A DNA stretch of 64,000 nucleotides from IMG/VR virus record IMGVR_UViG_3300049144_000095, positions 32,001-96,000 of that record; one strand, given 5' to 3'. The notes under the pieces are model-generated. The model did no database searches and was not told the origin of the DNA. It saw nothing but the letters and a program-made list of their open reading frames with translations. The translations under genes were made by a program, and so were the position numbers. This document shows, piece after piece, positions 1 to 64,000 of this stretch. This stretch comes from a virus (taxonomy: Duplodnaviria; Caudoviricetes). Every line of letters starts with the position of its first letter. Within the stretch, counting starts at the first letter, position 1.

Positions 1-170
1 CGCTGGACTCCGTCGATTTCGAGAGAGACGGAGAAAGGCCCCTCCGGGCGCTTCTGGGCGAAGGTGAAGTAGAGCCGGATGCCGCCCAGCGTATCCATGC
101 CGTCGGGAGCGGGGACGTCGAAGTCGAAAGTGGCGGAAGCGCCGTCCGGGGGGATCTGGACAGTGGTCAT
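1..170 (-). CDS. Partial CDS running off the left edge, probably a minor tail or tail-associated protein
   Basis: ATG at 170 overlaps the TGA of the upstream ORF (ATGA coupling); open to position 1 (MTTVQIPPDGASATFDFDVPAPDG...). Confidence 0.6.
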   Translation of the reverse strand, partial: MTTVQIPPDGASATFDFDVPAPDGMDTLGGIRLYFTFAQKRPEGPFSVSLEIDGVQ

Positions 171-355
171 TCTTCTCCCGTCGAAGTGGCTCCGGTGTCG
201 GTACCTTGTCCTTGTCCGCTGATGTGCTTGAGTGCCTTGGCGAGCTTCGCCTCCAGTACCGCAATGGTGTGATGCGCGTCGGAAAGCTGTCGCTGATATG
301 AAGCGATCACGTCGTCCGACGAAACAACCGAGAGGTTTGTCACCGTACCGCCCAT
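167..355 (-). CDS. Small coiled-coil protein of the tail region
   Basis: 62-aa ORF coupled to both neighbours; heptad-like YQRQLSDAHHTIAVLEAKLAKA; true start may be the GTG at 343. Confidence 0.6.
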   Translation of the reverse strand: MGGTVTNLSVVSSDDVIASYQRQLSDAHHTIAVLEAKLAKALKHISGQGQGTDTGATSTGEE

Positions 356-1104
356 TTGTCTGGAAGAAGTCCGTTCTGTACGACGTGATTCACTACACGC
401 CTACGCATGATCTCTGGAACCTGTGCCTGCATCAACGCCTGCTCCACAAATCCCTGACGCACGCCCTCCAGCTCGGACTCTCGGTCGGTCAGAAGCTGCC
501 GTATGTCGTCGAGCGGCTTGGAAGAGACCAGTTCGATCTGCTGCGTCTGTTCCTGCATGCGGTCGGAGGTCTCCGAGCGCGTTTTCACTGTATCGGAGGA
601 GAGTCCGGTCATGCCCTTGCAGGGAAAGGTCTGCTTCTCTGATGAAGACAGACATCCCTTCACGTCCTCGACCCCGGAAAGCACCGTGTCGATGCACATG
701 CGCATCACTCCATCCGTAGTGGCAGGCATGACGGCAGGCATGATGCGCTGCATCACGTAGGAGGGAGCGAATGACTTCATACGGGATGGGGGGGCCTCGA
801 AATAGTGCTCCGTGATTGCAGCAAGAGGATGAGGTCCGTAATCGATTTCCTCCTGTGGATGGTAATACCGCTCCAGATCCTTCAGCTCCATATCGATGGT
901 GCTGGCGTAATCAGGGAGGCCCCACATCTCCTTTCTGTAGGCAATCCCCTGCAAGCGGATGTGGTGTCCGAACTCGGTGGGATCGTCGAGGTTGTTCGGA
1001 TTTTTGTGCACCACGATGAGCATGTCGGACGCCGGATCGTACTCCTCCTGGGGGCGCGGCTCATGAGGTCGGAGAACATATCGAACAACGTGGAATTCAG
1101 GCAT
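340..1104 (-). CDS. Hypothetical protein of the tail region (probable minor tail protein)
   Basis: 254-aa ORF directly downstream of the large tail-tip gene in the same operon. Confidence 0.6.
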   Translation of the reverse strand: MPEFHVVRYVLRPHEPRPQEEYDPASDMLIVVHKNPNNLDDPTEFGHHIRLQGIAYRKEMWGLPDYASTIDMELKDLERYYHPQEEIDYGPHPLAAITEHYFEAPPSRMKSFAPSYVMQRIMPAVMPATTDGVMRMCIDTVLSGVEDVKGCLSSSEKQTFPCKGMTGLSSDTVKTRSETSDRMQEQTQQIELVSSKPLDDIRQLLTDRESELEGVRQGFVEQALMQAQVPEIMRRRVVNHVVQNGLLPDKWAVR

Positions 1105-1110
1105 GGTTCC

Positions 1111-4100
1111 TCACGGTGTGCCACAGAAGGCGACGAAGAAGACTTCGGTTGTTCCGGCGCTGGATGCCCACTGAAAGCCGCCTTCGGTGCCCTTGGGGAA
1201 GGAGACGATGGATGACGTGACTGGTGTGTTTCCTCCATTGGGGGTGAGGAGTGGGTAGTACTTGCGCGTTGTCACCACTCCGTAGGCGTACGTCCCGTTC
1301 TGGAATGCCATCCGGTCAAGGCGCATCATGTCATTGCTGGAATGACCAGTATTGAACATGCCGCCGATGCGGAATCGGGAAGTGGCGTTGTCCCAGAATA
1401 TGCCTTGCTGGCTGATGGTTTCAGATCCCCAGAATCTGGATATGGTGGTTTTGGTCACGCCATAGGCAAGCTGGATGTCGACACGGCCGGACGAGTTGGC
1501 TGTAGCTTCTGGCGCACTCAGGACGAGACCCTTGGGGTCCCAGCCTCCGGTGCCCGCATTGTCCACCTGAAAGATGCGGGGAGGCAGGCCCGTAGAAGGA
1601 GTCAGCCCCTCGAATCGAATGCCCGCCTGACCGTTGTAATTGCCGTTCTCGGTGATCTGAATGGTGGTTGCGCCCGAGGATTGGCTCTTCATCTCGTAAT
1701 AGGCGCTGCGGATCGAGTGCTTGGCCGTGATGGCGTCCGCGTTCAGGACGTCAGTTGTCACTGCGTTGGCTGCAAGTAGCGGAGTCTTGATCATCCCGTT
1801 ACCGATGAACACGGACGATTCCTGCCAGACCTCGATCTGGCTGAACTCCAGGGCGACGCCTGGCGGTACGCCGTTTTCGAATCGGGCGTATATGTACGGA
1901 ATGATGCCGACGACGCCATTGAGAAGGGGGTAACCGGCGGCCGACTCAATCGTATATGTGCCATTCTGTGTAAAGGTGTAGTCGCCGGTCAGTACGCCCG
2001 AGGTGCTGAGGGAGACGCCGGTGCGCTGATACTGCCGCGCCAGCATGGAAACGGTGATGATGCCGGATCCCAGGCCACCGGCGGGGATGCCCGAGACGGT
2101 GACCACCATGCGGGCCTTGTAGTTGCCCGTCAGAACTCCGTCCGTTCCGCCAGGGCGGGTCACCGGCCACGCCAGCTCCGGGGTGGTCAGCGTGTCCCCG
2201 GGGAAGGTCTGGAGCCGCACGAACAGTTGGGTGTTGTTCGAGAAGCCGAAGCGGTTGAATGCGTTCACGGAATTGACGTTGGTCAGCTTGACGGAGCCGG
2301 TTCCGGGATAGGTCCACGTCACCCCACCCGCAGACGACGCTACGGCCATGGCGAGGCGGGCGTCGTTGAGCGGTCCGGAGGTGAACGTCGGGTCGACCAT
2401 GAGGTTCGACGAATCGCCGACCGCCAATGACTGCACGCTGAGACTGTGCGCCTTGATCTGCTCAGCGGTCAGAGTGCCTGCGGCGATATTGTTGGCTGTG
2501 ATGCTGTTTGCGGCAATGTCCGGGCCGGTGACGCCTTGCACCACAATCTGGCTTACATTCGAAATGCCGGAGATGACGGCTGCACTGTTCATTACCTTGA
2601 AGCGGACATAGACGGTATCGCCGACATTCCACGTCGGAGTGCCACCCTTGCCGCTCATGATGATCGAGGATCCCGGGGAGAAGATGTCGCCCGCATGGAA
2701 CCAGTTGGTCTGATCCCGCGACACCTCTACCTGTATCTCGCGGAACTGGGCGGGATACGTCCCCCCGGCTGAATCCTTGCCGTCCCATTCGGCTTTGACC
2801 GTGCTGAGTTTGGTGGACAGCACTGGAGCTGAGGGATTATTCAGGGCTGCGGTCGAATAGTCCATCCTCCGGGTGATCGAGGACGACCAGTCGGAGGGGT
2901 AGCCGGACTCACGGATCGCCTGCACCCGGAACTCATAGTCGTAGCCGGAGTCCAGCCGGGGAATCTTGCCGTGGATGATCTGCCCGCTGGACGGCGAGTC
3001 GGGCTGGGCCACCACCACCGTGAACGCCTGTGACCAGTTGAAGTCGGAACGGCGAGCGCTGACGTTGTAGCGCGCTACGTCGATGTTTTTGCCGAAGATG
3101 TCCTTGGTGACCACCGTGAAGGCGACGTCGGCCATCGAGACCGGGTCACCGATGGATGAGAAGTAAGGGTCATTGGTGACGGAAGACAATGTCGGCTTGG
3201 CGGGCTTGGCACTGCTGACCGGCTGAGATGGCTTGCCGCTCCCGGCGCCCGTACCGCCGCCGCTGACGGGTCCTCCACCGTTAGTGCTTCGGGCTATCCA
3301 GCGTTCAGTCTGGAGCGCCCGGTCGGTGAAGCGGTCGTTCAGAGTGAGGGAGATGGAGACGCCGTACGGATCCTCGCCCGAGAGCGTGATCTGGTAGACG
3401 CGCATCGCGGCCTTCTGGGCCCCTGTGGGGGCATCGCTGGTCGCTCGGATCCAGTCGCCTGGACGGTAGTCGAACAGGGGGACCGGGGCGCCTTCGGTCC
3501 ACATGAACTTCTTTGTGTACTGGGTACGGCTTTTGTACTTGGTGGCCAGCAGGTTGTCGGTGATCTGCGCGAGCACCTGAACGTCGCTGACGCCGCTGGC
3601 GGAGATCGCCTCGTCCCACTTGCCCCACGGATAGTCCGTCGGGTTGTCGGGCATGACGACCATGCCTGCCGTCAGGCCGTTGTCTCCGATCGCTACGAGC
3701 GTTCCCGCGACCTCTTCCCAGGTGCGCTCCACTGGCTCCTCGGAGGTCGCCAGCATGCCATGAATGTGGACGCCGGTGTCCGTGTCGAGTCTGCGGGCAA
3801 GAGTGCCTTCCGTCGTGTAGCACTCCAGGGCCCGCTTGTTCATGCGCCAATCGAAGAAACCCTGCCTGGCGAAGCTGTCCAGGATCGACCAGGCGTCCTG
3901 CCCGTAGTCGAAGGAGACGTTCCGGATGACTTCAGGCCAGCCGTTGCCGTCCGAGTCGAACAGCGGAGTGAAGGGGATCGTCAGCTTGGGCACGTTACCT
4001 CGCGCGTGAGCGAGGACAACCATGTCCACCAGAGGCCTGGCTGCACTCATGGTGACCGTGTAGACGACCTGGTTGTCCTTGTTCAGGCGCGGGTTGTCGG

Positions 4101-4446
4101 GATCCATCCAGCGGACCTTCTTCAGCATCCAGCCATAGCTGGGCATAGTGAAGGAGAGGATGCGGGGTCGCGTCGCAAGGTCGACGGAACGCCGGATGTT
4201 GATGAACCGGCACCCCGGGTGCTCCACGAACACCCCCGTCTCGGGGTGCCTCAGTTCCAGTGCCACCTCGCACGGATTCTTCAGCGTATCGGCCGCTTCC
4301 GATCCGTCGGGATACGTCATGGTGAGCGAAGGCATGTCGTTGTGCGGTATGCCCGCTTCCCAGGAAAGCGGGTGCGGGAGAATGCCCTTGGACTCGCCGT
4401 CGGGAGCGTATACCCGGAAGCGGGGTATCAGGGTGTTGACGCTCAC
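1111..4446 (-). CDS. Large minor tail protein (tail tip/host specificity) with fibronectin type III-like domains
   Basis: 1111 aa; follows the distal tail gene; FN3-like segments (LDSGYDYEFRVQAIRESGYPSDWS; VYVRFKVMNSAAVISGISNVS) and ITANNIAAGTLTAEQI repeats typical of siphovirus tail tips. Confidence 0.85.
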   Translation of the reverse strand: MSVNTLIPRFRVYAPDGESKGILPHPLSWEAGIPHNDMPSLTMTYPDGSEAADTLKNPCEVALELRHPETGVFVEHPGCRFINIRRSVDLATRPRILSFTMPSYGWMLKKVRWMDPDNPRLNKDNQVVYTVTMSAARPLVDMVVLAHARGNVPKLTIPFTPLFDSDGNGWPEVIRNVSFDYGQDAWSILDSFARQGFFDWRMNKRALECYTTEGTLARRLDTDTGVHIHGMLATSEEPVERTWEEVAGTLVAIGDNGLTAGMVVMPDNPTDYPWGKWDEAISASGVSDVQVLAQITDNLLATKYKSRTQYTKKFMWTEGAPVPLFDYRPGDWIRATSDAPTGAQKAAMRVYQITLSGEDPYGVSISLTLNDRFTDRALQTERWIARSTNGGGPVSGGGTGAGSGKPSQPVSSAKPAKPTLSSVTNDPYFSSIGDPVSMADVAFTVVTKDIFGKNIDVARYNVSARRSDFNWSQAFTVVVAQPDSPSSGQIIHGKIPRLDSGYDYEFRVQAIRESGYPSDWSSSITRRMDYSTAALNNPSAPVLSTKLSTVKAEWDGKDSAGGTYPAQFREIQVEVSRDQTNWFHAGDIFSPGSSIIMSGKGGTPTWNVGDTVYVRFKVMNSAAVISGISNVSQIVVQGVTGPDIAANSITANNIAAGTLTAEQIKAHSLSVQSLAVGDSSNLMVDPTFTSGPLNDARLAMAVASSAGGVTWTYPGTGSVKLTNVNSVNAFNRFGFSNNTQLFVRLQTFPGDTLTTPELAWPVTRPGGTDGVLTGNYKARMVVTVSGIPAGGLGSGIITVSMLARQYQRTGVSLSTSGVLTGDYTFTQNGTYTIESAAGYPLLNGVVGIIPYIYARFENGVPPGVALEFSQIEVWQESSVFIGNGMIKTPLLAANAVTTDVLNADAITAKHSIRSAYYEMKSQSSGATTIQITENGNYNGQAGIRFEGLTPSTGLPPRIFQVDNAGTGGWDPKGLVLSAPEATANSSGRVDIQLAYGVTKTTISRFWGSETISQQGIFWDNATSRFRIGGMFNTGHSSNDMMRLDRMAFQNGTYAYGVVTTRKYYPLLTPNGGNTPVTSSIVSFPKGTEGGFQWASSAGTTEVFFVAFCGTP

Positions 4447-4447
4447 T

Positions 4448-5287
4448 TCACACCACCGCGTAACTGGATCGCACTAGCACTCCGTTGTTGCCGCCCACTG
4501 TCGAGACAGTAAACGTACCGGACCTGTTTCCGAAGGGGCCAGATCCACGAGAAGTGAACGTCAACGGACCGTTCCCCCTGAACTCCAGGGCGCCCGTCAC
4601 GTTGGTTCCGGTGGTGAATGAGAAGTCCGACGTCGTTTTCAGGCGAGCCCTCATGTAACGTGGATCGATCAGAAGCCACTGACCGGAGCCGACAGTCGAG
4701 GATCCGTCACCCCAGAAAATGACGGTTCCTGACGTGTTGTCGGTGACCGTCAGAGATGTTGCGGGCCCCGTGAGCAGCAGCAGTGCGTCTGCAATGGGGA
4801 CGGTCGAAGCGACGGCGTTGGGCAGGGTGGACGCCCCGTTGAAGAACGCCTGGTCGGTCTGCGGCCCTCGCCATGCACCCCCCGGGATGTTGAAGATGAT
4901 CGTCGCGTCCGCCCGGTCGGAAGGGCACGAGAAGTCGGGGGTGTTCATGGAGGCGAGCTGCGCCTGCGCCGTCTCTTCGATGCTCCCCCGCACCCGGGTG
5001 AGGGTGATGGGCTGGTTGGTGCCCATACCCAGTAGGCCCATCAGTGTGTTCCAGCGCGACGCCAGCCCCTCGGGGGTCCTGTCCACCACCCTGATCTTCA
5101 GGGAGACCGTGATCTGGGACAGCGGGTCGTTCCACATGGGGATCGCGTAGTGCACGCTCGGGATCTCGACCACGGCTCTGCGTGGCGCCAGGGCGGGCGC
5201 GTACTCAGTGCCGTCCAGCAGGTACATGCCTGAGGTGACGGCCTTGCCGCCGATGGTGAATCCGTTGATCTTGTACGCAGTGGCCAC
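4448..5287 (-). CDS. Distal tail protein (Dit-like minor tail protein)
   Basis: 279 aa, beta-rich, immediately downstream of the tape measure gene, the canonical Dit position. Confidence 0.75.
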   Translation of the reverse strand: MATAYKINGFTIGGKAVTSGMYLLDGTEYAPALAPRRAVVEIPSVHYAIPMWNDPLSQITVSLKIRVVDRTPEGLASRWNTLMGLLGMGTNQPITLTRVRGSIEETAQAQLASMNTPDFSCPSDRADATIIFNIPGGAWRGPQTDQAFFNGASTLPNAVASTVPIADALLLLTGPATSLTVTDNTSGTVIFWGDGSSTVGSGQWLLIDPRYMRARLKTTSDFSFTTGTNVTGALEFRGNGPLTFTSRGSGPFGNRSGTFTVSTVGGNNGVLVRSSYAVV

Positions 5288-5290
5288 CTG

Positions 5291-8200
5291 TCACACTCCA
5301 CTGATGGTCGCCGCGTAGGCCAGCGACCGGTTGATCGTCACCGACGTCGGCTCGGCCTGCGGGTACTGATTGTTGATGTTGAAGACGGTCGTGGCCCCGG
5401 CCTGCGGCGTGGCCATGCGGGCGATCGACACGGAGATGGACTCGGGAGGCGTGCGGGCCATCATGCCCGCCCCGAGCATCGTGGTGCCGGAATCCCCCTG
5501 GGTGACCCGGACCTGCTTCGAGCCCCCGGTCAGGCCTGCGTCGTACAGCCGCTTGGCCACGCCGGAGAAGCCCCGGCCGCCGCTACGATTGATGACCTCC
5601 AGCAGGGCGCCGAAGCGCTTGGCGGCTGCCGCGTTAACGACGAACTCTCCATTGGAGAGCATCATCGGAATCACGTCGGACTTCGGGCCGCCGGGTCCGT
5701 TGATCCAGCCGCCGGTCGCAGCCTGCCCCACTCGCGGCGGGCTGTTCTTCTGGTAGTAGTAGTAGCCCACCGAGACCGTTGCGGAGCGGTTGAGGGCCCG
5801 GCTGATGTTCGAGCCCGCGTTCCAGGCGGCCTGGACGATGCCGCCGAGCTGCCCCTTGAAGCCGCCCACGTTGGCCAGGGTGACGGTGCCTTTGGGGCTG
5901 AGCTTGCCCCGGTTCGCGTCGGCGACGGCTCGCTTCAGGGCTTCCAGCAGGGCGGTGAACTCGGAGGTCGACAGCTTGCCGTCGCCGTTCACGTCGAACT
6001 TCCCGGCCGCCTCGTCCCCGAGGATCAGCTTGGCCAGCGATTCGATCTGTGCACGGTAGTTGGCGTCGTTGAGCTGCGCCTTGCCCTTGGGGTTGAGCAA
6101 CCCGGCACCTTCCGAAGAGGCAAGGAACTGTGTCAAGGCGAGAACCTTGGCCCGGTACTCTTCGTCGGAGAGCTTGCCCTTACCTTTGGCGTCGAGCTTG
6201 CCTTCGGCTGACAGGCTCTGCACGGTCTGGGTTAGCTGAGCGAGCTGTGTCTGGAACAGCAGGGAGTCCAGAGCGGCCTTGCCCTTGGGGTCGAGCTTGC
6301 CCGACGCCTCGGCCTCCTGTACGACGGCCGCCAACTTCTCGACGTCCCCCTGCGCCTTGATGATGTCGATGGCGACCTTGGGGCTGATCTTCTTGGAGCC
6401 GACCAGGTCGATGTACAGGCTCAGATCCTGAAGCGACTTGAAGGCCTTGGCGTCGTTGGCCGAGATGTCGATCTTTACGCCCTTGAGCCCGTTGAGTTGG
6501 GTGAGCAGTTTCTGGTACTGGTTCGACACGTCGGCGAAGTCCTGCGACGTCTTGGCCTTGTCGATCACATTGCCGAAGATGTCGGCGATGATCGTCTTGG
6601 TCTGGAGGGTCGCGTTCTGGATCTTGCCGGAGTTCTGGATGATGGCCGCAGCCAGCTCGCTGGTCGCATCCCCGCCGATCTCGGCCAGGCGGGGCCCCAG
6701 CTTCTCCAGCTCCTTGGCGGAGAGATTGGCGAGCTGAGCCACAGCGGGTGCCGCCTCAGGTCCGAGCTTACGGAACTGCTCGGCGATCTCCGGGCCGAGC
6801 GTGGTCGATATCTTGATCAGGTTGGCGGACCAGTCGCGCTGCGCTTTGGCGATCTTCTCCAGCTCACGAAGGTACGCATCCAGGCCGCCCTTGCTGGACA
6901 GGTTGAACTTGTCCATCGCATCCTTGGCGCCCGAGAAGGCGCTCTTCGCCGCCTTCTTGAAGGCATCGAGCGGCGTACCGAACTTCTCGAACTGCTGACC
7001 GAGATCGGTGATGGCCTGCTGAGCCGAGTCGGCGTCGGTATCGAGATCTTCCAGGGCCTCCCTGGTCAGCTTGATCTTGCCACTCGCCGACGAGGCCGAC
7101 GCCCCCGTACCGTCCAGGGCATCACTCAGCAGCTTCTTCGCCACCGCCGACTTGGTGGCTTCACTGGACTCCGATGCGACGACCGTACGAAGCGCCTCAA
7201 GGAAGTTCTTGAGCCGGATGGCCGCAGCCGCCTGGTCGTTGATCTCCTTGGCGTACGCGCCATTGACGTTCGGCGCATAGTTGTCGGCTGTCTTGCTGAC
7301 TTCCCGGATCGCCGTATCCAGGTCCGTCAAGGCCCCCTTGGGGTCATTCAGCGACCTGGACAGCACATCGCCGACATTCAGTCCGGAGTCGGCGAGCTGA
7401 TCCAGGGCGTCCTTGCTGATCTTGCTGTTGTCGGCCAGCTTCGACTGTGCGAGAGCCGCCTGCGCGGTGTCGAGCAGCCACTGCTTCACGTTGTCGCCGA
7501 TGGCCACGGTGTTCTCACCAAGGGCTCTCGTCGACTCGTGAACTGCTCCGCTGGCAGCATTGATCTCGCGCAGGTACCGGCGGGCTGCCTCCGCGCCTAT
7601 GTCATGGCCGTTGGCCTGCTTTTGCAGTTCACCTTCCTGGCCCTTGACGGCTTCGATCGCGGTCTTCGTGGCCTGAGCCGAAGACCTGGCGTGCTCCGCC
7701 GCCCGCTGATCTGCGGCGGAGAGGTCGTTCTTCGCGGTGGTGACCGTGCGGTAGACGCCGATGGAGTTCAAAGCGTCCTGGTTACCACTGCGCACGATCT
7801 CGTTGTACTTCTGGATGCCGCCAGCCGCCTTGACTGCCGCATCCGTGTCCGCCTTGATGGCGTTGGCCAGTGCAGTCGTACCCCCCGTGGCATTCATGGC
7901 GGCACTGGAGATCTTCTCCGCTTCGCTGCGGAAGTCGACCATCTGACCGATCATCGGTCCGAGCAGGATTGCCGCAGCTCCGATTGCCATGCCCCAGGGG
8001 CCAAAGGCAAACGAGGCGATCCGCGCCGCTGTGCCCGTTCCGGCGATAGCTGTCGTGGCTCGCGCTGATGTTGTAGAGGCTGCTGTAGTGGCGGCAGCGA
8101 ACTGTGCCGTTGCGGTGGCGAGACTCCGCTGAGAGACGGCAGATGCTGCTGCAACACCTGTCTGCTGCCGCAGGGCATTGGTCGAGGCGAAGGTTCCCGA

Positions 8201-10519
8201 CGCCAGCCCGAGCTGTGCAGCGGCCGACTGCTCGGATGCCAGTGCCTGCTGTCGCATGGGTACGGCAGACAGCGATGCGGCTGTGGCCAGAGCACGCGTG
8301 GACGGCACCGATGCGGCGTTTGCGGCGGCCAGGCGCGCAGCCGAGTTGGCGGCCTGATCTGTGGCCGTAGCGAAGGCGCGGAAACCCGGCAGGGCGCTGA
8401 TGACGGCTTGGCGCTGGGCGTTCTGAGCGGCGACGGTCTGCACGGCAGCAATGGCGGCGCGCTGGTTGGTCACCATGTTCGCCTGGTAGGAGGCCGTGGC
8501 GGCGCGCATGGAGAAGCCCAGCCGTTCATTGGCCGCAGCCTGCGCGTTAGCCGCTCCGATCGCTTCGGCGGAAGTGGCATTCGCTGCGGTCAGGCCATTG
8601 CGATACAGGTCAACGGCAGTTCGCAGGCTCAAGGTGGAAACGCCGAGGTTCTGCTGTAGCTCCCGAGTCGCGATCAGGCTCTGAATGGTCTTGGCGAGGG
8701 CCACCTGGTAGACCAGCCAACCGGATGCTCCCGCCACGGCGACCGCAGTGAGGGTGCCGAAGATTGGCACGATCGGCCCTACGTGGGCAAGGGCTTCGAT
8801 CACGTTGGCCAGGCCCGATGCAATGGATCCGATCGCCTTGGCCAGGGGACCGCCGAGCGTAGCCAGCAGGGTCTGGAAAGCGTCGCCGAGGTTCTGGAGT
8901 TCGGCAGAAGTGGTGTTGTAGATGCCTCGGGACTGGCGTTGCAGTTCCGTGCCTCGCGCGAACTCGACGTTGGCCCTGTCGAAGGAGTCCCGGACGACAT
9001 CGAAGTTGTTGGCCAGACGGGAGAAGACGTCGATGTCGCGGACCGCGTTTACGCCCAGCGCCCGGAGAACGCCCTGGACGTCACCGCCGACACCGGCTGC
9101 CCGGCTCAGGCCCTGGATGAATGCGAGCAGGAAGTCACCCCGTGTCGCCGGGTTGTTGTAGAGCTTCAGCACCTCCGCGTCGGTCATGTTCATGATCTTT
9201 GCCAGCTTGGACAGCTCGGTTCCGCCCGACGAGACGGCGGTGGACAGCTCGTTGAAGACACGGGTCAGGGCGCCACGGGATAGTTCGGGACGCACCTGAA
9301 GGGTGGCCAGGGCTGCCGACAGACCAGCCGTCTCCTGGGCGGTGAGGCCGAACAGGTTGGAGACGGTGGCGATCGAGGCGTTGACGCGCAGAATCTCCTG
9401 GTCGGTCGCGGCCGACGCGGTACCCAGGGCGAGGATGGCCGAGCCGAGCTGTTCCATCTCGGAGATCGGCACGTTCTCCATCTGGGCTATTCGGCCCAGC
9501 AGGATCGTCGCCTCTTCAGAGGCGACACCCGTGGTCAGCGAGAACTTCACAATGGTGTCGGTGAAGTCTCCGAGGTTGGCGGCCGAGATGCCGATCGCAG
9601 CACCGAGCTGGCCGATGCGCGAGACTTCCTCGAAGGAGATCGGGGCATTCTGTGCGATCTCCTGGAACCGCTGAAGCAGGCCGACCGATGAGGCTTCCGC
9701 TTCACCGACAACACGAGCCACCTGGGCAAAGGCCGCTTCCTGGGAAATAGCTGCCCCGGCAAGCGCCTGTGGTACCTGGAGCAGCGTCTTGAAGAGCTGC
9801 TGGAAGGAGCTTTCAAGCTCGCCAACTGTGTTGCGCAGTGCGAAGGTTGAGGCAGAGAAGGACACGTTGGCGCTCGACGCCGACCTGGTGGCCGAGCTGA
9901 GGCGCTGCCGGGACTGCGACAGCTTCTCCTCGTTCTGCGCCATGCGGGCCGCAGACTGCGCCAGCTTCTCCCGTTGGATGGCGAGCTTCTGCTCTTCGAT
10001 CGACAGCCGCTGAGCCGTCTCGGCGGCCTTCCTCTTCGATTGTTCTTCCTTCTGCTGTGCCGAGATCGCGTTCTGCGTGATCGACGACATCTGCTTCTGC
10101 GCCGACGCCAGTGTGCGGACGGCGTTCGCCATCTTTTCGTAGACGGCGACCGTGCGCGTGATTCGCTGATATTCCTTCTCGCTCAAGCCCTGGACTTGGG
10201 CGAGCGCAGAACGGAGCGAGCCGAAGGTGCCGACAAGGGTCTTCGTGACCTGCGACTGCTTCAGCTCGCTTTTCTCAAGCTGCTGAGTGACCTGCGCGAA
10301 GTTCTTGACGACCGAGAGGGCGGAATTGTAAGCAGAAGCGGAGGTGCGGATTTTTCCGGCCAGGTCCGCGTTGACATGGGCGACCTTACCCATGACGGTG
10401 TTCAGGTTCTGGAAGACCTTCTCCATCTGGCCGCCACTCTTGGTGACGGCCTGAGCGCCCTGCGCGAACGACCGGATGTCCAGGTTGATGCGGGCTGTCG
10501 CATCGAACGAACTCGCCAC
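5291..10519 (-). CDS. Tape measure protein
   Basis: 1742 aa, Ala-rich and helical; TP901-like core (AISQEAAFAQVARV...FEEVSRIGQLGAAIGI); follows the tail chaperones. Length implies a long tail (about 250 nm at about 0.15 nm per residue; inference). Confidence 0.95.
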   Translation of the reverse strand: MASSFDATARINLDIRSFAQGAQAVTKSGGQMEKVFQNLNTVMGKVAHVNADLAGKIRTSASAYNSALSVVKNFAQVTQQLEKSELKQSQVTKTLVGTFGSLRSALAQVQGLSEKEYQRITRTVAVYEKMANAVRTLASAQKQMSSITQNAISAQQKEEQSKRKAAETAQRLSIEEQKLAIQREKLAQSAARMAQNEEKLSQSRQRLSSATRSASSANVSFSASTFALRNTVGELESSFQQLFKTLLQVPQALAGAAISQEAAFAQVARVVGEAEASSVGLLQRFQEIAQNAPISFEEVSRIGQLGAAIGISAANLGDFTDTIVKFSLTTGVASEEATILLGRIAQMENVPISEMEQLGSAILALGTASAATDQEILRVNASIATVSNLFGLTAQETAGLSAALATLQVRPELSRGALTRVFNELSTAVSSGGTELSKLAKIMNMTDAEVLKLYNNPATRGDFLLAFIQGLSRAAGVGGDVQGVLRALGVNAVRDIDVFSRLANNFDVVRDSFDRANVEFARGTELQRQSRGIYNTTSAELQNLGDAFQTLLATLGGPLAKAIGSIASGLANVIEALAHVGPIVPIFGTLTAVAVAGASGWLVYQVALAKTIQSLIATRELQQNLGVSTLSLRTAVDLYRNGLTAANATSAEAIGAANAQAAANERLGFSMRAATASYQANMVTNQRAAIAAVQTVAAQNAQRQAVISALPGFRAFATATDQAANSAARLAAANAASVPSTRALATAASLSAVPMRQQALASEQSAAAQLGLASGTFASTNALRQQTGVAAASAVSQRSLATATAQFAAATTAASTTSARATTAIAGTGTAARIASFAFGPWGMAIGAAAILLGPMIGQMVDFRSEAEKISSAAMNATGGTTALANAIKADTDAAVKAAGGIQKYNEIVRSGNQDALNSIGVYRTVTTAKNDLSAADQRAAEHARSSAQATKTAIEAVKGQEGELQKQANGHDIGAEAARRYLREINAASGAVHESTRALGENTVAIGDNVKQWLLDTAQAALAQSKLADNSKISKDALDQLADSGLNVGDVLSRSLNDPKGALTDLDTAIREVSKTADNYAPNVNGAYAKEINDQAAAAIRLKNFLEALRTVVASESSEATKSAVAKKLLSDALDGTGASASSASGKIKLTREALEDLDTDADSAQQAITDLGQQFEKFGTPLDAFKKAAKSAFSGAKDAMDKFNLSSKGGLDAYLRELEKIAKAQRDWSANLIKISTTLGPEIAEQFRKLGPEAAPAVAQLANLSAKELEKLGPRLAEIGGDATSELAAAIIQNSGKIQNATLQTKTIIADIFGNVIDKAKTSQDFADVSNQYQKLLTQLNGLKGVKIDISANDAKAFKSLQDLSLYIDLVGSKKISPKVAIDIIKAQGDVEKLAAVVQEAEASGKLDPKGKAALDSLLFQTQLAQLTQTVQSLSAEGKLDAKGKGKLSDEEYRAKVLALTQFLASSEGAGLLNPKGKAQLNDANYRAQIESLAKLILGDEAAGKFDVNGDGKLSTSEFTALLEALKRAVADANRGKLSPKGTVTLANVGGFKGQLGGIVQAAWNAGSNISRALNRSATVSVGYYYYQKNSPPRVGQAATGGWINGPGGPKSDVIPMMLSNGEFVVNAAAAKRFGALLEVINRSGGRGFSGVAKRLYDAGLTGGSKQVRVTQGDSGTTMLGAGMMARTPPESISVSIARMATPQAGATTVFNINNQYPQAEPTSVTINRSLAYAATISGV

Positions 10520-10954
10520 CTAGCCCTCCGGCATGTCGTGCTGGTAGGAGTGCGAACGTGAGGGAAGCCGACGACCGTCGTTCCACACGTTGCGCGCCTT
10601 CGCAAAACGGGTCTCGCCCTTTTGCCTCGGCCGCCCACCCCGGCCTTTCTCATGGTTCTCGCGGTCTTTCTCAACCTCCGCGCAGGCGTAGCAAGTGACC
10701 GACTTGATATCGAAAACTATTTCGTTGTTGGTTGACATCCCGATCCAGGCAGGCGTCCCGCACGACTTGCAGGTCTCCTCTTCCAGGATCGTCACTGCCA
10801 TTGCCAGCTTGCGGTTCTTCTCGTCACCCCAGTCCGACGGGCGCCCGGTCAGCATCGTCAGCGGCGGCACTCCCCAGGACTTCGCCGCGTTCAGCGCCGT
10901 CCTGATCCAGGCTGACGTTTTCCACGTCAGGGCTTCCGCCAGGAAACCCGGCAT
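10520..10954 (-). CDS. Tail assembly chaperone, downstream (post-frameshift) ORF
   Basis: Overlaps the 3' end of the upstream chaperone in a different frame and abuts the tape measure start; CxxC...CxxC (CKSCG; CYAC). Confidence 0.8.
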   Translation of the reverse strand: MPGFLAEALTWKTSAWIRTALNAAKSWGVPPLTMLTGRPSDWGDEKNRKLAMAVTILEEETCKSCGTPAWIGMSTNNEIVFDIKSVTCYACAEVEKDRENHEKGRGGRPRQKGETRFAKARNVWNDGRRLPSRSHSYQHDMPEG

Positions 10955-11642
10955 CGAGCTTGTTCGCCCATTCCTGAGAAGCCGACAGCCCGGTGCCGAC
11001 GGACTCCATCAGGCGCATCAGTTCCGAGGAGATGAGCTTGCCCAGGAAGGCGTTCGCACCCTTCCGGGTCGGAGGCGGCACCTTACGGTTGTCGCGGTGC
11101 AGCACCATGCCCGAGCAGAAGTGCGCGATCTGAGCGGCCAGCATGAACCTGGTCCGGGCGGTGATGTGGTCGAGGTCATCCTCCTTGACACCCTTGAACT
11201 TCGGGTGCTCCTTGTAGAACTCCCGTGTCGCGTCACGGGTGACCGTCCCCAGCTCCTCCGGCGTCTTGACCTGGAAGGTGAGCGTGACAGCCGACTTGAA
11301 GATCTGGTCCTGAAGCTGGTCACGCCAGGCTTCCAGCTCCTTGACCCGCATGCCGAGAGCGTCGCGTCGCTCCACCAGGCCATCCAGCTCGGTGTCCACG
11401 AACGCGCTGGCCGACTGCTGGTTGCGTATCTCGATGCGCTTCTCCAGGCCGGTGACCTCTTGGGCCACCTCCTCCAGCTCCTCCAGCACGCGGGCGAGTT
11501 CCGCACCGCTTCGCTGGTCGAGATAGGCCGTGTGCTTGAACTCGGGGAAAGTCGACTCCCCCTCCAGCCACGCCTCGAAATCGAAGTTGTCCGGGCCGGG
11601 CTCCGGGGCGCCCGACTCGGTGGCGATGTCCTGCTCGGTCAT
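10824..11642 (-). CDS. Tail assembly chaperone
   Basis: Lies between tail tube and tape measure genes; ATG at 11642 with an upstream GGAAC purine tract; acidic and coiled-coil. Confidence 0.8.
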   Translation of the reverse strand: MTEQDIATESGAPEPGPDNFDFEAWLEGESTFPEFKHTAYLDQRSGAELARVLEELEEVAQEVTGLEKRIEIRNQQSASAFVDTELDGLVERRDALGMRVKELEAWRDQLQDQIFKSAVTLTFQVKTPEELGTVTRDATREFYKEHPKFKGVKEDDLDHITARTRFMLAAQIAHFCSGMVLHRDNRKVPPPTRKGANAFLGKLISSELMRLMESVGTGLSASQEWANKLDAGFPGGSPDVENVSLDQDGAERGEVLGSAAADDADRAPVGLG

Positions 11643-11673
11643 GCTCGTTCCGTCCCTTGGGTTGAGCGTTTCG

Positions 11674-12240
11674 TCAGCTACCGGTGCTGCCGACCTGAAC
11701 CAGGCCCTCGGAGGACTGGCCCTGCGGGTAGAAGGTCGGCTGAAGCTGAAGCGGAGCGGTGGCGTCGTTGACGACGTTCGGGTCACCCGAGAGGAACTTG
11801 AAGATCGTGACCCAGTCGTTGTTGGCCGCCTGCGGATCCCTCACCGGGTGCTTCGAAATCCGCTGTACGAGGTAGCCCGACCGCAGGGGCTTCTTGAACA
11901 GCCTCATCACGTCGTTGTAGATCGACGGGTCGAGCTTGTTCGGGTCGCGGTCCAGGAAGACGCTGAGCTGTCCCTCGTAGTTCTTGGCGGTCGGTGTCGC
12001 CACGTTCGAGTCGTCGCAGAGACCTCGGGTGTCATCCGTGTCGCGGTCCGTCCAGCCGAGCGTGATGTCGGTGGTCAGTGCGCACGAAATGTTCAGCCCG
12101 GCGTTGATCTCTGCGGCGGTCGGGTGGTCGAGGTCCGCAAACCCCTGACCGTACGTGCCTTCGTAACCCTCGGACGTCTGGTCCGACTCGTCCACCCACC
12201 AGATGGTAAGACTCGGTGGTAGACTTTTGACTGCTGCCAT
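11674..12240 (-). CDS. Major tail (tail tube) protein
   Basis: PTAAEINAGLNISCALT...DTDDTRGLCD...NYEG motif characteristic of actinophage tail tubes; start at 12240 after a GAGG RBS. Confidence 0.9.
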   Translation of the reverse strand: MAAVKSLPPSLTIWWVDESDQTSEGYEGTYGQGFADLDHPTAAEINAGLNISCALTTDITLGWTDRDTDDTRGLCDDSNVATPTAKNYEGQLSVFLDRDPNKLDPSIYNDVMRLFKKPLRSGYLVQRISKHPVRDPQAANNDWVTIFKFLSGDPNVVNDATAPLQLQPTFYPQGQSSEGLVQVGSTGS

Positions 12241-12297
12241 ATCGGTGTTTCCCTCCGGCCGGAAGGTGTGATCCTTCAGCCGGATCATAATGGGAAA

Positions 12298-12338
12298 GAC
12301 CCCCATTTGAGTGAGTGCCAGCCACTCAAATGGGGGTC
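12298..12338. terminator. Perfect 16-bp inverted repeat (hairpin) between the HNH and tail tube genes
   Basis: GACCCCCATTTGAGTG-agtgccagc-CACTCAAATGGGGGTC. Confidence 0.65.
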
Positions 12339-12366
12339 CAGGGAAGCGGGTTCTGCGAGTTCGTCG

Positions 12367-13392
12367 TCAATTCCGTGTCTGGGTATGGCTATTCATCCAG
12401 CGGATGATTTCCTCTCGAATGAAGAGAGATGGCTTGCCGACCCTGACTGGCCGAGGGAAGTCGGCCTTGCGCTTCCTGTAGGTCGGCAGGTAGGTACGTT
12501 CGATGCCGAGGATGTCGGCAACCTCGCCTGACGTGATGCAGCCCTCGCGCTTCACCCCAGGCGCTACCTCGACAGCCTCTCCTCCAGCACGTCTTGCATA
12601 GTTCCTCGCCGACTTTGCGTTCACGCAGATCCGGCACCGACGAACGTAGGAGACTTTGCCGTTCCGGGTGCGCTTCTCCAGGATGAGGTTGTCACCTTCG
12701 AGCTTGTGTCCGTCATCGCATCCATCGCGCTCGGCCTGATACTGACCCCGGCCTCGCACCCCCGTCTTTGGCTTATACGCCTCACGTCGGGCCGCCTTTA
12801 CCTCAGGACGTGCGTGGTACTCGCGGTTGTACGTCTGGCTGTAGGCTCGCTCGCAGGTCAAGCAGGTTCGCCATCCACTTTCACCGATCCGCGTGTTTTC
12901 TGGCGCGAACGCGTGACCTCTGTCGCAGTGCGTCTTCCGAGCGTTCTGAGCGGTGGGGCTGACGCCGCGCAGTGTGTTGACCTTCTGTGAAACTTGCTCC
13001 AGGTGCTCATGGTTCACACAGGGGCGAAACCGGCACAGGTGGTCGGTCTCGCGCTCAGGGTCTCGATCTCGACCGCCGACGATGACCCAGGCGTAGAGGT
13101 GCCCGAAGGCTGACCCGCCTTCAGTTTTCGACCAATCAGATCGGAACTGACTGTACCCCCAAGGGTTAAGCCCTCCGCCCCAGATGACGCAGTCCGGCTT
13201 GGCTCCGAAGATTCGCTGAACTTCCTTCGAGGGGTTCTTCAGAGTGTAGTAGTCGAACCGGGCAGCATCGCCAACTATGCGACTGCGCGGGATTCGGACG
13301 AGCTTTTTCCAGGCTACGAGATGGGCGGTGCACATTCCCCACGAAGAGGCGGCGTAAGCGCAATCACCCACCCAGCACGTCATGTTGGGCAT
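12367..13392 (-). CDS. Free-standing HNH homing endonuclease with Cys/His zinc-binding repeats and a C-terminal HTH
   Basis: DHLCRFRPCVNHEHLEQVSQKVN HNH core; KTHCDRGH...CLTC and CDDGH...CRIC repeats; C-terminal ITSGEVADILGI...FPRPVRVG (HTH_17/AlpA-like); GGAGG RBS before ATG at 13392. Confidence 0.9.
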   Translation of the reverse strand: MPNMTCWVGDCAYAASSWGMCTAHLVAWKKLVRIPRSRIVGDAARFDYYTLKNPSKEVQRIFGAKPDCVIWGGGLNPWGYSQFRSDWSKTEGGSAFGHLYAWVIVGGRDRDPERETDHLCRFRPCVNHEHLEQVSQKVNTLRGVSPTAQNARKTHCDRGHAFAPENTRIGESGWRTCLTCERAYSQTYNREYHARPEVKAARREAYKPKTGVRGRGQYQAERDGCDDGHKLEGDNLILEKRTRNGKVSYVRRCRICVNAKSARNYARRAGGEAVEVAPGVKREGCITSGEVADILGIERTYLPTYRKRKADFPRPVRVGKPSLFIREEIIRWMNSHTQTRN

Positions 13393-13502
13393 TTCCTCCC
13401 CCTTTCCATGAGTTTCGACGCTAATGGAGAGGGGTGCCATAAGTCAACCAATCATCACTTTCCCTTACCATTTGGTGGGTGGATGCATGTCGCCAAGCCG
13501 CT

Positions 13503-13985
13503 TCACGATCCGACGTCGCTGAACTTGCTCACGTTCACCACACCCTTGTAGCCGACGGCGAGATAGAACCGCAGGGTGTCCCCGATGCCGACGGGATACG
13601 GGTCGCGCACAGTGCCGGATCCCGCCTCCGACAGCTCACCCTGGTCGAGCGGAGCGTAGCCGTGAAGCAGGTCGCGGACCGCCTGGGAGAGCTGAAGGAG
13701 AGCCAGTCCCGAGGGGGCGACCGCCTGCACGATGAAGGCCGCCTGCTTCGTGGTCTCACCGTCTCCCGCCAGCCCGCAGAGGTCGGCAACGGTGATGCGC
13801 CCGCCGAACCCCGAAAGGTCAAATGCCTGGCCGAACCAGAGGATGACTGTCGGCTTGTACAGACCAGAGGGGTCCGGAGTGATCTCGTTGCTCTCGCCGA
13901 TACCTTCGAGGTAGACGGGGGTGTTCGGCAGTCCGAGGTCCACCCGGCGGTAGATGTCGAGTTGCCAGTCCAGAAGGGAGACCAC
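13503..13985 (-). CDS. Tail terminator protein
   Basis: 160 aa in the canonical position upstream of the tail tube gene; YKPTVILWFG...VRDLLHGYAP. Confidence 0.7.
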   Translation of the reverse strand: MVSLLDWQLDIYRRVDLGLPNTPVYLEGIGESNEITPDPSGLYKPTVILWFGQAFDLSGFGGRITVADLCGLAGDGETTKQAAFIVQAVAPSGLALLQLSQAVRDLLHGYAPLDQGELSEAGSGTVRDPYPVGIGDTLRFYLAVGYKGVVNVSKFSDVGS

Positions 13986-13986
13986 C

Positions 13987-14349
13987 TCAGGCCTCCTTGC
14001 CTATGAGGTCCGCCAGAGCCTGCGGCCAGGACGTGAAACGCACCGCCCGATCGTCGAGGTAGCTCGTCGCGGGAAGCTTCCGGTTGGTCACCAGCAGAAC
14101 GCCCCGCTGGTTCCAGAAGTCCCAGACGTAGCTCGGGGGCCCGTCAACGGTCACATGGAAGCCGTGCTCCCTCAGCCAGGAAGCCACCTGCCACTTGTCG
14201 CGGCTGGTGAGGATGAACACGGCCTCCTCGATCATCAGCGACTTCAGTCCTTCGAGGGCACCCTCCACTGGTTCGTCGTAGATGGAGCCGTCGTGCCAGC
14301 CGCGTGAGTAGCGGTGCACGACCCCGTCGAAGTCCACTGCGATCGTCAT
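13987..14349 (-). CDS. HAD-superfamily phosphatase
   Basis: N-terminal TIAVDFDGVVH (DxDG), ILTSR motif II, K...YLDDRA motifs III/IV. Confidence 0.8.
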   Translation of the reverse strand: MTIAVDFDGVVHRYSRGWHDGSIYDEPVEGALEGLKSLMIEEAVFILTSRDKWQVASWLREHGFHVTVDGPPSYVWDFWNQRGVLLVTNRKLPATSYLDDRAVRFTSWPQALADLIGKEA

Positions 14350-14930
14350 GCTGCACTCCGTTCGCCGTGCGGTACGCGTGCCAGTTCGCGCATCCGGACC
14401 AGCCGCTTGTCGCTGACGCCGAAAGGGCGGTAGTGCAGACACCGAGCACAGCGCCCGCAGTCGCTGTTCGCCAGGACGGGGTGCTCGCACGTGCAGGCTG
14501 CGTGAGCCCTCTCGATCGCCGAGCAGTCTCCGTGGAACAGGCCCGCCTCTCCGCGCCACCACGGCCCGCGTGACCCGTGCCAGGAGTGCGAGACGTTCAC
14601 GGGGTCGCCCTTGCGGTCGCGCCCCTGGCACCAGGCGCACCGGGTCAGCAGGCGGCGCCGCAGAAGCTGGAGGGGGCGGATCTGGATACGCCAGTGGTGG
14701 AGGTGCAGTTTCCATCGCTTGCCCCGGCAGGTGACGTCGTCATGGCCCGAAGGGTCCCGGTGCCACACCGTGATCATGCCGGGCCAGTACAGGCCTCTCC
14801 CGGCCACGGTCCAGTAGGCACCTCTGAAGTCCCACCGGATGCCCTGCTTCAGGGCCACGCCGGTCTTCCAGGCGCTGCGACGGGGCCAGGGACGGGGGAT
14901 CTCCACCACCACGGTAAGGGGATCGTGCAT
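14346..14930 (-). CDS. Hypothetical Trp/Cys/His-rich phage protein
   Basis: 194-aa ORF overlapping both neighbours at start/stop codons; several CxxC/CxC motifs. Confidence 0.65.
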   Translation of the reverse strand: MHDPLTVVVEIPRPWPRRSAWKTGVALKQGIRWDFRGAYWTVAGRGLYWPGMITVWHRDPSGHDDVTCRGKRWKLHLHHWRIQIRPLQLLRRRLLTRCAWCQGRDRKGDPVNVSHSWHGSRGPWWRGEAGLFHGDCSAIERAHAACTCEHPVLANSDCGRCARCLHYRPFGVSDKRLVRMRELARVPHGERSAA

Positions 14931-15343
14931 CAGCGGCCCCCCAGGCGTGCGGAGAGTTCCGCCGTCACGGAGTTGAAGGCGTCGAACACGGCCATCATGG
15001 GCGTGATGCCGGTCCTGGTGCCGAACTCCTGGAACGGGGCGTAGAAGGGGTTCCCGTACTCCCAGCCGAAGGAGATCTTCAGGATGTCCGTACCGAAGTC
15101 TCCGGTCCCGGTGACGGAAGCCTTCATCTGGCCGGTGTCGACACGGGACTTGGCGCGCACCATCCCCTCACCCCGCCGACGGGCATTCGACAGGTCGAGC
15201 ACCAGCCGCTGGCGCGACTTGTTCAAGTGGTCGACAACGAAAGCCGACAGGCCGATATCGAAAGCACCGCCAGGCGTGCCTCCGCCGTAGTACCGCTGCG
15301 CACCGCCGAACCGGTAGTTGTACTTGATGCCGATGTAGGCCAT
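14930..15343 (-). CDS. HK97 gp10-like neck/tail-completion protein
   Basis: SRVDTGQMKASV...YAPFQEFGTRTGITPM matches the VDTG.L..S...YA.Y.EFGT signature. Confidence 0.8.
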   Translation of the reverse strand: MAYIGIKYNYRFGGAQRYYGGGTPGGAFDIGLSAFVVDHLNKSRQRLVLDLSNARRRGEGMVRAKSRVDTGQMKASVTGTGDFGTDILKISFGWEYGNPFYAPFQEFGTRTGITPMMAVFDAFNSVTAELSARLGGR

Positions 15344-15352
15344 CCCAACCTC

Positions 15353-16201
15353 CTACGCCTGGAGAGCCGCGCCCAGGGCTTCCTCTTCCGGAGCGGTGGG
15401 CAGGTTTTCTTCGAGGTCTATCACCTCATGATCCTTCAGTTCTCCGGCGAGAGCGTTCATTTCTTCCGACCGCATCGCGAGGATGCGGGCCGAACGCTGC
15501 TCCACCGTGCCTTCCGTGAGCTGAGTCCCCGGCCTGTTGTACCCGTGGAACCCGGCGTGGAAGGCGCGCGGGCGCGTCGTGTAGACGGTCTTCGCTCCCA
15601 TGGATTCGCGAATGCGGTTGATCAGGCCGTCCTGTTCGGCATGGCCCGCCGGAATGATGCTTCCGGGGAACATCCGCTGGCAGTACCGGACCATGTCGCC
15701 GTAGTACCCGGGCCCGTCGTGCGCCGTGATCCTGTCGGCCACGTCACGGCGCATGGAAACCCCCAGCGACTGATACGAGGGGTGGAGGTAGGCGGCCTCG
15801 CTTCTCGGCCTGATCTGGTTCTGGTTGCGGCAGGCGCTCACCGCGAAAGCCGAGGGGGCTATCCGGTGCATGGCTTCGTGGTACCTGAAGTACCCCCGCG
15901 CGACCAGGACATCGTCCTCGACGATGTGGAGCAGAGACCAGGGCAGGCGCATGCAGTCGCGGATGCCGGACATGACGTTGTAGGAATTGCCCCGGTATGG
16001 GTGATCGTGCATTTCCCGGAGGTAGATGGACGTGAAGCGCCGGGAGAACTTCTCCGCGACAGTCCTGCATTCCGGGTCGTAGGAACGGTCGAGGCTCACC
16101 ACGACAGACACCCCGTCAGGAGCTGCCTGCTCAAGGCACGTCAAGCAGGCATGCAGCATGTCGGGCCTGCGCCAAGCGGGGATGAGAACGACATGCTTCA
16201 T
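15353..16201 (-). CDS. Glycosyltransferase, GT-A fold (GT2-like)
   Basis: N-terminal VVLIPAWRRPDMLHACLTCL and HIVEDDVLV DxD-type motif. Confidence 0.8.
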   Translation of the reverse strand: MKHVVLIPAWRRPDMLHACLTCLEQAAPDGVSVVVSLDRSYDPECRTVAEKFSRRFTSIYLREMHDHPYRGNSYNVMSGIRDCMRLPWSLLHIVEDDVLVARGYFRYHEAMHRIAPSAFAVSACRNQNQIRPRSEAAYLHPSYQSLGVSMRRDVADRITAHDGPGYYGDMVRYCQRMFPGSIIPAGHAEQDGLINRIRESMGAKTVYTTRPRAFHAGFHGYNRPGTQLTEGTVEQRSARILAMRSEEMNALAGELKDHEVIDLEENLPTAPEEEALGAALQA

Positions 16202-16202
16202 G

Positions 16203-16553
16203 TCAGTCCACCTTCGGTAGGGCGTGGAACGAGCCGTCTGCCGCGAAGACGGCCTTGATGTCAGCCAGTGGCACGTCGGTCAGCGATAGCCAGCAATCCC
16301 GGCACGGGGTGCCGTCCTCTGGCACAGGTTTGCCGCAATATCGGCACGGGGTGCCAGGTTCCTCCACGGGGCGGCCGCACGGGCTGGCATGGTCCGGATG
16401 ATCGGGGAAGCGGCACTCCTCGCGCCCGCCGGAAGCGCACGACCGGCACACGCCCGGGGTAATCCGGTCCAGCCAGGCCGGATGGAACACCTCGCCACAG
16501 AAGGAGCACGAGAACGGCACCCCGTGGCCAGTTCCAGGTCGGGTCATGGGCAC
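16203..16553 (-). CDS. Cys-rich zinc-binding hypothetical protein
   Basis: 116 aa with CSFC, CRSC, CRYC and CRDC motifs; coupled in the operon. Confidence 0.55.
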   Translation of the reverse strand: MPMTRPGTGHGVPFSCSFCGEVFHPAWLDRITPGVCRSCASGGREECRFPDHPDHASPCGRPVEEPGTPCRYCGKPVPEDGTPCRDCWLSLTDVPLADIKAVFAADGSFHALPKVD

Positions 16554-17449
16554 TGCACCAGCTTCAGGGCCACGTTACGAAACTCGGCGTTCCGCTTCAG
16601 CAGATGCTCCCTGGCGGCTTGGCCGACCTCACGCCTCCGGTGGGGAGTCAGTGCCGCCGCACGCTGCACCGCATCGATGATCAGCCCGGGGTCCGTGTAG
16701 GTCTGAAGGGCCTGGTGATGGCTTCGGGTTTTCGTCACTCCGAGCAGATAGCCCCACTCCGGCCGGATGTGCTCGTTCATCGGCGAGGCATCCGTTGTGA
16801 TCACAACTGCTCCGACGGACATGGCCTCGGTGATGTAGTGCCCCCAGCCTTCAGCGACTGAGGGGCAAAGGTGGATCTCGTGTTCGTTCATCAGGCGGTC
16901 CAGCTCCCGCCCGGTAGGCGAGATGACGACAGAGATGTGATCCGGTACGCGAACCGGCTCCTTCGAGACGATGGTCAACGGCGGGAGATCCGGATTCCGG
17001 CGCCACGCCTCGACCACTTCTTCGGTGCCCTTCATCTGCGACTTCCCGCGTACGTGAAGGCACTTCAGTTCCCTTGGAACCGCTGGGTCCATCCGGTCGC
17101 AGCCGAGGAACCCCGTGAGGCGCACGTCGCGGGCTCCCCGCTGACGGCAGAACTGTGCAGCGTATGAACTCTTCGCCCATATCTGGTCAAAGGCGGGCAA
17201 GTACTTCAGCCACTCGGTGGGGTACCACTCCAGGTTCAGCACGGCAATGTTCCGGTCGGCGCACTTGGCCAGGTTCCGGCTGACAAGCTCCAGGTGAAAG
17301 GCGACATCGGCGTGGTCCATCACGTCCGACTGCCAGTCCTCGAAGGAGACTTCATGTCCCGCCGACGTGAAAAGGTCCGTCAGCAGCTTCGCATCCAGTG
17401 ACAGGCCGACACCGTTATCCCGGCTGATGAGGGCAATTTTCAGCCCCAC
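16544..17449 (-). CDS. Glycosyltransferase, GT-B fold (GT4-like)
   Basis: HVRGKSQMKGT and HLCPSVAEGWGHYITEAMSVGAVVITTDASPMNE match the GT4 PS..EGFG....EAM..G.PV signature. Confidence 0.9.
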   Translation of the reverse strand: MGLKIALISRDNGVGLSLDAKLLTDLFTSAGHEVSFEDWQSDVMDHADVAFHLELVSRNLAKCADRNIAVLNLEWYPTEWLKYLPAFDQIWAKSSYAAQFCRQRGARDVRLTGFLGCDRMDPAVPRELKCLHVRGKSQMKGTEEVVEAWRRNPDLPPLTIVSKEPVRVPDHISVVISPTGRELDRLMNEHEIHLCPSVAEGWGHYITEAMSVGAVVITTDASPMNEHIRPEWGYLLGVTKTRSHHQALQTYTDPGLIIDAVQRAAALTPHRRREVGQAAREHLLKRNAEFRNVALKLVQCP

Positions 17450-17468
17450 GTTCCCCCACCTTCCCCCG

Positions 17469-18038
17469 TCAGGGTCCCGTGACCTCGGGATTCCAGACAA
17501 TCGGCTGCATCGAATACGGCTCTGGCAAAGTCTGCGGATGGCCCGCGTCCACGTCGCACAGGAGATTCCGCAGCCATGCGTTCGAGGACATCAGCGGGTT
17601 GCGCACATGAAGAAGATAGTGGCCAAGTTCTGGATCGCCCATGACAAGGTGACCGAGATCGGGGTCGTCCGGGTCCGGGGTGAAAGGCCTGACCAGGTCA
17701 TTGGCATGGATGGGCGGGCACTCGCGGATGGGCGTCTGAACCCGGATAGCGTGATCGGTGCCCATGTCGCCGCGCTGGGTCCTGACGCGCGCACGCCAGT
17801 CCTTGTTGTTCGCCAGCCGGGCTCGGCCCCGGTACAGGAGGACCAGCTCTGGATACTTCTCGCCGCCTTGCCCGTCCGGAATCGTCAGGCCGCCGGTGAC
17901 GGGATCAAAACCGTACTCATTACCTCGACTTGGTCTGCGGAATATCTCCACGGCGGCGTTCATGTGCCCGCGAGGAACCGACCGCTGATGCCATGCCCAG
18001 CGTGGATCCAGGGCCGTCCGCCTGTTGAGTGCAGCCAT
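17469..18038 (-). CDS. Head-to-tail stopper (DUF6093-like)
   Basis: ALDPRWAWHQRSVPRGHMNAAVEIFR...LYRGRARL; directly follows the adaptor gene. Confidence 0.75.
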   Translation of the reverse strand: MAALNRRTALDPRWAWHQRSVPRGHMNAAVEIFRRPSRGNEYGFDPVTGGLTIPDGQGGEKYPELVLLYRGRARLANNKDWRARVRTQRGDMGTDHAIRVQTPIRECPPIHANDLVRPFTPDPDDPDLGHLVMGDPELGHYLLHVRNPLMSSNAWLRNLLCDVDAGHPQTLPEPYSMQPIVWNPEVTGP

Positions 18039-18092
18039 GCACCCATTCTGCACGCAGATCTGGACAGAGATTGCTGTGGATTTCGATTCGGT

Positions 18093-18578
18093 TTACAGCC
18101 ACCTGCCCACGGTGCTTCGACCTCCGGGCGTCTCCCAGGCCGGAAAACCGTGCAGGGTGTAGGAGAACCCGTCCACCGGCACCGGCTGGAAGTCGACGAT
18201 CATCATTCCCTCGGCTTCCTCCTCGACCGCTTCCGCCCGGTCCTCAAGGGCCTTGGCTCCAGATAGAAGCGCCGAGGCCAGCTTCGCGCCGTCGGTCTGA
18301 AGATCCTCGGTCCGGATCACCTTCTGGATCAGGGCTTCGGATACCGCAAGAGCCCTCAGTGCCGATGCAGCCGCACGGTAGAGGCGCGCAACGCCCTCAC
18401 CCTGAGCAATCTCATAGAGGCGCTGGAGGTGAAGGTCGGAGAACATGTACTCCGCATTGCCCTCACCGGCGTAGTCCACTTGCTCCACGTCGGGGATGAG
18501 GGCCCGGATGGTGCCGACCGTCGTGGAGAGGTCCGGCGGGTAGACGTCCTGCCGAGCGGTGGTTCCGATGGCGGCCAT
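18093..18578 (-). CDS. Head-to-tail adaptor
   Basis: PPDLSTTVGTIRALIPD...YMFSD...KVIRTEDLQTDGAKLA is a typical actinophage adaptor signature; GGAGGG RBS. Confidence 0.8.
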   Translation of the reverse strand: MAAIGTTARQDVYPPDLSTTVGTIRALIPDVEQVDYAGEGNAEYMFSDLHLQRLYEIAQGEGVARLYRAAASALRALAVSEALIQKVIRTEDLQTDGAKLASALLSGAKALEDRAEAVEEEAEGMMIVDFQPVPVDGFSYTLHGFPAWETPGGRSTVGRWL

Positions 18579-18667
18579 TGCGTCACCCTCCCTGGATCGA
18601 CACGCAGCGGGCCTTTCGGAGATCACTCTAGGCGTCTCGCAGCGCCCACTGAAGGTGTGTCCGATTT

Positions 18668-18762
18668 GGTAATTATGCACTAATTAACGGTAATTAATAC
18701 CCTCCACTGGTATCAGGCATCCTGACCTGGGCGGATGCCAGCCGCGACGTTCGGCATCCTGA
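18668..18762. promoter_or_regulatory. AT-rich regulatory region upstream of the connector/tail operon
   Basis: TAATTA at 18670, 18681 and 18691; GGCATCC direct and inverted copies at 18716, 18733 and 18753. Confidence 0.5.
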
Positions 18763-19299
18763 GGTCGAACAAGGGCTTGCTCATTTATAGCAAACCTTTT
18801 CATGAGTGAAATGGGTTATCGCAGCAGGTCAAGCCAGTAGGTGCTCAAGCCCTGGCAATGCATGTCGAACCCCCTTGCACATGGATCGACAAGGAAGGGT
18901 ATCTGGTGTCCCCTTTGGGTCGATTTGAGAGTTCTCGGAATGGCATCCAACTCTCGGAAAAAACAGAGATGCATCAGGGGTGACCTGCTGCCACCCGGAC
19001 CTAAGAACAAGAGATAGTCCTCATCGCCGTTGTCCTCTACCGGTAGTAGGGGGCGTGGCGCCGCGAACTGAGGAGGCAATCGCTTCGCTCGGGTACCAGT
19101 GGGGGCTGAGCCAAGTCTGTGTCTGCGGCCACGGGGTGCTGAACGCGCGCCTGAAGCGTCCCGTAGTCATCGGTGGGGGTGCGGGCGGACGTGAGTGCTG
19201 CGAGGACCGCACAGGGCCGCACAGGGCTTCCCGGGCCACGCATCGAGGGTTGCGTGCCTCATGCCGAAGAGGGAGACTCGTTCCAGGAAAGGAGAAGGC

Positions 19300-19656
19300 A
19301 TGCACTTGACTACGGAACGGGTCCTTTCCGCCGCCCGGATGCCCGGCCTGTCGCACGGGGCGTTCCGTCTCTACGTCATCCTGGCCGGAGCTGCGGCTCA
19401 GCGGAGCGCCGAGGGTGACTACTTCCCCGTGACGCTCAAGGGCCTGCTGCGGCTGCACCCGGGCATTGCCGGACGCTGCGCCGGGACGACCACCGTCTTG
19501 AAGCAGATGGCCGAGCTTCAGCGCAGGGGGCTGATCCTGATGGACTCCGCGCTACACCGTAACGAGCCGGAACTTCCAGTTCGCGTGAAGGTACTGGAGG
19601 CCGGGTTTTCCGAGGAGTTCCAGATCGCCCTGGCGGACATGGTCTGCCTTCAGTGA
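19300..19656 (+). CDS. Putative winged-helix DNA-binding protein
   Basis: AAAGGAG RBS; LSHGAFRLYVIL...TTVLKQMAELQRRGLI wHTH-like pattern. Confidence 0.6.
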   Translation: MHLTTERVLSAARMPGLSHGAFRLYVILAGAAAQRSAEGDYFPVTLKGLLRLHPGIAGRCAGTTTVLKQMAELQRRGLILMDSALHRNEPELPVRVKVLEAGFSEEFQIALADMVCLQ

Positions 19657-19903
19657 CGTTGCGACTACTCAGCGAACGACCTTGTGGCGTCCCTTAGTTC
19701 ACTTGTAAGCGTGGTGTATTCTCCGGCCGTTCGCACCTGCCGGATACGAAGGGAAGAGTGGATGGTGATGGCGACCGGACCGGAAGCTGGATGTCCGGAG
19801 TAGAGCAGGCCCGGAGCGGCGGCAAGATTCTAGCGCGCTCGTAGCTATTACCTCCCTCGGAAAGGAGAGCGGATGAACGCAGTTCATTCGCAGTGATTGC
19901 ACT

Positions 19904-20221
19904 ATGAAGAACGAGAACCTGCGGCTCACCAAGACGACGATTGCGGTACTTCAACAACTCTTGGCCGCCACGGACGAACACCCTGCATACGGATCCGAAA
20001 TTGCATACCGTGCAGACCTTGAAGTGAGCACTGTTTCATACATCTTGAAACGCCTTCGCGAAATCGGGTGGGCCGAGGGGTGGCACGAGGACGACGGTTT
20101 GCACATTCCGGGTCCCGGACGTTACTACCACGAATTGACTCCTGTTGGATACGAGAATGCCGTGAAAGCCCTACTCGCTCGTGACAGGCGTCGCCGCGAA
20201 CAGTTCCGGAGATTTTACTGA
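19904..20221 (+). CDS. PadR-like transcriptional regulator
   Basis: YGSEIAYRADLEVSTVSYILKRLREIGWAEG...RYYHELTPVG. Confidence 0.8.
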   Translation: MKNENLRLTKTTIAVLQQLLAATDEHPAYGSEIAYRADLEVSTVSYILKRLREIGWAEGWHEDDGLHIPGPGRYYHELTPVGYENAVKALLARDRRRREQFRRFY

Positions 20222-20298
20222 TTCACCACCTCGGCGCTTTCACGGAAGCGCTGGCCGGTGGAATCTTGTACGGATTCAGCAAATACGGAGGCCCCATC

Positions 20299-20847
20299 GT
20301 GAATGCCGATGAACTGACCAGCCTCGGCGAACACCTGCACGGGCTGCTTCGGGCGGCCCAACCGGACGCCGCCTCTCGACTCAGTACCGACACGCTGGAG
20401 CGGGTCGCGGAAGACTTCCTGACGGAGGCTGCCGCGCAGGAGTGGCTTGCTTCCCAGATGGAGAAGACCCGGCTCCGATCTCTGGAGTACGCCAACGGCG
20501 CGGCCATGGAGCTGAGGCCAGCCGAAGAAACTGCCGCCATGTGGGTAGGTATCTGCCGGGGCCTGCTGCAAAATGCTCCCAATTACAGCGAGACCCAAGT
20601 GGGCCTGGACGGAAAGATCGTAATGGAGACCCGCCTGTCGGGGTCATCTGAAATCTTCACCGTCACCGTGCAGAGGCACGGGCCGGAAAAACTCACCCCC
20701 CATGAAGCCCGCGTCAAGGCGGAGAACGCAATCTTTGCCGTATGGCGGTGGATCGAAAATGCCAACGACGGGCACGGGTCAGATATAGGCGACCTGATGT
20801 CGGTGCTGGAGCGACGCGGCTTCCCTGCCCCGGCCGACGGTGAGTGA
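20299..20847 (+). CDS. Hypothetical protein
   Basis: ORF track 20266..20847; GGAGG precedes the GTG at 20299. Confidence 0.65.
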   Translation: MNADELTSLGEHLHGLLRAAQPDAASRLSTDTLERVAEDFLTEAAAQEWLASQMEKTRLRSLEYANGAAMELRPAEETAAMWVGICRGLLQNAPNYSETQVGLDGKIVMETRLSGSSEIFTVTVQRHGPEKLTPHEARVKAENAIFAVWRWIENANDGHGSDIGDLMSVLERRGFPAPADGE

Positions 20848-20905
20848 ATATGCGGACCCTTCGGCAGACGGAAAAGATCACAACAACGCGTGAGGGTGGG
20901 CGTGG

Positions 20906-21157
20906 GTGAAGAAGACAGGCGTGGCACTGCTGGCGGAGAACGACCAACTCCGAATGGCCATAGCTGATGCTCTGAGTCGCCTGGACGGGGGCGCCCTGTC
21001 TGTGAAATGCGTTTCGTGCGGCGCGAGGCCGAGACTGTCCTGCTGCGACGATGACCCCCTGCCGTTCCCGCATGCGGCCCGAGTGAAGCAGGCGACAGAC
21101 GCCTTGCGGCAGGTGCTCGTGGATGCCCTCAAGGAGTCGGGGCCGATTCGTCAGTGA
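20906..21157 (+). CDS. Hypothetical protein
   Basis: 83 aa with CVSC...CC motif; co-oriented within the island. Confidence 0.55.
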   Translation: MKKTGVALLAENDQLRMAIADALSRLDGGALSVKCVSCGARPRLSCCDDDPLPFPHAARVKQATDALRQVLVDALKESGPIRQ

Positions 21158-21485
21158 CACCTCGGGCCGGACCGTCACCTGGCGGGGGGTCGATGGGTTC
21201 CGCTCTGCCGAAGGCGTCCGGCCACCAGCGGCTTCGCCGCAGATCGCTGAACCGGCCGTCTCTTCCCGAAGGGGGAAACTCGACAACTTACTGAAAATAG
21301 AACACGGTTGAGAATCAACAGCGGGATCGGATGCTCCTTCGGGTGACTCCGGTCCCGTCTGTCTTTCCAGAATCTTCAGGAGGATGGTTTCTCTTTCGTG
21401 TCCCAACCTGAAAGACTCACCTCCGGCGAGGGTCCGGCCGCCATGAAGCGGCGGCACTGGCTGGCGAGAAAGTCCGGCGGAAAGG

Positions 21486-21890
21486 TTGGCGGGGATGGCG
21501 CGAAAGCAGAACGTCTTGGGCCTCCTGCTGAGAGCTGGATCACTCCTCTTCGTGGCTCTCGTCATGGCCTTCAGCCCGTACTGGCCAGTGTCCTTCGTCT
21601 TCTTCTACTCCGCCGTCCTCATGCTTGGGCGGTTCAAGTATGAGGACGGCAGGAGAAGGCGCCGCAATGCTGAGCAGCAGTGGTGGGCCCGCCAGAAACG
21701 CGGCATCGTGCAGCCGCCGCTCGAACCCTGCTGCCTGCGTCACGACGACACGGGCTTCCTTCACGACCTGCTCTGCACGCGCGACCGCAGCGGCGAGGTG
21801 CCGACAGGGCCGGGGGGTTTCAGCGTGGACTGGGACCGGCTGGCGGCTGTGGAGCTGGGCAACCCGGATTCTGGAGAGGGCATTCAGTGA
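21486..21890 (+). CDS. Putative membrane protein
   Basis: Two N-terminal hydrophobic segments followed by a basic stretch. Confidence 0.6.
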   Translation: MAGMARKQNVLGLLLRAGSLLFVALVMAFSPYWPVSFVFFYSAVLMLGRFKYEDGRRRRRNAEQQWWARQKRGIVQPPLEPCCLRHDDTGFLHDLLCTRDRSGEVPTGPGGFSVDWDRLAAVELGNPDSGEGIQ

Positions 21891-22249
21891 GTCTGCAACG
21901 CACCATGGACGATCCGCTGGCAGAGATAGCGCGCCTTCGGGACGGCGAAGAAGACGGCTGGACCGAAGCGGCCTGGCCGAGGCCGGGCCAGTACCTGAAG
22001 AGGCTGCACGAGCTGGACTCCGAGCAGCGCATTCAGAGCCTGGCGAACCTGCTCGGGGCTGCTGAAGCAGCCCATGCGTGTCTCGTGGGCATGCACCAGG
22101 AGAACCTTCAGGAGCTGCGTCAGCGCGCCATGAATTCCTGGTCCGCGCTCACCAGGATCGCCGGGCTGTGCCGGGACCCCGAGAGGGACGGCTTGATCCA
22201 TGTGAGCGAGATCGTCGAGCTTCTTCCCCCTGCTCTCCGGTACGGATGA
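21887..22249 (+). CDS. Hypothetical protein
   Basis: GTGA coupling with the previous ORF; helical 120-aa product. Confidence 0.6.
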   Translation: MSLQRTMDDPLAEIARLRDGEEDGWTEAAWPRPGQYLKRLHELDSEQRIQSLANLLGAAEAAHACLVGMHQENLQELRQRAMNSWSALTRIAGLCRDPERDGLIHVSEIVELLPPALRYG

Positions 22250-22297
22250 GTCCGGCCGGTCAGTGAAGTTCGACTGAAGCAGACGGAAGGGGAAACC

Positions 22298-22750
22298 ATG
22301 GGAGACGTGCGCGACCCGGAGCGCGACCAGCCGCTGCCCAAGCCCGGAGGGCTGCCCGTTCAGGAGATCATGATCGGCGTCATCAGGGAGCGGCGCGAGT
22401 ACGGCAAACGCAAGTACGGCCGCCCGCTGGAGACGCACAACGGACGCGATGCCCTGAAGGACGCCTGGGAAGAAGCGCTGGATCTGTTCACCTACCTCAC
22501 ACAGCTCCGGCTGGAGCGCGGTGACGTCCTGCCGGGCATGAGCGGGACCGAGGAGGTGGAGCAGGGTGCCTCTGTGCGCACCTCCGTGCGGCAGAAGGAC
22601 CCGCTGGCGGAGCTGATACCGCACAAGTGTCTCCGCTGCGGGCACCGGCCGCATTTGCCTGGTCAGTGCCTGGGTGAAGCTCCGTCGGGGCTCGCCAACT
22701 GCCAGTGCGGCGCCGAGGCCCTGGTCGAGCGAGTACTCGGCACGCTTTAG
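22298..22750 (+). CDS. MazG-like nucleotide pyrophosphohydrolase-fold protein
   Basis: KRKYGRPLETHNGRDALKDAWEEALDLFTYL (EExxD) plus a C-terminal Cys/His cluster. Confidence 0.55.
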   Translation: MGDVRDPERDQPLPKPGGLPVQEIMIGVIRERREYGKRKYGRPLETHNGRDALKDAWEEALDLFTYLTQLRLERGDVLPGMSGTEEVEQGASVRTSVRQKDPLAELIPHKCLRCGHRPHLPGQCLGEAPSGLANCQCGAEALVERVLGTL

Positions 22751-22772
22751 CGAACAGGCCCGGAAAACCCGG

Positions 22773-22797
22773 GAGCCCCCGCCAGAGGCAGGGGCTC
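22773..22797 (+). terminator. Hairpin terminator closing the plus-strand island
   Basis: GAGCCCC-CGCCAGAGGCA-GGGGCTC followed by TTC. Confidence 0.55.
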
Positions 22798-23007
22798 TTC
22801 GGAAAGGAGAAGAAACGCAACTGGGCCGACTAGAGCGACACAGACGTCCCTACTCACGGACGGGGAGGGTGAGTCCCACGCCACGTCCAAGAATGTACCC
22901 CATGGCGGGGATTGATGCCAACCGTTAGCGGTGGAGTCCAGGAGTGGCACGCTGTGCCAACAACCGATCTTCCCTTTGTGCTCCAGTCCGTAGCGCAGGA
23001 GTGAACG

Positions 23008-23046
23008 CACGAAGACCCCCCGCCTGCATGTCGGGGGGTCTTCGTG
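23008..23046 (-). terminator. Hairpin terminator downstream of the major capsid gene
   Basis: 15-bp perfect stem CACGAAGACCCCCCG/CGGGGGGTCTTCGTG with a 9-nt loop. Confidence 0.75.
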
Positions 23047-23123
23047 TTGCCCGGCAGGGACGGAAGCCGGGCAGGGGCGGTCGAGATCTATCCCGGGTCA
23101 CCCGCCGCCCGGCTTGTCAGCGG

Positions 23124-24440
23124 TCAGGAGCCCGCCGGGCCCGAGACCTTCGGGCCGCTGGTGATCGAGGCCATCCGGACCGAGTTGTCCTGACCCGTAC
23201 CCAGCGACACCGCCACCGCCGACGCGTCGATACCGGCGGCGCCGATGATCGAACGCACGCGGTACTGGATGTCGTCGTGGCTGAACGAACCCTCGAAGGC
23301 GCTGATGTCGCCGCCGCCGAGCGCACGGCCCGTGTCGCCCATGACCCGCACCTCGGGGGTCTCGTGACCACGCAGGAACGCCGTCACGATCGCCGGACCA
23401 CGGTCGGTCTGGCCACCGGCCGGAACCAGGTACCAGGTCGTCGCGGCGTTGACCGAGTTGTCGATGAGCGGCAGCCAGGGGCTCTCGACCACCGTGAAGC
23501 GACCGGCGATCGGCGAAGAGACGTTCTGGCGGATCTCGGAACCGTCGGCCGCCGTGCGCACCCGCAGGTACGTGGTGCCCTGCGCGATCTCCTGCGCGGT
23601 GAGCGCGAGGGACGGCGGAACGAGCAGCACGAAGTTCTGCACGCGGACCTGTCGGCCCGCGACGGTGCGCATGCCGATGTAGTTGATCGCGTGCTCCAGC
23701 GCGTCGAGCGTCAGAGCGGGGTTGCCGGGGACGAAGTTGCCCTCGGGGGCGTGGCCGCCGAAGTCCTCGGTCGTGTTGAAGAAGTCGGGGTTCGGGCCGC
23801 TGGACGTGGCGAGGACACCCGTGGTCAGGACGTCCTCGGTGTCGCGGGCCCACCGCGCCATCTCCGTCGGGAGCTGCGAGAGGACCCGCAGCTCGTCGTT
23901 CATGAAGGCTTCCCACGAGAAGGGGAACCGGGCGCCGTACTTGTTGACGAAGTAGTCCGAACCCTCGGTGGTGAGGTTGAAGGTCGGGTACTCCGTCAGC
24001 TCCGGGATGCGGGGCAGGGCCCGGACGTGGCGCTCGGCGCCGCCGTTGTAGTCGGTCGTCTGCGACTGACCGGCGACCGCGTCCCAGCGGACCATGCGTG
24101 CGGGCCGGAAGTCGGGCACCGTGGTGCGCACGGAGAACGTCGGCCACTGCTGCGGCAGCTCGGCGTACTGACCGAGCATCGACGCCTGGCTGATCGACTG
24201 GAACAGCAGGGGGAAGTCGCCGGACGAGACGGCTTCACGCAGTCGGCCCATCGCGACCGGGGAACCGGTCTCGGCCTCACGCTTGAGGCGCAGGAACTCG
24301 ACGGCACGGGCCATCTTCACCAGACGGGCGTCGGCGCTCTCGCGGAGTGCGGCGCGGCGTCGACCGTGAGCCTCGGCGATCCGAGCGAACTCAGGGTTCG
24401 TGGTCGCCTTGATTCCGTCGAGGAGGTTCAGGGCAGTCAT
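23124..24440 (-). CDS. Major capsid protein (HK97 fold)
   Basis: 438 aa after the decoration gene; SSGDFPLLF...VPDFRP...KYGARFPFSWEAFMNDEL...LLVPPSL pattern. Confidence 0.92.
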   Translation of the reverse strand: MTALNLLDGIKATTNPEFARIAEAHGRRRAALRESADARLVKMARAVEFLRLKREAETGSPVAMGRLREAVSSGDFPLLFQSISQASMLGQYAELPQQWPTFSVRTTVPDFRPARMVRWDAVAGQSQTTDYNGGAERHVRALPRIPELTEYPTFNLTTEGSDYFVNKYGARFPFSWEAFMNDELRVLSQLPTEMARWARDTEDVLTTGVLATSSGPNPDFFNTTEDFGGHAPEGNFVPGNPALTLDALEHAINYIGMRTVAGRQVRVQNFVLLVPPSLALTAQEIAQGTTYLRVRTAADGSEIRQNVSSPIAGRFTVVESPWLPLIDNSVNAATTWYLVPAGGQTDRGPAIVTAFLRGHETPEVRVMGDTGRALGGGDISAFEGSFSHDDIQYRVRSIIGAAGIDASAVAVSLGTGQDNSVRMASITSGPKVSGPAGS

Positions 24441-24457
24441 GACTCAGGAGCCTCCTT

Positions 24458-24943
24458 TCAGGATCCGGAAGCGGTCTTGTCGGGGACCGCGTTGGTGTCG
24501 CCCGGGGTGGGCTGGACCACCTTGACGATCGGAACGCCGTCGGTCGTCTGGCCGACGATCGTGCCGAAGGGGTCCGAGTTCGACGCGGTGGTCAGAGTGG
24601 CGCGGGTGTTGCCCGAGGCCGCCACGATGAACACGGGGGTGCCGCTGCCCTTGGTGGTGGGGTCCCAGCCGGTGACCGGGAAGGCGAAGCAGCCTTCCAG
24701 GGCGACCGAGGCCCAGCCGGGCGCGAGCGAGTTCGCCGGGTTGCGGGTCTGGGTGACCGTGGTGTCGCCGATGGTGTAGGAGACGGACTTGCCGCCGACC
24801 TCCTGCGCGAAGCCGACGATCGAGCCGATCTTCACCGGGTCACCGGCGAGGGTCGGGTCGTCGTTCTTGTGCGGGTCGTTGCCCCGCAGCGGCAGCGGGA
24901 GGGAGACCCACTGGCCGTACTTGAAGATCTCGTTCTTGGCCAT
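24458..24943 (-). CDS. Capsid decoration/cement protein (DUF2190-like)
   Basis: GDPVKIGSIVGFA...ASVALEGCFAF...GTPVFI...FGTIV; lies between scaffold and capsid genes. Confidence 0.8.
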   Translation of the reverse strand: MAKNEIFKYGQWVSLPLPLRGNDPHKNDDPTLAGDPVKIGSIVGFAQEVGGKSVSYTIGDTTVTQTRNPANSLAPGWASVALEGCFAFPVTGWDPTTKGSGTPVFIVAASGNTRATLTTASNSDPFGTIVGQTTDGVPIVKVVQPTPGDTNAVPDKTASGS

Positions 24944-26025
24944 CAGTAGGTCCCTCCCGACAGGAGGTCGCGGATCTCGTTGAGGTCGCTGTCGGACGCG
25001 GACGAGCTGCTGTAGGACGCCGACGCCGACTCGGTGAGGCCGAGGTTCGAGGACTGGTGCTCCAGGCCGGACCGCTCGGTCTCGCGCAGGAGCTTCTTCA
25101 GGTACTCGCGCTCGTGGTTGATCGACTCGTGCAGGTCCTGGTCCGGACGGTAGGACTGCGCGAGGCGGATCATCGAGGGAAGGGGGAGCTTCGCCTCAAG
25201 CAGCTCGGTGAGAACGTCACCGGTGCTCTTCGACTCCTTGAGCGCCTTGTCGGCGGCCTCGGCGCGGTCACGCAGGTACGTGATCGCCTCGGCGAGCTTC
25301 TGGTTCTCGCGAGCCTGCTTCGCGGACTCGCTCTGCGCCTCCCGGAGCGCCTGCGCCATGCGGGCCACGTCGACCGAAACCTGGTCGAGGTTTTCCTTGA
25401 CGCTCTCCTTGAGGGCGGCGACCTCGTTGCGCAGGTCACCCGACCCCAGGGTAGAGGGAATCGTGGTGGGGGCAGATCCCGCGCTGGGGACTGCTGCGGT
25501 CTGCTCTACCGGAGGGGACTCCGGCGCGGCCGACTCGGTCATAGTGACGAGCCTTCCTCCCGCTCCAGCGCGGGTGACGAGGTCAACGGAAAGGCCCTCG
25601 GAGATCTGGCGGACTATTCGCCCCGAGGGAGTCTCTTCGATCTGGCCAGCAGCTCGGATCGAGAGCCCGATGACTTTGTTGAGTTCCTGTACCAGGGACT
25701 TGGCGTTCTCGGTGAACTGGACGCGCGAGAAAAGACCTCGCCCGTCCTTTCCGTCCTCGAACGTAGCGTCGTCGAGCAGGTAGCCAGCCAGGTCCCGGAC
25801 ACTGCGCTCCGGACGCTCTTCCTCTTCGGTCTCCGTGGGGTGATCGAAGTAGATGTGCGTTCCGGCGGGAAAGGCCGTGGCCCCGTCACGGATCAGGACA
25901 TCAGCCGGGTAGTAACCGCTGCTGCCCTGGATGTCAGCTTCGATGAGGCATACGCGCCAGATACCTTTGCCGGACGACGGGTCCGGCGTAAGGGTTGCGG
26001 ATTCCCGCAGCGTCTCCTGGTTCAT
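24943..26025 (-). CDS. Capsid maturation protease-scaffold fusion
   Basis: GSSGYYPADVL...IYFDHP...SVRDLAG...GLSIRA...SVDLVTRAGAGG protease motifs followed by a coiled-coil C-terminal half. Confidence 0.88.
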   Translation of the reverse strand: MNQETLRESATLTPDPSSGKGIWRVCLIEADIQGSSGYYPADVLIRDGATAFPAGTHIYFDHPTETEEEERPERSVRDLAGYLLDDATFEDGKDGRGLFSRVQFTENAKSLVQELNKVIGLSIRAAGQIEETPSGRIVRQISEGLSVDLVTRAGAGGRLVTMTESAAPESPPVEQTAAVPSAGSAPTTIPSTLGSGDLRNEVAALKESVKENLDQVSVDVARMAQALREAQSESAKQARENQKLAEAITYLRDRAEAADKALKESKSTGDVLTELLEAKLPLPSMIRLAQSYRPDQDLHESINHEREYLKKLLRETERSGLEHQSSNLGLTESASASYSSSSASDSDLNEIRDLLSGGTY

Positions 26026-26097
26026 ACGCCCCCTCGCTGATCAACGACGAGGCACACACTAATAGCACTGGGGGGCAAATGTCCCAACCGAAGTGCA

Positions 26098-27828
26098 TTA
26101 ACTTCCTTCGTCTCGCAGTTCGTGGTCTGCGTAGGACATGGGGTCCGGCTGCTTCGGGGCCGCAGTTGCACGCGAGTTTCCCGCCTTGAGCGGGGATGGT
26201 GCACCGGGTCCACCCGTGCCAGCGGGAGGAGTATTCCTCGAATTACTGCCTGATTGATCGGAGTTTGGCTTCGAATCAACCTTGGGGATTCCCTGGCCTG
26301 TTCCTCCCGCCACATAGGGAAGCTGGTCGAGCGTCGGAGCCTTCCTGCCGAAATCCTTCCACTTGTCGTGGAAGGCGTCGAGGGCCATCGCCCTCGCCTC
26401 TTCCGCCGAGACGAGCCCCAGGCGGATCAACATGTCGAGAGCCTGCATGCGCCGGTGCACCGGCTCCTCGGAAATCTCCGGCCACCGCAGCCGGACCTTG
26501 AGACCCAGCACCTTGAAGATCTGACGGAACGTCTCGTCCATCACCTTCTGGCGGGACTGCATCACGAGAATCGTCGACTGGTCGAGCGACGTGGCGCCCG
26601 CATTGTTGGCGATCGACGGGTCCTCCAGAAGCGCAGGCAGGGGCACATCCAGAGCGGAGGCCACCATCGATGCCAGGGGTCGGCCCGATTCAAAGTCGAC
26701 CTTGGTGTTGCCGCCTACCGCCGACAGATCCTGCCCCGCTCCAAGGACTGCCGAGGCCCCCACGTTCAGAGGCTGCCCTGTCGCCGGATCCACGCGGGGG
26801 GCTTGCGCCATGGCGGCAGCCGTACGGCGGACCGACCGCGACTTGTCGGAGGTGACCTTCCAGGCGAAGCGTGCGTACGCCTTCGTCAGCGTCGCGCAGT
26901 TTTCCAGGAACTCCTTGTACGCCTTGGTCCACCAGACTGCCGGAAGCACGTCGGGGATGCCCCAGCGCCAGCCCGTCAGCCGGTTGAACGGAACGTGGAC
27001 CAGAACCTTCGAGTTGTCGACAGGGTCTCCCGCGATGGTCCCCGCCCCCCGGCCCCTGCCCATGGCCCTCAGTCCGGCGGGCGTCGGGTACCAGACGTCC
27101 CGGAATGAGAACTTGGCGGCCCCGCCCGAATCGCCTTCGCGGTCGGCGCGGATCCAGCTCCGGCCCCTGGCGACCGCTTTGGGTGCCGTGATGGGGTTCA
27201 GCTCGATGTCGGCGCCGAAGTCCAGTTCGAGATCCCAGTCGTTCCAGGTGCGGCGGATGTACATCAGGCGCTCCCTGTTGCCGCGCTGAGACACCCCTTC
27301 GGTTATCTCCTCGAAGGGGATTCGCTGCACCTCCTTGGATCGGCGGTCAACCAGAAAGAAGAGATTCCCGTCGGTTCCGGCGGTGCGTTCCAGTTCGAGC
27401 TGTGCCAGCGGACCTGTCAGAACTTCCGCGATTCCCTCGGGAAGTTCCGGCTCTACGTTCACAGTTCGTGGGCGGCCGGGCCCCTGGATGAATTCCTCGG
27501 GAACCACTGAAACGCCGGATCCCCAGATGTACCCGGTTCGTACTCGCAGGCCGCGACCCACGAGGGGATTGACGGTCGCCACGGCGCGGCACAGCTCGCT
27601 GGCGTTATGCAGAGCGTCCAGGGTGAAGGTGTTCGCCCCCTCGGTGGGGCCCATCAAAGGGCGCCACCCGATGTCTTCCAGGGCGAGTTGCACGCGGCCG
27701 AACTCGCCTGCCTCGCGCATCTCTTCCGTGACAAGTCCCGTAAGTTCCTCGTTGCGGGCTTCGAGATTCGCCACGAGCGTCTGGATTTCCGTCAGCGACA
27801 GCTCTTCGACGGGCCTCTTCATCTGCAT
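26098..27828 (-). CDS. Portal protein
   Basis: 576 aa between TerL and protease; VATVNPLVGRGLRVRTGYIWGSG and DGNLFF motifs; TAAGGT 6 nt before the ATG suggests a leaderless start. Confidence 0.9.
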   Translation of the reverse strand: MQMKRPVEELSLTEIQTLVANLEARNEELTGLVTEEMREAGEFGRVQLALEDIGWRPLMGPTEGANTFTLDALHNASELCRAVATVNPLVGRGLRVRTGYIWGSGVSVVPEEFIQGPGRPRTVNVEPELPEGIAEVLTGPLAQLELERTAGTDGNLFFLVDRRSKEVQRIPFEEITEGVSQRGNRERLMYIRRTWNDWDLELDFGADIELNPITAPKAVARGRSWIRADREGDSGGAAKFSFRDVWYPTPAGLRAMGRGRGAGTIAGDPVDNSKVLVHVPFNRLTGWRWGIPDVLPAVWWTKAYKEFLENCATLTKAYARFAWKVTSDKSRSVRRTAAAMAQAPRVDPATGQPLNVGASAVLGAGQDLSAVGGNTKVDFESGRPLASMVASALDVPLPALLEDPSIANNAGATSLDQSTILVMQSRQKVMDETFRQIFKVLGLKVRLRWPEISEEPVHRRMQALDMLIRLGLVSAEEARAMALDAFHDKWKDFGRKAPTLDQLPYVAGGTGQGIPKVDSKPNSDQSGSNSRNTPPAGTGGPGAPSPLKAGNSRATAAPKQPDPMSYADHELRDEGS

Positions 27829-27879
27829 GAGATCACCTTAACGGTGTATTTGGCGCAGTGAAGAGACCCTTCTACGGGT

Positions 27880-28086
27880 TCATCGGGGCGGTTGCTCCTC
27901 TTTTTCTGTCAGCGGCATGGCGTCGTCGCACGAGTCGGCGAGCTTTTTGAGTGCCCCGTCCCGCAACGGAGAGGGCTTGGAGCGCATCAGATGCAGAGCC
28001 AGGTGTACGTAGAGGCGGCCCAGCTCTCCGCCGTCCTGGGCTCTGAGCCTGATGCGGCGGAGAGCCGCCTCGGACCTGTCGTACAC
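27880..28086 (-). CDS. Small hypothetical protein
   Basis: GAGGAGG RBS before the GTG at 28086. Confidence 0.5.
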   Translation of the reverse strand: MYDRSEAALRRIRLRAQDGGELGRLYVHLALHLMRSKPSPLRDGALKKLADSCDDAMPLTEKEEQPPR

Positions 28087-28096
28087 ACCGGCCTCC

Positions 28097-28537
28097 TCAG
28101 GGGGATCCGACCGCCATGAAGTAGGGCAGCCGGTAGAAGTAGCCGGGTGTGGCGAGGCGCATGGTGTTGTCGTTGTAGAGGTCGACGAAGCGCTGCATCT
28201 GGGCTTCACTCAGGTGCTGGTAGTAGAATTTGGCGCGGCCGTTCCTGATGGGCGGCAACGGTTCCCCTGGGCGGGCAGTCTGTTCAGGCAGGTCGAGAAC
28301 TTCGTGCAGGTATGCCTTGTAGTCCTTGTCGGTCGGTTCGACGGCCCAGCCTTCCGATATCAGCGCCAGGAACGTCTCGGGGTGGAGTGACCCGCAGAAC
28401 GAACAGCAGGGGCCCGGATCTGATCCGTGCGCCTCTCCGGTGTTCCGGTCGGCGTCGCGCCAGGTGTCCAGGTTCTCCGAGTGCTCCCAGGGGCCCGCTT
28501 CCTGCATGCGTCGCGGGCAGGTCTGTGTATCCGGCAT
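28097..28537 (-). CDS. Hypothetical phage protein
   Basis: 146 aa; CSFCGSLHP...PTDKDYKAY...KFYYQHL; GGAGG RBS. Confidence 0.7.
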   Translation of the reverse strand: MPDTQTCPRRMQEAGPWEHSENLDTWRDADRNTGEAHGSDPGPCCSFCGSLHPETFLALISEGWAVEPTDKDYKAYLHEVLDLPEQTARPGEPLPPIRNGRAKFYYQHLSEAQMQRFVDLYNDNTMRLATPGYFYRLPYFMAVGSP

Positions 28538-28576
28538 GGCTTTCCTCCTTGGGTTCTGCGGCGCGTTGGGCGTGGA

Positions 28577-30946
28577 TCAGTAGGGCGCGATCATGGTCTC
28601 CGGATCCGTCATCCACTCGTCGTCGCTGTACATGCTGGCCATTTCGTCAGCCGTCTCACTGACGACGTCGCCCTGCTGGAGTCCTTCGGCGACCGGGGCT
28701 GTTGCGTACGCCACGGCGTCGGCGAGGTCGGGTGAACGTCCGTACTCGGACCGCATCGCCTCCTTTGAGGCGATCAGCAGGCGGCCGTTCTTGATCGAAT
28801 AGAAGATCATGCGCAGGTCGTCCGAGACCAGCTCGTCAGGGTCGATGATCTTGGCGGAACCGTTGTACATCTTCTGCCGAAGCTGGTCGAACCAGAAGGC
28901 TCGCGCGTTGTAGAAGCCGTACACGGAACCACCGACATTGGGGGGCGGGGCGGCCGATCCGTGCATCTCGTACACCGTGTACCAGGGCTCGGGAAGCAAC
29001 GCTGCGCGGGCGTTGAGAGTGTCGATGACACCGGCACCCAGGCCGACGCCGTCGACCCGGATCTCCACCCACGGAGCGTGCAGTTCGGCCTTCAGGCGTT
29101 CCGCGATCTCCAGAACCTTGTATGCAGAGGAAACGGTGTCGGTCCCCGACCACGAATCTTCGACTCGAACTGTTACGCCCGAGTAGGAAACGACCACCGT
29201 CTTGTCGGACCCGAACCGTGCAACGTCCACGCCCAGGCGCAGGATCGAGTACTTGGACGGGGCCGGAGGTTCGTCAATTGCATCGGCAATGAGCGACGGA
29301 GAGAAGAGGGAGGACTGGCTCTGCTCGGGGAAGCGGGCTTCGATCTTCGAGATGTAGCGAGGGTCCTTCTCGCCCCAGTCCGCAAGGCGCTCCTCGGCCC
29401 AGTCCTTGGAGATGAGCACTTCATTCAGGAGCTTCGGCACCGGCTCGTTGGTGAAGTTCGGCGTGGTCGATGCCGGAATCGAAATCCTGTTCCATAGGTG
29501 GGCGGTTCGAGGCTCCAGGAAGTTCTTGCCGAACTCGGTGTTGCGATCGTCCGGGTTTCCGATGGCCAGGATCCGGCATCCGACGTTCGTAGTGATGGCC
29601 TCGACGCCGGTCCAGATCTCCTCCGGGATGCCGCAGGCCTCATCGAGCAGGACCAGGACGTAGCGACGGTGGATGCCGTGGAAGCTGTGCCGGTCACCCT
29701 TGGCGGGCTTGCGGCCGAAGCCCACAATCTGACCGTCTGCCAGCTTCCACTCATCGGCCTGTGTCACACGCCCCGGCATGGGGTGCGGACCGCGCTGCGA
29801 GTTGGAGTGGTGCTTGCGGATCTCCTCCCAGAGAATCTTGTTCACCTGGGCGTATGTCGGTGCGGTGCTGACCACGATGGCCTGGCCGGGGGGTTTGGTG
29901 GACACCCACCAGCAGGCGAGCACGGAAGCGATCATCGAGTTGTGGGTCGGTACACCCCGCTCTCCGCACAGGTACAGGTGGTCCTCCGCGTCCACCTGGA
30001 TGCACTGAACATCGTGCTCACCGACCGGAGTTACGGAAACGATTCTCCAGCCGTCATCCCCCCAGCTCCCCTGCTGGCTGAGCAGACGCGAGAATGCCAG
30101 GGCCCTGGTGTTCGGATCCGACAGGTGCTGCGGAGCGTGAGTGCCCATCAGGGCGAGGTGGCGCAGGACCGTGCCGTACTGCCGCTCCCGCCGGTAGATG
30201 GTGTGCACGCCGATCGCGTTCATCCGCTGCCGGATCGCGGATATCTCGTCCGGCTCTTCGCTGCGGGTTTTCCACAGCAGAGCTGTGCGCCCTTCCGGAT
30301 CGAGACCGATGCGCTCCCGCAGCAGGGTCTGCGTCTCGGGGTCGGGATTCCAGGCTGTGCCGCGAGGTTCGAGGTGGGGGATCGCGCCCGGGATCACGGC
30401 GACGCCGCGCATCTGGGCGAGTTCCCGTGTCGACATGATGCGGGCGCGGTGATGCCACAAGCCGGTTTCGACCGGCACCCCCGCACGGTCGGACCGGATC
30501 TGTATGTCGGCGAGAACCTGGAGTGGAATGACCGGCCACAAGTGATCACCGGACGCGACGATCTTTTCGACCGCGCCGCCCCTCTCCAGGCGCAGCAGGT
30601 ACGCGTCTGCCTTGTGCTCCCCCGTAGTTGCCACGACTGTCACAGGGCTTCCGTCGGACCCGAGTACCTGCATCCCGGCTTTGACGTCACCCATTCGCAC
30701 AGGACCATTCGGTGTGTGTACGAGTTCATTCAGGCCAAGTGCTTTGCCCGTGCCGTGACATGACGCAACGACAGTTCTCTTGTTTCGTATAAGAGACGCA
30801 CAAATTTCCTGCTGCTTGCTCCACAGGTGCACGCCGAGAACATCCCGGGCCCAACCGGTGGGATCATTGACCCATCCGGCCTGTCGGGCCTGGTTGCGAA
30901 AGTAGGCCTCGGCGTCCGAGGCGATCCGCTCGTCCTGTGAGGACAT
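28577..30946 (-). CDS. terL: Terminase large subunit precursor containing an intein
   Basis: Walker A SCHGTGK|S split by an insertion; Walker B VLLDEACG; nuclease LGVDVARFGSDKTV; C-terminal RSPDLADA. Confidence 0.95.
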   Translation of the reverse strand: MSSQDERIASDAEAYFRNQARQAGWVNDPTGWARDVLGVHLWSKQQEICASLIRNKRTVVASCHGTGKALGLNELVHTPNGPVRMGDVKAGMQVLGSDGSPVTVVATTGEHKADAYLLRLERGGAVEKIVASGDHLWPVIPLQVLADIQIRSDRAGVPVETGLWHHRARIMSTRELAQMRGVAVIPGAIPHLEPRGTAWNPDPETQTLLRERIGLDPEGRTALLWKTRSEEPDEISAIRQRMNAIGVHTIYRRERQYGTVLRHLALMGTHAPQHLSDPNTRALAFSRLLSQQGSWGDDGWRIVSVTPVGEHDVQCIQVDAEDHLYLCGERGVPTHNSMIASVLACWWVSTKPPGQAIVVSTAPTYAQVNKILWEEIRKHHSNSQRGPHPMPGRVTQADEWKLADGQIVGFGRKPAKGDRHSFHGIHRRYVLVLLDEACGIPEEIWTGVEAITTNVGCRILAIGNPDDRNTEFGKNFLEPRTAHLWNRISIPASTTPNFTNEPVPKLLNEVLISKDWAEERLADWGEKDPRYISKIEARFPEQSQSSLFSPSLIADAIDEPPAPSKYSILRLGVDVARFGSDKTVVVSYSGVTVRVEDSWSGTDTVSSAYKVLEIAERLKAELHAPWVEIRVDGVGLGAGVIDTLNARAALLPEPWYTVYEMHGSAAPPPNVGGSVYGFYNARAFWFDQLRQKMYNGSAKIIDPDELVSDDLRMIFYSIKNGRLLIASKEAMRSEYGRSPDLADAVAYATAPVAEGLQQGDVVSETADEMASMYSDDEWMTDPETMIAPY
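29939..30742 (-). mobile_element. Intein (268 aa), Ala-start, class 3 signature
   Basis: Begins ALGLNELVHTPNG; block B ASGDHLW; block F VQCIQV; ends GVPTHN followed by a +1 Ser. Confidence 0.92.
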
Positions 30947-31376
30947 TGTGATCCTTTCTCATATGCCGCAAATATCATTCCTCACGGAGTGACGGATCCG
31001 GTAACCTCTTCGCGCCCCGACCTGTCAGCACAGGGCAGACAGGACTCCACTTCCAGGGGGCTGAGGATGCGCCAGGGGGCCCGGCGGCAGGTACGCTCGG
31101 GCCCTTCCTCATGCAACGAACGAGCGGGCAGTGACTCAGAGTTGCGCGTCAAGTACGCCAAACGCGTCATCCTGCCTACCTCGATCGAGCCAACGTAAGA
31201 GGTTCGTCTCCGAACTCTCACCGTCCTGAGGTAGGAAGGAGCGCGAGTCAGTGCAAGCATGAGCCGGGAGGGGTATGGCTGAGGCGGCCGGTTTACGACC
31301 AAAGCGGCAGGTTCAGCGAACTCCCTGACTACGATCCGACTTTCCTTTCCAGACACTCTGTGCCACCCTTAAAAAC

Positions 31377-31763
31377 ATGAAGAACAGGTACCCGAAACTG
31401 TGCAGCATCTGCCAGGGTCTTGTTCCAGCCGGTGAGGGAATCCTGTACCAGGACAGCTCCGGCTGGAGCGTGACCCACTCCGGTGCATGCCCGCGAGGAG
31501 ATCAGGACAACGGCTCTATCCGTCACGGACACGCGAAGGCGTACGCGCGCCGAGTGCTCAGCCTGACGCGCCGCTCTGATGTCAGCGTGGCTGAGATCGA
31601 AGAAGCCGTTCGCCACCTGGCTGCCCTTGTGCGCACGGGCTGGACCACCATCGAAGCGTGCGAGCGCATCCTGCTGAACTCCAAGGCCATGGAGGGTCTG
31701 GACCGGCTCTCAGTTGAGGGCATCATGAGCCAGCTCTCCACCGAGGAGTCTCACGTCGGCTGA
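31377..31763 (+). CDS. Hypothetical protein
   Basis: 128 aa; KNRYPKLCSICQGLVPAGEG...HSGAC zinc-ribbon-like N-terminus. Confidence 0.6.
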   Translation: MKNRYPKLCSICQGLVPAGEGILYQDSSGWSVTHSGACPRGDQDNGSIRHGHAKAYARRVLSLTRRSDVSVAEIEEAVRHLAALVRTGWTTIEACERILLNSKAMEGLDRLSVEGIMSQLSTEESHVG

Positions 31764-31940
31764 CGACGGAAGACCCAGCATGTCGAGCATTTCAAGGAGG
31801 GCCCCCCTGGGGTCCTCCTCTTTCATTGCGTAGGACGCCATGTTCAGCATCGCCACGCGATGACAAGCGACGCACTGCCCGCAGGGTATGGGCATGCACT
31901 GGCGCGGAATCGTCACGCTTGAGACCGGGGTGATGTCCAC
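31710..31940 (-). CDS. Small hypothetical protein
   Basis: 76 aa with CGQCVAC; GAAGGG upstream. Confidence 0.45.
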   Translation of the reverse strand: MDITPVSSVTIPRQCMPIPCGQCVACHRVAMLNMASYAMKEEDPRGALLEMLDMLGLPSSADVRLLGGELAHDALN

Positions 31941-31972
31941 TGTTTCAGCCCTTCCGGTAGTGGGGTTGCGAA

Positions 31973-31984
31973 TGGCCTAGGTCA
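31973..31984. promoter_or_regulatory. Palindromic box TGGCCTAGGTCA
   Basis: Member of the YGRCCTAGGYCR family, between divergent ORFs. Confidence 0.6.
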
Positions 31985-32031
31985 TGTGCTTCTCTGTAGA
32001 GGGGAAACCCCTTCGGAAAGGAGCAAAAAGG

Positions 32032-32442
32032 ATGATCACTACTGCTGCGGTTGCCAAGGTCGTCGCCGGAACGATGCTGGCGGGCGGGGCCGTTGCCGGT
32101 GTCGGAGCCGTCGAACACTGCCCCGTCGGCGAGGTGTTCGCCAACGGCGGGTGCGGCAAGGTCGTGCAGACCCTCCCCGACGAGAAGCGGCAGGGAACCG
32201 GCACCATCTCCGCCGTGACCGTCGATGTCGACTTCCGCAACGGAGACGGCGAGCGCACCAACTCCGGGATCAGCACCGAGGACCAGTTCGAGTGGCTGGG
32301 CGGCAAGAAGCCGGGCCGCGACGGCGACGGCGAACTGATCGAGGTCCGCCAGATCACCCAGGGCAAGGGTGGATGGGGCCCGCTCTACCAGGGCTGGATC
32401 CCGGTCAAGTACACCCAGATCCCGCAGATGTTCAACGGCTGA
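32032..32442 (+). CDS. Putative secreted protein with an SH3-like C-terminal domain
   Basis: Signal-peptide-like N-terminus (AKVVAGTMLAGGAVAG); C-terminal WLGGK...YQGWIPVKYT; AAAGGAG RBS. Confidence 0.6.
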   Translation: MITTAAVAKVVAGTMLAGGAVAGVGAVEHCPVGEVFANGGCGKVVQTLPDEKRQGTGTISAVTVDVDFRNGDGERTNSGISTEDQFEWLGGKKPGRDGDGELIEVRQITQGKGGWGPLYQGWIPVKYTQIPQMFNG

Positions 32443-32448
32443 CCGGTC

Positions 32449-32865
32449 ATGAAGAAGGTCAGGACGTACGGGGAAGACTTCGCCCCCGTACCCTTCGGGA
32501 TCACGTGCATCCCGGAAGACCAGCTTCAGCTCCCCTCGGGGGCGGCCCGGCCGATCTACGTGGCCTGTACGCATGACGGTTTCCTCGGCTGTGCGGAACA
32601 TGTTTTCCAGACGGCCCAGGAGATCGGACTTCGGTACAACACTCTCGGCTGGGTGTTCCGTGTGACGGGCACCGGCCCGGACGAGGGTTCCTGGTGGGAG
32701 TGGGCCATGCTCGACGGCACGCTGTCGCGGGCACTGGATGGCGGGCTTCACTCGCCGACCTTCGAGGACGCCTGCCTCGGTCTGCTTCGTGCTTATCAGA
32801 TGCCGGAACCGTTCGGCATCAAGGTCGACGACGATCAGGGCCGTCACCTCGTCAGCCTCTCCTGA
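32449..32865 (+). CDS. Hypothetical protein
   Basis: 138-aa ORF 6 nt after the previous gene. Confidence 0.6.
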   Translation: MKKVRTYGEDFAPVPFGITCIPEDQLQLPSGAARPIYVACTHDGFLGCAEHVFQTAQEIGLRYNTLGWVFRVTGTGPDEGSWWEWAMLDGTLSRALDGGLHSPTFEDACLGLLRAYQMPEPFGIKVDDDQGRHLVSLS

Positions 32866-32973
32866 TCCGAGGTGCCGTCGCCCAGAGCGGGCACGACGGA
32901 GGCTTGACGGTCTGCCACCAGCGGGCGTGCGCACGGCCACAAGCGCACGGCCAAACCGCGAACAGTACGGACA

Positions 32974-33273
32974 TCAGGCCCCGCTCTCACCGAGCGGGGC
33001 CTCCTCCGTTTCATGCTCAGGCCAGTGCCAGGTGCCGCCCGCCTTCCCCTCGGAGTACTCGCAGCCGCCGTCCATGAACGAGTGGAAGAACATGCCCGTG
33101 GGGTTCAGGGCTACCAGGCCGACCCAGTTCTCTTCGGTCGAGTCCTTCGGGTTCTCGATCACTTCGGTGACGATGGCAGCCCTGCACTTGGGGGCGTACG
33201 CCTGCGTGCCGTCTTCGCGGACGGGCGTGCCGTGGGAAACGTAGTGGACGATGCGGCCGACCGTGGGCTTCAT
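32974..33273 (-). CDS. Conserved phage hypothetical protein
   Basis: MKPTVGRIVHY...AAIVTEV...GTWHWPE pattern; an 11-bp hairpin (32976-33002) overlaps its 3' end. Confidence 0.75.
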   Translation of the reverse strand: MKPTVGRIVHYVSHGTPVREDGTQAYAPKCRAAIVTEVIENPKDSTEENWVGLVALNPTGMFFHSFMDGGCEYSEGKAGGTWHWPEHETEEAPLGESGA

Positions 33274-33830
33274 CAGATCTCCTGAACGAGAATGTCGCGG
33301 GTGTCCCAGGGGGTGTCTCGTTTGAGCAGCTTGAAGTTGGCGCCCTCTTCACGCAGGTAGGGGATGAGGACTCTCCCCTTGCGCACTTCGGCGTGGTCGG
33401 TGTTCATGTCGTCGCCCATGATCAAGCCGGGACTTGTGACCAGATCCTCGGCCAGCAGGTACTCGCGCATGGTGGCCGAACCGGAGTTGTCAGCATCGAG
33501 GTAGACAACGTCGAATCTCTCCCCATGGACCACGAGATCCTGCATGGTCCTGACGGAGTCGCCTGCATGGAAAGTGCAGAAGCCCCCCAGGCCTTCAGCG
33601 TCGACAGCGGCACGGGCTTCGCTGGGATCGAGATCGATGCCGACATACTCACTGCCAGGGTGACGGCTCAGGAGCCGGGCGAAGGCCAGGGTGGAGTGCC
33701 CGTCGCCGTCAAGGTGCTCCTGATCCAGGTTGCGAAGGACGCCGACCTCCAGAACGCGCAGCGTTTTCTTGCCCGAGCGGGCCATGAAAGCTGGCAGCTC
33801 TTCATAGATGATGTCACCGATCGTTGTCAC
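33273..33830 (-). CDS. Class I SAM-dependent methyltransferase (Methyltransf_24-like)
   Basis: VLEVG motif I, YVGIDLDP, AGDSV, FDVVYLDAD, LIMGDD. Confidence 0.85.
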   Translation of the reverse strand: MTTIGDIIYEELPAFMARSGKKTLRVLEVGVLRNLDQEHLDGDGHSTLAFARLLSRHPGSEYVGIDLDPSEARAAVDAEGLGGFCTFHAGDSVRTMQDLVVHGERFDVVYLDADNSGSATMREYLLAEDLVTSPGLIMGDDMNTDHAEVRKGRVLIPYLREEGANFKLLKRDTPWDTRDILVQEI

Positions 33831-33872
33831 CCAAAGAGGGTAACCTGGCGTCCTGAAATGAGAGAAGTTGCC

Positions 33873-34046
33873 ATGGGAAAAAGCGGAAAGTCAGCAACCG
33901 GCACCGAAGTTGCAGAAAGCCCGCTCTGCGAATGCCCGCGATGGCTGGTGCGTGCAGGGGTCAGCGACGAGTTCATCCGCAAGGTGGAGAGGCGAGCCGG
34001 GGCGCGCTGGCTGTGTACGCGCTGCCAGCGCCCCTTACTGCCGTGA
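33873..34046 (+). CDS. Small Cys-containing hypothetical protein
   Basis: MGKSGKS...CECP...CTRC; purine-rich upstream sequence. Confidence 0.45.
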   Translation: MGKSGKSATGTEVAESPLCECPRWLVRAGVSDEFIRKVERRAGARWLCTRCQRPLLP

Positions 34047-34163
34047 CGTCAGAACATCCCGGACCAGCGTCGCGCCAGGCGGTCGCGCCGGACTCTGAGC
34101 AGCCGCCCGAGGAGCAGGCCGCTCGCCAGTCCGACGCCGTAGGCCAGCCAGCAGGGCATCCCA

Positions 34164-34550
34164 TTACTCCTTTTTGGGGGCCAGTTTCGCGATGTACTGG
34201 TGGGAGTAGCCAAGGATCCCCCCGGCATCTCGCACCGTGGTCTGTGCGGTGAGCTTCCTCACCGCAGTCACCAAGGCCTTCTCGGCTTCTTCCACGGCCA
34301 GCCGCGCGCTGTCCCGGGTCCTCTCGGCTTCAGCGACGACGGCTGCAAGCTCCGGGTCGGCGAACTCCATGCGGACGAGGAACGAGGTGGCGGGCACGTC
34401 CAGCAGATTGGCTACCAGGTCGACAGCCATCTCGTGCGCCTCCCCCCAGGTGCGGCCCTGCGTGACGGCAGACCCCTTCACGGGCAGCCCTTGCACGCGA
34501 GTCACCCAGAACTTGCCTTCGCGCTCAACCGTAGCGGTGTAGATGTCCAT
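34164..34550 (-). CDS. HicB-like antitoxin with a C-terminal HTH
   Basis: YTATVEREGKFWVTRVQGLP...VTQGRTWGEAHEMAVDL is HicB-like; TVRDAGGILGYSHQYIAKL HTH. Confidence 0.75.
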   Translation of the reverse strand: MDIYTATVEREGKFWVTRVQGLPVKGSAVTQGRTWGEAHEMAVDLVANLLDVPATSFLVRMEFADPELAAVVAEAERTRDSARLAVEEAEKALVTAVRKLTAQTTVRDAGGILGYSHQYIAKLAPKKE

Positions 34551-34556
34551 GCAAAT

Positions 34557-34574
34557 TGTCTACCATGCTAGACT
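34557..34574. promoter_or_regulatory. Overlapping divergent -10 elements in a near-palindrome
   Basis: GTCTACCATGCTAGAC; minus-strand TAGACA 6 nt before the HicB ATG, plus-strand TAGACT at 34569. Confidence 0.55.
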
Positions 34575-34613
34575 CAGCTTGTCTGCTCTGGTTGACGAGG
34601 TGAGGATCAAGGA

Positions 34614-34847
34614 ATGGGAATGCGCTGGACCGACTGGACGGGTCGACTCAAAGTGGAAGTGTTGCAGGAGGGTGGGCGCTGGACCGGCAAGCGAGCCATG
34701 GAGTACCTGCACTCCATCGGCTTTCACTGCACCATCGAACGTGCGCGCGTCTGCATGAAGAGGATCGCCGACCAGGAGCCCGAGCGGGTAGTCGTTGCCG
34801 AGGGGCATCGCTGGATCTGGGACGTGCGTGGCAGCGAGGAAGCGTGA
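34614..34847 (+). CDS. Small hypothetical protein, possibly winged-helix
   Basis: AGGA RBS; 77 aa; divergent from the HicB-like gene. Confidence 0.55.
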   Translation: MGMRWTDWTGRLKVEVLQEGGRWTGKRAMEYLHSIGFHCTIERARVCMKRIADQEPERVVVAEGHRWIWDVRGSEEA

Positions 34848-34851
34848 GTCC

Positions 34852-35439
34852 TTAGTCTGTCTCCTCCAGGTCGTCGTCCACCACGGGTTGCAGCTCTATC
34901 GGTCCGGCATTGCCTCCCACCTTCACCACTGCTGCCTTGTTGCGAGCAATGGCGTCAGCGGCCATGGCCGGGAAGGTGGTGTTCCACATGATCTCGACCG
35001 CCTCCCGGGACTCCTCGGGAAGGATCTCGACGATCTTTTCCAGCATCCCCACACGAAGGACATCGATCGCCGTGGTGACGAGTTGGGTCTGAGCCTGCGT
35101 CAGGCGCACCTGCTCATCGCGCAGCCGGTCCTTCTTGAGATCCATCAGCTCGGTGATCTCGCGGATCGTGTCGATCATGTTCTTCACGTTCCGGCCCTGC
35201 GTCAGCAGGTCTCCGTCCATCACCTGCTGCCAGAGGGCGCCGATCACACGCTCCAGGCGGGCAAGCTGCAACATCCGCATCTGCACGACGGACATCGAGG
35301 TTGCCTGGCTCTCCAGGTATGACGACATGCGCTCGTGCACAACTTCGACATCCAGACCCACGGTGGCCGCGATCTGGGCAAGGGTCTTTCCCTGGGCCGC
35401 CTGGTCGACCATCACCTGGGCGAGCGAATCGTGGGCCAC
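34852..35439 (-). CDS. Terminase small subunit-like HTH protein
   Basis: GKTLAQIAATVGL HTH and LARLERVIGALWQQVMDGD...IREITELMDL pattern seen in actinophage TerS-like proteins. Confidence 0.6.
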   Translation of the reverse strand: MAHDSLAQVMVDQAAQGKTLAQIAATVGLDVEVVHERMSSYLESQATSMSVVQMRMLQLARLERVIGALWQQVMDGDLLTQGRNVKNMIDTIREITELMDLKKDRLRDEQVRLTQAQTQLVTTAIDVLRVGMLEKIVEILPEESREAVEIMWNTTFPAMAADAIARNKAAVVKVGGNAGPIELQPVVDDDLEETD

Positions 35440-35592
35440 CTACTGCTCCTCGCGAGTGTTCACCTTCCGCACGAGGCGGATGCCGTTCTGATACATCGGG
35501 TGCCGAGTGGATTCCAGCAGACGGTCGAGCCAGGCCACCGCCAGTTCGTTGTCCAGGTCCACGTGGATCGTGACCTCTTGGGTGTTCGCCAT
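35440..35592 (-). CDS. Small hypothetical protein
   Basis: 50 aa abutting the TerS-like start. Confidence 0.5.
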   Translation of the reverse strand: MANTQEVTIHVDLDNELAVAWLDRLLESTRHPMYQNGIRLVRKVNTREEQ

Positions 35593-35701
35593 GCAGTCCT
35601 GTCGCTTTCGTTGCAGCGTGGGGGCGACGCCCCAACGCAAGAGGTGGTTTCGTTGCAGCGTGGAGAGATCGCTGCAACGAAGCTCATTGCCGACCGTGCC
35701 G

Positions 35702-36598
35702 TCAGACCGAGATGCCCACCCCGGCCCACGCCTCCCGCACGGCCGGGTTCAGGCCTCCGGAGTGCCGCCAGGTTGCACGGGCCAGCTCCACGAAGGTGCT
35801 GTTCGGGCCGAGATCCTGCATGGCCCGGCGCCACATGGCCAGCGGGCGCCCCCAGCTCGGCTCCTGTGTCGCCTCGCAGAGCAGAGCGAAGGCCCGATTG
35901 GGAATGCCCGAGTTGATGTGCACTCCGCCGTTGTCGGCCCGGATCTTCTGGTAGTGGTCCATGTGGCCTGGCTGCGGGTCCTTCCCCAGCAGGGGCGAGT
36001 CATACGCCTCCCCGGGGTGCAGCATGTTCCGGACGGAGGAGACTCCGTCCACCATGATCTCTTCGCCGATGCGCCAGTCCGTCTGGTTCTGGTCGGCCCA
36101 CTGCTGCACACATACACCGAACACATCGGCCAGGTGCTCATTCAGTGCGCCTGACTGCCCGGAGTACACCAGCCCCGGGCCGAGTGAGACGAGGGCGTGC
36201 CCGAACTCGTGAGCCATGATGTCGAGCGACCGCGTGAAGTCGCCGAACACCTGGCCGTCGCCCTCGCCGAACACCAGGTAGCTGCCGTTGAAGAAGGCGT
36301 TGGCGTACCCCTCGCCGTAGTGGACGACGCCGTCGGGAAACTCGTCCACGTCGAGTAGCTGCGATATGAGACCCGCGTGACCCCTGACCCGGTCGGCTGC
36401 CTCGTCTTCGTCAGTCATCAACCTGCCCGGCAGGGCGGTCCTGTTGGAGGCCGTGTAGACGGTGATCGGACCGGCGACCGATACCGCCTTCTCGCGCGCG
36501 GCGCGCAGCTTGGTGTCCACCTTGATGCCGGACGCGAAAGAGCGGTCGTTCTCTGCGACCTTCTTCGCGATGTGAGGTGGAATGAAAGTGCAGATCAT
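35702..36598 (-). CDS. M4-family (thermolysin-like) zinc metalloprotease, protealysin type
   Basis: NAFFNGS, AHEFGH (HExxH), GALNEHLADVFG and GGVHINSGIPN; short propeptide CTFIPPHI; no signal peptide. Confidence 0.92.
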   Translation of the reverse strand: MICTFIPPHIAKKVAENDRSFASGIKVDTKLRAAREKAVSVAGPITVYTASNRTALPGRLMTDEDEAADRVRGHAGLISQLLDVDEFPDGVVHYGEGYANAFFNGSYLVFGEGDGQVFGDFTRSLDIMAHEFGHALVSLGPGLVYSGQSGALNEHLADVFGVCVQQWADQNQTDWRIGEEIMVDGVSSVRNMLHPGEAYDSPLLGKDPQPGHMDHYQKIRADNGGVHINSGIPNRAFALLCEATQEPSWGRPLAMWRRAMQDLGPNSTFVELARATWRHSGGLNPAVREAWAGVGISV

Positions 36599-36692
36599 GC
36601 TGCGAAGTCTACGGCGCAAGAAGGTAAGCAAAGCGCCTGCAACCTGTATATCTTTCTGAAGCCCGTTCCTGTCTTCGTGAAAGCAGAATTGC

Positions 36693-36938
36693 ATGACCTT
36701 CACCCGGACTCACGTCCATGTTTCCTTTGCTGACCCGTACTTGCGCTGCAACCGGTGCGGAAGGCGGGTGGAGGGGTGGCACGATCCGGACCGCTGCGGG
36801 TGCGAGGGTGAGGCGGTCAACGAGCCGTGCGGCTGCCGTTTCGACGCTCGGAGCGTGTGCCCTTCCTGGTCGCCCGTGGACGGCTGCACCTGCCCTCCTG
36901 ATGCGCACGAGGTCCCCTCGGGTTCCAGGAAAGACTGA
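36693..36938 (+). CDS. Cys-rich hypothetical protein
   Basis: CNRC...CGC...CGC...CPSW...CTC. Confidence 0.55.
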   Translation: MTFTRTHVHVSFADPYLRCNRCGRRVEGWHDPDRCGCEGEAVNEPCGCRFDARSVCPSWSPVDGCTCPPDAHEVPSGSRKD

Positions 36939-36969
36939 GACCCCCGGCGGCGGATCCGGGGGTCTCAGT
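36934..36969. terminator. 14-bp perfect inverted repeat between convergent genes
   Basis: ACTGAGACCCCCGG-CGGCGGAT-CCGGGGGTCTCAGT. Confidence 0.7.
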
Positions 36970-37068
36970 GAAAGCAGACATCTCTCAGGCGCCCGAGGGC
37001 TGATGCCTGAGAGCCGACTACGCACGCCAGACTAGCAGACCAACTTGCCGACCCCGTGCTTGATTTCG

Positions 37069-38175
37069 CTACACAGTGAACTGTTCGACAAGGTCTGCGT
37101 AGACGTCAACAGCCGACTCGGCATGCTTGGCTCGCCTGGCCTCCATGTTCCTCATCTGGACGTACCTAAGTGTTGTCTCGATGCGGGCGTGATCGGCGTA
37201 GTCCTGGATCTCCTCCAGATCAACCCCCTCGTCGTGCATGTGAGTGAGTCGCGCTTTCCGGAGTACGTGCGGAGTCACGTCGCGGCCAGGCAGCACACCC
37301 GCTTCTTTGCCGAGCCTGGTGAGCAGCCGGTCGATTGCGTGCCGGTCCATCGGCTTGCTGTCGCCATCCACCAGGAGGTGACCCTCGGTACGTCCGTCGA
37401 GGGCTACCAGGAAGAGGTCCCGCAGCCTGTCAGGGATGGGCCACAAGCGCCTCTTGCTGCGCTTGCGGGTCAGGGCCAGGTACCACTTGCCGTCTACGAT
37501 CCGACGCTGAGAGATGGTGGCGGTGCAGCACTCGGAAACCCGTCCCGCCACTGTGTAGATCAAGGCCGGAACGACCGCCTCGCGGGCAGTCTTGGCGGCC
37601 TTGATGACGCGCCGGTACTCGTGCACCTCCAGCAGCGGGGTGGCCGTTGTCTCGTCGAACGGATCAACCTTCGGCCGGTCGTACTTGGTAACCGGGGATA
37701 CGAGCCTGTCGTCCTTCAGCTTCCAGGCGGCGTACCGCGTGAAGGAAGTTAGTGCGGACAGGCGACGGTTTATCGTCCGAGGGGATGCGTTCTTCGCCTT
37801 CTGTGCCTTGGTCCATGTCTCGATCATTTCCATGGAGATGCAGCCCAGGAAAAAGCGTTCGTGACCGCCGAGTTCCCGGGCAACCCCAGCCCACAGTCTG
37901 ATGTCGTCGGCGTAGTGCCGTTTTGACTCCAGGGCGGGCACTGCATCGGAGCCGAGCCAGGACATGACGAGCAGGAAGGTCTCGCGCTCACACAGCTCGG
38001 CCAGCCACTCGATCCGGTGCTTGCGTGGACCGAGCCTCCGTGTCTTCGGATCGCGCGGAGCGACTGTGCCAAGCACTTGGAACAGCCACTCTGCGGCATC
38101 CTCGGCGAGACCATTCCCTGCAACCAGCTCTGCATGGTGGACAGTTGCCAGGTCGCCGACTTTTGCTGTTGGCAC
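37069..38175 (-). CDS. Tyrosine recombinase (XerC/D-like or integrase)
   Basis: Catalytic R (AGRVSE), K (TRKRSK), HxxR (PHVLRK), H (ADHA) and Y (TTLRY) all present. Confidence 0.92.
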   Translation of the reverse strand: MPTAKVGDLATVHHAELVAGNGLAEDAAEWLFQVLGTVAPRDPKTRRLGPRKHRIEWLAELCERETFLLVMSWLGSDAVPALESKRHYADDIRLWAGVARELGGHERFFLGCISMEMIETWTKAQKAKNASPRTINRRLSALTSFTRYAAWKLKDDRLVSPVTKYDRPKVDPFDETTATPLLEVHEYRRVIKAAKTAREAVVPALIYTVAGRVSECCTATISQRRIVDGKWYLALTRKRSKRRLWPIPDRLRDLFLVALDGRTEGHLLVDGDSKPMDRHAIDRLLTRLGKEAGVLPGRDVTPHVLRKARLTHMHDEGVDLEEIQDYADHARIETTLRYVQMRNMEARRAKHAESAVDVYADLVEQFTV

Positions 38176-38177
38176 CC

Positions 38178-38459
38178 TTACAGCAGTCCTTCGGGGAGCG
38201 GAGTCGGCTTGCTCGCCAGAAGCTTCTCGCGGCGGTCGGTCATGTTGATGAGTCCGCCCTGGCGCTCAAGGGTGAGCTGGTCGAAGAACTGAGCGTCCCC
38301 CCACGTGAGTTGCTTGTGCATCAGAGCATCTTCCTCGGTGCTTCCTTCGAGGGGCACCCAGGCGGCGGTGCACCATGCCCCTTCCTCGACATGGAACTTG
38401 TGCAGGCGGCCATGGTCGAAGCACCAGGCGAACGTGAAGACGGCCTCCGTGTCAGACAT
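38178..38459 (-). CDS. Hypothetical protein
   Basis: 93 aa, 2 nt upstream of the recombinase; GAGG RBS. Confidence 0.65.
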   Translation of the reverse strand: MSDTEAVFTFAWCFDHGRLHKFHVEEGAWCTAAWVPLEGSTEEDALMHKQLTWGDAQFFDQLTLERQGGLINMTDRREKLLASKPTPLPEGLL

Positions 38460-38568
38460 ATCGAACCTCTGTTCCCTTCTCTAGTCGGCGCTTAATACAG
38501 ATTATGCGCTTCGCCAGAAGCCGTTGTGCGAGTTGGCGCGCAAGTCCACTCAACCGTTACCCAGTCCA

Positions 38569-38597
38569 TTGACCTTGTGTAGAGATCGATACATACT
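38569..38597 (+). promoter_or_regulatory. Housekeeping-sigma-type promoter for the PadR-like gene
   Basis: TTGACC-N17-CATACT, 6 nt before the GTG at 38604. Confidence 0.6.
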
Positions 38598-38603
38598 GAG
38601 GGG

Positions 38604-38918
38604 GTGACGCTTCCACGTATGACCCAGGCAACCGTCTCGATCCTGGAAGCACTCCTCCAGGCCGAGCGTGACCATCCGGCAGAATCCCTCTGGGGCCTGA
38701 GGGTCTGCCAGGTAACCGAGCTGATGCCCGGCACGGTCTATCCGGTGCTCATCCGACTGACCCGGCTCGGCTGGGTAGAGGTGAGCGAGGAGACCGGAGT
38801 GCACCCCGGTCGCCCGCCACGCAAGTACTACCGGTTCACGGACGAGGGCCGCATTCTCGCCGAAGCCTCACTAGAGCACCGAAGGGTGCAGAGGGCGCGA
38901 ATCGCAGGCAGGGGCTAA
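38604..38918 (+). CDS. PadR-like transcriptional regulator
   Basis: WGLRVCQVTELMPGTVYPVLIRLTRLGWVE...RPPRKYYRFTDEG. Confidence 0.88.
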   Translation: MTLPRMTQATVSILEALLQAERDHPAESLWGLRVCQVTELMPGTVYPVLIRLTRLGWVEVSEETGVHPGRPPRKYYRFTDEGRILAEASLEHRRVQRARIAGRG

Positions 38919-39128
38919 ACGGCAATTCACTCGATCGGGTGTGCGGCCTCCGAGACGCTTCAAGCTTCCGCCGGTCTCGGGTAGAACTGACGTGCCCGCG
39001 AAGGGTGCTGGTCGGCGGGGTTCACCGTCCCCCAACGTGCCGGGCCCCGCCGACCCGATCCTTCGCCAAGTACCCTACGTGCGACGTGTGTTGCGTGCAC
39101 TGAATGGCCTGGGCCGCTATGGTGAAGT

Positions 39129-39422
39129 ATGGATACCTCCCCACATGTCGACCCGAATGCCGATCACCCGGCTTGCGGCATCTGTCCTTCGCGGCGCTTT
39201 CCCCGCTCAGGGTTCGCAGTATTCGACCGGCCCACGCGTGCCGCTCCGTTCAACCCCGACGACGGTTACCGGTATACCGCCGACGGGGTTCCGGCTTGCG
39301 TGCATCCGGACAGAATCGGACTTGAGCCGGACCGGACGGCGCCCCCGCCGGAGCCGGTCGAACCTGAACCTACGCCTGCGCCTCGGCGAAGCCGATGGCG
39401 CTGGTCATCCCGCGCTCGGTGA
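39129..39422 (+). CDS. Hypothetical protein
   Basis: CGICP...PFNPDDGYRYTADGVPACVHP; convergent with and overlapping the next ORF. Confidence 0.55.
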   Translation: MDTSPHVDPNADHPACGICPSRRFPRSGFAVFDRPTRAAPFNPDDGYRYTADGVPACVHPDRIGLEPDRTAPPPEPVEPEPTPAPRRSRWRWSSRAR

Positions 39423-39960
39423 TGCCGATCCCCGCGTACAGCCCGTCGAGGATCACGCGGCGGCGCTCGGCCTCGTCCGCGTCGATCCAGTACCGGCTGT
39501 CGATGGGGCCGAAGGCCGTCTCGTACGCCTGCTGAGTGTAGTCCCCGCTGCGGTACGGGGTGTTCAGCAGGTGCTCGTTCACCGTGCTGTGCACGAAGGG
39601 GTGGCCGGTGCGCTCCTGGATCCTGGACAGGGCCGTGAACTGTGCGCAGAGCGCGTGGCTGGTGACGTCGAGCGGCACCGGCACGGGCAGCTCGGCGGCG
39701 ACCTCGTCGCCCGTCAGCTCGTACACGGCGCTCTTGAGGGCCATGACCCGGATGGTCCCGTGGATGAGGTGCGCGGCGTCACGCTGGACGGAGTACTCGG
39801 GGATGAGCGGTCCGCCGTAGAAGTCGTCCCAGTCGGAGTTGTACTTGGTGCACCCGTCGAGGACGGCCCCCATCTCGGGGTCGGCCAGCCAGTCGTCGAG
39901 GATGGCGCGGGCTCGCTGGGCCGTTTCCTCGGGCGCTGGACGCGTGAGGGTAGCAGACAC
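39370..39960 (-). CDS. Hypothetical protein resembling Streptomyces genomic-island proteins
   Basis: GAAAGG RBS before the GTG at 39960; ALKSAVYELTGDE...HALCAQFT...RYWID. Confidence 0.7.
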   Translation of the reverse strand: MSATLTRPAPEETAQRARAILDDWLADPEMGAVLDGCTKYNSDWDDFYGGPLIPEYSVQRDAAHLIHGTIRVMALKSAVYELTGDEVAAELPVPVPLDVTSHALCAQFTALSRIQERTGHPFVHSTVNEHLLNTPYRSGDYTQQAYETAFGPIDSRYWIDADEAERRRVILDGLYAGIGITERGMTSAIGFAEAQA

Positions 39961-39997
39961 GGATGTGCCTTTCGTCTCGTGATGGCGGGCCCTGATT

Positions 39998-40009
39998 GGG
40001 CCTAGGCCA
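39998..40009. promoter_or_regulatory. Palindromic box GGGCCTAGGCCA
   Basis: One mismatch to YGRCCTAGGYCR; intergenic, upstream of the ORF starting at 39960. Confidence 0.55.
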
Positions 40010-40249
40010 ACCATGCCTGCGAACTTAGATCGTTAGGAAGGGGTTCGCCGGAAACTGCGAAACCAGTTAACGGAGTTGACGAGAAAATCGCTGTTCCCGA
40101 TATGTCCAATGGTCATACAACCATCTGCACGTCTGGCGAGTCTCCTGGGGTCAGGGGCTACAGTTGGCACGACTGGTCAGCCCCGGTCCGAAGCAAACAG
40201 ATGTGACCCGCATCGCGATCGTCACATCATTCGCACCAGATGAGGGATC

Positions 40250-40543
40250 GTGCACGACATGGACTTCTTCTGCGGCCCTGCGGTACTTCATCTGGATGGA
40301 GAAGTGCTCAGCGCATACGCCTTCGTGGACTCGGCCCGTGACCGCAACTACGAGGACTGGGGCGGGTACATCGAGGTCGACGGTTACTCGGACGTCATTC
40401 GCTTCCGTGCCTTCGGGAGCCTCAACGTCTACCTCCAGATACCCGGAGCCTCGGCGCGCGATATCGAGATCTCCAGCACTGAACCCGACGGGCTGGTCTT
40501 CCGGGGCCTGGGCTCGTCCCCTCTTCCCGTTGCTGCGGAGTGA
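40250..40543 (+). CDS. Hypothetical beta-rich protein (possibly DUF4873-like)
   Basis: GAGGG RBS; FCGPAVLHLDG...WGGYIE. Confidence 0.55.
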   Translation: MHDMDFFCGPAVLHLDGEVLSAYAFVDSARDRNYEDWGGYIEVDGYSDVIRFRAFGSLNVYLQIPGASARDIEISSTEPDGLVFRGLGSSPLPVAAE

Positions 40544-40634
40544 GTTGCGGAAACCGGTTGACCGACCTGTTCTTTCCTGAAGGCGGCCATCTTTCGATTA
40601 CGGCCTGACCTTCGACCACCCATCAGGAGAGTTC

Positions 40635-41420
40635 ATGCGCCAAGTGCAGCCCAAGGTCCGCCTGATCGGACGTCCGAGTCTCGACTACGACGAGGTTGCC
40701 GCTTACCTCAAGGAAGTCGGAGGAGAGAGTTGGCTCGAACGGCTGGACAGGGGCGAACTGGATGACGCTCAGAACCTCGGAGAATTCGCCGGACGCATCT
40801 GCTATCGCTCCTGGCGGCCGGGGCTGAACTCGAACGTAACCCGGGTGCGCACCGACCAGGATGAGTACCTGGCGAACATCCTCTCCAGTGCCCACGGCAG
40901 CGTTCTGGAGCACCTGAACTTCAACTTCATCTTCCAGGACGTAAGTCGTGTCTTGACGCACGAGCAGGTCCGGCACCGCGTCGGCACGGCCATATCGCAG
41001 GAGAGCCTGCGATTCGTCCGCCTGGACGACATCTCCTTCTGGTTCCCCGAGTGGGCGCGGGAAGACGACGAGCTGTACGAGCGGGCCCTGCGAATGCTCG
41101 GACAGATGGAGGACTTCCAGGTGTGGATGGCCGAACACTTCGGCCTCGACGACGACGGACGGACCTTCGCGTACAAGAAGCACAGGACATCCTTCATGCG
41201 CAGGTTCGCACCGGAAGGGCTGGCGACGTCCCTCGCCTGGACGGCGAACGTAAGGACATTGCGGCACGTCATCGAGTCTCGCACCGCCGAAGGGGCGGAA
41301 GAGGAGATCCGTATCGTCTTCGGCAAGGTCGGCGAGCTGATGAAGAAGGAAGCCCCCGCCCTCTTCGGTGACTACACGATCGAGGACGGGGCCTGGGTTC
41401 CCGGCTGGCGCAAGGTGTGA
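40635..41420 (+). CDS. thyX: FAD-dependent thymidylate synthase
   Basis: HGSVLEH, SRVLTHEQVRHR..ISQESLRFV ThyX motif, NVRTLRH..R...AEEEIR. Confidence 0.95.
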   Translation: MRQVQPKVRLIGRPSLDYDEVAAYLKEVGGESWLERLDRGELDDAQNLGEFAGRICYRSWRPGLNSNVTRVRTDQDEYLANILSSAHGSVLEHLNFNFIFQDVSRVLTHEQVRHRVGTAISQESLRFVRLDDISFWFPEWAREDDELYERALRMLGQMEDFQVWMAEHFGLDDDGRTFAYKKHRTSFMRRFAPEGLATSLAWTANVRTLRHVIESRTAEGAEEEIRIVFGKVGELMKKEAPALFGDYTIEDGAWVPGWRKV

Positions 41421-41424
41421 TTCG

Positions 41425-41682
41425 TCAGAAGAGCGTCACCGTGCCCGGTTCGACTTCGACCCCTTCCTCCTCGAAGACCTCCTGCACGTAGGCGGCATCG
41501 ACCGCCTGGACGTGCTGCATGGAGCCAGGGCAGAGCACGAGGGACCTTGGCTCCTGCTTGTGGTCGTGGACACTGACTATGCCGATCCCCGTGGTGGGGA
41601 TCCCTGCCACCGGCTGGTCGCACACCGGGCACCGTACGCGGGGATACTTCGCCACCACCACAGGATCGGGCCTCCTCGGCAT
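41425..41682 (-). CDS. Small zinc-binding hypothetical protein
   Basis: RCPVC...HDH...CPGS. Confidence 0.55.
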   Translation of the reverse strand: MPRRPDPVVVAKYPRVRCPVCDQPVAGIPTTGIGIVSVHDHKQEPRSLVLCPGSMQHVQAVDAAYVQEVFEEEGVEVEPGTVTLF

Positions 41683-41770
41683 TTCGGACAGACCAGGAAT
41701 CGCCATTCCGGCACTTCCCTGCCAAGAGTGTTGCAGACGGGAGAGGTTGCCCGGCGGAGCGCCGGTCCGA

Positions 41771-41983
41771 TCAGCCGGGTCCACCTCCAGGTCCCCACGG
41801 GGTGCCGCAGGAGCGGCAGTACAGATATCCGGCGTATCCGCTGATGCCGCCCTCGCGGTTCAGGCACACGGCGGCACATTTTCCCCTCAGCTCGAACCAA
41901 GCCTCCCCGCATCGACAGGTTGCCCCGTCGTACCCCTCGGGACCGTGCGGGCGCCGGTGGTCGTCCAGATTGATCACTGTCAT
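41771..41983 (-). CDS. Small zinc-ribbon hypothetical protein
   Basis: CRCG...CRSCG; 70 aa. Confidence 0.55.
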   Translation of the reverse strand: MTVINLDDHRRPHGPEGYDGATCRCGEAWFELRGKCAAVCLNREGGISGYAGYLYCRSCGTPWGPGGGPG

Positions 41984-42303
41984 GACTCAAGCGTCAGATA
42001 CGGTCCGTCGCCCCTCCAAGGGGAAACGGTGAAAAATCTCGACGCTAGGCGCATCCGGCTGACGGGAACGACCGGAAGGTGATGCGTCCGAGGAGGCGTC
42101 AGGGTCGGCCCTTCACGCAGTGCGAATCACCCCAGAGCGTGGGGCCGTTGCGATGCAAGGTGTCCTCTCCGTGCTTCCTGAGTTCGCAGATGACCGGCGG
42201 TCCGGGGAGATCGAGTCGTGCCAGGCAGTCCCGGTCCACATCGCGGAGATAGGAAGATCGTTCTGGCATGTCTCGATCATACGTATGTGGCAGCCTTGTC
42301 CGC

Positions 42304-42498
42304 ATGGCTCGCATGCTGGGAACTTTCGAACGCTCATGGTGCCCGAAGTGCAAAGGGCCAGCGGGGCCGGACTGCCCGGACGTGTCCATGCGGAAGAGGT
42401 CACGCAAGGCCCAGGAGAGGCGTGAGTGGTGCGCCGAGGCTCGTACGTACCTCCAGCGTTCACAGGCCGCCAATGACGTGGAGGCGTCCGCCTCGTAG
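42304..42498 (+). CDS. Small hypothetical protein
   Basis: MARMLG...CPKC...CPD...RKAQERREW. Confidence 0.5.
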   Translation: MARMLGTFERSWCPKCKGPAGPDCPDVSMRKRSRKAQERREWCAEARTYLQRSQAANDVEASAS

Positions 42499-42623
42499 GC
42501 GTTGAAACCGGTACACCCGGCATCCCCCTCCGGTCCATCCAGCCGTTCCCGCACCAGTGTGCAATATGAGCAACATGATGACTGGGTAGGGTTCTTCACG
42601 TTCGGGCAGCCACACCCTATGAT

Positions 42624-42635
42624 CGGCCTAGGCCG
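42624..42635. promoter_or_regulatory. Palindromic box CGGCCTAGGCCG
   Basis: Perfect palindrome immediately after a plus-strand TATGAT (42618-42623). Confidence 0.6.
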
Positions 42636-42644
42636 CCCGTGGAG

Positions 42645-43034
42645 CTACATCGCCCCCCGGGTTCTGAGTTCGTCCAGCATGAGGTTGATCTCCGCATGCA
42701 GGGCGGCCTCGGAGAATCTGTCGCCGCCGGGAATCGCATAGTTCCGGAGGGTCTGTACCGCTTCGGTCAGCATCTCCTTCAACGTGTCGGTGGGCAAGCC
42801 GTGAACGGCCTGGTCGAAGTCGTCGTCGGCCCCCCCGGTGAGCGTGTTGAAGATGTCAAACGTAGGTTCGGTTTTGTAGGCGCACGACGGAATGGATTCA
42901 GCAGCCAATGGGATGGGCTCCAATCGCAGCGGGGCGCCTGTCTGGGGCTCCCCTACATCGAACACTAGTTCGACGAATGAGGGAACCCGGTTTCCTGGAC
43001 CGCGCCTGGATGACACGTCGAGACAGGTGTGCAC
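42645..43034 (-). CDS. Hypothetical protein
   Basis: 129-aa acidic ORF; start uncertain. Confidence 0.45.
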   Translation of the reverse strand: MHTCLDVSSRRGPGNRVPSFVELVFDVGEPQTGAPLRLEPIPLAAESIPSCAYKTEPTFDIFNTLTGGADDDFDQAVHGLPTDTLKEMLTEAVQTLRNYAIPGGDRFSEAALHAEINLMLDELRTRGAM

Positions 43035-43194
43035 ACAGTTACGTTTGTGTCACCCTGCGATCATCTTCCAACCGGACTTGCGTGTCAACTAAAGTGTCCA
43101 GCCGGGAGGATGGGTCTGCGGCCCCCCTGGGGCAAGGGCACGAAGAGCGCCGTCTGCCCGCGCCACCGATGCCCCTCAGGAGAGCCGAGATCGG

Positions 43195-43695
43195 ATGCTG
43201 ACACTCGCAGCCAAGCTGAAGCATCTGGTCCGGCGCCTGTCCCCCGACCAGCCGTTCTCTGAGCGCCATCTGTCTGCGGCCGTCAGGGAGCTGCCTGGGC
43301 ACACGCGTGGAGGGTCCCGTACGGCCATCAACAAGCTGCTCCGGGGCATTGACGACAATCCCACGGTCGTGACCCTCATGGCGCTTGCTCAAGTCCTCGG
43401 GGCCCCAGCGCCCTTCCTCCTCCCTGGCTGGGACGACCTCACGGCTCTTTCGGTTCTCCAGAGGCGGCCCCAGGCGGTCGAGATCCTGCGACACCTGGAC
43501 GGGGTCCCCGAGGCAGACCTCCGCGATCTACTCGAAGACATAAAAAAGCGACGAATGGAACTCGGGTTGCCGCAGACCGTGGACCCGGTCCACATTGATC
43601 CGCACGATCAGAACGAGACCGACCCGCACGACCCCAGAAGGCGCAGCCCCAAGGACTCCGCCAGGTATGCGGCAGACTCCCTGGAAGGGACCTGA
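43195..43695 (+). CDS. XRE-family HTH regulator, EspR-like
   Basis: TLAAKLKHL...SRTAINKLLRGIDDNPTVVTLMALAQVLGAP. Confidence 0.8.
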   Translation: MLTLAAKLKHLVRRLSPDQPFSERHLSAAVRELPGHTRGGSRTAINKLLRGIDDNPTVVTLMALAQVLGAPAPFLLPGWDDLTALSVLQRRPQAVEILRHLDGVPEADLRDLLEDIKKRRMELGLPQTVDPVHIDPHDQNETDPHDPRRRSPKDSARYAADSLEGT

Positions 43696-43698
43696 GAA

Positions 43699-44469
43699 TT
43701 GAGCAGCACGGCCACACCGCTCGACGGCGTCATATTCGGAACCTGCACCGGACTTGGGGTTGTCGTCACAGCCCTCTGCGCCTACCGGGCCAGGATGAAG
43801 CCGACTGTCGCCACGCGGTGCATCACCCTCGCCTTCGGTATTTGTACCGTAGGAGTCTTCTTTGCCGTTCCCGCCGTGGCCAGCAGGACCGAGGAGATCA
43901 CGGGGATCGATAACCTGCCGAAGCTCATCGCCCACACCTGTGCAATCCTCTGGTGCGTCAGTCTTCAGCTAGCGATGGTCGATATCGCGTACGCACCGAC
44001 GTACCTCCGTGTCGCAGTCATGCGCAGGAGTTTCGTAGCGGTTGCCGTCCTGGCCGCCATGATTCCCATATGGCTCAGCACCAACCAGTCCGGACTGGAC
44101 TTCACGACGGCTCACGCCAAGAATCCCGCCGTCAGGGTCTACCTGATTCTGTACCTGCTCTACACATTCTTCACGTGCACGGAGCTGGCCTTCATGTGCG
44201 CCAAGAGTGCCACCTACAACTGGCCCGGCCGCCCGTGGAGCAGTTTCGGGTACGGTGCCTCCGCCGTCGCCGCAGTATTCGGGCTCGCCTACTCCGTCTC
44301 CCGGGGCGGCTACCTGGTCGCCTACACGGCAGGGCATCCCTGGTCTTTGGAGCTGGAGGAGAAGATGTCCCCACTGCTCGCCGGAGTTGCCATCCTCTTC
44401 CTCTTCGTCGGCCTCACGCTCCCCCTCGTCGGAACTCTCCTCAAGGGGCGGAAAATGAGCACAAGCTGA
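43699..44469 (+). CDS. Multi-pass membrane protein (about 7 TM), MAB_1171c-like
   Basis: About seven hydrophobic helices; GIDNLPKLIAH; Y..VYLILYLLY; 3 nt after the XRE gene. Confidence 0.7.
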   Translation: MSSTATPLDGVIFGTCTGLGVVVTALCAYRARMKPTVATRCITLAFGICTVGVFFAVPAVASRTEEITGIDNLPKLIAHTCAILWCVSLQLAMVDIAYAPTYLRVAVMRRSFVAVAVLAAMIPIWLSTNQSGLDFTTAHAKNPAVRVYLILYLLYTFFTCTELAFMCAKSATYNWPGRPWSSFGYGASAVAAVFGLAYSVSRGGYLVAYTAGHPWSLELEEKMSPLLAGVAILFLFVGLTLPLVGTLLKGRKMSTS

Positions 44470-44534
44470 CCCCTGAACAATCCGGAGAACCCCTCGTATG
44501 ATCGGTAGCCGAACTCGTCAGTGAACGAAAGAGG

Positions 44535-44801
44535 TTGCCGGTCATGGAGGAACCCAAAGACGCCAGCGCCGGGCAGACCCAGACTGTGCCCGACTTCCGC
44601 AGAGAGCTGACCTCGCTGCTGAACCGGCACTCCCGGGAAGCCGGTTCCGACACTCCGGACTTCATCCTCGCCGGTTATCTGCTCGGATGCCTGGAGAACT
44701 TCGACCGCTGCGTAGCCGCGCGCGAGCGGTGGTACGACATCAAGAAAAGCCCGGCAGAGTTGTATGCCGCAGGCATGCCGGAAAGGGTACGCAAGTCGTG
44801 A
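44535..44801 (+). CDS. Conserved phage hypothetical protein
   Basis: FRRELTSLLNRHSREAGSDTPDFILAGYL...ARERWY. Confidence 0.7.
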   Translation: MPVMEEPKDASAGQTQTVPDFRRELTSLLNRHSREAGSDTPDFILAGYLLGCLENFDRCVAARERWYDIKKSPAELYAAGMPERVRKS

Positions 44802-45115
44802 CCCGCCGGATCAGCGCAGCCTACGCAGGTGTCACCGCCCTGCTCTTCCTGGGTGTCGCCGCATGCCAGTCCGGAGCAAGCGGCCAGTCCGAGAAGCCGT
44901 CCAGCTCCTCCATTGCCACCGCTCACGCCGACCTCGACTCTGCCGCACGGCGCTGGTCCCGCCTTGACCGGTCCACTCAGGATCTCGTGTGCCTTCAGGC
45001 TCTGGAGCGCGGCGGCCCCGACTACCAAGGCATGCTGCGTGAGCTGACCACGGCTGACATCTCCCAGCCGGAAGCTGCCGCCATGCTTCCGTACGCCGCC
45101 AACGAGTGCCACTGA
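44798..45115 (+). CDS. Putative lipoprotein
   Basis: Basic N-terminus, hydrophobic stretch and lipobox VAAC. Confidence 0.65.
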   Translation: MTRRISAAYAGVTALLFLGVAACQSGASGQSEKPSSSSIATAHADLDSAARRWSRLDRSTQDLVCLQALERGGPDYQGMLRELTTADISQPEAAAMLPYAANECH

Positions 45116-45125
45116 CCGAACGCGC

Positions 45126-45299
45126 ATGAGCCGCATCCACGTCTCACCGATCGGTGATCTGATCGAGCACGACCTGGAGTCCGAGGACTGCGTCTGCGGG
45201 CCCCTGGTACGGCCTGAGAAGCGCGAGGACGGATCGGTTGGATGGGTGGTGCTCCATCACTCCCTGGACGGTCGAGAGCGCCACGAGGACGCTGAATGA
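45126..45299 (+). CDS. Small hypothetical protein (57 aa)
   Basis: MSRIHVSPIGDLIEHD...CVCGP...HHSLDGRE; below the ORF-track length cutoff. Confidence 0.6.
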   Translation: MSRIHVSPIGDLIEHDLESEDCVCGPLVRPEKREDGSVGWVVLHHSLDGRERHEDAE

Positions 45300-45529
45300 G
45301 GGTCGCTGAGAACTGGGTGTGCCCGTCATGTCTGCGGATCCGGACTCCGTGGCACTGGCTGCTGCGCAGGCTCGGCCACTGCTTCGACTGGTACGGGTAA
45401 GGAGAAAGCCCCGGCATCGGCTGGACAGCTCGATACCGGGGTTCCGTCTATACCGGGTTCCCGTTCCCCCGTTGGCGGCGTCAGGCTTCGCAGACCCACG
45501 AAGTCGCCGGTATACGGCACTTCTTCGCC

Positions 45530-45958
45530 TCAGGCGTCTCTCTCTCTTTCCTCGCCCTTCGAGTCAAAAGAGAGCAGGTCGCCCAGGCTCTCCGCTGCCC
45601 GCCTCTCGGCGGCTTCCTGTCGCATGCGACGCTCCCGGGCTCCCCGCAGGGCAGCCTGGCGCGCGTGCCCGCGCAGGCGGAGGTGGTCCCTGGAGTACTC
45701 CCCGCCATGGACGCCCGGCGGCAGCTCGGGCTGGTGGATGTTCGCGAAGTCCGCCGACAGGGCGGTCTCCACCTTCCAGGTGACGCCCTTGAGGTCGTCG
45801 GCGGTGGGTTCCCCGTCGGCGAAGCCTGGAGCCACCGTGGCCCAGTACTCGGCCAGAGCGAGGGCGTACGTCCGGTGATCCGGCTTGTCGTCGGCTGCGG
45901 CCAGGATGTCGACGATCCACTCGGCTCGCTGCTTGTCGCTGTACCGGTAGGCCGTCAT
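45530..45958 (-). CDS. Hypothetical protein
   Basis: ATGA coupling with the upstream ORF. Confidence 0.6.
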   Translation of the reverse strand: MTAYRYSDKQRAEWIVDILAAADDKPDHRTYALALAEYWATVAPGFADGEPTADDLKGVTWKVETALSADFANIHQPELPPGVHGGEYSRDHLRLRGHARQAALRGARERRMRQEAAERRAAESLGDLLSFDSKGEERERDA

Positions 45959-46224
45959 TCTCGCCCTTCCCCGGAGGCCTTCACGCGGAAGGAGCGGCGA
46001 CGCACTCCGGTAACCCATCCTTCACTGCCGAACTTCTTGGGCACTCCGGCCAGGTGTACCAGGTACGCCACCCCGTCGGGGTAGTTCACCTCAGGGTCCG
46101 GTGTGCCCGGGTGCGGCTCCTGATGGTCGACGATCTCGTAGTCCTGGTTCCTGTACTCGATGATCGTGCCCGGGGAGACCGGCGGATCGCCCGGCTTGTA
46201 GTCGGTCTTGTCTTCGTTGCTCAT
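45955..46224 (-). CDS. Hypothetical protein
   Basis: GGAGAGG RBS; ATGA coupling. Confidence 0.65.
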   Translation of the reverse strand: MSNEDKTDYKPGDPPVSPGTIIEYRNQDYEIVDHQEPHPGTPDPEVNYPDGVAYLVHLAGVPKKFGSEGWVTGVRRRSFRVKASGEGRE

Positions 46225-46505
46225 GACCGCCTCTCCTTTCCGGAGGGTTCAACCCTCAGATCTTTCAGTCCGTACTCGCGCATGATCTCGGACCCGGCCT
46301 CGATGAGGGCTGCTGCCATCTCCTCGCTCATGGCGTCGAGCAACTTGCCGTGCCGGGGGTCGTCCGGATCGTGACCCTGCTCCACAAGGAGATCAGCGGC
46401 CAAATCGCGGATGCCGTCCACGGGCGAGAAGTAGTGTCGCTTGAGGTGTTCGTACCTCTCACGCGAAACGATGATGATCGACGGATCCAGATGTCCGCAC
46501 CTCAT
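46221..46505 (-). CDS. Hypothetical protein
   Basis: 94 aa, coupled to the next ORF. Confidence 0.55.
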   Translation of the reverse strand: MRCGHLDPSIIIVSRERYEHLKRHYFSPVDGIRDLAADLLVEQGHDPDDPRHGKLLDAMSEEMAAALIEAGSEIMREYGLKDLRVEPSGKERRS

Positions 46506-46536
46506 GACTTACTCACCCTCCCCTTTCGATCACCTT

Positions 46537-47007
46537 TTACTCGTCGGCCACGAGCTTCTTCATGGCCGACTCCAGCTCGTTGCGCCGCTCCTTGGAGGTC
46601 AAGCCCTGATCTCGGGCGGTCCAGGCCAGGGCGAAGCGGCCTACCGGCCGCCAGTCGCCGTTCACCTTCATCGCCTTGACCCACTTCTGGGAGACGGCGG
46701 GCGTTCCGAACTCGTAGACAGACACCATGTCCGTGGTGATGAGCTGTTTGCAGCCGTCGCTCTCAGCCTTGCTGGCGCAGGCGCCCGTGTTGTCGGACGG
46801 GTTGCCGAGGTCGGACACGCCGATTGCGTCGGCCAGCTTGCCCGCCGCTTGCTTGGCGGTGAGCCCACCGGGCTTGTTGTCGGGGGTGGCCGTTACCCTG
46901 CTCGTCGTCTCCTTCGGCTTGCTGTCGTTGTCGGCGCCGGAAGAGCAGGCGGAGAGCGAGAGGGTGGCGGTGATGACGACCGCGACAGCGGTGGTGCGAG
47001 TATTCAA
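46537..47007 (-). CDS. Putative lipoprotein
   Basis: MNTRTTAVAVVITATLSLSAC (lipobox LSAC) followed by an S/T/K/P linker; GAGGA RBS. Confidence 0.8.
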   Translation of the reverse strand: MNTRTTAVAVVITATLSLSACSSGADNDSKPKETTSRVTATPDNKPGGLTAKQAAGKLADAIGVSDLGNPSDNTGACASKAESDGCKQLITTDMVSVYEFGTPAVSQKWVKAMKVNGDWRPVGRFALAWTARDQGLTSKERRNELESAMKKLVADE

Positions 47008-47070
47008 GATTTCCTCGTTGGTAGTGCGATCAAGTCGGACGGCATTTCTAGCATTCAGCAGGGGTGGTGG

Positions 47071-47730
47071 TCACAGCACCTCGATGTTGGAGGTGTCGGG
47101 CTGGTGAGGGTCGACCACGAGCTGCCAGCCCGGGGTCTCCTTACCCATGTAGTGCCTCTCGTGGCCGTCCCGGACGCCTCGGGCGAGCAGCCTGCGTTCG
47201 ACCTCCTTGACGGAGCCCCGGCTCTTGCGCCCGCTCCCCTCGGACACCCAGCCGTTGCGCACCTCGTAGACGTCCCACCGCAGATCGCGTGTCGACTGAG
47301 ATCGCAGGTTCCAGACCTCTACGACTCCGGGCCCGAACTCGGCGCGCAGCGCCTTCTTCAGGCGCTCTTCCGCCTCTGCGGGATCGATGCCGGTGAAGAA
47401 CAGGGAGCTGGAGATACGAGAGCCGCTGGAGCGGATGACCGGCATCTCCTCACCGAGCGGGTCTTCTTCGTAGACCTCGGTGACCTTGACGTGAAACTCT
47501 CCGCCGAAGACGGACCGGACCTTGACCTGCGGGTCCTTCTCGCGGTGCAGGTGATCCCCGTCGCCCATTGCGCGATACGCAGGGATGAGCAGTTGCGACC
47601 TGAAGTCGAAATCCTGCACGTAGACCAGATCGGTCGGTCCGAGGTTGCGAACCTCGTCCGGCTCCATGAGGCGCATCTTGATCAGCGTCTTGCCGACCTC
47701 GGTGCGCGTGTTCTCTCCGCCGAAGATCAT
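47071..47730 (-). CDS. Hypothetical protein
   Basis: 219 aa; AGGAGG RBS. Confidence 0.7.
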   Translation of the reverse strand: MIFGGENTRTEVGKTLIKMRLMEPDEVRNLGPTDLVYVQDFDFRSQLLIPAYRAMGDGDHLHREKDPQVKVRSVFGGEFHVKVTEVYEEDPLGEEMPVIRSSGSRISSSLFFTGIDPAEAEERLKKALRAEFGPGVVEVWNLRSQSTRDLRWDVYEVRNGWVSEGSGRKSRGSVKEVERRLLARGVRDGHERHYMGKETPGWQLVVDPHQPDTSNIEVL

Positions 47731-47808
47731 GGTTCCTCCTATGTCGGACCGGGGGCTTCCCGAGCCGTTGTCGTAGTTGCGACCGGGGGCTTCCCGAGCG
47801 CTGATTCA

Positions 47809-47829
47809 ACCCTAGCATGGCCTAGGTCA
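47809..47829 (-). promoter_or_regulatory. Palindromic box plus -10 element
   Basis: Minus strand TGACCTAGGCCA-tgc-TAGGGT. Confidence 0.65.
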
Positions 47830-47980
47830 CCCATAAAGGCGCGACGGTGAAAGGGCAGGGCGAGTTGCCGACAGCGGGCGGCCCGGCCAGCGGCCCTCCC
47901 TTCGGCGCGTACTGGAGCTACGGCGCAGAAAGTTGGCGCGCGGACCGGGCCGACGGCGCGAGTCGTCAGTCACCCTCGGG

Positions 47981-48136
47981 CTACTCGTCCTTCAGGTAAC
48001 CGTGAATCTTCTTCTCCAGCTCGGACCAGTCGGGATCAGCGGGCACGATGCCGGAGTTGACCTCGTCGCTCTCGGCGAGGAAGTCGAGCATCTTCTGGTG
48101 TGGACTGTCGACGCGGGGTTGTGGCCCGTCCGACAT
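47981..48136 (-). CDS. Small hypothetical protein
   Basis: GAGGAAG RBS; 51 aa. Confidence 0.5.
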   Translation of the reverse strand: MSDGPQPRVDSPHQKMLDFLAESDEVNSGIVPADPDWSELEKKIHGYLKDE

Positions 48137-48143
48137 GGCTTCC

Positions 48144-49964
48144 TCAGTTCGTCTGGTAGTTCGGCAGATGGGGGCCGAGGTGGCCGATGTAGATCTTGCC
48201 GGTCTCGCCGCTGGTGTCGTCGTGAAGATGCATGCGCGGCGCCGGGGGCTTGCCCGAGCCGATCCGGATGTGGGCCTCCATGACGATCCGGCCCGACGGG
48301 TCGACCTCCCGAGGGACCGGCAGCGTGCGCGCGGCAACGAAGCGGGAGTTCATCATCACGCCCTTCGAGTCGACCTTGGAATACCGCGTGGAGGGGATGA
48401 CGCACTCCGCCCTCGGGTCGGACAGGTATGCGTGGAAGTGGGGCACCTCCTCAACGCCGCGCTCTTTCTTCATCCGTGCGTACTCCTCCAGCGCCTGCAA
48501 GGCCTCCCAGGACCGCTGAATCCAGCGCCGCTCACTTGTGTGCCCACGCAGTTTGTCGACCTCGCCGTGGACCGGTCCGAGTACGACATACTCCAGTGAA
48601 GTAGCGCGAGCGAAGAACTCGTCCCACGTCTCCGGTGCGCTTTCCTGAACGGTATCGTGGGTCAGCTCGAAGGTGCTATTGAGACGGGCCAGCTCGCGAC
48701 GCAAGGAAGACACCTCCTGCCTCAAGGTCCGCACGTCATGCTGCTGGGCATCGAGCAGTTCTTCGGCCAGCTCTACTTCTTCTTCGGCTGCTTCCCGGGC
48801 GGCCATTTCACGCCCCAGGTCGCTGTCCCGAATCATGCAGAGGGCGCGATCCAGCTCCCTGCGCAACTTCCTTTCAGACTCCCGGGCCTCTTCTTCTCGC
48901 CTCTTCGACTCGCGCATCTCGGCGAGAAGGTTCTCTCCGGATGCCTTGAACTTCTCGATGAAATCCTTGCTTTCCTTCAAGGCTGAAAGAAGCTTCTCGT
49001 TCTCCTTCTCCAGCTCTTCGAGCCTGTCTGCCGCAGAGTCCATCAACTTCACCCTGTCGGTGTCGGTCATCAGGTTCCAGTCGGCTTCCAGCTCCTGGAT
49101 CGCCTCCGGGTCGGCAACCAAAACTCCGCTGGTCAACAACCTGCTCAGCGCACTAGAGAGAGGGCCGATGTCGCCCAGCTTCATGAAGGAGGGGTTCATG
49201 GGGAACGACAAGTCGGACCGTCGGAGACCCTTTCGACGCTCCGGGGAAAGGACGATAGCTGCCCCACCCGAGGGAAGCTCCGTCCCGTACTTGACCAGAG
49301 TGCGGTTCAGATCTTTCCGCATCGATTCCCCCATGATGCGGACGTCGATGACGCGTCCATACAGGCTGGGGGGCAGTCGGGATATGAGGGGCGTCGGATG
49401 ATTCAAGCCCTCGCTGCCGAGGATTCTGTCCAGATCCATGTCGTCATGCGTAACGACGATGGCGGCGAACTTGAGGTTGGTCATCGAAGACAGCAGGCCA
49501 GCAAACTGTGCGCCCATTCTTGGGTGCAGAAGGTTGTACCCGACGTACTCCAGGCTTGCGTAGCGTGGATTCGACTTGCGATCCAGGAAGACAGACAATG
49601 GGGACGGCCATGCCGGATTCCACGGACGATCCGCCTTGGCGTACGCGTGAAAGAATCCGGACCTCGGATTATCGGCCGGGTCGTACTCGTGCGGCTCGAT
49701 GGCTGGCTGCTGTCGCTGGCTGGTCGCCCCCGGCTTGACATCATGCACGTTCAGACGGCCACGGACCTGCGCACCGTCCGGGGTGACCCATACGGCATCG
49801 TAGGACCACCAGCCTCCCGACACCTTCGTGTCGAGATGCGGCTCGTGCAGGATGACGTGTTTGTTGGCGGCCACCCGCTTTGCCACTTGCTCCACACTGG
49901 GCAGCACGTCCATGTTGCCCGTGGTATGCCAACCGGTCTCGTACGATGGATCTTTCTTCGGCAT
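48144..49964 (-). CDS. 606-aa coiled-coil protein with a conserved-looking C-terminal domain (candidate defence effector)
   Basis: GAAAGGAAAG RBS; long central coiled coil; C-terminal MEAHIRIG..PPAPRMHLHDDT...KIYIGHLGPHLPN. Confidence 0.8.
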   Translation of the reverse strand: MPKKDPSYETGWHTTGNMDVLPSVEQVAKRVAANKHVILHEPHLDTKVSGGWWSYDAVWVTPDGAQVRGRLNVHDVKPGATSQRQQPAIEPHEYDPADNPRSGFFHAYAKADRPWNPAWPSPLSVFLDRKSNPRYASLEYVGYNLLHPRMGAQFAGLLSSMTNLKFAAIVVTHDDMDLDRILGSEGLNHPTPLISRLPPSLYGRVIDVRIMGESMRKDLNRTLVKYGTELPSGGAAIVLSPERRKGLRRSDLSFPMNPSFMKLGDIGPLSSALSRLLTSGVLVADPEAIQELEADWNLMTDTDRVKLMDSAADRLEELEKENEKLLSALKESKDFIEKFKASGENLLAEMRESKRREEEARESERKLRRELDRALCMIRDSDLGREMAAREAAEEEVELAEELLDAQQHDVRTLRQEVSSLRRELARLNSTFELTHDTVQESAPETWDEFFARATSLEYVVLGPVHGEVDKLRGHTSERRWIQRSWEALQALEEYARMKKERGVEEVPHFHAYLSDPRAECVIPSTRYSKVDSKGVMMNSRFVAARTLPVPREVDPSGRIVMEAHIRIGSGKPPAPRMHLHDDTSGETGKIYIGHLGPHLPNYQTN

Positions 49965-50058
49965 GTCCTGAATCTTTCCTTTCGCTCAAGTACATCTTGC
50001 ACCCTGCCACTGACAGAGGTGCCAAAAGTCCCGAAAGGACGCCTGGCACCTCTGCTGA

Positions 50059-50265
50059 TCACTTCTCCGAGGCTTCGGCCGCTGCCACGACGGCCGCCGC
50101 GTTCAGTTCCGGCCCGGCATCCGGTCCCTGGTAGTTGCCGCCGCAGGAGCAGTGGTGACCGTCGTAGATGTAGCAGTACTTGAAGTGCGGGCCGCCAGGC
50201 AGACGGTTGTTGTTCAGGACGGTCTGAAGGGTCAGGAAGTTCACGGTCGATGTCCTCTCGCTCAT
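50059..50265 (-). CDS. Small hypothetical protein
   Basis: 68 aa; GGAG RBS; coupled operon. Confidence 0.55.
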   Translation of the reverse strand: MSERTSTVNFLTLQTVLNNNRLPGGPHFKYCYIYDGHHCSCGGNYQGPDAGPELNAAAVVAAAEASEK

Positions 50266-50272
50266 GACGGTC

Positions 50273-50509
50273 TCACTCCTTGTCGGCGAAGGCGCTGCCG
50301 CCCTGGCTCTCCAGCTCGGCGAGACGCACCAAGTCGCTGGCGGCGCGATTGGTCACGCCGTATTTCTTGCGAAGGAAGGTGGCGGCGAGGCGCAGTGTCC
50401 CTTCATGTCCCTGCTCGGCCTTCAGGTCAGCCACCAGCTCTTCGGCGCGCTGGAGACCGACCTTCTCCGTCAGGAGGTGGATGATTTGGTCTTCGGCGGA
50501 TGCGGTCAC
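50273..50509 (-). CDS. Small hypothetical protein
   Basis: Helical 78 aa; GAGGG upstream. Confidence 0.5.
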   Translation of the reverse strand: MTASAEDQIIHLLTEKVGLQRAEELVADLKAEQGHEGTLRLAATFLRKKYGVTNRAASDLVRLAELESQGGSAFADKE

Positions 50510-50555
50510 GCTCGGTACCCTCGTTCCTTGTTGATCCTTGAGGCGCTGTCGATGT

Positions 50556-50879
50556 TCACGTTTCCTGTGCAAGCTTGCGCGCATGGGCCTCGACGAGGTC
50601 CGCCAGTCCAAGGAGGGACCGCGCGATCCCGCCGGACCAGTCGTGCCCCTCGCGACGAATGGCCTCCGCGTCGCCGGATTGCACGGCAGCGTCCACCATC
50701 TCGCGGACTCGATCGGCCACAGGGGCGGCGAGGAGGATGAGATCTTCCCGTACCCGTCGGTGAGCTTCAGCGAGGTCGGCCACATGGCAGATGTCCTCAC
50801 AGGTACCGCCCTTGCCCGGTCCGGTGTGCCAGCCGTTGATGCAGGGCCCGCACAGACTGGACCATCGGTGCTGTGACAT
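50556..50879 (-). CDS. Hypothetical protein
   Basis: AGGAGG RBS; CGPC..HTGP...CEDICH. Confidence 0.6.
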   Translation of the reverse strand: MSQHRWSSLCGPCINGWHTGPGKGGTCEDICHVADLAEAHRRVREDLILLAAPVADRVREMVDAAVQSGDAEAIRREGHDWSGGIARSLLGLADLVEAHARKLAQET

Positions 50880-51109
50880 CAGTCCTCCTGGAAGAACGCG
50901 GGTCCGTCGTACTGTCGGAGCACCAGGCGGCGCCCTTTGTGCTTCTCGCGAGTCGACTGGAAGTGCGACACGGTGTCCTCCAGGGCCGTCTCACCGGCGT
51001 TGCTGCCGAAGCTGATGAGTTCACCAGTGACGGCATCGTGGATGCGGTAGTGCACCCAGTTCAGCTCGGCGGCGGAAGTGAGCGACCTGCCCTGCCAGAT
51101 GTCAGCCAT
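50879..51109 (-). CDS. Hypothetical protein
   Basis: GAGG RBS; coupled. Confidence 0.55.
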   Translation of the reverse strand: MADIWQGRSLTSAAELNWVHYRIHDAVTGELISFGSNAGETALEDTVSHFQSTREKHKGRRLVLRQYDGPAFFQED

Positions 51110-51482
51110 GTCGCGCCTCGGCATCGTTGGCCCGCGCGATCTCGGCCTCGGCCAACTGGTCAAGTTCCGAATCCGCGAGGAGGACGAAAGCCGCCCTGGG
51201 TACCCAGCCGACCGTCGCTTCGACTCCCACCTGACGAACGTTGTCGCGACTTCCTCGCGCCTGATAGGCGCTCTCGAAGTACTTTGATTCCGCTTCCGGG
51301 AACCGGCCGTTCGGTATGGTCTTCACCCGGTAGAGTCGGTCGCCACCCTCGGTGCTGGCAGTGCGATCCGGGGCGGATGCGAGGAGGGCGTTCAGAAGAG
51401 AACAGGCGTCCTCGGCGTCCATCCCGGACCGGATGAGGTGGGTGAGGGTGAGTGATCGGTAGCGTGCGTGGCCGATGCTCAC
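51102..51482 (-). CDS. Hypothetical protein
   Basis: GGGAGG RBS; coupled. Confidence 0.6.
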   Translation of the reverse strand: MSIGHARYRSLTLTHLIRSGMDAEDACSLLNALLASAPDRTASTEGGDRLYRVKTIPNGRFPEAESKYFESAYQARGSRDNVRQVGVEATVGWVPRAAFVLLADSELDQLAEAEIARANDAEARHG

Positions 51483-51751
51483 GAGCCTCCCCCCTTCCGC
51501 TCGGCTGCGTACAGCTCGACGGTCTCCTTGGTGGCCGCGTAGCGTGCGGCGGCTACGATGAACTGCTGAATGTCCTGGGCGAGGGAGTTCACCCTGCCGG
51601 TGGCAATGCCGGAGTCGACGTCCCCCGCGAGGCGGGCGGCGGCTTCTGCGATGTCCTGGGCGTCACGAGTGAGGCTGGCCCTGGCGTTCTCCAGTCGAGA
51701 TGTGAGGGCGCGCTCGACCGTGTACGGAGATGCCTTGTCGTTGTTGTTCAA
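51479..51751 (-). CDS. Hypothetical helical protein
   Basis: GGAGAAGGA RBS; first gene after the promoter at about 51780. Confidence 0.65.
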   Translation of the reverse strand: MNNNDKASPYTVERALTSRLENARASLTRDAQDIAEAAARLAGDVDSGIATGRVNSLAQDIQQFIVAAARYAATKETVELYAAERKGGGS

Positions 51752-51776
51752 GTTCCTTCTCCCTTCCGTGTGTTCA

Positions 51777-51801
51777 AGTCTACCGGAAATGACCTAGGCC
51801 G
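51777..51801 (-). promoter_or_regulatory. Palindromic box plus -10 element
   Basis: Minus strand CGGCCTAGGTCA-tttccgg-TAGACT. Confidence 0.65.
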
Positions 51802-51837
51802 TGGAGGCCGAGTCTCATTGTGGCTACGCTGTTCCCC

Positions 51838-52239
51838 ATGTCTGAGAAATGGGGGGCGGGCGACCAGCCTTGGCTGCGACGCCATCAGCCCGAAGCAACG
51901 TACAACCCGGTTCCAGCATCGGAGCTGTTGCAGTGCCTGTTCTGTGGAGCCAGGACTCTGAAGCGCTCGGCCTCCGACCGCCCCGAGGATTCCAATCGCC
52001 TGGAACTGTACTGCGACAACAGCCGGTGCGATGCCCGCGAGATGGTCTTGCTGGTACTGAGGGACAAGCAGCCCGGACTCAGGGCTGACGTGAAGGCTCT
52101 CCGGCTCGTGGACGACGGCACGCTGGACGTGCACAAGGCCTTCCCGCCCGAGGTGAAGTCGGACGACCTGTTCGACCTCCTGGAAGACCGGCCGAACATC
52201 GTCGGCCGCCGGATGCGCAAGACGTCCACGGACGGCTGA
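51838..52239 (+). CDS. Zinc-ribbon hypothetical protein
   Basis: CLFCG...YCDNSRCDARE; TACGCT 7 nt before the ATG. Confidence 0.65.
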   Translation: MSEKWGAGDQPWLRRHQPEATYNPVPASELLQCLFCGARTLKRSASDRPEDSNRLELYCDNSRCDAREMVLLVLRDKQPGLRADVKALRLVDDGTLDVHKAFPPEVKSDDLFDLLEDRPNIVGRRMRKTSTDG

Positions 52240-52294
52240 CCCCCCATCGGGCGGCCTGCGTCGAGCTGCGGAAAAGTCGCCCGATGCAGGCCGC

Positions 52295-52954
52295 CTAGTC
52301 TTCGAGGTGCGCCGGGGATGCATCGTTCAGCCGGATCAGTTGCTCTTGTGCCTCGTTGCGCTGCCGCAGGTACTCCTCGACTTCGAAGCGTAGGGAGGCC
52401 TCGATTGAAGAGCCAAGCTCGGCGTCGGCATACCGTGCGGCCAGCCGGTACAGCAAGGCTGGCACCTGTTCGCGAGGGATTGTGCCGACGACCTGAACGT
52501 CCGGTCCGACCTTGCTGATCTTGATGTCCCACTCCTGGTCGTTCAGAGCGGTATCCAGGCGCATCTGAAGACGGGTCAACTGATCCGCATATCGACGGAT
52601 CCAGTCAGGGTGCGTGTCCTTCATCTCTGCGATGTGTCGTCCAGCATCATCGACCCACGCCAGAAGCTGTTCGTCGGTGGCGGTGTCGACCATCCACCGA
52701 AGATCCGAACGCAGCGCTTCAACCTCTTCCCTGTGTCGTTGCTGCTCCCGATTGAAGACGCCTTCCGGATGCAACACAAGAAGGAGGCCGCTGGCCGACC
52801 GAGTACCCCAGGTGCACCCACCGCTGGAGCGGTGCCGGTCCGTCCCGTGGCTCCTCGGCAGTATGCAGATCAGAGCTGAACCATCGAGGTCGCGAACGCG
52901 GTCACCGCAAGTTCTGGGGTGAAGAAGACGCCAGAGGGTCCTTGCGAGATTCAT
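52295..52954 (-). CDS. Hypothetical protein
   Basis: 219 aa, mostly helical. Confidence 0.55.
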   Translation of the reverse strand: MNLARTLWRLLHPRTCGDRVRDLDGSALICILPRSHGTDRHRSSGGCTWGTRSASGLLLVLHPEGVFNREQQRHREEVEALRSDLRWMVDTATDEQLLAWVDDAGRHIAEMKDTHPDWIRRYADQLTRLQMRLDTALNDQEWDIKISKVGPDVQVVGTIPREQVPALLYRLAARYADAELGSSIEASLRFEVEEYLRQRNEAQEQLIRLNDASPAHLED

Positions 52955-53024
52955 GGGCCTGAGTATTCCCCAGGTGCCTCTTCCCGCGAAGGCCACGGGA
53001 AGAGGCGACGCCTATGATAGTTCA

Positions 53025-53237
53025 GTGCCAACCGACTACCGCGAGCCCCATGTTGACTGCGACAACTGCGGAGCGCACGCCGACCTCCCCACGCCGCCTG
53101 GCGCCCACTACAGCGTTGGCCGGAAGAAGCTGGCCGAGGCGGGCTGGACCTACCGGCCCAACCATGCTGAGCGGCCTTTGGTCATGCTGCCGCACACGTA
53201 CATCTGGAACTGCCCAGACTGTCCTTCCGTGGACTAG
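53025..53237 (+). CDS. Small zinc-binding hypothetical protein
   Basis: CDNC...CPDC; TATGAT 6 nt before the GTG (leaderless). Confidence 0.55.
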   Translation: MPTDYREPHVDCDNCGAHADLPTPPGAHYSVGRKKLAEAGWTYRPNHAERPLVMLPHTYIWNCPDCPSVD

Positions 53238-53401
53238 AGGCGCCACAGGCCAGCGCAGTGACAGCCGCGCTTGACGCTGTGACGGCGGCCCCAGCCCCAG
53301 AAGATCTCGTCGCAGGGCTGGCAGTACTTCTTCCAGCCGATCTGCCACAGCAGGTACTCCCACTCCGCCTTGACCCACGTCTTTGTTACGGGGTGGGTCA
53401 T
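53234..53401 (-). CDS. Small Trp-rich hypothetical protein (55 aa)
   Basis: ATGA coupling with the upstream ORF. Confidence 0.5.
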   Translation of the reverse strand: MTHPVTKTWVKAEWEYLLWQIGWKKYCQPCDEIFWGWGRRHSVKRGCHCAGLWRL

Positions 53402-53865
53402 GTCCACCACCGTCGGATGTCGGCGCCACGATGACGGGCGTACGCCACCATCTCCTCCATGCGCCTTACGTCCTCATGGGTGCGGCTGGGCCAGGCGCGC
53501 TGAAGGAACCACACCTCCCAGGTGTCGAGCTGGCACCCTTGCATGTCTTCGAACCTGACGGCGACCTTGCATTCGGCTGGGTCGAACTCGGACTCCCGCA
53601 TGAACAGCCGGGCGACGCGAACGCTCGATGCAATGATCATCCGCCGAACGGGCTGGCGCTGCACGCCCTCCCCGTCGTAGCGATAGAACCAGAGCGGCCC
53701 CTCGTTGCCCGGGTTCACCTCGCGACGGTAGACCAGCTTGCGTACTCCGTGACCGTTGCTCGCGTGCATGATCTGGTAGGTCTCCGGGGGGTTCATCGGA
53801 TCCCCGGAGATCACAAGGTCTGTTCCGTCGGCCGGACCTTCCACCAGCCGGACCTCTACGGGCAT
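53398..53865 (-). CDS. Hypothetical protein
   Basis: MPVEVRLVEGPADG...YRYDG module followed by a second domain. Confidence 0.6.
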   Translation of the reverse strand: MPVEVRLVEGPADGTDLVISGDPMNPPETYQIMHASNGHGVRKLVYRREVNPGNEGPLWFYRYDGEGVQRQPVRRMIIASSVRVARLFMRESEFDPAECKVAVRFEDMQGCQLDTWEVWFLQRAWPSRTHEDVRRMEEMVAYARHRGADIRRWWT

Positions 53866-53878
53866 ACCGCCAACCCCT

Positions 53879-54190
53879 TCAGTCGTGTGATCCGATCCAG
53901 TCGAACTGGCCAGGGTCGTCCCGGTACAGGGCGACCAGCGTCTCCTCGTGGGGCTCCAGCGGGGCGCGGCACACCTCGCTGCCGCAACACGGCGACAAGG
54001 CGAATCGGCAGCCGGTCTTGAGGAGCAGCAAGGTGTCCCGGCACTCGGCGCAGAATCCGTGCAGCAGGTTGTCCGGGTCATCCCGCCGGTCGCACCCGGC
54101 ACAGATCGGGTTGACAGGGTTGGCCCGGTCCCAGTCCCGCTTGGCCTTGTGGCGGCCCAAGGCTGCAATGATCTCCCGCTCTTCGTTCAC
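53879..54190 (-). CDS. Zinc-binding hypothetical protein
   Basis: CAGC...CAEC...CC; GAGGGG RBS. Confidence 0.6.
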   Translation of the reverse strand: MNEEREIIAALGRHKAKRDWDRANPVNPICAGCDRRDDPDNLLHGFCAECRDTLLLLKTGCRFALSPCCGSEVCRAPLEPHEETLVALYRDDPGQFDWIGSHD

Positions 54191-54199
54191 GCGTCCCCC

Positions 54200-54604
54200 T
54201 CACAGCCCCTTGCGCAGCTCGTGCAGTGTCGGCCCCTCGCCGTTCTTCGTGCGCCACAGCGTCCACCCGTTGATGACGTTACCCGTCACCGCCTCGGCTG
54301 CCTTCGAGGGAGACCAGAACACTTCGGAATGACCTTCGACCACGATGCCGCCGTTGGCCTGTACCCGAGCCCGCCCAGTGCGCTTCGCCCTCCGCTGATA
54401 GAAGGCCAGCTCCTCTTCCGGCTTGAGGAGGCCTGCCTTGAGCAGTCTGGCCAACTGCCCCTTGATCACAGTTTGGCCGGGAGGCAGTGCAGGTTCGATC
54501 CTGTCGGGTCCGAGCTTGATGCTGATGCTGATGACGTCGGTGGCCCCCGCGTTGGCCAGGCGAGCAATCACCGTGGGGTCAAGATCGATCTTGAGTGTAG
54601 TCAT
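54200..54604 (-). CDS. RAMA-domain (modified-DNA reader-like) protein
   Basis: LARLLKAGLLKPEEEL...ARVQANGGIVV...SPSKAAEAVTG..INGWTLWR. Confidence 0.75.
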   Translation of the reverse strand: MTTLKIDLDPTVIARLANAGATDVISISIKLGPDRIEPALPPGQTVIKGQLARLLKAGLLKPEEELAFYQRRAKRTGRARVQANGGIVVEGHSEVFWSPSKAAEAVTGNVINGWTLWRTKNGEGPTLHELRKGL

Positions 54605-54705
54605 GCGTGCCCCTGTTCGGCTGTTGTCCTCCTGTGCAGCATAGCATTTCAGCGACGCAGGAGGACTGATAGACTAACGCTGCAAGCCGAAGGGGAGGGT
54701 GACCA

Positions 54706-55668
54706 GTGAAAGATCGTCGCGAGGTGGAGCAGGGTGTTCTCGACGAATCCCTGATGGACGAGATCGTGCAGCTCTATGAGGCTGGTGTGCCTATTGCGCA
54801 CATCGTCGCTCAACTGCGTGAACGAGGGCTGGCTGCCAACTGGCACTGGGTCGATGCCGCCCTGGACCGATGCCAGATCATCCGGCACTCCAAGGCTGGG
54901 GTGATTCCCAGGGGGGCGACGGAAGGATTCTCCGTCGGCACACTCAAGCGGATCTGGGGCGAGGTGATCTCGACTGGACGAGGGGATGGCGCCCGTGTGG
55001 TGCGCCGAGGTGACCTTGTTCATCGCCGTCGAATGCGCGCCACTTTTCAGACATACGGCACTTTCGGAGGAAGAGGTCTCCCCGTCGGCGACGACGGACA
55101 TTCCAGGTTGAATAAGTATCTACTGACCGTTCTTGCAGAGCGGCATGCAGAAGGGAAGGGTGAAACTCTGCGCAGTCTGGCCGCGCGCATCAGAATGGAT
55201 GAATCTTCCCTGGCCCACTCCCTTCGAGACGCCGGGTATGTTGTCCAAACCAATGCCGAATGGACAGAACGAGAGCTACAGCGGCTGACCGGCGAGATCG
55301 TCAGCATGTATCGCGATGAAGAGAAGCCCTTGCCGATGATTCTCGATCAGCTTCGGCGGCAGTATGAAGTGTTCATTTCAGAACGCAGGCTGAGGAGTCT
55401 TCTTGAGGGTCAGGATGTCCCCATCCGGACCGAGCACCCTCGCTCGCGACCCGCAAGCATGCCACCTTCCGACTCCCGCTGGCGGAAGATACACGGACGC
55501 GAAGAAGAGCTGGCGCAGTCCATTCTCGACAGGAAACAGACGACGCGAGCAATTGCCGACGAGCTTGGCGTCGATCACATCTGGCTCGCCCAGGCGCTGC
55601 GTCGCACCGGTCATCTGCCTGACATGCCGTTGCACCACTACTGGGCCTGGAAGAAGTCTCAGGGCTGA
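54706..55668 (+). CDS. Multi-HTH DNA-binding protein
   Basis: Several HTH-like repeats (EIVQLYEAGVPIAHIV; GETLRSLAARIRMD; EIVSMYRDEEKPL; TTRAIADELGVD). Confidence 0.65.
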   Translation: MKDRREVEQGVLDESLMDEIVQLYEAGVPIAHIVAQLRERGLAANWHWVDAALDRCQIIRHSKAGVIPRGATEGFSVGTLKRIWGEVISTGRGDGARVVRRGDLVHRRRMRATFQTYGTFGGRGLPVGDDGHSRLNKYLLTVLAERHAEGKGETLRSLAARIRMDESSLAHSLRDAGYVVQTNAEWTERELQRLTGEIVSMYRDEEKPLPMILDQLRRQYEVFISERRLRSLLEGQDVPIRTEHPRSRPASMPPSDSRWRKIHGREEELAQSILDRKQTTRAIADELGVDHIWLAQALRRTGHLPDMPLHHYWAWKKSQG

Positions 55669-55714
55669 CGAGGGGGAAATGAACGAAGATGCCGGGCGAG
55701 CTGACCTTTCCCCC

Positions 55715-56305
55715 TCAAGCGGCCTCGCGGTGGCCGCCCAGCTCTTCGAAGACCAGCCCGACGAAGAAGCCGTCCAGCCAGTGGCTGCCCACCAGCGCCT
55801 TGACTGCTGCATGGTTGGCCACTGGCACCTCCTGGGCCAGGATGTTGCGCGCCTGAAACGACCGGACGGTGCTCACGAAGCCCAAGGTGTCCAGGTGGAT
55901 GACCTTGGCGAAGATCTCGGTGCGGCTCTGCTCGTCGGCCTGTGCGAGCTTGTGGTTGATGTTCGCCAGCGCGATGCGGTCCAGGAAAGCCTCCGACTTT
56001 CGACCCCTGCCTTCCTGGGCGTACGCCAGCGCGCCGAAGGTGAACCCTTCAGCCCAGGCCGCTCCGAGCCTCATCAGCAGCTCGTCCGGCGTGGAGTTCT
56101 CCAGCCTGACCTTCTGCGAGGTCTCTTCAGTCCGGCGCTTCCCGTGGTTCATCACCATGTCGTAGTCGAAGCGCCGGTTCAGTGCCTGCTCCGGTCCGAC
56201 CTTCACGATCTCCGCCTCGATGGCGTTGGTTGCGTCCACGATGCGCTCGTAGTCCGGATCGCCACTGGGGCGGTTCTCGTCGATCCACCGCTGCTGGTCC
56301 TGCAC
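55715..56305 (-). CDS. Hypothetical protein
   Basis: GAGGAG RBS before the GTG at 56305. Confidence 0.65.
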   Translation of the reverse strand: MQDQQRWIDENRPSGDPDYERIVDATNAIEAEIVKVGPEQALNRRFDYDMVMNHGKRRTEETSQKVRLENSTPDELLMRLGAAWAEGFTFGALAYAQEGRGRKSEAFLDRIALANINHKLAQADEQSRTEIFAKVIHLDTLGFVSTVRSFQARNILAQEVPVANHAAVKALVGSHWLDGFFVGLVFEELGGHREAA

Positions 56306-56364
56306 TTTTCTCTCCTCTTTCCGGGGGTCAGTCGATCTTAGACTGACGCCCCAGGAAGGCAGCG

Positions 56365-56634
56365 TCAGGTGGGTGACTCGCTGAGCGGGGCGATGGCGGT
56401 GTAGCAGGGACGGCACAGAACCAGGACGCCTGTGGCGTCAGCCGGGCTCTTTTCCTGTTCCCTTGGATTGAGCAGGTGCAGCAGGAGGCCGGGCTCGGCG
56501 GCGGACATGCACGATCCGTCTCCGTCGTGATAGAAGCGGCAGATGCAGCGGCATCCGCCGGGTCGGTGCTGCTGCCAGGTGAACGGCCAGGTCTCCTTGA
56601 GATAGAGCACGGGAAGCTCCGGCTCACCAGTCAC
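56365..56634 (-). CDS. Zinc-binding hypothetical protein
   Basis: CRCIC..H...C...LCRPC. Confidence 0.55.
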   Translation of the reverse strand: MTGEPELPVLYLKETWPFTWQQHRPGGCRCICRFYHDGDGSCMSAAEPGLLLHLLNPREQEKSPADATGVLVLCRPCYTAIAPLSESPT

Positions 56635-56636
56635 GT

Positions 56637-57122
56637 CTACGCCTTCGGTTCGGGCAGCTTTTCGATCATTTCGCTGGTCAGGGTAACCCGGCCGAGGTTC
56701 AGGAAGATGTCCATCATCCTCATCTCGATCCAGGTTTCGGCAGGGTTGAACCCCTTGGCTCGCATGACTCGCTGGTACTTCGCCGGGATGTCCACGAGGA
56801 TGCCGGAGACGTTGTCCTCTCGCAGCTTCTCGCTCAGCTCCAGGGCCTGCGAGGTGAGATCAACGCCCAACTCCTGCCATTCCGGGCGGACCCGGCGGAC
56901 ATAGAGCCTGCCCGGCCCGTTGGGGAGCTTCAAGTACACGGTTGCGTCCTCGGGGGCGCTGACCTTGCCGGTCTCGGCGCCGTGCCAGACGCAAGGTGCC
57001 TTGATCATGGACAGGCACCACTCGACGAAGACCGGCGGCGGGATCACCTTCGTGTCCCAGCCCCACTCCACTACGCAGCCGCACGACTGCTGAAGAGGGG
57101 TCCAGTGGAGATCACTGGGCAT
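56637..57122 (-). CDS. Hypothetical protein
   Basis: 161 aa; SCGC...C...C. Confidence 0.6.
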   Translation of the reverse strand: MPSDLHWTPLQQSCGCVVEWGWDTKVIPPPVFVEWCLSMIKAPCVWHGAETGKVSAPEDATVYLKLPNGPGRLYVRRVRPEWQELGVDLTSQALELSEKLREDNVSGILVDIPAKYQRVMRAKGFNPAETWIEMRMMDIFLNLGRVTLTSEMIEKLPEPKA

Positions 57123-57294
57123 GCCGTCCCGCCGCCCACGGTTCTGCTTCACGCGTCCCATGCGCCGAAGTATGCACTGCCGCAGGGTATTTGAGTGAAC
57201 GTTGGCCAAGGCTCCGGTCGAGTGGAGCCGCCGGTCCGCCGGGCTGTCCAGGGTGGGGCAGGCTCAAGGGAGATTGAATGCACGGCTGCCACGT

Positions 57295-57504
57295 TCAAGA
57301 CGGCTGACGCCTGGAGGGTGCGTCGGACTCCAGGAAGAGGGGGGGGGGGGCGGACAGAGCCGGTACGCCCAGCTCCAGGTCGGCCGACTCCTCCCGCCCC
57401 CTATCCGCCAGAAATGCTGCACTGGCTTGCATGTAGGTTTCGTCGGTGTCGGTCATGCGGCGCCGTACGGCCTTCTTGAAGGCGCTGTTGCTGTTCTTGG
57501 TCAT
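57295..57504 (-). CDS. Small hypothetical protein with a MTKN..FKKAVRRRM..T.ETY motif
   Basis: N-terminal motif frequent in actinobacterial proteins; spans a G12 run (plus strand). Confidence 0.55.
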   Translation of the reverse strand: MTKNSNSAFKKAVRRRMTDTDETYMQASAAFLADRGREESADLELGVPALSAPPPLFLESDAPSRRQPS

Positions 57505-57539
57505 GCCGCGACCCTGCGGCGCAGAGGGGTCAACGGGCT

Positions 57540-57755
57540 TCAGTCCGTTCGACGCATCCCGCGATCGTGGAACCGGCGCAGCGTCTCTGCCAGCTCTTCC
57601 GCGATGACCTCGTGGCCCTCGGGCAGCAGCTTCCCTGCCTGATGCCGAAGGAAGGTGCCTTCGGGGGCGAGCCGGTGGACCAGGATCCGCAGCTCATCCA
57701 GGGAGACCGTGATTGCGGCCCGGTCCGGCTGGGGGACGTTCTCGATGTCAGCCAC
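57540..57755 (-). CDS. Hypothetical protein
   Basis: GGGAG upstream; coupled. Confidence 0.5.
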   Translation of the reverse strand: MADIENVPQPDRAAITVSLDELRILVHRLAPEGTFLRHQAGKLLPEGHEVIAEELAETLRRFHDRGMRRTD

Positions 57756-58140
57756 TCCCGGTGGCCCCCTCTCGTTTCTTGGCCGCTTCGTAACGGGCGC
57801 GGGCTGCGATGAACGCCGCCTCCGTACCCCCGCGATCAGGATGCGCTTCGGCCATCGCCGCGCGCAGCTCGGCAAGCAGCGGCGTCTTCCTGTAATCGGG
57901 AAGTTCCGGAGGCTTCAGGTGGAGGCGGCGCAGGGTGTACCCGTGGTAGACCTCGCCGTCCGTCTCGATCCTCTGTCGGTCGACGAACCCGGTCCGGCCG
58001 TTGCCGTACCTGAAGTAGATCCGCTTCGGAGTCCTCTTCGTGATCTCGTGACGGAGGATCTGGTAGTTGCCGAGGGCGCCGTCGTCCCAGTTGGCATCCC
58101 ACAGCTCGTACAGGTACTCGGTCGGCGCCAGCTCACCCAC
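57748..58140 (-). CDS. Hypothetical protein with a C-terminal J-domain-like HPD segment
   Basis: LRAAMAEAHPDRGGTEAAFIAARARYE. Confidence 0.65.
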   Translation of the reverse strand: MGELAPTEYLYELWDANWDDGALGNYQILRHEITKRTPKRIYFRYGNGRTGFVDRQRIETDGEVYHGYTLRRLHLKPPELPDYRKTPLLAELRAAMAEAHPDRGGTEAAFIAARARYEAAKKREGATGSG

Positions 58141-58723
58141 GACCAGGTACCTGCGGGATCAGGACGTCGACACCACAGTCAGGGTGCGTGCAGATGCCGC
58201 CGTACGGCAGGTCATCAGCCGTCACCGGATAGAAGTCCGGATCGGGCTCGGGCGGGACATGGCTCAGGCAGCGCAGGATGCGGCCACCCTGAGACCTGTA
58301 CGCGACAATGGGTGCCTCGCTGGCCCGACGGCGCAGTTCGGCCATGACGGCGAGCGCACCCGTTTCCCGCTCGATCTCACCCTGGTCGTGCAGCTTGAGG
58401 GCCACTTCCTCGGCAATGTCAGCGGCAGCCTCCAGGGCCCTGGCATGCGTGGTCACCAACTGCCCATGCTGCCCGGTCTCGGTTGCAGGCAGCCGATGAC
58501 CCAGCTCAATCATGAAGAAGGGCGCCCAGTCCTGCCGGTAGTTGCATTCCTCGTCGGGGCAGCGCCACCCCTGCTCGGTGGCGACGAGAATCTTGACCAC
58601 GCCATGGCGGTCGTCGCCGCATGTGAACGGGTGCATGCCGCCCCGCGTCTGAAAGGCGTTCAGTGCGTGGACCTGCTCGGGTGTCCAGGGTGCCTTCTGG
58701 ATGCCTGCTTGATCGATAAGCAT
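58133..58723 (-). CDS. Modular hypothetical protein
   Basis: GAGGAG RBS; APWTPEQVHALNAFQ...HPFTC...GWRCPDEEC. Confidence 0.7.
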   Translation of the reverse strand: MLIDQAGIQKAPWTPEQVHALNAFQTRGGMHPFTCGDDRHGVVKILVATEQGWRCPDEECNYRQDWAPFFMIELGHRLPATETGQHGQLVTTHARALEAAADIAEEVALKLHDQGEIERETGALAVMAELRRRASEAPIVAYRSQGGRILRCLSHVPPEPDPDFYPVTADDLPYGGICTHPDCGVDVLIPQVPGRG

Positions 58724-58749
58724 GGATCTCCTCAGCTCGGAGCTACAGG

Positions 58750-59064
58750 TCAGGACTTGCCCAGCAGGCCGAGGAGCAGGCCGGACACCCTGAAGTAAGT
58801 GTCGTAGGCCGGAGTGTCGGGTCGGACGTCTGCGAGCGCACGCATTTCGATCAGGTGCGCGATGGCGTCCACCGTCTTCCGGTCGAGCAGTTCACTTTGC
58901 GCGGCCCGGATCAGTTCCAGGCCCAGAGCTGTGGCGTCCTCTCGCGTGAAGAGGGCGTCGCTGCCCGGAGTCACGATGTCCTTCCAGGCGAGGGAGGTCT
59001 GATCTCCGTCCTGCTCGACGGTGAACTTCCGGCCGCCGACTGATGTGATCTTCTTCTGGTCCAT
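58750..59064 (-). CDS. Hypothetical protein
   Basis: GAAGGGA RBS; downstream of the promoter at 59093. Confidence 0.65.
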   Translation of the reverse strand: MDQKKITSVGGRKFTVEQDGDQTSLAWKDIVTPGSDALFTREDATALGLELIRAAQSELLDRKTVDAIAHLIEMRALADVRPDTPAYDTYFRVSGLLLGLLGKS

Positions 59065-59092
59065 GCTGCATCCCTTCTCTTTCCGGACTTCC

Positions 59093-59114
59093 ATCCTATC
59101 GGTGACCTAGGCCG
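59093..59114 (-). promoter_or_regulatory. Palindromic box plus -10 element
   Basis: Minus strand CGGCCTAGGTCA-ccga-TAGGAT. Confidence 0.65.
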
Positions 59115-59574
59115 TTGAGGGACCCTTACCGCGAGATTGGACAGGCGTAGAGATGGCACGCTCTGGAGTCCAGCCCCGCCCTAGTCTCCCCATGAGGGTC
59201 GAGACGTAGACCAGCGGGCACCGTTCGTCCAGCAGCCACTCGCTGTACGTCTTCGTCTCGCCCCAGGCGGTGAGCCGGTGGGGCGCTCGCTTGGTCCGGT
59301 AAGCGGCGAAGTCGGGGTCGTTCTCCAGCATCCAGGCGTGCCACTCGTGTACCTGGCCGATCATCCAGACGTCTCGCCGCGCGATCTGTATCACCGGAGG
59401 CGGGAACAGGCCTTGCGGCGGGACGCTGGGCCGGGACATCCGGCTGTCGTAGCGGACTTGCCATTCCTCGACAAGACGTCCTGAGATGCCGAACTCGCGG
59501 CCCACGTCCCAGGCATCCCCCAGCCGGGGAAGGTCGGGCTGCCGTGAGAGCCAGTACTCGATGGGGTTCTCCAT
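59107..59574 (-). CDS. Putative DNA-binding protein with a C-terminal domain of the kind found on HNH homing endonucleases
   Basis: RLTAWGETKTYSEW...TLMGRLGRGWTPERAISTP; no HNH catalytic motif. Confidence 0.6.
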   Translation of the reverse strand: MENPIEYWLSRQPDLPRLGDAWDVGREFGISGRLVEEWQVRYDSRMSRPSVPPQGLFPPPVIQIARRDVWMIGQVHEWHAWMLENDPDFAAYRTKRAPHRLTAWGETKTYSEWLLDERCPLVYVSTLMGRLGRGWTPERAISTPVQSRGKGPSTA

Positions 59575-59657
59575 CCTGTAAAAATATCGCAGAACGAAGT
59601 GAAAGAATCCTTTAGTTCGGCGCTGAGGTGGGACGCGAAACTACAAGAGCTGGACCC

Positions 59658-60032
59658 TCACTCCCGCCGGGAGTCGCAAGGGCAGACCAGGTTGCTGCCG
59701 GGGACACCACGGGACACCGTGAACCAGCAGCGGCCGTCTACGTCATGCACCCCCGTCTCGTGATCACACGACGGACACCGCCTGCTGGCAGCCCGGTCGG
59801 TGCCGTTCTGCACGTCGCTCGCGCTCTCCTCGTCGGCCCAGTAGTCGGGCCGTACCGGCTCCCAGTCGCCGTAGGTGATGCGGCGGCGGATCTGAACACC
59901 CCGGGAGTGCTGACCAGGAACGAGGTCGCCTCCACCGTCAGGTCGGGGGAACCAGGTGTGGAAGTCCCACTCCGGCGGAGGAATGCACGGCAGCAGGCTC
60001 TTGCGTATCGGCTCGGACTCGGGCCAGTTCAC
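59658..60032 (-). CDS. Hypothetical protein
   Basis: GTGA coupling; IRRRITYGDWEPV and CPSCDH...C...CPC. Confidence 0.55.
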   Translation of the reverse strand: MNWPESEPIRKSLLPCIPPPEWDFHTWFPRPDGGGDLVPGQHSRGVQIRRRITYGDWEPVRPDYWADEESASDVQNGTDRAASRRCPSCDHETGVHDVDGRCWFTVSRGVPGSNLVCPCDSRRE

Positions 60033-60706
60033 TGTGGAGTTCCCTCCCCGGCACCTGACGGACCGGTGTTGTCGGAGTTCCAGGCGTCGACCACTTTGCC
60101 AGCGACCTTGATGTCCCGTCCCGCTGTATCGATACCGACATATCCGAGAATCCCTCGGATCCCGGAGGGCGGCACGTAGTCGACGCACTCGCACACCGAG
60201 CAGGCCTCACGGGTCCAGCCCGGTCGTTGGCGCCGGTGCTCGGCCTCGGTGTGCCTGCACTCGTACCGCTCCTGATGGTTGCCGTCTGCCTGTCTGCGCA
60301 GCTCCGCCTCGATCAGGCGGGCTCCATGGAGTACCCCTTCGCGATCACCCGAAGAGCGGGCAACCCTGCGCAGAAAACGAGCCGCCTCGCGCCAACCTTC
60401 CGCCGGGGTTCCGAAAGGTTCCATGCCGCAGGCGTCACAGCACCCGCACTGATCCACGCAGACGAGTTCGTCGCCTTCCTCGTCACCCTCGGCCGATACC
60501 CTCATGCTCGCTTCGAAGGCGACCAGATGTGTCCGCGCCGCAGCCAGGCGTGCGCAGTGACCGCAGGGTCTTCCCGACTCGTCCCAGACGCCGGGCCGCT
60601 GGTGTGCATGAGCAGGGCCGCTGTAGTCGAGCGCGTAGCGCAGATCATCCGCCAGGAGGGCGGCGAACGCGGCTTCGGCCTCAGTTCGTTTGGCTGTCTC
60701 GCTCAC
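60029..60706 (-). CDS. Modular hypothetical protein
   Basis: GTGA coupling; several Cys clusters. Confidence 0.55.
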   Translation of the reverse strand: MSETAKRTEAEAAFAALLADDLRYALDYSGPAHAHQRPGVWDESGRPCGHCARLAAARTHLVAFEASMRVSAEGDEEGDELVCVDQCGCCDACGMEPFGTPAEGWREAARFLRRVARSSGDREGVLHGARLIEAELRRQADGNHQERYECRHTEAEHRRQRPGWTREACSVCECVDYVPPSGIRGILGYVGIDTAGRDIKVAGKVVDAWNSDNTGPSGAGEGTPQ

Positions 60707-61038
60707 GACATCTCCCCGGCTTCTCGCATGGCCTGCAACAGGCGTGCCCCCCGTGCGATGTCGATGGGCCAGGTCCAACGCCTGGCCCCTGACCCACACG
60801 CCGGGTCCGGACACACCCATCCGTCCGTGGTGGCCATCAGTAAGGGGCCACCCGTAAGGACTCGCCCGCTTTTGTGACTGGGCCACCAGCAGCGCATCTT
60901 GGGTCGGCTGGGGTTCTCGGGGCCATGCTCCTGAAGGCAGTTCAGTGCGTCCACCTGTTCACTCGTCCACGGTGCCTCGACAGTCCAGGGCCACTCCCCC
61001 AGGGGTGTCGTCAGTGGGTCGAAGGGAGTCTGGCTCAT
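60703..61038 (-). CDS. Hypothetical protein, paralogous to 58133..58723
   Basis: APWTSEQVDALNCLQ...ATTDGWVCPDPAC; GGAG RBS. Confidence 0.65.
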   Translation of the reverse strand: MSQTPFDPLTTPLGEWPWTVEAPWTSEQVDALNCLQEHGPENPSRPKMRCWWPSHKSGRVLTGGPLLMATTDGWVCPDPACGSGARRWTWPIDIARGARLLQAMREAGEMS

Positions 61039-61090
61039 GGGGCAGCTCCAGGAGGCGAAGGGCGACACAGGTGTTGTCGCGGGGATCTCC

Positions 61091-61112
61091 AGTCTACCCC
61101 TGGCCTAGGCCG
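61091..61112 (-). promoter_or_regulatory. Palindromic box plus -10 element
   Basis: Minus strand CGGCCTAGGCCA-gggg-TAGACT. Confidence 0.65.
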
Positions 61113-61136
61113 GATGGTCAGGTCTAATCTGGCTTC

Positions 61137-61358
61137 ATGGATTCCACACTTCAGCCGCTCCCCTGGTCCCGAGAACTTCCCCTCAACAGGCAGGAGGAGT
61201 TCGCGGCCGAACTCCGGCGCACACCCGAGCGCCTGCTGCCCCATCTGATCGCCGCCTGGAAGACGACGGCCGAGTTCTACGCGAACCCGGGGCCGCTGCT
61301 CCGCCTGGTGGCAGCCCCCGGCGAGGGCTTCGCGTACCTCAGGCCGCCTACATCCTGA
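61137..61358 (+). CDS. Small protein resembling the C-terminus of Streptomyces Phd-like antitoxins
   Basis: LPWSRELP...EEFAAEL...IAAWKTTAEFYANP. Confidence 0.5.
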   Translation: MDSTLQPLPWSRELPLNRQEEFAAELRRTPERLLPHLIAAWKTTAEFYANPGPLLRLVAAPGEGFAYLRPPTS

Positions 61359-61599
61359 CGGGCCCTCACCGCACGGGCAGCTTCCCGGCAGGGAGCAGAC
61401 AGAGCCGGGGTCTCGGGGCGAACACGAGACGGCCGGAGCATGGGGCGACTCCGGCCGTCTTGCTGGGAAGAGTTCACGGCTCTTCCCACAGGGCCCTCCA
61501 AGGGCACCGGCGCACGCGGTGAGGACCGTGCGCCAGTGAGGAGAGTAGGTGCCTCCGGCTGGCGAGCGCCAACCCTCGGACAGTCCCGGACGGAGTTGG

Positions 61600-61833
61600 T
61601 CAGGGACGGCACTTCAGGCCGTAGGCCACGATGAAACGCAACACGAGCAGGCCCCCGACGAAGTGCAGGTAGAAGGCCGCTCCTGAGGGGATGCTGAGCA
61701 GGTCCGCCATGATGTCGGGACACGTGAACAGAGGAAGACCCACAGCTCCTGCCGCCTTGGCTTCCAGACGCATGGGGGTCCCGGACTTCTTGTCCTCTGA
61801 CTGAGGGGCGTTCTTCGGGGTGCTGTCGTCCAT
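61600..61833 (-). CDS. Small membrane protein
   Basis: AAGGAGAAG RBS; C-terminal hydrophobic helices. Confidence 0.6.
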   Translation of the reverse strand: MDDSTPKNAPQSEDKKSGTPMRLEAKAAGAVGLPLFTCPDIMADLLSIPSGAAFYLHFVGGLLVLRFIVAYGLKCRP

Positions 61834-62166
61834 GACTTCTTCTCCTTTTCCGATTGGGTCAACTCTAGCTCTGGCAGAACTGGTTGAGCCTCAACGGATG
61901 CTCAGAGTCCCGAAGCGGTCACGGGCCGGACAAAGCTGAGCTGGCACAGGGGTCTTCCGCTGCCTCCCCCGAGGGCGGTGCCACCTCTCACGCGGAGCGA
62001 GTCACGCGCGCCGGGTCTCACACCCGGATGCCAGTGAGTTGATGATACGACAAGCCTCAGCGGGGGCGGCAGGGGCCTCGACCTCGCCAGCTCTCCAGGG
62101 GTTGTAGGTCTGGGCTTGTAGGTTTGTGGTTCTGTGGATCTGGATTGTGGATGAAAGAGCGCCGGG

Positions 62167-62556
62167 GTGAGCGAGCGCAGACAAGACGAGGCGACACAGC
62201 CTGCATCGGTGTTCCGTAGCCGTGGCTACGAGCACGTCTCCTACTACCGGGTGTACTGCACGGCCGACTGCGGCTACTACCTCTCAAGAGAGGAGGGCTC
62301 GTGGTCCAGGACGACACACAGGCGGTACGCCGCCTGCTTCCCCGACGCAGACAAGGCGTGGCAGGCCGCACGGTCCGCCGGGTGGGCGAACGTACTGCTC
62401 CCAGGGCATGACCCGCACAAGCACGGTCCCTACGGCCCGAAGCAGCGCATGTTCTACTGCGACCAGAGCGGCGCCGGGGACTGCCAGGAGGTCCGCGAGT
62501 ACAAGGACGCCACCGTGTGCCCCGAGTGCAGAGGCGCCGGATGGTTCCCCTGGTAG
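62167..62556 (+). CDS. Zinc-binding hypothetical protein
   Basis: CTADC...CDQ...C...CPECRGAG. Confidence 0.55.
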   Translation: MSERRQDEATQPASVFRSRGYEHVSYYRVYCTADCGYYLSREEGSWSRTTHRRYAACFPDADKAWQAARSAGWANVLLPGHDPHKHGPYGPKQRMFYCDQSGAGDCQEVREYKDATVCPECRGAGWFPW

Positions 62557-62577
62557 CCGGGACCGGACACGGAGGAG

Positions 62578-62742
62578 ATGGTTCGAGTGAGCAGGCACTT
62601 CATGCTGGCCGTTCAGGTGGCCCTGCCTGGCCATGACGACGAAGAGGAGGAGGCGACTCTGTCGCTCCTTCAGGAGCGCATCAGAGGTCTGCCCGAGTTC
62701 AAGCAGCTCGGCGCAACGATGGACCCGCCCGAGCAGATCTGA
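62578..62742 (+). CDS. Small hypothetical protein (54 aa)
   Basis: GGAGGAG RBS; ends just before the terminator. Confidence 0.5.
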   Translation: MVRVSRHFMLAVQVALPGHDDEEEEATLSLLQERIRGLPEFKQLGATMDPPEQI

Positions 62743-62752
62743 CCCGAGTCAG

Positions 62753-62793
62753 AAAAGAGCCCCCTTGTGATCAACTCACGAGGGGGCTCTTTT
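62753..62793. terminator. Bidirectional intrinsic terminator
   Basis: AAAAGAGCCCCCT...AGGGGGCTCTTTT between convergent genes. Confidence 0.85.
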
Positions 62794-62963
62794 GCGCACG
62801 AGGCGCATCGGTGCCTGAAGGCTATCAGAGCCTTGCCCCGTCAGGAGGCAAAGGGGCCCACGTAGAGAAGGCGCAGCGGATTTTTCTGCCGACTCGATTT
62901 CCGGATCCTGACTCGCTTCATGGTTTTTCGGCAGGGACCGGACAGAGGCCTCTATCCCGCCAA

Positions 62964-63161
62964 TTAGTCGGGGTCCATCGGAGGCGGCGAATCGATTGAC
63001 CCTTCTTCGCTCCGCTTCCAGACCGGATGCGGCCTCTTGTGGATCTCGGTCATCTCCATCATGCGTGTGACCATGTAGCGCAGCACGGCTGCATCGAGGT
63101 CGACCGGGTAAGGGGTCGAGTTGTCGAGGAGGTGGATCATGTCGTCTTCACTGATGCTCAT
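62964..63161 (-). CDS. Small hypothetical protein
   Basis: 65 aa; first ORF left of the non-coding region. Confidence 0.5.
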   Translation of the reverse strand: MSISEDDMIHLLDNSTPYPVDLDAAVLRYMVTRMMEMTEIHKRPHPVWKRSEEGSIDSPPPMDPD

Positions 63162-63179
63162 GCGGTGAGCCTAGGGCAA

Positions 63180-64000
63180 GGAAGCCCTGTGGAAAACGCC
63201 CACGCGGCCCACACGTAGACGGACACGAGACCAAAACCTGGAACCAAATTCAGAAATACATTTCCCAATTGGTTTTCTCATTGGTTGGGAATTCTTGGGA
63301 TCTCCTGGTTTTCCTGCCCTTTGTTTTTCTCCCTTCCTAGCCTGCCTGCTTTCCCGCTCGCTTTCCTTTCCGATTGCTTTCCTATTGCTGTGTGTATTGC
63401 TTTTGTGTGTACGTGATATCGAGCGTGCATCGTGTGGATTGTTGTCATCCCCTTTCCTTGTTGCATTCCTTTTGCCTCTCCCTTCCGATCGTCTTCTTTC
63501 CCTTGTGTCCTGTGCATTGTGTGCATTGCGTCGCCTGCCGAATGTGCACATGTGTGGTGTGAGATAGAGGCTGGTCACAGAGTCGAGTCACCCGCTTTCG
63601 CATCCTTCCGAATTGCTGCGCCTTTTCCCCTGCCATCCCTCGTGGCCATGCAGTGGTGAGTAAGGGCAGAAAGGAAACAAGAGAATGAACAAGAGAGTGA
63701 CAGGAAAAGGGCGCACGCATTCCCGCTGAAAGGCACTCTCGAAGCTGCGCCGAAAGCACACCGCAACACCCCCTCCCTTTCACGTGCACTCACCCGCACC
63801 CCATTCGAGCCGCACCGTTCCGCGCGCCTGCCACCCGCACCGTTCGCGAGGCTTCCCGTGCCCGTTCGATGGCTGGTCAGAGACTCGCCGACTCGCACCC
63901 GGGGCGCCCCCGCGCGTCACGTGCCCGGGGCGCACACGCATGCGCGCGCCTGCCCGCCCTCGCGCGTGCCCGCGTACCTGCGTCACGCGTGCGTGCGTGC
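63180..64000. other. Low-complexity, strand-asymmetric non-coding region (candidate genome end, pac or ori)
   Basis: Pyrimidine/T-rich block, then an A/G-rich block, then CGCG/CGTG alternating repeats; no credible ORF. Confidence 0.55.

What the first reader, a model, noticed from the sequence alone, without database searches (positions are those of the whole stretch)
11674..27828. Four virion proteins all end in Gly-Ser: candidate C-terminal glycosylation tag
Seen: tail tube ends ...VQVGSTGS*, major capsid ...KVSGPAGS*, decoration ...DKTASGS*, portal ...ELRDEGS*. Scaffold, adaptor, stopper, Dit and tape measure do not. Two glycosyltransferases sit in the same operon. Known: some mycobacteriophages O-glycosylate the C-termini of capsid and tail-tube subunits using phage-encoded glycosyltransferases. 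Inference: a terminal GS is the acceptor signal of a glycan-coated virion in this probable Streptomyces phage, possibly extending to decoration and portal proteins. To my knowledge that has not been shown.
Basis: partly seen in the sequence, partly recalled or inferred. Interest (0 to 1): 0.85.

Follow-up and report, generated by a model that had tools for sequence, protein, structure and literature searches.

The report
Gly-Ser end tags on phage virion proteins
Several outer proteins of this large Streptomyces phage end in the same two residues, Gly-Ser. That tag is conserved in relatives, travels with a phage sugar-adding gene set, and also sits on the mycobacteriophage proteins reported to be sugar-coated, so the particle is probably glycosylated; this extends a known phenomenon and has not been tested on these phages.

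Summary
In this 251-kb phage, a relative of Streptomyces cluster BM phages such as Satis, 6 of 23 structural-block genes end in Gly-Ser against 4 of 319 elsewhere (Fisher p = 8e-6).

How well each tag is conserved:
- **Decoration protein:** 25 of 27 distinct tails end in GS, at 38-83% identity, using all four Gly codons.
- **Tube, terminator, capsid:** conserved in the core clade.
- **Four non-structural GS ends:** not conserved.
- **Portal:** not conserved. It looks like a truncated ancestral ...RDEGSx tail and is probably incidental.

Relatives without glycosyltransferases lack the decoration, tube and terminator tails. The capsid and tube proteins of glycosyltransferase-bearing mycobacteriophages Che8, Corndog, Brujita and Marvin also end in [G/A/D]-Ser. 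The tube ends in Ser in 7 of 7 lineages with glycosyltransferases and 0 of 8 without.

The enzymes differ from Che8's: a GT4-like GT-B, a GT13-like GT-A with an EDD motif, and a Methyltransf_24 O-methyltransferase.

Verdict: probably C-terminal serine O-glycosylation, a new variant of the known mycobacteriophage system with more substrates. It is untested. This scan has noted similar serine-tag and glycosyltransferase pairings on other DNA.

The parts
1..170 (-). 3' end of a 160-aa gene at the end of the tail module (genome 31688-32170). It ends ...LLDGS. Function unknown; an Ig-like, gpJ-C-like fold is only a weak lead.
   Evidence: orthologues in G001, G002 and G004 also end in GS, with different residues before it; atlas score 0.78, a lead only. 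No Pfam or PHROG hit.
11674..12306 (-). Major tail (tube) protein, ending ...VGSTGS. The last ~14 residues extend beyond the homology with outgroup tubes.
   Evidence: phrog_2491, E 3e-31. Relatives end STGS, STAS, ICGS, PCGS, TPGS, AVS or EIS. Alignment to Arthrobacter and Curtobacterium tubes stops at residue 196 of 210. The Ser codon switches between AGC and TCG.
12367..13440 (-). HNH homing endonuclease with a C-terminal HTH, inserted between terminator and tube. Not part of the system.
   Evidence: phrog_826, E 3e-38. PF12728 weak.
13503..13985 (-). Tail terminator (160 aa), ending ...FSDVGS.
   Evidence: BLASTP to the Nonagon 'tail terminator' (E 2e-6) and to Amigo gp30, plus its position just upstream of the tube. 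Ends in GS in all core-clade relatives with variable residues before it; NS and SS further out; lost in the 43-55% group.
13987..14349 (-). 120-aa HAD-like protein with a DFDGV motif. A possible sugar-phosphate phosphatase; its link to the system is uncertain.
   Evidence: phrog_1238, E 2e-15. PF18143 weak. Coding GC pattern and an ATGA stop/start overlap with the upstream ORF.
14930..15343 (-). Tail-completion (Neck1-like) protein, untagged. It marks the downstream border of the glycosyltransferase insertion.
   Evidence: phrog_5. Homologous to Amigo gp29 and Jojan60 p7. Ends ...GGR in relatives.
15353..16201 (-). GT-A-fold glycosyltransferase (282 aa) with a conserved V-E-D-D motif. Soluble.
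   Evidence: PF13641 weak; the Satis orthologue passes PF00535. AF2 model pLDDT 88. Best PDB matches are GnT-I, POMGnT1 and GnT-II, E 1e-10, TM ~0.55. Invariant E95 and D97. No hydrophobic segment.
16203..16553 (-). Cys-rich 116-aa ORF between the two glycosyltransferase genes, specific to this phage. Function unknown.
   Evidence: No Pfam or PHROG hit. Absent in relatives, where the two glycosyltransferase genes abut or overlap.
16544..17449 (-). GT-B-fold, GT4-like glycosyltransferase (301 aa from the start that aligns with relatives). Soluble.
   Evidence: PF00534 at 32.3 bits against a cut-off of 26.4, plus PF13692. phrog_2170. 70-75% identical in relatives.
17469..18053 (-). Head-to-tail stopper (DUF6093), untagged. 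It marks the upstream border of the glycosyltransferase insertion.
   Evidence: PF19586, E 7e-17. Homologous to the Nonagon stopper gp40.
23124..24440 (-). HK97-type major capsid protein, ending ...SGPAGS. It carries a ~22-residue Gly/Ser/Pro-rich C-terminal extension.
   Evidence: phrog_133. Alignment A1 shows the extension beyond the outgroup ends; homology to distant capsids stops at residue 396 of 438. Relatives end PSGS, KSGS, AKS or KSS; Lys-rich tails without Ser occur in the 70-78% group.
24458..24943 (-). Head decoration / head-fibre protein (161 aa), ending ...KTASGS. The last ~16 residues form a disordered extension.
   Evidence: BLASTP to the Amigo 'head decoration' and Nonagon 'head fiber' proteins. 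25 of 27 distinct tails end in GS, using the codons GGA, GGT, GGC and GGG. The extension is absent in the 37-38% relatives. In the AF2 model the tail has pLDDT <50, and the best weak fold matches are chains in phage capsid structures.
26098..27828 (-). Portal protein, ending ...ELRDEGS. Its GS is not conserved and is probably incidental.
   Evidence: phrog_10963. Relatives end RDE, RDESTS, RDEGSE, RDEGSQEDADNED or RDEGTQ....
33273..33830 (-). SAM-dependent O-methyltransferase (Methyltransf_24), the probable third enzyme of the system.
   Evidence: PF13578 at 48.7 bits. 78% identical to the Satis gp15 'O-methyltransferase'. Homologous (E 1e-20 to 1e-23) to the methyltransferase that lies between GT-B and GT-A in the diverged cassettes L148 and L149, and next to them in G006 and G007.

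Best explanation
**Proposed mechanism.** The exposed, multi-copy virion proteins carry short disordered C-terminal tails whose last residue is Ser, usually Gly-Ser-COOH. These proteins are the decoration protein, major capsid protein, tail tube, tail terminator and probably a 160-aa tail-end protein. In the host cytoplasm late in infection, soluble phage enzymes would O-glycosylate that serine and extend the glycan, giving a sugar-coated particle. The enzymes are co-expressed with the structural genes: a GT4-like GT-B, a GT13-like GT-A, probably a second GT-A paralogue, and a Methyltransf_24 O-methyltransferase that would methylate the sugar.

**Shown here:**
- the tags exist;
- they are conserved and under selection;
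- they are extensions that relatives without glycosyltransferases lack;
- the enzyme folds and families;
- the conserved GT-B / methyltransferase / GT-A cassette;
- the same terminal Ser on mycobacteriophage capsid and tube proteins.

**Inferred, not shown:**
- that a glycan is attached at all;
- that the final Ser is the attachment site;
- which enzyme primes the serine (GT-B is my guess, by analogy with the GT4 protein O-glycosyltransferases GtfA and SdgB);
- the biological role (masking, stability, adhesion).

The portal's GS is probably an accident of tail truncation.
For: 1. **Enrichment.** 6 of 23 structural-block genes end in GS against 4 of 319 elsewhere, p = 8e-6.
2. **Selection.**
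   - Decoration tails end in GS in 25 of 27 distinct sequences at 38-83% identity, with all four Gly codons and variable residues at positions -3 to -8.
   - The tube Ser is kept through an AGC/TCG codon switch.
   - The four non-structural GS ends are not conserved in their orthologues.
3. **Tags are extensions.**
   - They sit beyond the conserved fold: homology stops at capsid residue 396 of 438 and tube residue 196 of 210, and the decoration tail is ~16 aa.
   - The decoration tail is predicted to be disordered.
4. **Distribution.**
   - All seven near-complete large relatives keep GT-A and GT-B, plus a homologous methyltransferase where checked (G001, G002, G004, G006, G007).
   - In all five whose full sequence I examined, the decoration protein ends in GS.
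   - Relatives without glycosyltransferases lack Ser ends on tube, decoration, terminator and portal proteins. These are Amigo, Molivia, Nonagon, Jojan60, L059 and L062, none of which has a PF00535, PF00534, GT-A or GT-B match.
5. **Independent lineages with unrelated structural proteins.** In glycosyltransferase-bearing mycobacteriophages the capsid / tube ends are:
   - Che8: GS / GS
   - Corndog: GS / DS
   - Brujita: AS / GS
   - Marvin: GS / GS
   - Baka: tube LS

   In L5, TM4 and Giles, none ends in Ser; these three had no PF00535 match and are glycosyltransferase-free to my knowledge. The tube tally is 7 of 7 against 0 of 8 lineages, Fisher p ~1.6e-4.
6. **Literature.** Che8, Corndog and Myrna virions are reported as glycosylated at capsid and tube C-termini. 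This is Freeman et al. 2023, as described in PMC12619734 and PMC12363180.
7. **Gene position.** The glycosyltransferase genes lie inside the late neck operon, between stopper and tail-completion genes that are adjacent in the outgroups. The enzymes have no membrane segments.
8. **Methyltransferase.** A Methyltransf_24 methyltransferase accompanies the glycosyltransferases, as in Che8 gp108 and Corndog gp35.
Against: - No glycan has been observed on any phage of this lineage.
- The glycosyltransferases show no BLAST similarity to Che8 gp108-110 or Corndog gp35-38 and belong to other families.
- Within this capsid family the association amounts to one evolutionary event, so it is not statistically independent.
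- The wider lineage comparison used hand-picked phages.
- Capsids of Molivia and Jojan60, which have no glycosyltransferase, also end in GS. Baka has glycosyltransferases but its capsid does not end in Ser.
- In G006 and G007 the glycosyltransferases are kept although the capsid tail is Lys-rich, and in G006 the tube and terminator also lack a terminal Ser.
- The structurally closest enzymes to the GT-A (GnT-I, POMGnT1) extend glycans; they are not known to prime serine.
- The complex prediction gave no answer.
- I could not read Freeman et al., so I cannot confirm that the final Ser is the mapped site.
Confidence: 0.68

Rival explanations
1. The glycosyltransferases act on another substrate: phage DNA bases, host wall polymers such as teichoic acids, or small molecules. 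On this view the conserved Gly-Ser ends serve an unrelated purpose, such as assembly contacts, protection from C-terminal-specific proteases, or recognition by a chaperone.
For: Phage glycosyltransferases commonly glucosylate DNA or alter host surface glycans (PMC12619734). The genome has a further GT-A paralogue in the replication arm. The GT-A's nearest structures act on glycan acceptors. G006 and G007 keep four glycosyltransferases although fewer proteins are tagged.
Against: The GT-B / GT-A pair sits inside the late neck operon between structural genes. The genome has no thymidylate-synthase-like hydroxymethylase (PF00303) for a T4-type sugar-accepting base. The enzymes have no membrane segments. 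Terminal Ser on tube and capsid tracks glycosyltransferase presence across unrelated phage lineages.
Confidence: 0.15
2. The Gly-Ser ends are functionless leftovers of flexible, Gly/Ser-rich disordered tails. On this view the clustering in structural proteins reflects composition and shared ancestry, not a signal.
For: The capsid family ends in G/S-rich sequence even without glycosyltransferases (Molivia ...STGS, Jojan60 ...GSGS). The portal GS is explained by truncation of ...RDEGSx. Four non-structural proteins also end in GS by chance.
Against: Gly and Ser are invariant at the decoration end across 25 distinct tails, with four synonymous Gly codons, while neighbouring residues vary freely. 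The tube keeps Ser through a codon-class switch. The enrichment has p = 8e-6. The same ending recurs on unrelated mycobacteriophage capsid and tube proteins.
Confidence: 0.07
3. The terminal serine is a real modification site, but it is used by a host enzyme or for a non-glycan modification such as phosphorylation, nucleotidylation or acylation. The phage glycosyltransferases would then be coincidental.
For: Molivia and Jojan60 carry GS-ended capsids without any phage glycosyltransferase. A host-dependent modification of a mycobacteriophage tail protein has been reported (PMC13445384).
Against: Decoration, tube and terminator tags are absent in every relative without glycosyltransferases that I examined, and present with the glycosyltransferase cassette. 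In Che8 the phage glycosyltransferases are reported as essential for capsid glycosylation (PMC12363180).
Confidence: 0.08

Closest known systems
Mycobacteriophage virion O-glycosylation (Che8 gp108-110, Corndog gp35-38, Myrna; Freeman et al. 2023, Cell Host Microbe 31:1216). The paper is not held here; it is described in PMC12619734 and PMC12363180.
   Same: - Phage-encoded soluble glycosyltransferases together with a Methyltransf_24 O-methyltransferase.
- Capsid and tube subunits end in a C-terminal Ser, usually Gly-Ser.
- In Corndog and Baka the enzymes also lie inside the structural gene block.
- Corndog and the BM phages both have prolate heads (PMC11600133, PMC6687918).
   Different: - The enzymes are not orthologous: GT4-like GT-B plus GT13-like GT-A here, against GT2 and GT25-type GT-A enzymes there, with no BLAST similarity.
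- Extra tagged proteins here: decoration, tail terminator and a tail-end protein. Marvin's decoration protein and the Che8 and Baka terminators are untagged.
- The host is Streptomyces and the genome is 251 kb.
- No experimental evidence here.
Cytoplasmic O-glycosylation of bacterial serine-rich adhesins by GT4-family GT-B enzymes (GtfA/GtfB of streptococcal serine-rich repeat proteins; SdgA/SdgB of staphylococcal SD-repeat proteins, PMC3794999). The streptococcal example rests on my own knowledge.
   Same: A soluble GT-B (Glycos_transf_1) enzyme primes Ser residues in disordered segments before export or assembly, and other glycosyltransferases extend the glycan.
   Different: Those systems modify long internal Ser-rich repeats. 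Here the conserved feature is a single Ser at the very C-terminus. Homology beyond the shared Pfam family was not tested.
GT13 / GT16 GlcNAc transferases (GnT-I, POMGnT1, GnT-II), the nearest solved structures to the GT-A
   Same: GT-A fold with an E-D-D metal/nucleotide-sugar motif. Foldseek E ~1e-10, TM ~0.55.
   Different: 17-18% identity. Those are eukaryotic Golgi enzymes that act on mannose acceptors. The similarity shows the fold and a probable inverting, metal-dependent mechanism. It does not identify the sugar or the acceptor.
Phage DNA glucosyltransferases (T4 alpha- and beta-GT and related DNA-hypermodifying enzymes)
   Same: Phage-encoded soluble glycosyltransferases that use nucleotide sugars.
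   Different: Those genes sit with early or replication genes and need hydroxymethylated bases. Here the pair sits in the late neck operon and the genome has no PF00303 homologue.

Membership tests
Mycobacteriophage-type virion O-glycosylation system (Freeman et al. 2023) | The phage encodes its own glycosyltransferases. | tested here: met
   GT-B: PF00534 at 32.3 bits, above the cut-off. GT-A: confident GT-A fold model, EDD motif, PDB matches at E 1e-10. A paralogue elsewhere in the genome.
Mycobacteriophage-type virion O-glycosylation system (Freeman et al. 2023) | The glycosyltransferases are homologous to Che8 gp108-110 / Corndog gp35-38. | tested here: not met
   No BLASTP hit better than E ~2. 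Che8 enzymes fall in PF00535 and PF01755; the window's fall in PF00534 and, weakly, PF13641. Homologues of Che8 gp109 occur in no Streptomyces phage. Homologues of the window's GT-A among cultured phages occur only in the seven BM phages.
Mycobacteriophage-type virion O-glycosylation system (Freeman et al. 2023) | Capsid and tail-tube subunits carry the acceptor at their C-terminus. | tested here: met
   At sequence level only. The window's capsid and tube end in GS, like Che8, Corndog (GS / DS), Brujita (AS / GS) and Marvin (GS / GS).
Mycobacteriophage-type virion O-glycosylation system (Freeman et al. 2023) | An associated sugar O-methyltransferase. | tested here: met
   Window 33273-33830: PF13578 at 48.7 bits, the same family as the Che8 gp108 C-terminal domain and Corndog gp35. 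It is contiguous with GT-B and GT-A in diverged relatives.
Mycobacteriophage-type virion O-glycosylation system (Freeman et al. 2023) | Glycans are actually attached to virion proteins and depend on the phage glycosyltransferases. | not testable with these tools
   This needs glycostaining, MS and knockouts on a cultured relative such as Satis or Kela.
GT-A fold, metal-dependent glycosyltransferases | Rossmann-like GT-A fold with a DxD-type motif. | tested here: met
   AF2 pLDDT 88, pTM 0.89. Top 50 PDB matches are all GT-A enzymes. V-E-D-D is conserved, with E95 and D97 invariant in 10 sequences.
T4-type DNA glucosylation (considered as a rival) | A pathway that makes hydroxymethylated pyrimidines (thymidylate-synthase-like hydroxymethylase). 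| tested here: not met
   No PF00303 match in the 251-kb genome, while the control genomes were detected. Other kinds of DNA glycosylation were not tested.

The most novel reading that the evidence does not exclude
A free C-terminal Ser, typically Gly-Ser-COOH on a short disordered tail, is a minimal and portable 'glycosylate me' tag read by unrelated phage glycosyltransferase systems. Any virion protein could then be brought into or dropped from the glycan coat by moving a stop codon or adding a few residues. That would explain the lineage-to-lineage turnover seen here. The decoration protein is always tagged. Capsid, terminator and tube are tagged or untagged in different subclades. The portal is tagged sporadically.
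Probability: 0.3. Interest if true: 0.7.

Novelty: new variant of a known kind. Interest (0 to 1): 0.55.

Why it matters
Phage virion glycosylation has been demonstrated only in a few mycobacteriophages, where it shields particles from antibodies. If this reading is right, four things follow.
- The trait extends to a widespread lineage of very large Streptomyces and soil phages.
- It uses a different enzyme set.
- It covers more of the particle: decoration protein, terminator and a tail-end protein.
- A terminal Gly-Ser would be a simple sequence mark for predicting glycosylated virion proteins in genomes, and a possible handle for glyco-engineering phage particles.

Several relatives are in culture (Satis, Kela, Frankenweenie and others), so the prediction can be tested directly.

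Tried and rejected
- **Source paper.** Freeman et al. 2023 could not be read by DOI, PMC id or PubMed id. Its content is taken only from citing papers and my memory of the abstract.
- **Complex prediction.** GT-B + GT-A + decoration protein scored 0.00, no answer. This is not evidence either way.
- **Decoration fold.** The AF2 model was mediocre (pLDDT 63). Foldseek found no match at E <= 0.001; the best weak rows were chains in phage capsid structures. They are suggestive only.
- **Other GS-ended proteins.** PHROG and Pfam scans of the tail-end 160-aa protein and the four non-structural GS-ended proteins found nothing. The atlas gave only a 0.78 lead for the tail-end protein.
- **Myrna.** PF05065 did not find its capsid gene, so Myrna was dropped from the comparison.
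- **Gene calling.** My simple gene caller under-called genes in relatives: it missed the G002 capsid, tube and decoration genes. I therefore ran the enrichment test only on the window's own genome and compared relatives by tblastn.
- **Diverged cassettes.** The 20-kb neighbourhoods of L148 and L149 held no recognisable capsid or tube genes, so they could not test the tag.
- **Operon structure.** The promoter/terminator consensus scan was uninformative.
- **Portal as a fifth substrate.** Rejected for lack of conservation.
- **HAD phosphatase.** Reading the full 242-aa ORF 13987-14715 as a HAD phosphatase was rejected. Only its last 120 codons look coding and HAD-like.

Full report
**What the window is.** The window is bases 32001-96000 of a 251,159-bp phage genome with 65% G+C. 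From portal to capsid it is about 80% identical in nucleotides to seven Streptomyces phages: Satis, Kradal, Quantum, EhyElimayoE, Kela, JustBecause and Frankenweenie, all 184-200 kb. These belong to cluster BM, siphoviruses with very long prolate heads (PMC6687918).

The structural genes lie on the minus strand, in this order:
- terminase
- portal
- protease/scaffold
- decoration protein
- major capsid protein
- a ~4.4-kb block of small ORFs, most on the opposite strand
- adaptor-like protein
- stopper (DUF6093)
- GT-B
- a Cys-rich ORF
- GT-A
- tail completion
- two inserted ORFs
- tail terminator
- an HNH endonuclease
- tube
- chaperones
- tape measure
- minor tail proteins

**Checking the observation.** Two more were missed. 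One is the 160-aa protein at 13503-13985. I identify it as the tail terminator from its position and its homology to the Nonagon tail terminator and Amigo gp30; it ends ...FSDVGS. The other is a 160-aa gene at the end of the tail module, which crosses the window's left edge (genome 31688-32170) and ends ...LLDGS.

With my own codon-usage gene calls, 10 of 342 proteins in the genome end in GS. Six are among the 23 minus-strand genes of the structural block and four are among the other 319 (Fisher p = 8e-6). Amino-acid composition predicts about 0.6% per protein.

**Conservation separates signal from chance.** I used three annotated relatives, 80 IMG/VR loci and five complete IMG/VR genomes (G001, G002, G004, G006, G007).

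- **Decoration protein:** 25 of 27 distinct tails end in GS over 38-83% identity. The residues just before vary freely (KTAS, KLAT, QPAT, RAPA, MPI, GPV, KPVI...). The Gly uses all four codons.
- **Tube:** ends STGS, STAS, ALAS, ICGS, PCGS or TPGS, and AVS or EIS in the ~50% group. Ser is kept across an AGC/TCG codon switch.
- **Terminator:** ends in GS throughout the core clade and in NS or SS further out. The tail is lost in the 43-55% group.
- **Capsid:**
  - ends PSGS, PAGS or KSGS in the core clade;
  - ends AKS or KSS on longer Ser-rich tails in L016 and G001;
  - in the 70-78% group it carries a Lys/Pro/Ala/Thr-rich tail ending in K.
- **Tail-end 160-aa protein:** ends in GS in G001, G002 and G004 with different residues before it.
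- **Four non-structural GS ends:** not conserved in their orthologues. One is kept only in the closest relative.
- **Portal:**
  - ends RDE in Satis and G001, RDESTS in Kela and Frankenweenie, RDEGSE in G004, RDEGSQEDADNED in G007, and RDEGGQAHTD in Nonagon;
  - so the window's RDEGS is best read as a truncated ancestral tail, not a selected tag.

**The tags are add-ons.** Homology with distant capsids stops at residue 396 of 438. Alignment A1 shows a ~22-residue extension beyond the ends of the Amigo, Nonagon and Jojan60 capsids. Homology with distant tubes stops at residue 196 of 210. The decoration tail (~16 residues) is absent from the 37-38% relatives and from the Amigo and Nonagon proteins. 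AF2 models it as disordered.

**Association with the enzymes.**
- All near-complete large relatives (G001-G004, G006-G008) have orthologues of both glycosyltransferases.
- In G006, G007 and in two more diverged contigs (L148; L149 from an Actinomadura assembly), the genes form a contiguous cassette: GT-B, Methyltransf_24 methyltransferase, GT-A.
- The homologous O-methyltransferase of this phage sits at 33273-33830 (PF13578, 48.7 bits).
- In the BM-like phages GT-B and GT-A are inserted between the stopper and tail-completion genes, which are adjacent in Amigo, Nonagon and Jojan60.
- Amigo, Molivia, Nonagon, Jojan60, L059 and L062 have no PF00535, PF00534, GT-A or GT-B match. Satis and Che8 were detected as positive controls. 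None of their tube, decoration, terminator or portal proteins ends in Ser.
- Their capsids are mixed: TS, GS, AA, GS, IS and VV. The capsid end alone is therefore weak evidence.
- The ~50% group carries a different glycosyltransferase (PF02709 / GT2-like) near its structural genes, and terminal Ser on capsid and tube only.

**Independent lineages.** I read the ends of capsid and tube proteins in mycobacteriophages with Che8-type glycosyltransferases.

| Phage | Capsid end | Tube end |
|---|---|---|
| Che8 | NKTGS | YSDGS |
| Corndog | PLVGS | IKGDS |
| Brujita | ETAS | EAGS |
| Marvin | PQGS | FGGS |
| Baka | APSF | VGLS |

L5, TM4 and Giles have none ending in Ser. They had no PF00535 match and lack glycosyltransferases to my knowledge.

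Counting lineages, the tube ends in Ser in 7 of 7 with glycosyltransferases and 0 of 8 without (Fisher ~1.6e-4). The sample was hand-picked. Che8, Corndog and Myrna virions are reported as glycosylated, with glycans at the C-termini of capsid and tube subunits (PMC12619734; PMC12363180).

**The enzymes.**
- The GT-A model is confident (pLDDT 88). Its best solved matches are GnT-I, POMGnT1 and GnT-II, followed by many other GT-A enzymes. A V-E-D-D motif is conserved.
- The GT-B passes the Pfam threshold for Glycos_transf_1.
- Neither enzyme has a hydrophobic segment.
- They show no BLAST similarity to Che8 gp108-110 or Corndog gp35-38, which are GT2- and GT25-type.
- Among cultured phages this GT-A family occurs only in the BM cluster. 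It is abundant in metagenomes, with at least 263 homologues, many on contigs of 140-250 kb.
- A GT-A paralogue lies at genome 19277-20134.
- No thymidylate-synthase-like hydroxymethylase is encoded, which argues against T4-style DNA glucosylation.

**Conclusion.** The pattern is real, selected and tied to a conserved phage glycosylation cassette. The best reading (about 0.7) is O-glycosylation, probably with methylated sugars, of the C-terminal serine of decoration, capsid, terminator, tube and a tail-end protein. It would work like the mycobacteriophage system but with non-orthologous enzymes and a wider substrate set. The portal tag is probably incidental.

Nothing here shows that a glycan is present. 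Which enzyme primes the serine, and what the coat is for, are inference. This scan has recorded similar serine-tag and glycosyltransferase pairings in other phage genomes. Those are unchecked AI notes and I do not count them as evidence.

Noticed in passing
window 12367-13440 (-): A 357-aa HNH endonuclease with a C-terminal HTH lies between the terminator and tube genes. Homologues sit at the same site in G006 and G007. It is absent in Satis-like phages, and the closest relative G001 has ~6.6 kb inserted there. The site looks like a hot spot for mobile genes.
   Followed up: partly
window 13987-14930 (-): Two extra genes lie between tail completion and terminator, joined by an ATGA stop/start overlap. 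One is a Cys-rich 194-aa ORF (14346-14930). The other is a 120-aa HAD-like protein with a DFDGV motif (13987-14349; phrog_1238 'phosphoheptose isomerase', E 2e-15). HAD hydrolases also lie near the diverged GT-B / methyltransferase / GT-A cassettes L148 and L149, so a sugar-phosphate role is possible.
   Followed up: partly
window 16203-16553 (-): A Cys-rich 116-aa ORF with several CxxC pairs is wedged between GT-B and GT-A in this phage only. It has no family match. In relatives the two glycosyltransferase genes abut or overlap.
   Followed up: partly
L039-L047, L049, G006, G007 (capsid C-termini); G001 and L016: In relatives with 70-78% capsid identity the Gly/Ser tail is replaced by a Lys/Pro/Ala/Thr-rich tail ending in K, for example ...KTTATKPTTAK. 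In G001 and L016 it is a longer Ser-rich, mucin-like tail. The capsid tail is a fast-evolving module of unknown meaning.
   Followed up: no
genome 19277-20134 (-), about 12 kb left of the window: A second GT-A paralogue (31% identical to the neck-operon GT-A) lies outside the structural region. Relatives G001, G003, G006 and G007 also carry extra paralogues.
   Followed up: partly
window 18681-23123: A block of small ORFs, most on the opposite strand, splits the head genes from the neck and tail genes. The equivalent block is about 9 kb with ~19 genes in Satis.
   Followed up: no
L149 (NCBI assembly GCA_039536785.1, 56-kb contig); P0019 and P0046 (253-kb and 185-kb contigs labelled Streptomyces): Homologues of the GT-A occur on phage-sized contigs inside assemblies labelled as Actinomadura and Streptomyces. 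These are probably co-assembled phage genomes or prophage-like elements of this lineage.
   Followed up: no
L019 (Stenotrophomonas phage Jojan60) and L061 (Arthrobacter phage Molivia): The capsid proteins of these phages end in ...GSGS and ...STGS although no PF00535, PF00534, GT-A or GT-B match was found in their complete genomes. Either this is an ancestral G/S-rich end or a host enzyme uses it.
   Followed up: partly

Follow-up and report, generated by a model that had tools for sequence, protein, structure and literature searches.

In the mycobacteriophages of cluster A the stoperators, which are bound by the lysogeny repressor (gp71 in L5), consist of a single short repressor site repeated dozens of times between genes across the genome; they are asymmetric and orientation-dependent and act also inside operons. 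The temperate Streptomyces phage phiC31 harbours conserved inverted repeats of 17 bp near its early promoters, and these are bound by the c repressor. Regulators of the HutC family recognise the consensus N-GTMTAKAC-N, in which GT and AC are 4 nt apart (PMC4494728), and commonly autoregulate (PMC4494728, PMC8584621), and for NagR the two consecutive G of each half-site are known to be read by Arg38 and Arg48 (PMC4918961).

The window, i.e. the whole stretch of 64,000 nucleotides that was analysed, belongs to a 251-kb record of a Streptomyces-type phage with 65% GC, in which a 12-bp palindrome, TGGCCTAGGCCA, is found on about 30 promoters. The window is listed in five soil DNA runs and in no RNA run. 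The palindrome, from now on referred to as the box, has the consensus T-G-R-C-C-T-A-G-G-Y-C-A and a 10-bp core, GRCCTAGGYC. All six exact copies (YGRCCTAGGYCR) given for the window in a preliminary description of this DNA were recovered (Table 1), compared to 0.07 expected from dinucleotide shuffles and with 0 of 100 shuffles reaching six, and the copy at 39998, GGGCCTAGGCCA, is indeed a near-copy with the core present and G for Y at position 1. The copy described as weak at 63167 is weak, with three mismatches (GAGCCTAGGGCA), and is located 5 nt from a start codon, so that it is probably no site.

Table 1. Boxes, box look-alike and genes of proposed binders (window positions unless otherwise stated).
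Feature	Position	Strand	Remarks
Box TGGCCTAGGTCA	31973..31984		Exact, intergenic; 50 nt upstream of plus-strand gene 32032-32442
Box GGGCCTAGGCCA, core GGCCTAGGCC	39998..40009		40 nt upstream of minus-strand gene 39370-39960
Box CGGCCTAGGCCG	42624..42635		Exact; minus-strand -10 TAGGGT 42614-42619; plus-strand TATGAT 3 nt upstream
Box TGGCCTAGGTCA	47818..47829		Exact; minus-strand -10 TAGGGT 47809-47814; 90 nt upstream of minus-strand gene 47071-47730
Box TGACCTAGGCCG	51790..51801		Exact; divergent region; minus-strand -10 TAGACT 51777-51782 for gene 51479-51751; plus-strand gene 51820-52239 starts 21 nt to the right
Box TGACCTAGGCCG	59103..59114		Exact; minus-strand -10 TAGGAT 59093-59098, then ribosome-binding site and ATG of minus-strand gene ending at 58750
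Box TGGCCTAGGCCG	61101..61112		Exact; divergent region; minus-strand -10 TAGACT 61091-61096 for gene 60703-61038; plus-strand gene 61137-61358 starts 27 nt to the right
Look-alike GAGCCTAGGGCA	63167..63178		Three mismatches; probably not a site
GntR-A, GntR/HutC regulator	Genome 210-944, 31 kb before window start	-	Pfam GntR E=1e-8, UTRA E=1e-16
PadR-family gene	38619..38918	+	Pfam PadR E=3e-10; no box upstream; disfavoured binder
XRE (HTH_3) gene	43195..43695	+	Pfam HTH_3 E=7.5e-5; disfavoured binder
Possible multi-HTH protein	54706..55668	+	Sub-threshold Clr5 and HTH_23; unsupported binder

When analysing the whole genome, 30 boxes (GRCCTAGGYC) were found, against one match for the reversed control pattern. 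Against a CTAG-depleted background the 29-30 intergenic boxes compare with 0.16-0.17 expected, the lower value being calculated given the 70 intergenic CTAGs (intergenic DNA amounts to 36.4 kb, 14% of the genome) and the higher with an order-3 Markov model, which gave at most two boxes in 300 simulations. The placement at gene boundaries proposed earlier holds genome-wide, with 0 boxes inside coding sequence and hence no equal frequency within genes, and so does the lack of boxes in the structural 31 kb; CCTAGG is absent from positions 1-31975 and all eight copies in the window are found at 31976-63175. The plain count of CCTAGG was rejected as evidence, being at chance in the window (8 versus 8.8 expected), and CCTAGG is missing from genes because of codon usage, CTAG being ~8-fold depleted. 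It is the extended consensus together with the placement that is non-random, not the number of CCTAGG. A role as RNA hairpin was likewise discarded, with a stem of 3 bp at most. These results support the box as a selected cis-regulatory site overlapping the promoters of non-structural operons.

A nucleotide search of the phage collection with the window DNA gave no match, and relatives were reached only through their proteins. Four Streptomyces phages of cluster BM, Satis, JustBecause, Kela and Frankenweenie, contain 15 boxes each compared to 3-9 matches for a control pattern. Satis, for which ~8% of the proteins have known relatives (PMC6687918), has all of its 15 boxes between genes according to the curated annotation, and each of them has an orthologous box in the present phage. 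Alignment of the 15 box pairs revealed nine invariant positions, namely TGG, CCTAGG and the C that follows Y, at which 14-15 of the 15 pairs are identical. At the degenerate Y and at the outer R 11 of 15 pairs agree, and for most of the flanking positions the figure is 4-8 of 15. The box at 31973, for instance, corresponds to one upstream of Satis gp19, where the box is invariant and the flanks have diverged. Among the 15 boxes of the present phage that are extra to the Satis set, seven are located in a 29-kb insertion covered by the window. The box-bearing relatives are reported to be without integrase and repressor (PMC10652959).

We consider it probable that the box is the operator of a GntR/HutC-family regulator encoded by the phage itself, GntR-A, which would also control its own gene. 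GntR-A has the domains of this family, an N-terminal GntR winged helix and a C-terminal, chorismate-lyase-like UTRA domain, and its AlphaFold model (pLDDT 86) has DasR, NagR and PhnF as top PDB matches (Foldseek E about 1e-17 to 1e-13); DasR is matched by sequence too, with ~24-26% identity. A homodimer of GntR-A was predicted with a score of 0.76 (best control 0.13), runs agreeing in at least 71% of the contacts and a partner pLDDT of at least 76. Of 30 proteins whose structures are pairs of one chain 21 attained this mark, compared to 0 of 23 with single-chain structures. The predicted interface comprises residues 180-192, 207-211 and 234-244, that is, dimerisation via the effector domain, and this outcome may reflect the likeness to solved HutC dimers.

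The link between site and gene was found at the promoter of GntR-A itself. A box is located upstream of the gene in nine records (the present phage, the four cluster BM phages and four metagenomic contigs), 25 nt before the start codon in the present phage and at 23-60 nt when the four BM phages and three metagenomic lineages are included. The metagenomic orthologues with an upstream box are 51%, 48% and 45% identical to GntR-A while the fourth lineage (46%) has a variant box, GCCTAGGC, twice. HutC homologues at a greater distance (≤43% identity; plasmid or integrative-element type, together with ZL12 and pMLP1) are without box and have other palindromes. The GntR-A scan of viral and genome contigs gave no useful relatives, and co-occurrence of gene and box is not discriminating, every close relative found having both. 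Among 32 scanned genes downstream of boxes GntR-A is the only regulator; the Pfam scan of these genes gave mostly no match (SLT, TerD, a Ter-type ATP-grasp and YAcAr were found) and no functional theme. Direct results of the analysis are the site family with its placement and conservation, the link of site and gene, and the family to which the protein belongs.

The box agrees with HutC operators in length and symmetry and shares with them the central CTAG and the GG pair, its half-site being TGGCCT or, in a minority, TGACCT, and in the alignment GntR-A has an arginine at both of the GG-reading positions of NagR and DasR. The GT and AC of the family are not found; the box reads GC-C-TA-G-GC, and each of the 30 copies has GC/GC. 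In the recognition helix the two clades are unlike, with T-S-R-x-T-I/V/A-D-K/G in the box clade and V-A-Q/G/N-x-T-A-S/N-R in the plasmid clade. A residue-to-base rule for the replacement of GT by GC was tried and abandoned, as DasR, whose recognition helix contains the same Ser-Arg, reads T.

This missing hallmark would also fit binding by a different DNA-binding protein of the phage, a small conserved HTH protein of which GntR-A would be no more than one target. The present phage and Satis share several conserved HTH genes, and a small HTH_26 gene situated beside a UvrD helicase is syntenic in all contigs bearing GntR-A. However, these HTH genes carry no upstream box, a 12-bp palindrome with a central CTAG and a GG pair is HutC architecture, and in the lineages with 45-48% identity there are few if any copies besides the box before the GntR gene, as expected of an autoregulatory site, which makes this explanation unlikely. 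The binders put forward in the preliminary description fared no better. Only one of the two PadR proteins is detectable in the genome, neither PadR nor the XRE protein has a homologue in Satis although Satis has the box, and the multi-HTH protein gave only sub-threshold HTH matches, with no homologue listed in the gene-by-gene comparison with Satis.

A host factor, for example a DasR-related HutC regulator of Streptomyces, could also bind the box and the phage thereby tap host signalling, with or without competition from GntR-A. Streptomyces has many HutC paralogues, and the box differs by two symmetric substitutions from the core of the dre site, TGGTCTAGACCA. The substituted positions are, however, the most conserved GT and AC of HutC sites (consensus in PMC4494728), and the box follows the phage GntR-A clade across lineages and is gone with the more distant homologues, so that a host binder seems quite improbable.

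Binding by GntR-A is also consistent with the position of the box in the promoters. The four minus-strand -10 boxes proposed earlier were all identified, TAGGGT 3 nt after the box at 47818, TAGACT 7 nt after 51790, TAGGAT 4 nt after 59103 and TAGACT 4 nt after 61101, and a fifth, TAGGGT, is located 4 nt after the box at 42624. No convincing minus-strand ORF follows the latter box, the ORFs at 42099-42599 having a weak third-position GC (0.70 versus 0.8-0.95 in real genes), and about six boxes lack a recognisable -10 nearby; no clear TANNNT was found near the box at 39998. In 51 oriented sequences, TANNNT hexamers peak at offset -8 (10 sequences versus 0.16 expected) with a second cluster at +10 to +21 (19 observed versus 1.9 expected), and the -10 is positioned from -18 to +24 relative to the box. 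The offset differs among sites but is constant between orthologous sites, and at many sites the box covers -7 to +5 or is located downstream of the -10. When the box promoters were aligned on their -10, no shared -35 was seen; two orthologous promoters have a good -35, TTGACA, with the box filling the spacer.

Given these varied geometries of the box relative to a host-type -10 (TANNNT), an operator fits and a fixed promoter element does not. Of the two functions suggested in the preliminary description, the operator is retained, the box behaving like that of a dimeric regulator in being a palindrome with a variable offset that is kept in orthologues. Activation from a box in place of the -35 is improbable, since at many sites a protein bound at -7 to +5 or past the -10 would occlude RNA polymerase; for boxes in a spacer with no clear -35 such a role is conceivable. 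The box as an element of the core promoter or one dependent on an activator, for a phage-modified RNA polymerase or a -35-replacing activator, would account for the general lack of a clear -35 and for the identical arrangement, with TANNNT fused to the box, at ten sites. We hold it to be very unlikely, as the box is a perfect palindrome whose position ranges from a transcribed one, about 16 nt past the -10, to one 24 nt upstream of it, and as the two promoters with TTGACA have their own -35. A fixed position relative to the start and a sigma factor or polymerase of the phage's own were not found either, a search for sigma-70 region 2 or 4 proteins in the phage giving no Sigma70_r2 match and only sub-threshold r4 matches. 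Finally, CCTAGG is a known restriction site (AvrII) and Satis encodes a DNA methyltransferase, but a restriction or methylation target or a signal for replication or packaging is highly improbable, as the conservation spans 10-12 bp, the intergenic boxes are tied to a -10 16-90 nt before the start codon (apart from the six or so mentioned above), orthologous copies are found at the same promoters in both phages and codon usage explains the absence of CCTAGG from genes.

As to binding by GntR-A, the sign and timing of the regulation and the effector, we infer the following. GntR-A would bind as a dimer wherever the palindrome overlaps promoters of the host RNA polymerase (-10 TANNNT/TAGRRT), over -7 to +5, just past the start site or in the -35/-10 spacer, and thereby block initiation. 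Besides the GntR-A gene, the putative regulon would comprise ~30 operons of small non-structural and accessory genes as well as some genes for tRNA and Y RNA, with the replication and virion modules outside it; that the controlled operons are early is plausible. After infection the promoters would first fire freely and then be damped by the rising amount of GntR-A, which would also repress its own gene, and the UTRA domain may modulate GntR-A through a small molecule. It is conceivable, if doubtful, that a repressor derived from the kil-kor systems of Streptomyces conjugative plasmids has become the master switch of an apparently lytic jumbo phage lineage, with an intact UTRA pocket gating 15-30 early or accessory promoters by a host metabolite, so that the programme reads the state of the mycelium and new genes are wired in by gaining a box.

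Cluster BM and the related Streptomyces jumbo phages are almost entirely unannotated; a literature search revealed nothing on their gene regulation, and a full-text search for the box sequence gave unrelated papers only. The present map, with one 12-bp site, one candidate regulator and 15 core plus 15 lineage-specific promoters, lends itself to testing in phage isolates (Satis on S. lividans). If true, a ligand-responsive HutC regulator would join the short list of global regulators of phages and link phage regulation to the kil-kor repressors of plasmids, and a compact, orthogonal operator/repressor pair with graded Streptomyces promoters would be at hand for synthetic biology.

The network is most likely new while its kind of operator and repressor is familiar. 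Like the stoperators of cluster A the box is intergenic and present in multiple copies, but it is palindromic, situated on promoters and has a candidate protein from a different family, and its bearers are, as mentioned, reported without integrase and repressor. With phiC31 the present phage shares multi-copy inverted repeats in a Streptomyces phage, while sequence and repressor family differ. The best structural matches, DasR with dre in Streptomyces coelicolor and NagR/YvoA in Bacillus subtilis (PDB 4ZS8, 4WWC; PMC4918961), combine like GntR-A a winged helix with UTRA, and their operators are, like the box, palindromes with a central CTAG and GG in each half-site, in many copies per genome. 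Yet dre reads GGTCTAGACC and the box GGCCTAGGCC, the GT/AC hallmark being replaced in the latter, and GntR-A, unlike DasR and NagR, is encoded by a phage and would putatively control phage promoters. The nearest relatives outside phages are the kil-kor repressors TraR, KorA and KorSA of Streptomyces conjugative plasmids and integrative elements (PMC4447253, PMC8584621, PMC4494728); relatives of this type have 37-43% full-length identity to GntR-A and are found in >150 Streptomyces plasmid records, beside SpdB- and TraB-type genes. The homologue in pSM17C has hypothetical neighbours only. TraR, KorA and KorSA are autoregulated repressors on a mobile element, restraining the element's own genes, as is proposed here for GntR-A. 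The plasmid repressors use other sites, for example TTTGGTACACAACT in pSVH1 or TGGTCTAC and GCTAGTACTAGC upstream of homologues seen in this study, and act on a handful of promoters compared to 15-30 for the phage box.

When the whole virus record (251,159 bp, 65% GC, the window being bases 32001-96000) was searched for the box, the 12-bp palindrome with the 10-bp core GRCCTAGGYC, 36 CCTAGG were found, of which 30 match the core, and a reversed pattern used as control occurred once. A self-trained codon-usage model called 434 genes and left 14.4% of the sequence intergenic and, after correction of two doubtful start codons by homology to the cluster BM Streptomyces phage Satis, 30/30 boxes are intergenic, so that the location at gene boundaries proposed in a preliminary description of the window extends to the entire genome, with no box inside a coding region. 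CTAG is about 8-fold under-represented genome-wide (106 copies, where base composition predicts roughly 800), with the boxes accounting for almost a third of all genomic CTAGs, and an in-frame CCTAGG requires rare or stop codons; for these reasons enrichment was tested within intergenic DNA only. There, 29-30 boxes per 36.4 kb compare with 0.16 expected given the 70 intergenic CTAGs, and with 0.17 in an order-3 Markov model (maximum 2 in 300 simulations), and the recurrence first noted in the window thus stands out genome-wide from a CTAG-depleted background. The same scan gave zero boxes in genome 6.8-63.9 kb, where the replication and virion genes are located.

Inside the window the six exact matches to YGRCCTAGGYCR compare with 0.07 expected from dinucleotide shuffles, and these and the core copy were all recovered where the preliminary description had placed them; the weak copy it listed last is present as a sequence but deviates from the consensus at three positions. 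The number of plain CCTAGG in the window is at chance (8 versus 8.8) and the signal therefore lies in the extended consensus and in the placement, 8/8 being found within 31976-63175 and zero in the first 31.9 kb. All the minus-strand hexamers described, at distances of 3, 7, 4 and 4 nt behind the box, were found, and the copy at 42624 adds a fifth such case. Downstream of this box and its TAGGGT promoter lies a stretch of ~640 bp without any ORF showing the third-position GC bias of the genome; the stretch may specify a non-coding RNA or hold a gene of foreign codon usage that was acquired recently. Another stretch, ~2.8 kb at the window end, has zero called genes and contains the weak copy and a perfect box.

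Coordinates of boxes, related sequences and genes (cells are empty where no value applies)
Feature	Window	Genome	Strand	Remark
Box	31973			exact YGRCCTAGGYCR
Box	39998			10-bp core kept; G at first position
Box	42624			exact YGRCCTAGGYCR
Box	47818			exact YGRCCTAGGYCR
Box	51790			exact YGRCCTAGGYCR
Box	59103			exact YGRCCTAGGYCR
Box	61101			exact YGRCCTAGGYCR
Weak look-alike	63167			three mismatches
Box		96830		perfect; in stretch without called genes
Box		246134		behind TTGACA
Variant, central TA changed		1094		
Variant, central TA changed	39106	71106		
Variant, central TA changed		199556		
Variant, central TA changed		203906		
Variant, central TA changed		219513		
Non-box CCTAGG		122998		GCGCCCTAGGGY
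Non-box CCTAGG				GCGCCCTAGGGY; Satis 169532, 170543, 180707
Stretch without biased ORF	41984-42624		minus	
Stretch without called genes	from 63162-64000	to 97952		
Tyrosine recombinase/integrase	37069-38175		minus	
GntR-A		210-944	minus	GntR/HutC regulator
GntR-B		250377-251111	plus	second HutC-type gene
384-aa gene		246213-247367		
Record ends		1-157, 251003-251159		terminal repeat

Variants of the form GGCC[C/T][A/G]GGCC, mostly intergenic (5/7 copies) and in one case within the promoter region of a gene transcribed divergently from the regulator gene GntR-A, may be weaker secondary operators. The non-box CCTAGG copies tabulated lie inside GC-rich hairpin-like repeats and are an element distinct from the box.

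To describe the promoter geometry the boxes were oriented by the gene that each precedes, giving 51 sequences in which orthologous pairs are included. The actinobacterial -10, TANNNT, is found at offset -8 in 10 of these, where the first T of the palindrome is the last T of the -10, so that the box spans about -7 to +5; 15 hexamers at -8 to -10 compare with 0.5 expected and 19 at +10 to +21, which puts the box in the -35/-10 spacer, with 1.9, probabilities that are overstated because orthologous pairs are not independent, although the conclusion survives halved counts. At a few sites the -10 is located a further 6-10 nt upstream and the box directly follows the start site, and at two orthologous promoters the box is preceded by TTGACA, a good -35. 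Many of the associated hexamers are TAGRRT, the Streptomyces vegetative -10, and no protein with sigma-70 region 2 or 4 was detectable in the phage. Palindromic and variable in position between promoters, the box resembles neither an element recognised by the polymerase nor a class II activator site. Since the palindrome is perfect and its position, different from site to site, is kept between orthologues, the operator of a dimeric repressor is the reading that we prefer. Judged from sequence, the box is almost certainly a selected promoter-associated element and very likely a transcription-factor operator.

Protein searches revealed the cluster BM phages Satis, JustBecause, Kradal, Quantum, EhyElimayoE, Kela and Frankenweenie as sole close relatives, large prolate-headed siphoviruses of 184-200 kb (PMC6687918) whose major capsid protein is ~90% identical to that of this phage. 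Satis has homologues, in conserved order, for 190/434 proteins, typically about 50% identical. Exactly 15 boxes are present in each of Satis, JustBecause, Kela and Frankenweenie (control pattern 3-9), in Satis all 15 between curated genes and mostly 16-47 nt ahead of the next start codon, and every Satis box is matched by an orthologous box before the orthologous gene in this phage. Over the 15 pairs identity is 14-15/15 at nine invariant positions (TGG, CCTAGG, C after Y), 11/15 at the degenerate Y and outer R and 4-8/15 in most flanks; as the box is invariant while flanks and proteins have diverged, it is under strong purifying selection. Besides these, 15 more boxes are present in this phage; seven lie in the ~68.6-97.9 kb genome stretch, most of it inside the window, where just a handful of called genes have Satis homologues. 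A tyrosine recombinase/integrase gene (Pfam Phage_integrase, E=1e-21, with a SAM-like N-terminal domain) is located near a PadR gene in a block with few Satis homologues; a temperate or plasmid-like way of life is therefore possible for this 251-kb phage, whereas the cluster BM phages are reported to lack an integrase, and Frankenweenie a repressor as well (PMC10652959).

Among 32 genes behind boxes, Pfam scans recognised GntR-A as the sole regulator. Two genes of the GntR family are present in the genome, located outside the window and each with GntR and UTRA domains (HutC subfamily); they are convergent across the record junction and meet at a shared hairpin. The record ends share a repeat of ~110-150 bp in which at least one position differs, and the 'linear' record is therefore a closed assembly. 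The GTG start of GntR-A has a box 25 nt ahead of it and a ribosome-binding site in between, while GntR-B has neither an upstream box nor a Satis orthologue. The AlphaFold model of GntR-A (pLDDT 86) best matches DasR, NagR and PhnF. Modelling supports homodimer formation through the UTRA domain (score 0.76 versus 0.13 for the best control, at least 71% contact agreement between runs, partner pLDDT at least 76), at a mark reached by 21/30 proteins solved as one-chain pairs and 0/23 solved as single chains, though the score may reflect likeness to solved HutC dimers. The binders suggested earlier for the box fare less well: of two proposed PadR proteins a single one is detectable in the genome, and it lacks a Satis homologue, as does the XRE protein, and the multi-HTH protein gave sub-threshold HTH matches and has no Satis homologue listed.

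When GntR-A homologues were compared, an orthologue of 66% identity was found in 7/7 cluster BM phages, with gcatgacacaatacGGCCTAGGCCacaag conserved ahead of it in the four checked. On phage-like contigs with conserved synteny, metagenomic orthologues of 51%, 48% and 45% identity carry GGCCTAGGCC 34-60 nt before the start codon, and a 46% orthologue has GCCTAGGC twice. In the 48% and 45% contigs, the two most distant of those three, GGCCTAGGCC is the sole exact 10-bp box in 20 kb (the former has one more partial copy), which suggests that the putative autoregulatory site is the ancestral box. Homologues of 43% identity or less lack the box, as do ZL12 and pMLP1; TGGTCTAC or GCTAGTACTAGC-type palindromes take its place, and the motif thus follows the GntR-A clade. 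Those of the homologues that were examined adjoin SpdB- and TraB-type genes, a setting shared with the repressors TraR, KorA and KorSA of plasmids and integrative elements, and similar homologues (37-42% identity) occur on >150 Streptomyces plasmid records. GntR-A is the likely binder of the box, and the complete statement, that the box is the operator of a GntR-A repressor, is the prediction favoured on balance.

The sequence data establish the cis-element, its conservation and its association with the GntR-A gene; as to binding by GntR-A, sign of regulation, timing and effector, we infer the following. Host polymerase would read the box promoters, and a box-bound GntR-A dimer would occlude the -10, the start site or the spacer. 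A regulon of 15 core operons, 30 in this phage, would result, from which replication and virion genes are left out; it would take in GntR-A itself, arrays of small ORFans, genes for a transglycosylase, TerD, an ATP-grasp of Ter type and a protein of the SLOG family, the sequence preceding the Y RNA and Ro60 locus, and a variable accessory block. In lytic infection these operons would fire early and be shut down as repressor accumulates, with the UTRA domain offering a possible small-molecule input.

Multi-copy operators are known in phages, as the L5 stoperators and the phiC31 inverted repeats, and HutC repressors are already known on Streptomyces mobile elements; a literature search gave no account of the box motif or of how cluster BM phages regulate their genes. 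Compared with the HutC/dre site (DasR dre core TGGTCTAGACCA), the box TGGCCTAGGCCA is alike in length and symmetry and has the GG pair and a central CTAG. Most HutC regulators act as repressors, and autoregulation is common among them (PMC8584621); TraR-type members repress plasmid transfer genes (PMC4447253). The box that fills the spacer behind a TTGACA -35 ahead of the 384-aa gene is reminiscent of Streptomyces plasmids, where TraR controls spdB; a Pfam scan of this gene gave no match, and its orthologues on related contigs have a weak match to SpdB_N (plasmid spread protein). GntR-A shares with NagR and DasR both arginines that read GG in those proteins (PMC4918961), while in the box the hallmark GT/AC of the published HutC consensus N-GTMTAKAC-N (PMC4494728) is replaced by GC/GC. 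Because of the shared domains and features and this replacement, GntR-A is classed as a HutC member and the box as HutC-like, a site that would work like a HutC operator yet fails one defining sequence feature.

Follow-up and report, generated by a model that had tools for sequence, protein, structure and literature searches.

A predicted compact protealysin-like metalloprotease, encoded without an emfourin gene, in a probable Streptomyces jumbo phage

A viral gene on the reverse strand of the 64,000-nucleotide stretch of DNA analysed here (the window) is predicted, at a high level of confidence, to encode an active protealysin-like M4 zinc metalloprotease, and the phage genome that carries this gene lacks a recognizable gene for emfourin, the inhibitor with which such proteases are paired in bacteria. 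Protealysin-like proteases are common in bacteria, and their natural role is debated. The protease–emfourin pair has been compared to a toxin–immunity module (PMC9505478). Here, we describe the gene, its product, its phage relatives and its neighbours, and weigh the roles that an inhibitor-less protease might have in an infected Streptomyces hypha.

Results

The gene lies in a relative of the cluster BM phages

The window corresponds to bases 32001–96000 of a 251,159-bp virus record, which is probably the complete genome of a Streptomyces jumbo phage related to the isolates of cluster BM. The record, with an estimated completeness of 100, has ends that overlap over 156 bp (99.4% identity), and its large terminase (28577–30946) shares 77–79% identity with those of seven isolated Streptomyces phages (Satis, Kradal, Quantum, EhyElimayoE, JustBecause, Kela and Frankenweenie). 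Positions 33271–36616 are ~78% identical at the nucleotide level to the module that precedes the terminase gene in cluster BM, where a metalloprotease, small ORFs, a 'DNA binding protein' and an O-methyltransferase are encoded in turn. The earlier note had called the protease phage-encoded, and this assignment held; an origin in flanking host DNA was rejected on account of the overlap between the record ends and the synteny of the entire module with lytic isolates.

Orthologues of the protease in cluster BM phages (Satis gp9, Kradal gp9, JustBecause gp8, Kela gp8, Frankenweenie gp14 and others) are 73–79% identical to it, have the same length and the same start, and occupy the same place, preceding the genes for the HTH protein, the O-methyltransferase and the terminase. 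In all seven GenBank phages the orthologue is already annotated as a 'metalloprotease'. These records name no protease subfamily, and the note 'SprT protease' for Kradal is unsupported by Pfam. Cluster BM phages have prolate heads, genomes of 184–200 kb, terminal repeats of ~1 kb and no integrase (PMC6687918, PMC10652959); unlike them, the phage studied here has a 251-kb genome and a tyrosine integrase gene 470 bp upstream of the protease gene. One 185-kb scaffold in the assembly of Streptomyces cucumeris NEAU-Y11 is a BM-like phage; its protease and terminase are 79% and 81% identical, respectively, to those described here. A search of sequencing runs listed DNA of the locus in five soil-metagenome DNA runs and in no RNA run.

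The product has a complete thermolysin-type active site

All three motifs of the thermolysin-type active site that the earlier note reported as complete were located exactly (Table 1), with every catalytic residue present. Residue D222 (thermolysin D226) lies just upstream of the GGVHINSG motif. When aligned with thermolysin, the protease keeps N112, A113, H142, E143, H146, Y157, E166, D170, R203, D226 and H231 (thermolysin numbering). Thermolysin numbers are obtained by adding 12 to the protease numbering through residue 158; after a later gap R190 corresponds to R203 (+13), and further along D222 and H227 correspond to D226 and H231. Across an 81-sequence alignment, N100, A101, Y145, D158, R190, D222 and H227 of the protease are invariant or nearly so, and the same holds for H130, E131, H134 and E154. 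Residues H130, H134 and E154 provide the set of zinc ligands by which the M4 family is defined, an HExxH motif and a downstream Glu in a motif of the NExxSD type.

Table 1. Positions in the window of the protease gene, its motifs and adjacent features.
Feature	Position	Strand	Basis or assignment
M4 zinc metalloprotease precursor gene, compact protealysin-like, 298 aa	35702..36598	(-)	ORF, Pfam, PDB 2vqx, AF2 model, dN/dS
Propeptide, residues 1 to ~38 (predicted)	36485..36598	(-)	AF2 helices and linker, conservation in 81 sequences
CTFIPPHI, PPL-type motif, residues 3–10	36569–36592	(-)	Motif location
HEFGH	36197..36211	(-)	Zinc ligands H130 and H134 and catalytic E131 (thermolysin H142, H146 and E143)
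NEHLAD	36125..36142	(-)	Third zinc ligand E154 and D158 (thermolysin E166 and D170)
GGVHINSG	35906..35929	(-)	Transition-state His H227 (thermolysin H231)
50-aa ORF, invariant W21, H31, P32 and Y34	35440..35592	(-)	Homologues in most close relatives
HTH-like protein, 195 aa, N-terminal HTH-like region	34852..35439	(-)	Constant downstream neighbour of the protease
TAGACT, -10-like hexamer, candidate promoter	36606..36611	(-)	7 nt before the ATG, conservation

Matches to Pfam were over the gathering score for both Peptidase_M4_C (PF02868; 4.7e-34, 118 bits) and Peptidase_M4 (PF01447; 9.7e-14, 52.5 bits). Because the latter match spans only profile positions 98–144, the N-terminal lobe is reduced. 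Among solved structures, the top sequence match was the protealysin precursor (2VQX, E 2.7e-53), with thermolysin at 2.3e-35. An AF2 model built from an 81-row alignment had a mean pLDDT of 91.7 and replaced an earlier 12-row model with a pLDDT of 69.7. The best Foldseek match of this model was again 2vqx, with a TMq of 0.88 and an alignment that takes in the propeptide, and comparison with thermolysin 1kei gave a TMq of 0.76, consistent with a predicted two-lobed thermolysin fold. Sequence and fold thus agree with the protealysin-like M4 identity proposed earlier. No family of PHROGs v4 matched the M4 protease, and PADLOC gave no match for the protease or six neighbours.

An in-frame GTG at 36703 would extend the ORF to 333 aa. 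This longer form was rejected and the Met of MICTFIPPHI was chosen as the start, giving 298 aa, because every homologue starts at this position of the MxCxFIPPH motif. The first 60 residues contain no signal peptide or membrane segment (maximum Kyte–Doolittle mean over 15 residues, 0.91), and the lack of a signal peptide indicates that synthesis is intracellular.

The propeptide is short and divergent

In the AF2 model, N-terminal helices at residues 8–17 and 19–33 and a low-confidence linker at residues 35–38 precede the catalytic domain. We therefore set the propeptide at residues 1 to ~38, and the model would place the cleavage point near residue 38. Protealysin-like proteases typically have a short propeptide of about 50 aa. 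In that of the phage enzyme, P7, P8, R32 and R35 show almost no variation among the 81 sequences. A conserved PPL motif occurs in the propeptide of protealysin-like proteases (PMC6778150), and the phage motif is in register with the CxxIPPH/Y of canonical members (IPPHIL, VPPYLM); in the phage form (IPPHI) His occupies the third position, with Ile or Met rather than Leu after it. Protealysin first removes seven N-terminal residues that lie just upstream of its Pro-Pro motif (PMC6778150). The phage protein starts three residues before this motif and thus lacks the N-terminal heptapeptide. No Pfam match to an FTP or PepSY prodomain was found, and the PLN_propep profile (PF16485), which canonical members do match, gave no match to the phage protease even at E<=10. 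On the position of the start and the absence of a PLN_propep score, we classify the phage propeptide, from its sequence, as a shortened and divergent variant. The short propeptide and missing export signal described in the earlier note were therefore both recovered, the motif at the position given in Table 1 and the N-terminus without a hydrophobic segment.

Protealysin of Serratia proteamaculans (2VQX) has the same thermolysin-type catalytic set, a short Pro-Pro propeptide that is not of the FTP/PepSY type and no signal peptide. By comparison, the phage enzyme is phage-encoded, gives no PLN_propep score and has no emfourin gene adjacent to it or elsewhere in the genome. Relative to canonical protealysin-like proteases, it is ~45 residues shorter as a result of eight small deletions.

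A conserved hexamer precedes the start codon

The 20 nt that precede the protease ATG (CGTAGACTTCGCAGC-ATG) contain no Shine–Dalgarno sequence. In all nine close loci that we aligned, TAGACT (TATGCT in one) is found 7 nt from the ATG, even though the DNA beyond it upstream is part of different adjacent genes and cannot be aligned. The NEAU-Y11 scaffold (L017) likewise has TAGACT before its protease gene; a 50%-identity homologue (L014) has TAGGAT 6 nt before the ATG, and the motif is weak in L013. Actinobacterial promoters have a -10 element of the form TANNNT, and leaderless mRNAs are frequent in these bacteria. The position and conservation of the hexamer suggest a host-type promoter that would yield a leaderless protease mRNA. 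A scan of 34700–37200 for sigma-70 consensus promoters found nothing, under an E. coli-type rule that TAGACT does not fit. Across the genome, TAG[AG]NT-N6-8-ATG/GTG occurs about as often as expected by chance, on a rough estimate from base composition; we therefore dropped the idea that TAGACT is a unique motif, and it is conservation at this site, not rarity, that argues for a promoter.

Compact phage-borne proteases form a branch of their own

Database searches returned ~55 clusters of closest relatives (289–306 aa, 64–87% identity), many on contigs of 100–190 kb, and a middle tier of 301–370 aa at 42–53% identity. From ~44% identity downwards the matches include actinobacterial proteins of 425–500 aa to which an emfourin domain (PF20242) is fused C-terminally (Nocardioides, Marmoricola, Myceligenerans), together with canonical ~350-aa protealysin-like proteases that have PLN_propep. 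In a maximum-likelihood tree of 108 sequences, the compact proteases occupy one 35-row branch with an SH-aLRT of 99, which sets the phage-borne enzymes apart, and all 19 emfourin-fused proteins fall on the opposite side of this branch. The term 'clade' is valid for the compact proteases only if the root of the tree falls outside the 35-row branch. Around the deeper compact lineages that we looked up (a 272-kb contig from a Streptomyces assembly and contigs of 142, 181 and 9.6 kb), each protease is surrounded by many small unannotated genes and an Amidase_2 endolysin, a phage-like setting.

By sequence, the nearest cellular relatives of the phage protease are actinobacterial proteases fused to emfourin. 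Actinobacterial protealysin-like proteases, from the phylum of the host, share 38–44% identity and the same motifs with the phage enzyme. They differ in being linked to emfourin, which is encoded by the downstream gene in Streptomyces and forms a C-terminal domain of 425–500-aa proteins in Nocardioides and its relatives, and they are separated from the phage clade by the branch with 99% support.

Pairwise dN/dS values for the protease gene against nine relatives were 0.10–0.28; the gene is under purifying selection. The thermolysin fold is very rare among viral proteins: BFVD contains one viral structure (a single cluster) with this fold, which is 77% identical to the protease and belongs to the same clade. 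The earlier description of the enzyme as unusual phage cargo thus holds for viruses at large; it is not a one-off, however, being conserved across a whole phage clade.

Emfourin is missing from the phage and common in its hosts

A search of the whole 251-kb record for emfourin (PF20242) gave no match at E<=1, and the only small gene beside the protease gene is the 50-aa ORF, as the earlier note had observed. Kradal, Frankenweenie and three related viral contigs of 189–260 kb also have no emfourin over the Pfam cut-off, and the lone sub-threshold match among these five genomes has internal stops. By contrast, emfourin scored above the Pfam cut-off in 57 of the 61 Streptomyces genomes that were sampled. 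The chromosome of NEAU-Y11 has an operon in which a canonical 372-aa protealysin-like protease gene is followed, after 27 nt, by a gene for an 88-aa emfourin (L019:1483-1749); the phage protease and this host protease are 38% identical. Given the frequency of emfourin in Streptomyces, it is the phage genome that lacks the inhibitor and not the infected cell, so the earlier characterization of the enzyme as a protease without its inhibitor applies to the former and not to the latter. Emfourin is reported to inhibit both protealysin and thermolysin (PMC9505478), and by analogy it is plausible that host emfourin could inhibit the phage protease as well.

Neighbouring genes

The HTH protein (187–200 aa) is 53–67% identical across every sublineage examined and is on this basis better conserved than the protease. 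It is labelled 'DNA binding protein' in cluster BM phages. Searches of Pfam, PHROGs (one weak 'RNase E' match), NCBIfam, PADLOC and PDB sequence profiles gave no significant match, and its similarity to HTH and sigma-70 region 4 domains amounts to weak hints; its look-alikes in the protein atlas are hypothetical proteins from viruses, of which some contain an HTH_23 or sigma-70 region 4 domain. A small terminase is one possible identity. Other neighbours are of a kind associated with host interaction. Within the window, these are an O-methyltransferase and a HicB-like protein. In two deeper lineages, an Acb2/Tad1-hairpin gene is found two genes downstream of the protease, next after the HTH gene, and is followed by an endolysin. 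The Acb2/Tad1 hairpin is a known anti-defence sponge family. A search for Acb2_Tad1_hairpin in the present genome found none.

A head-maturation protease gene (24943–26025; phrog_15531, 2e-39) lies between the portal and capsid genes. We rejected the M4 enzyme as a prohead protease, as the portal–capsid slot is taken by this gene and the M4 gene matches no PHROG family. Processing of virion proteins, one of the functions raised in the earlier note, is accordingly less likely for the M4 protease, because a separate, dedicated head-maturation protease exists.

The 50-aa ORF begins 109 nt past the protease stop codon and ends directly against the GTG that starts the following gene (CAGTAGGTG). 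Between the protease gene and this ORF, Frankenweenie-like phages have a PnuC-like membrane fragment. By tblastn, neither Kradal nor the deeper lineages L013–L015, all of which bear the protease, yielded the ORF. It has no match in Pfam, PHROG, NCBIfam or PADLOC and, at 50 aa compared to about 90–110 aa for emfourin, no match to PF20242. A complex prediction for the mature protease (residues 38–298, 81 rows) and the 50-aa ORF (7 rows) gave a score of 0.01 against a mark of 0.32, which counts neither way.

Discussion

We estimate a probability of about 40% for a full explanation in which a working protease is made in the Streptomyces cytoplasm and acts within the cell on host proteins. According to this proposal, host RNA polymerase would transcribe the gene as a leaderless mRNA from the TAGACT -10 element. 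The ~38-aa propeptide would help the precursor to fold and would then be removed by autoprocessing, leaving a mature enzyme with the broad endopeptidase activity of the thermolysin type. Its targets would be host-cell proteins in the infected hypha, cleaved in the course of takeover or counter-defence, much as emfourin-free protealysin acts on cellular proteins. With no need to keep the cell unharmed, the phage would do without an inhibitor, and host emfourin would have to be out-titrated or evaded, or would act as a timer. We favour action within the hypha on the basis of the host-type leaderless start, the neighbouring genes (the HicB-like protein and methyltransferases here, Acb2/Tad1-like genes elsewhere) and the reported behaviour of uninhibited protealysin, which in the absence of emfourin cleaves FtsZ and RecA and lowers the UV survival of E. 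coli (PMC9505478).

Several observations weigh against a role inside the cell. Streptomyces emfourin may block the mature phage enzyme there. The protease gene heads a transcription unit that runs into packaging and structural genes and could be expressed late. The arguments from gene neighbourhood carry little weight, and this genome lacks the Acb2/Tad1-like gene.

The strongest competing explanation, to which we give a rather low probability, is that the precursor is held inactive in the cell by its propeptide and by host emfourin and is activated when the phage lyses the hypha. The released enzyme would then act on debris, on surface or receptor proteins or on neighbouring cells, helping progeny to escape from the mycelium or freeing nutrients. 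Protealysin itself is reported to build up within cells in an inactive precursor form, with processing and activation following lysis (PMC6778150), a precedent that favours this extracellular role over an intracellular one. Retention of the propeptide and its PPL motif under selection and the near-universal presence of emfourin in Streptomyces hosts point the same way, and without an export signal lysis would be the only exit for the enzyme. The propeptide, however, may have been kept merely for folding, features adapted to secretion are not evident, and the adjacent genes (for the HTH protein, the methyltransferase and the HicB-like protein) look intracellular; nor is it evident what heritable gain a phage would draw from a benefit that comes after lysis.

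A more elaborate version of the intracellular proposal seems to us unlikely: that the compact subclade is a dedicated takeover or counter-defence protease that has shed its inhibitor and has been remodelled, by its eight deletions and shortened propeptide, to escape the emfourin of nearly all Streptomyces hosts and to cleave, at an early stage of infection, key host proteins such as those of division, recombination or immunity. In a variant of this scheme, the host emfourin pool would act as a stoichiometric timer.

We regard it as improbable that the protease is directed at a phage protein, either a regulator, by a logic like that of ImmA/ImmR with the HTH protein as partner, or a virion protein other than the capsid. 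Such a role would fit the adjacency of the protease and HTH genes in every sublineage examined, the sequence conservation of the HTH protein across these sublineages, the 8-nt overlap of the two genes in one contig (L023) and the placement of the pair upstream of the packaging genes. The resemblance to ImmA/IrrE (M78), a zinc protease encoded beside an HTH gene in a mobile element, is nevertheless one of layout only: the M4 protease has no sequence relation to M78, which is a different protease family with a different fold, and the HTH partner in this phage cannot be recognised as a repressor. Isolated cluster BM phages, moreover, have neither repressor nor integrase (PMC10652959), the phage has a dedicated head-maturation protease, and adjacency may reflect shared transcription alone.

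It is very improbable that the 50-aa ORF encodes a new inhibitor or immunity partner unrelated to emfourin. As a small, conserved ORF that lies downstream on the same strand in most close relatives, it invites this reading, but its layout makes it a poor candidate: it is separated from the protease gene and abuts the HTH start, a PnuC-like fragment intervenes in Frankenweenie-like phages, and Kradal and three deeper lineages have the protease but not the ORF, which in any case does not match emfourin. We give almost no credence to the gene being a decaying or catalytically dead passenger without a role, given catalytic residues intact in 81 sequences, low dN/dS values and retention of the gene in lineages down to 42–50% identity.

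The protease family, its fold and its inhibitor are already known, and orthologues have been annotated without a subfamily. What appears to be new is a compact, phage-borne, inhibitor-less subclade of protealysin-like proteases whose nearest cellular relatives are fused to the inhibitor, the fixed pairing of the phage protease with an HTH protein, and the contrast between inhibitor-less phages and emfourin-bearing hosts. A search of one library of papers found no report on this phage gene, and the genome announcements (PMC6687918, PMC10652959) do not mention the gene. The finding is a modest one, as it concerns a known gene family with orthologues annotated already and a role that is proposed only. 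Even so, a lineage of phages that has kept the protease under selection and dropped the inhibitor, on hosts nearly all of which make emfourin, constitutes a natural experiment that bears on the effect of this enzyme on the bacterial cell and on emfourin as protection from it, and direct tests are possible in cultured cluster BM phages on S. lividans.

The protease and its conserved downstream neighbour

The gene for the helix-turn-helix (HTH)-like protein of ~195 residues lies downstream of the protease gene in every case, and this protein, with an invariant core of DLKKDRLRDEQ.RLTQAQT, is more highly conserved than the protease itself; it could conceivably be a small terminase. In two deeper phage lineages (L022 and L023), the protease–HTH pair is followed directly by an Acb2_Tad1_hairpin gene and then by an Amidase_2/LysM endolysin gene. 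No member of the Acb2_Tad1_hairpin family was found in the 251-kb phage genome. In several BM phages, fragments of 87–93 residues resembling PnuC, the NMN transporter, lie between the protease and HTH genes, and are much shorter than the profile of the functional transporter (175 positions). On the other side of the protease, the upstream DNA with the region of the Cys-rich ORF is common to two close-relative loci (L003 and L004), and the cultured BM isolates have a different gene at that place. No HicA gene was recognised adjoining the HicB-like gene. The GenBank label of the protease orthologue in Kradal, gp9, is at odds with the clear M4 (thermolysin) identity of that protein.

Coordinates of features at the phage and cellular loci
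Feature	Position	Strand	Remarks
HicB-like antitoxin homologue	window 34164-34550	-	phrog_8245, 2.3e-14
77-aa ORF	window 34614-34847	+	opposite strand, beside HicB-like gene
HTH-like protein, ~195 aa	window 34852-35439	-	
HTH-like protein, relatives	L013:9186-9767; L014:9046-9609; L022:8233-8832; L023:1996-2598		deeper lineages
Cys-rich ORF, 81 aa, 11 Cys	window 36693-36938	+	divergent from protease gene
Tyrosine integrase	window 37069-38175	-	Phage_integrase, 1.1e-21
PadR-type regulator	window 38604-38918	+	near integrase
Acb2_Tad1_hairpin (PF24729)	L022:8826-9056; L023:2585-2800		anti-defence sponge gene
PnuC-like fragments	L001:6669-6938; L002:3641-3904		BM phages; L001 is Kradal
Kradal gp9, protease orthologue	L001:7309-8205		GenBank note 'SprT protease'
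Protealysin-like protease + emfourin operon	L019:337-1455 and 1483-1749		canonical; Streptomyces chromosome

Cellular protease–emfourin arrangements

Emfourin is close to universal in Streptomyces (57 of 61 sampled genomes). In other Actinobacteria, including Nocardioides, Marmoricola, and Myceligenerans, protease and C-terminal emfourin domain form one protein of 425–500 residues (P0079–P0119 from the homologue search). Some of these fusions bear only the name 'protealysin inhibitor emfourin'.

Integrase and phage lifestyle

Scaffold14 of the Streptomyces cucumeris NEAU-Y11 assembly (L017 and L021) is 185,382 bp long, the size of an entire BM-like phage, and encodes a protease and a terminase that are 79% and 81% identical, respectively, to their counterparts here. 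The presence of this phage-sized scaffold within a bacterial assembly suggests that NEAU-Y11 harbours a BM-like phage in a carrier state or as an extrachromosomal prophage. Isolated cluster BM phages lack an integrase (PMC10652959), whereas in the 251-kb BM-like phage a tyrosine integrase gene lies upstream of the protease, at a distance of 470 bp; its best phage matches are Gordonia integrases of only ~30% identity. This phage may be a temperate jumbo phage.
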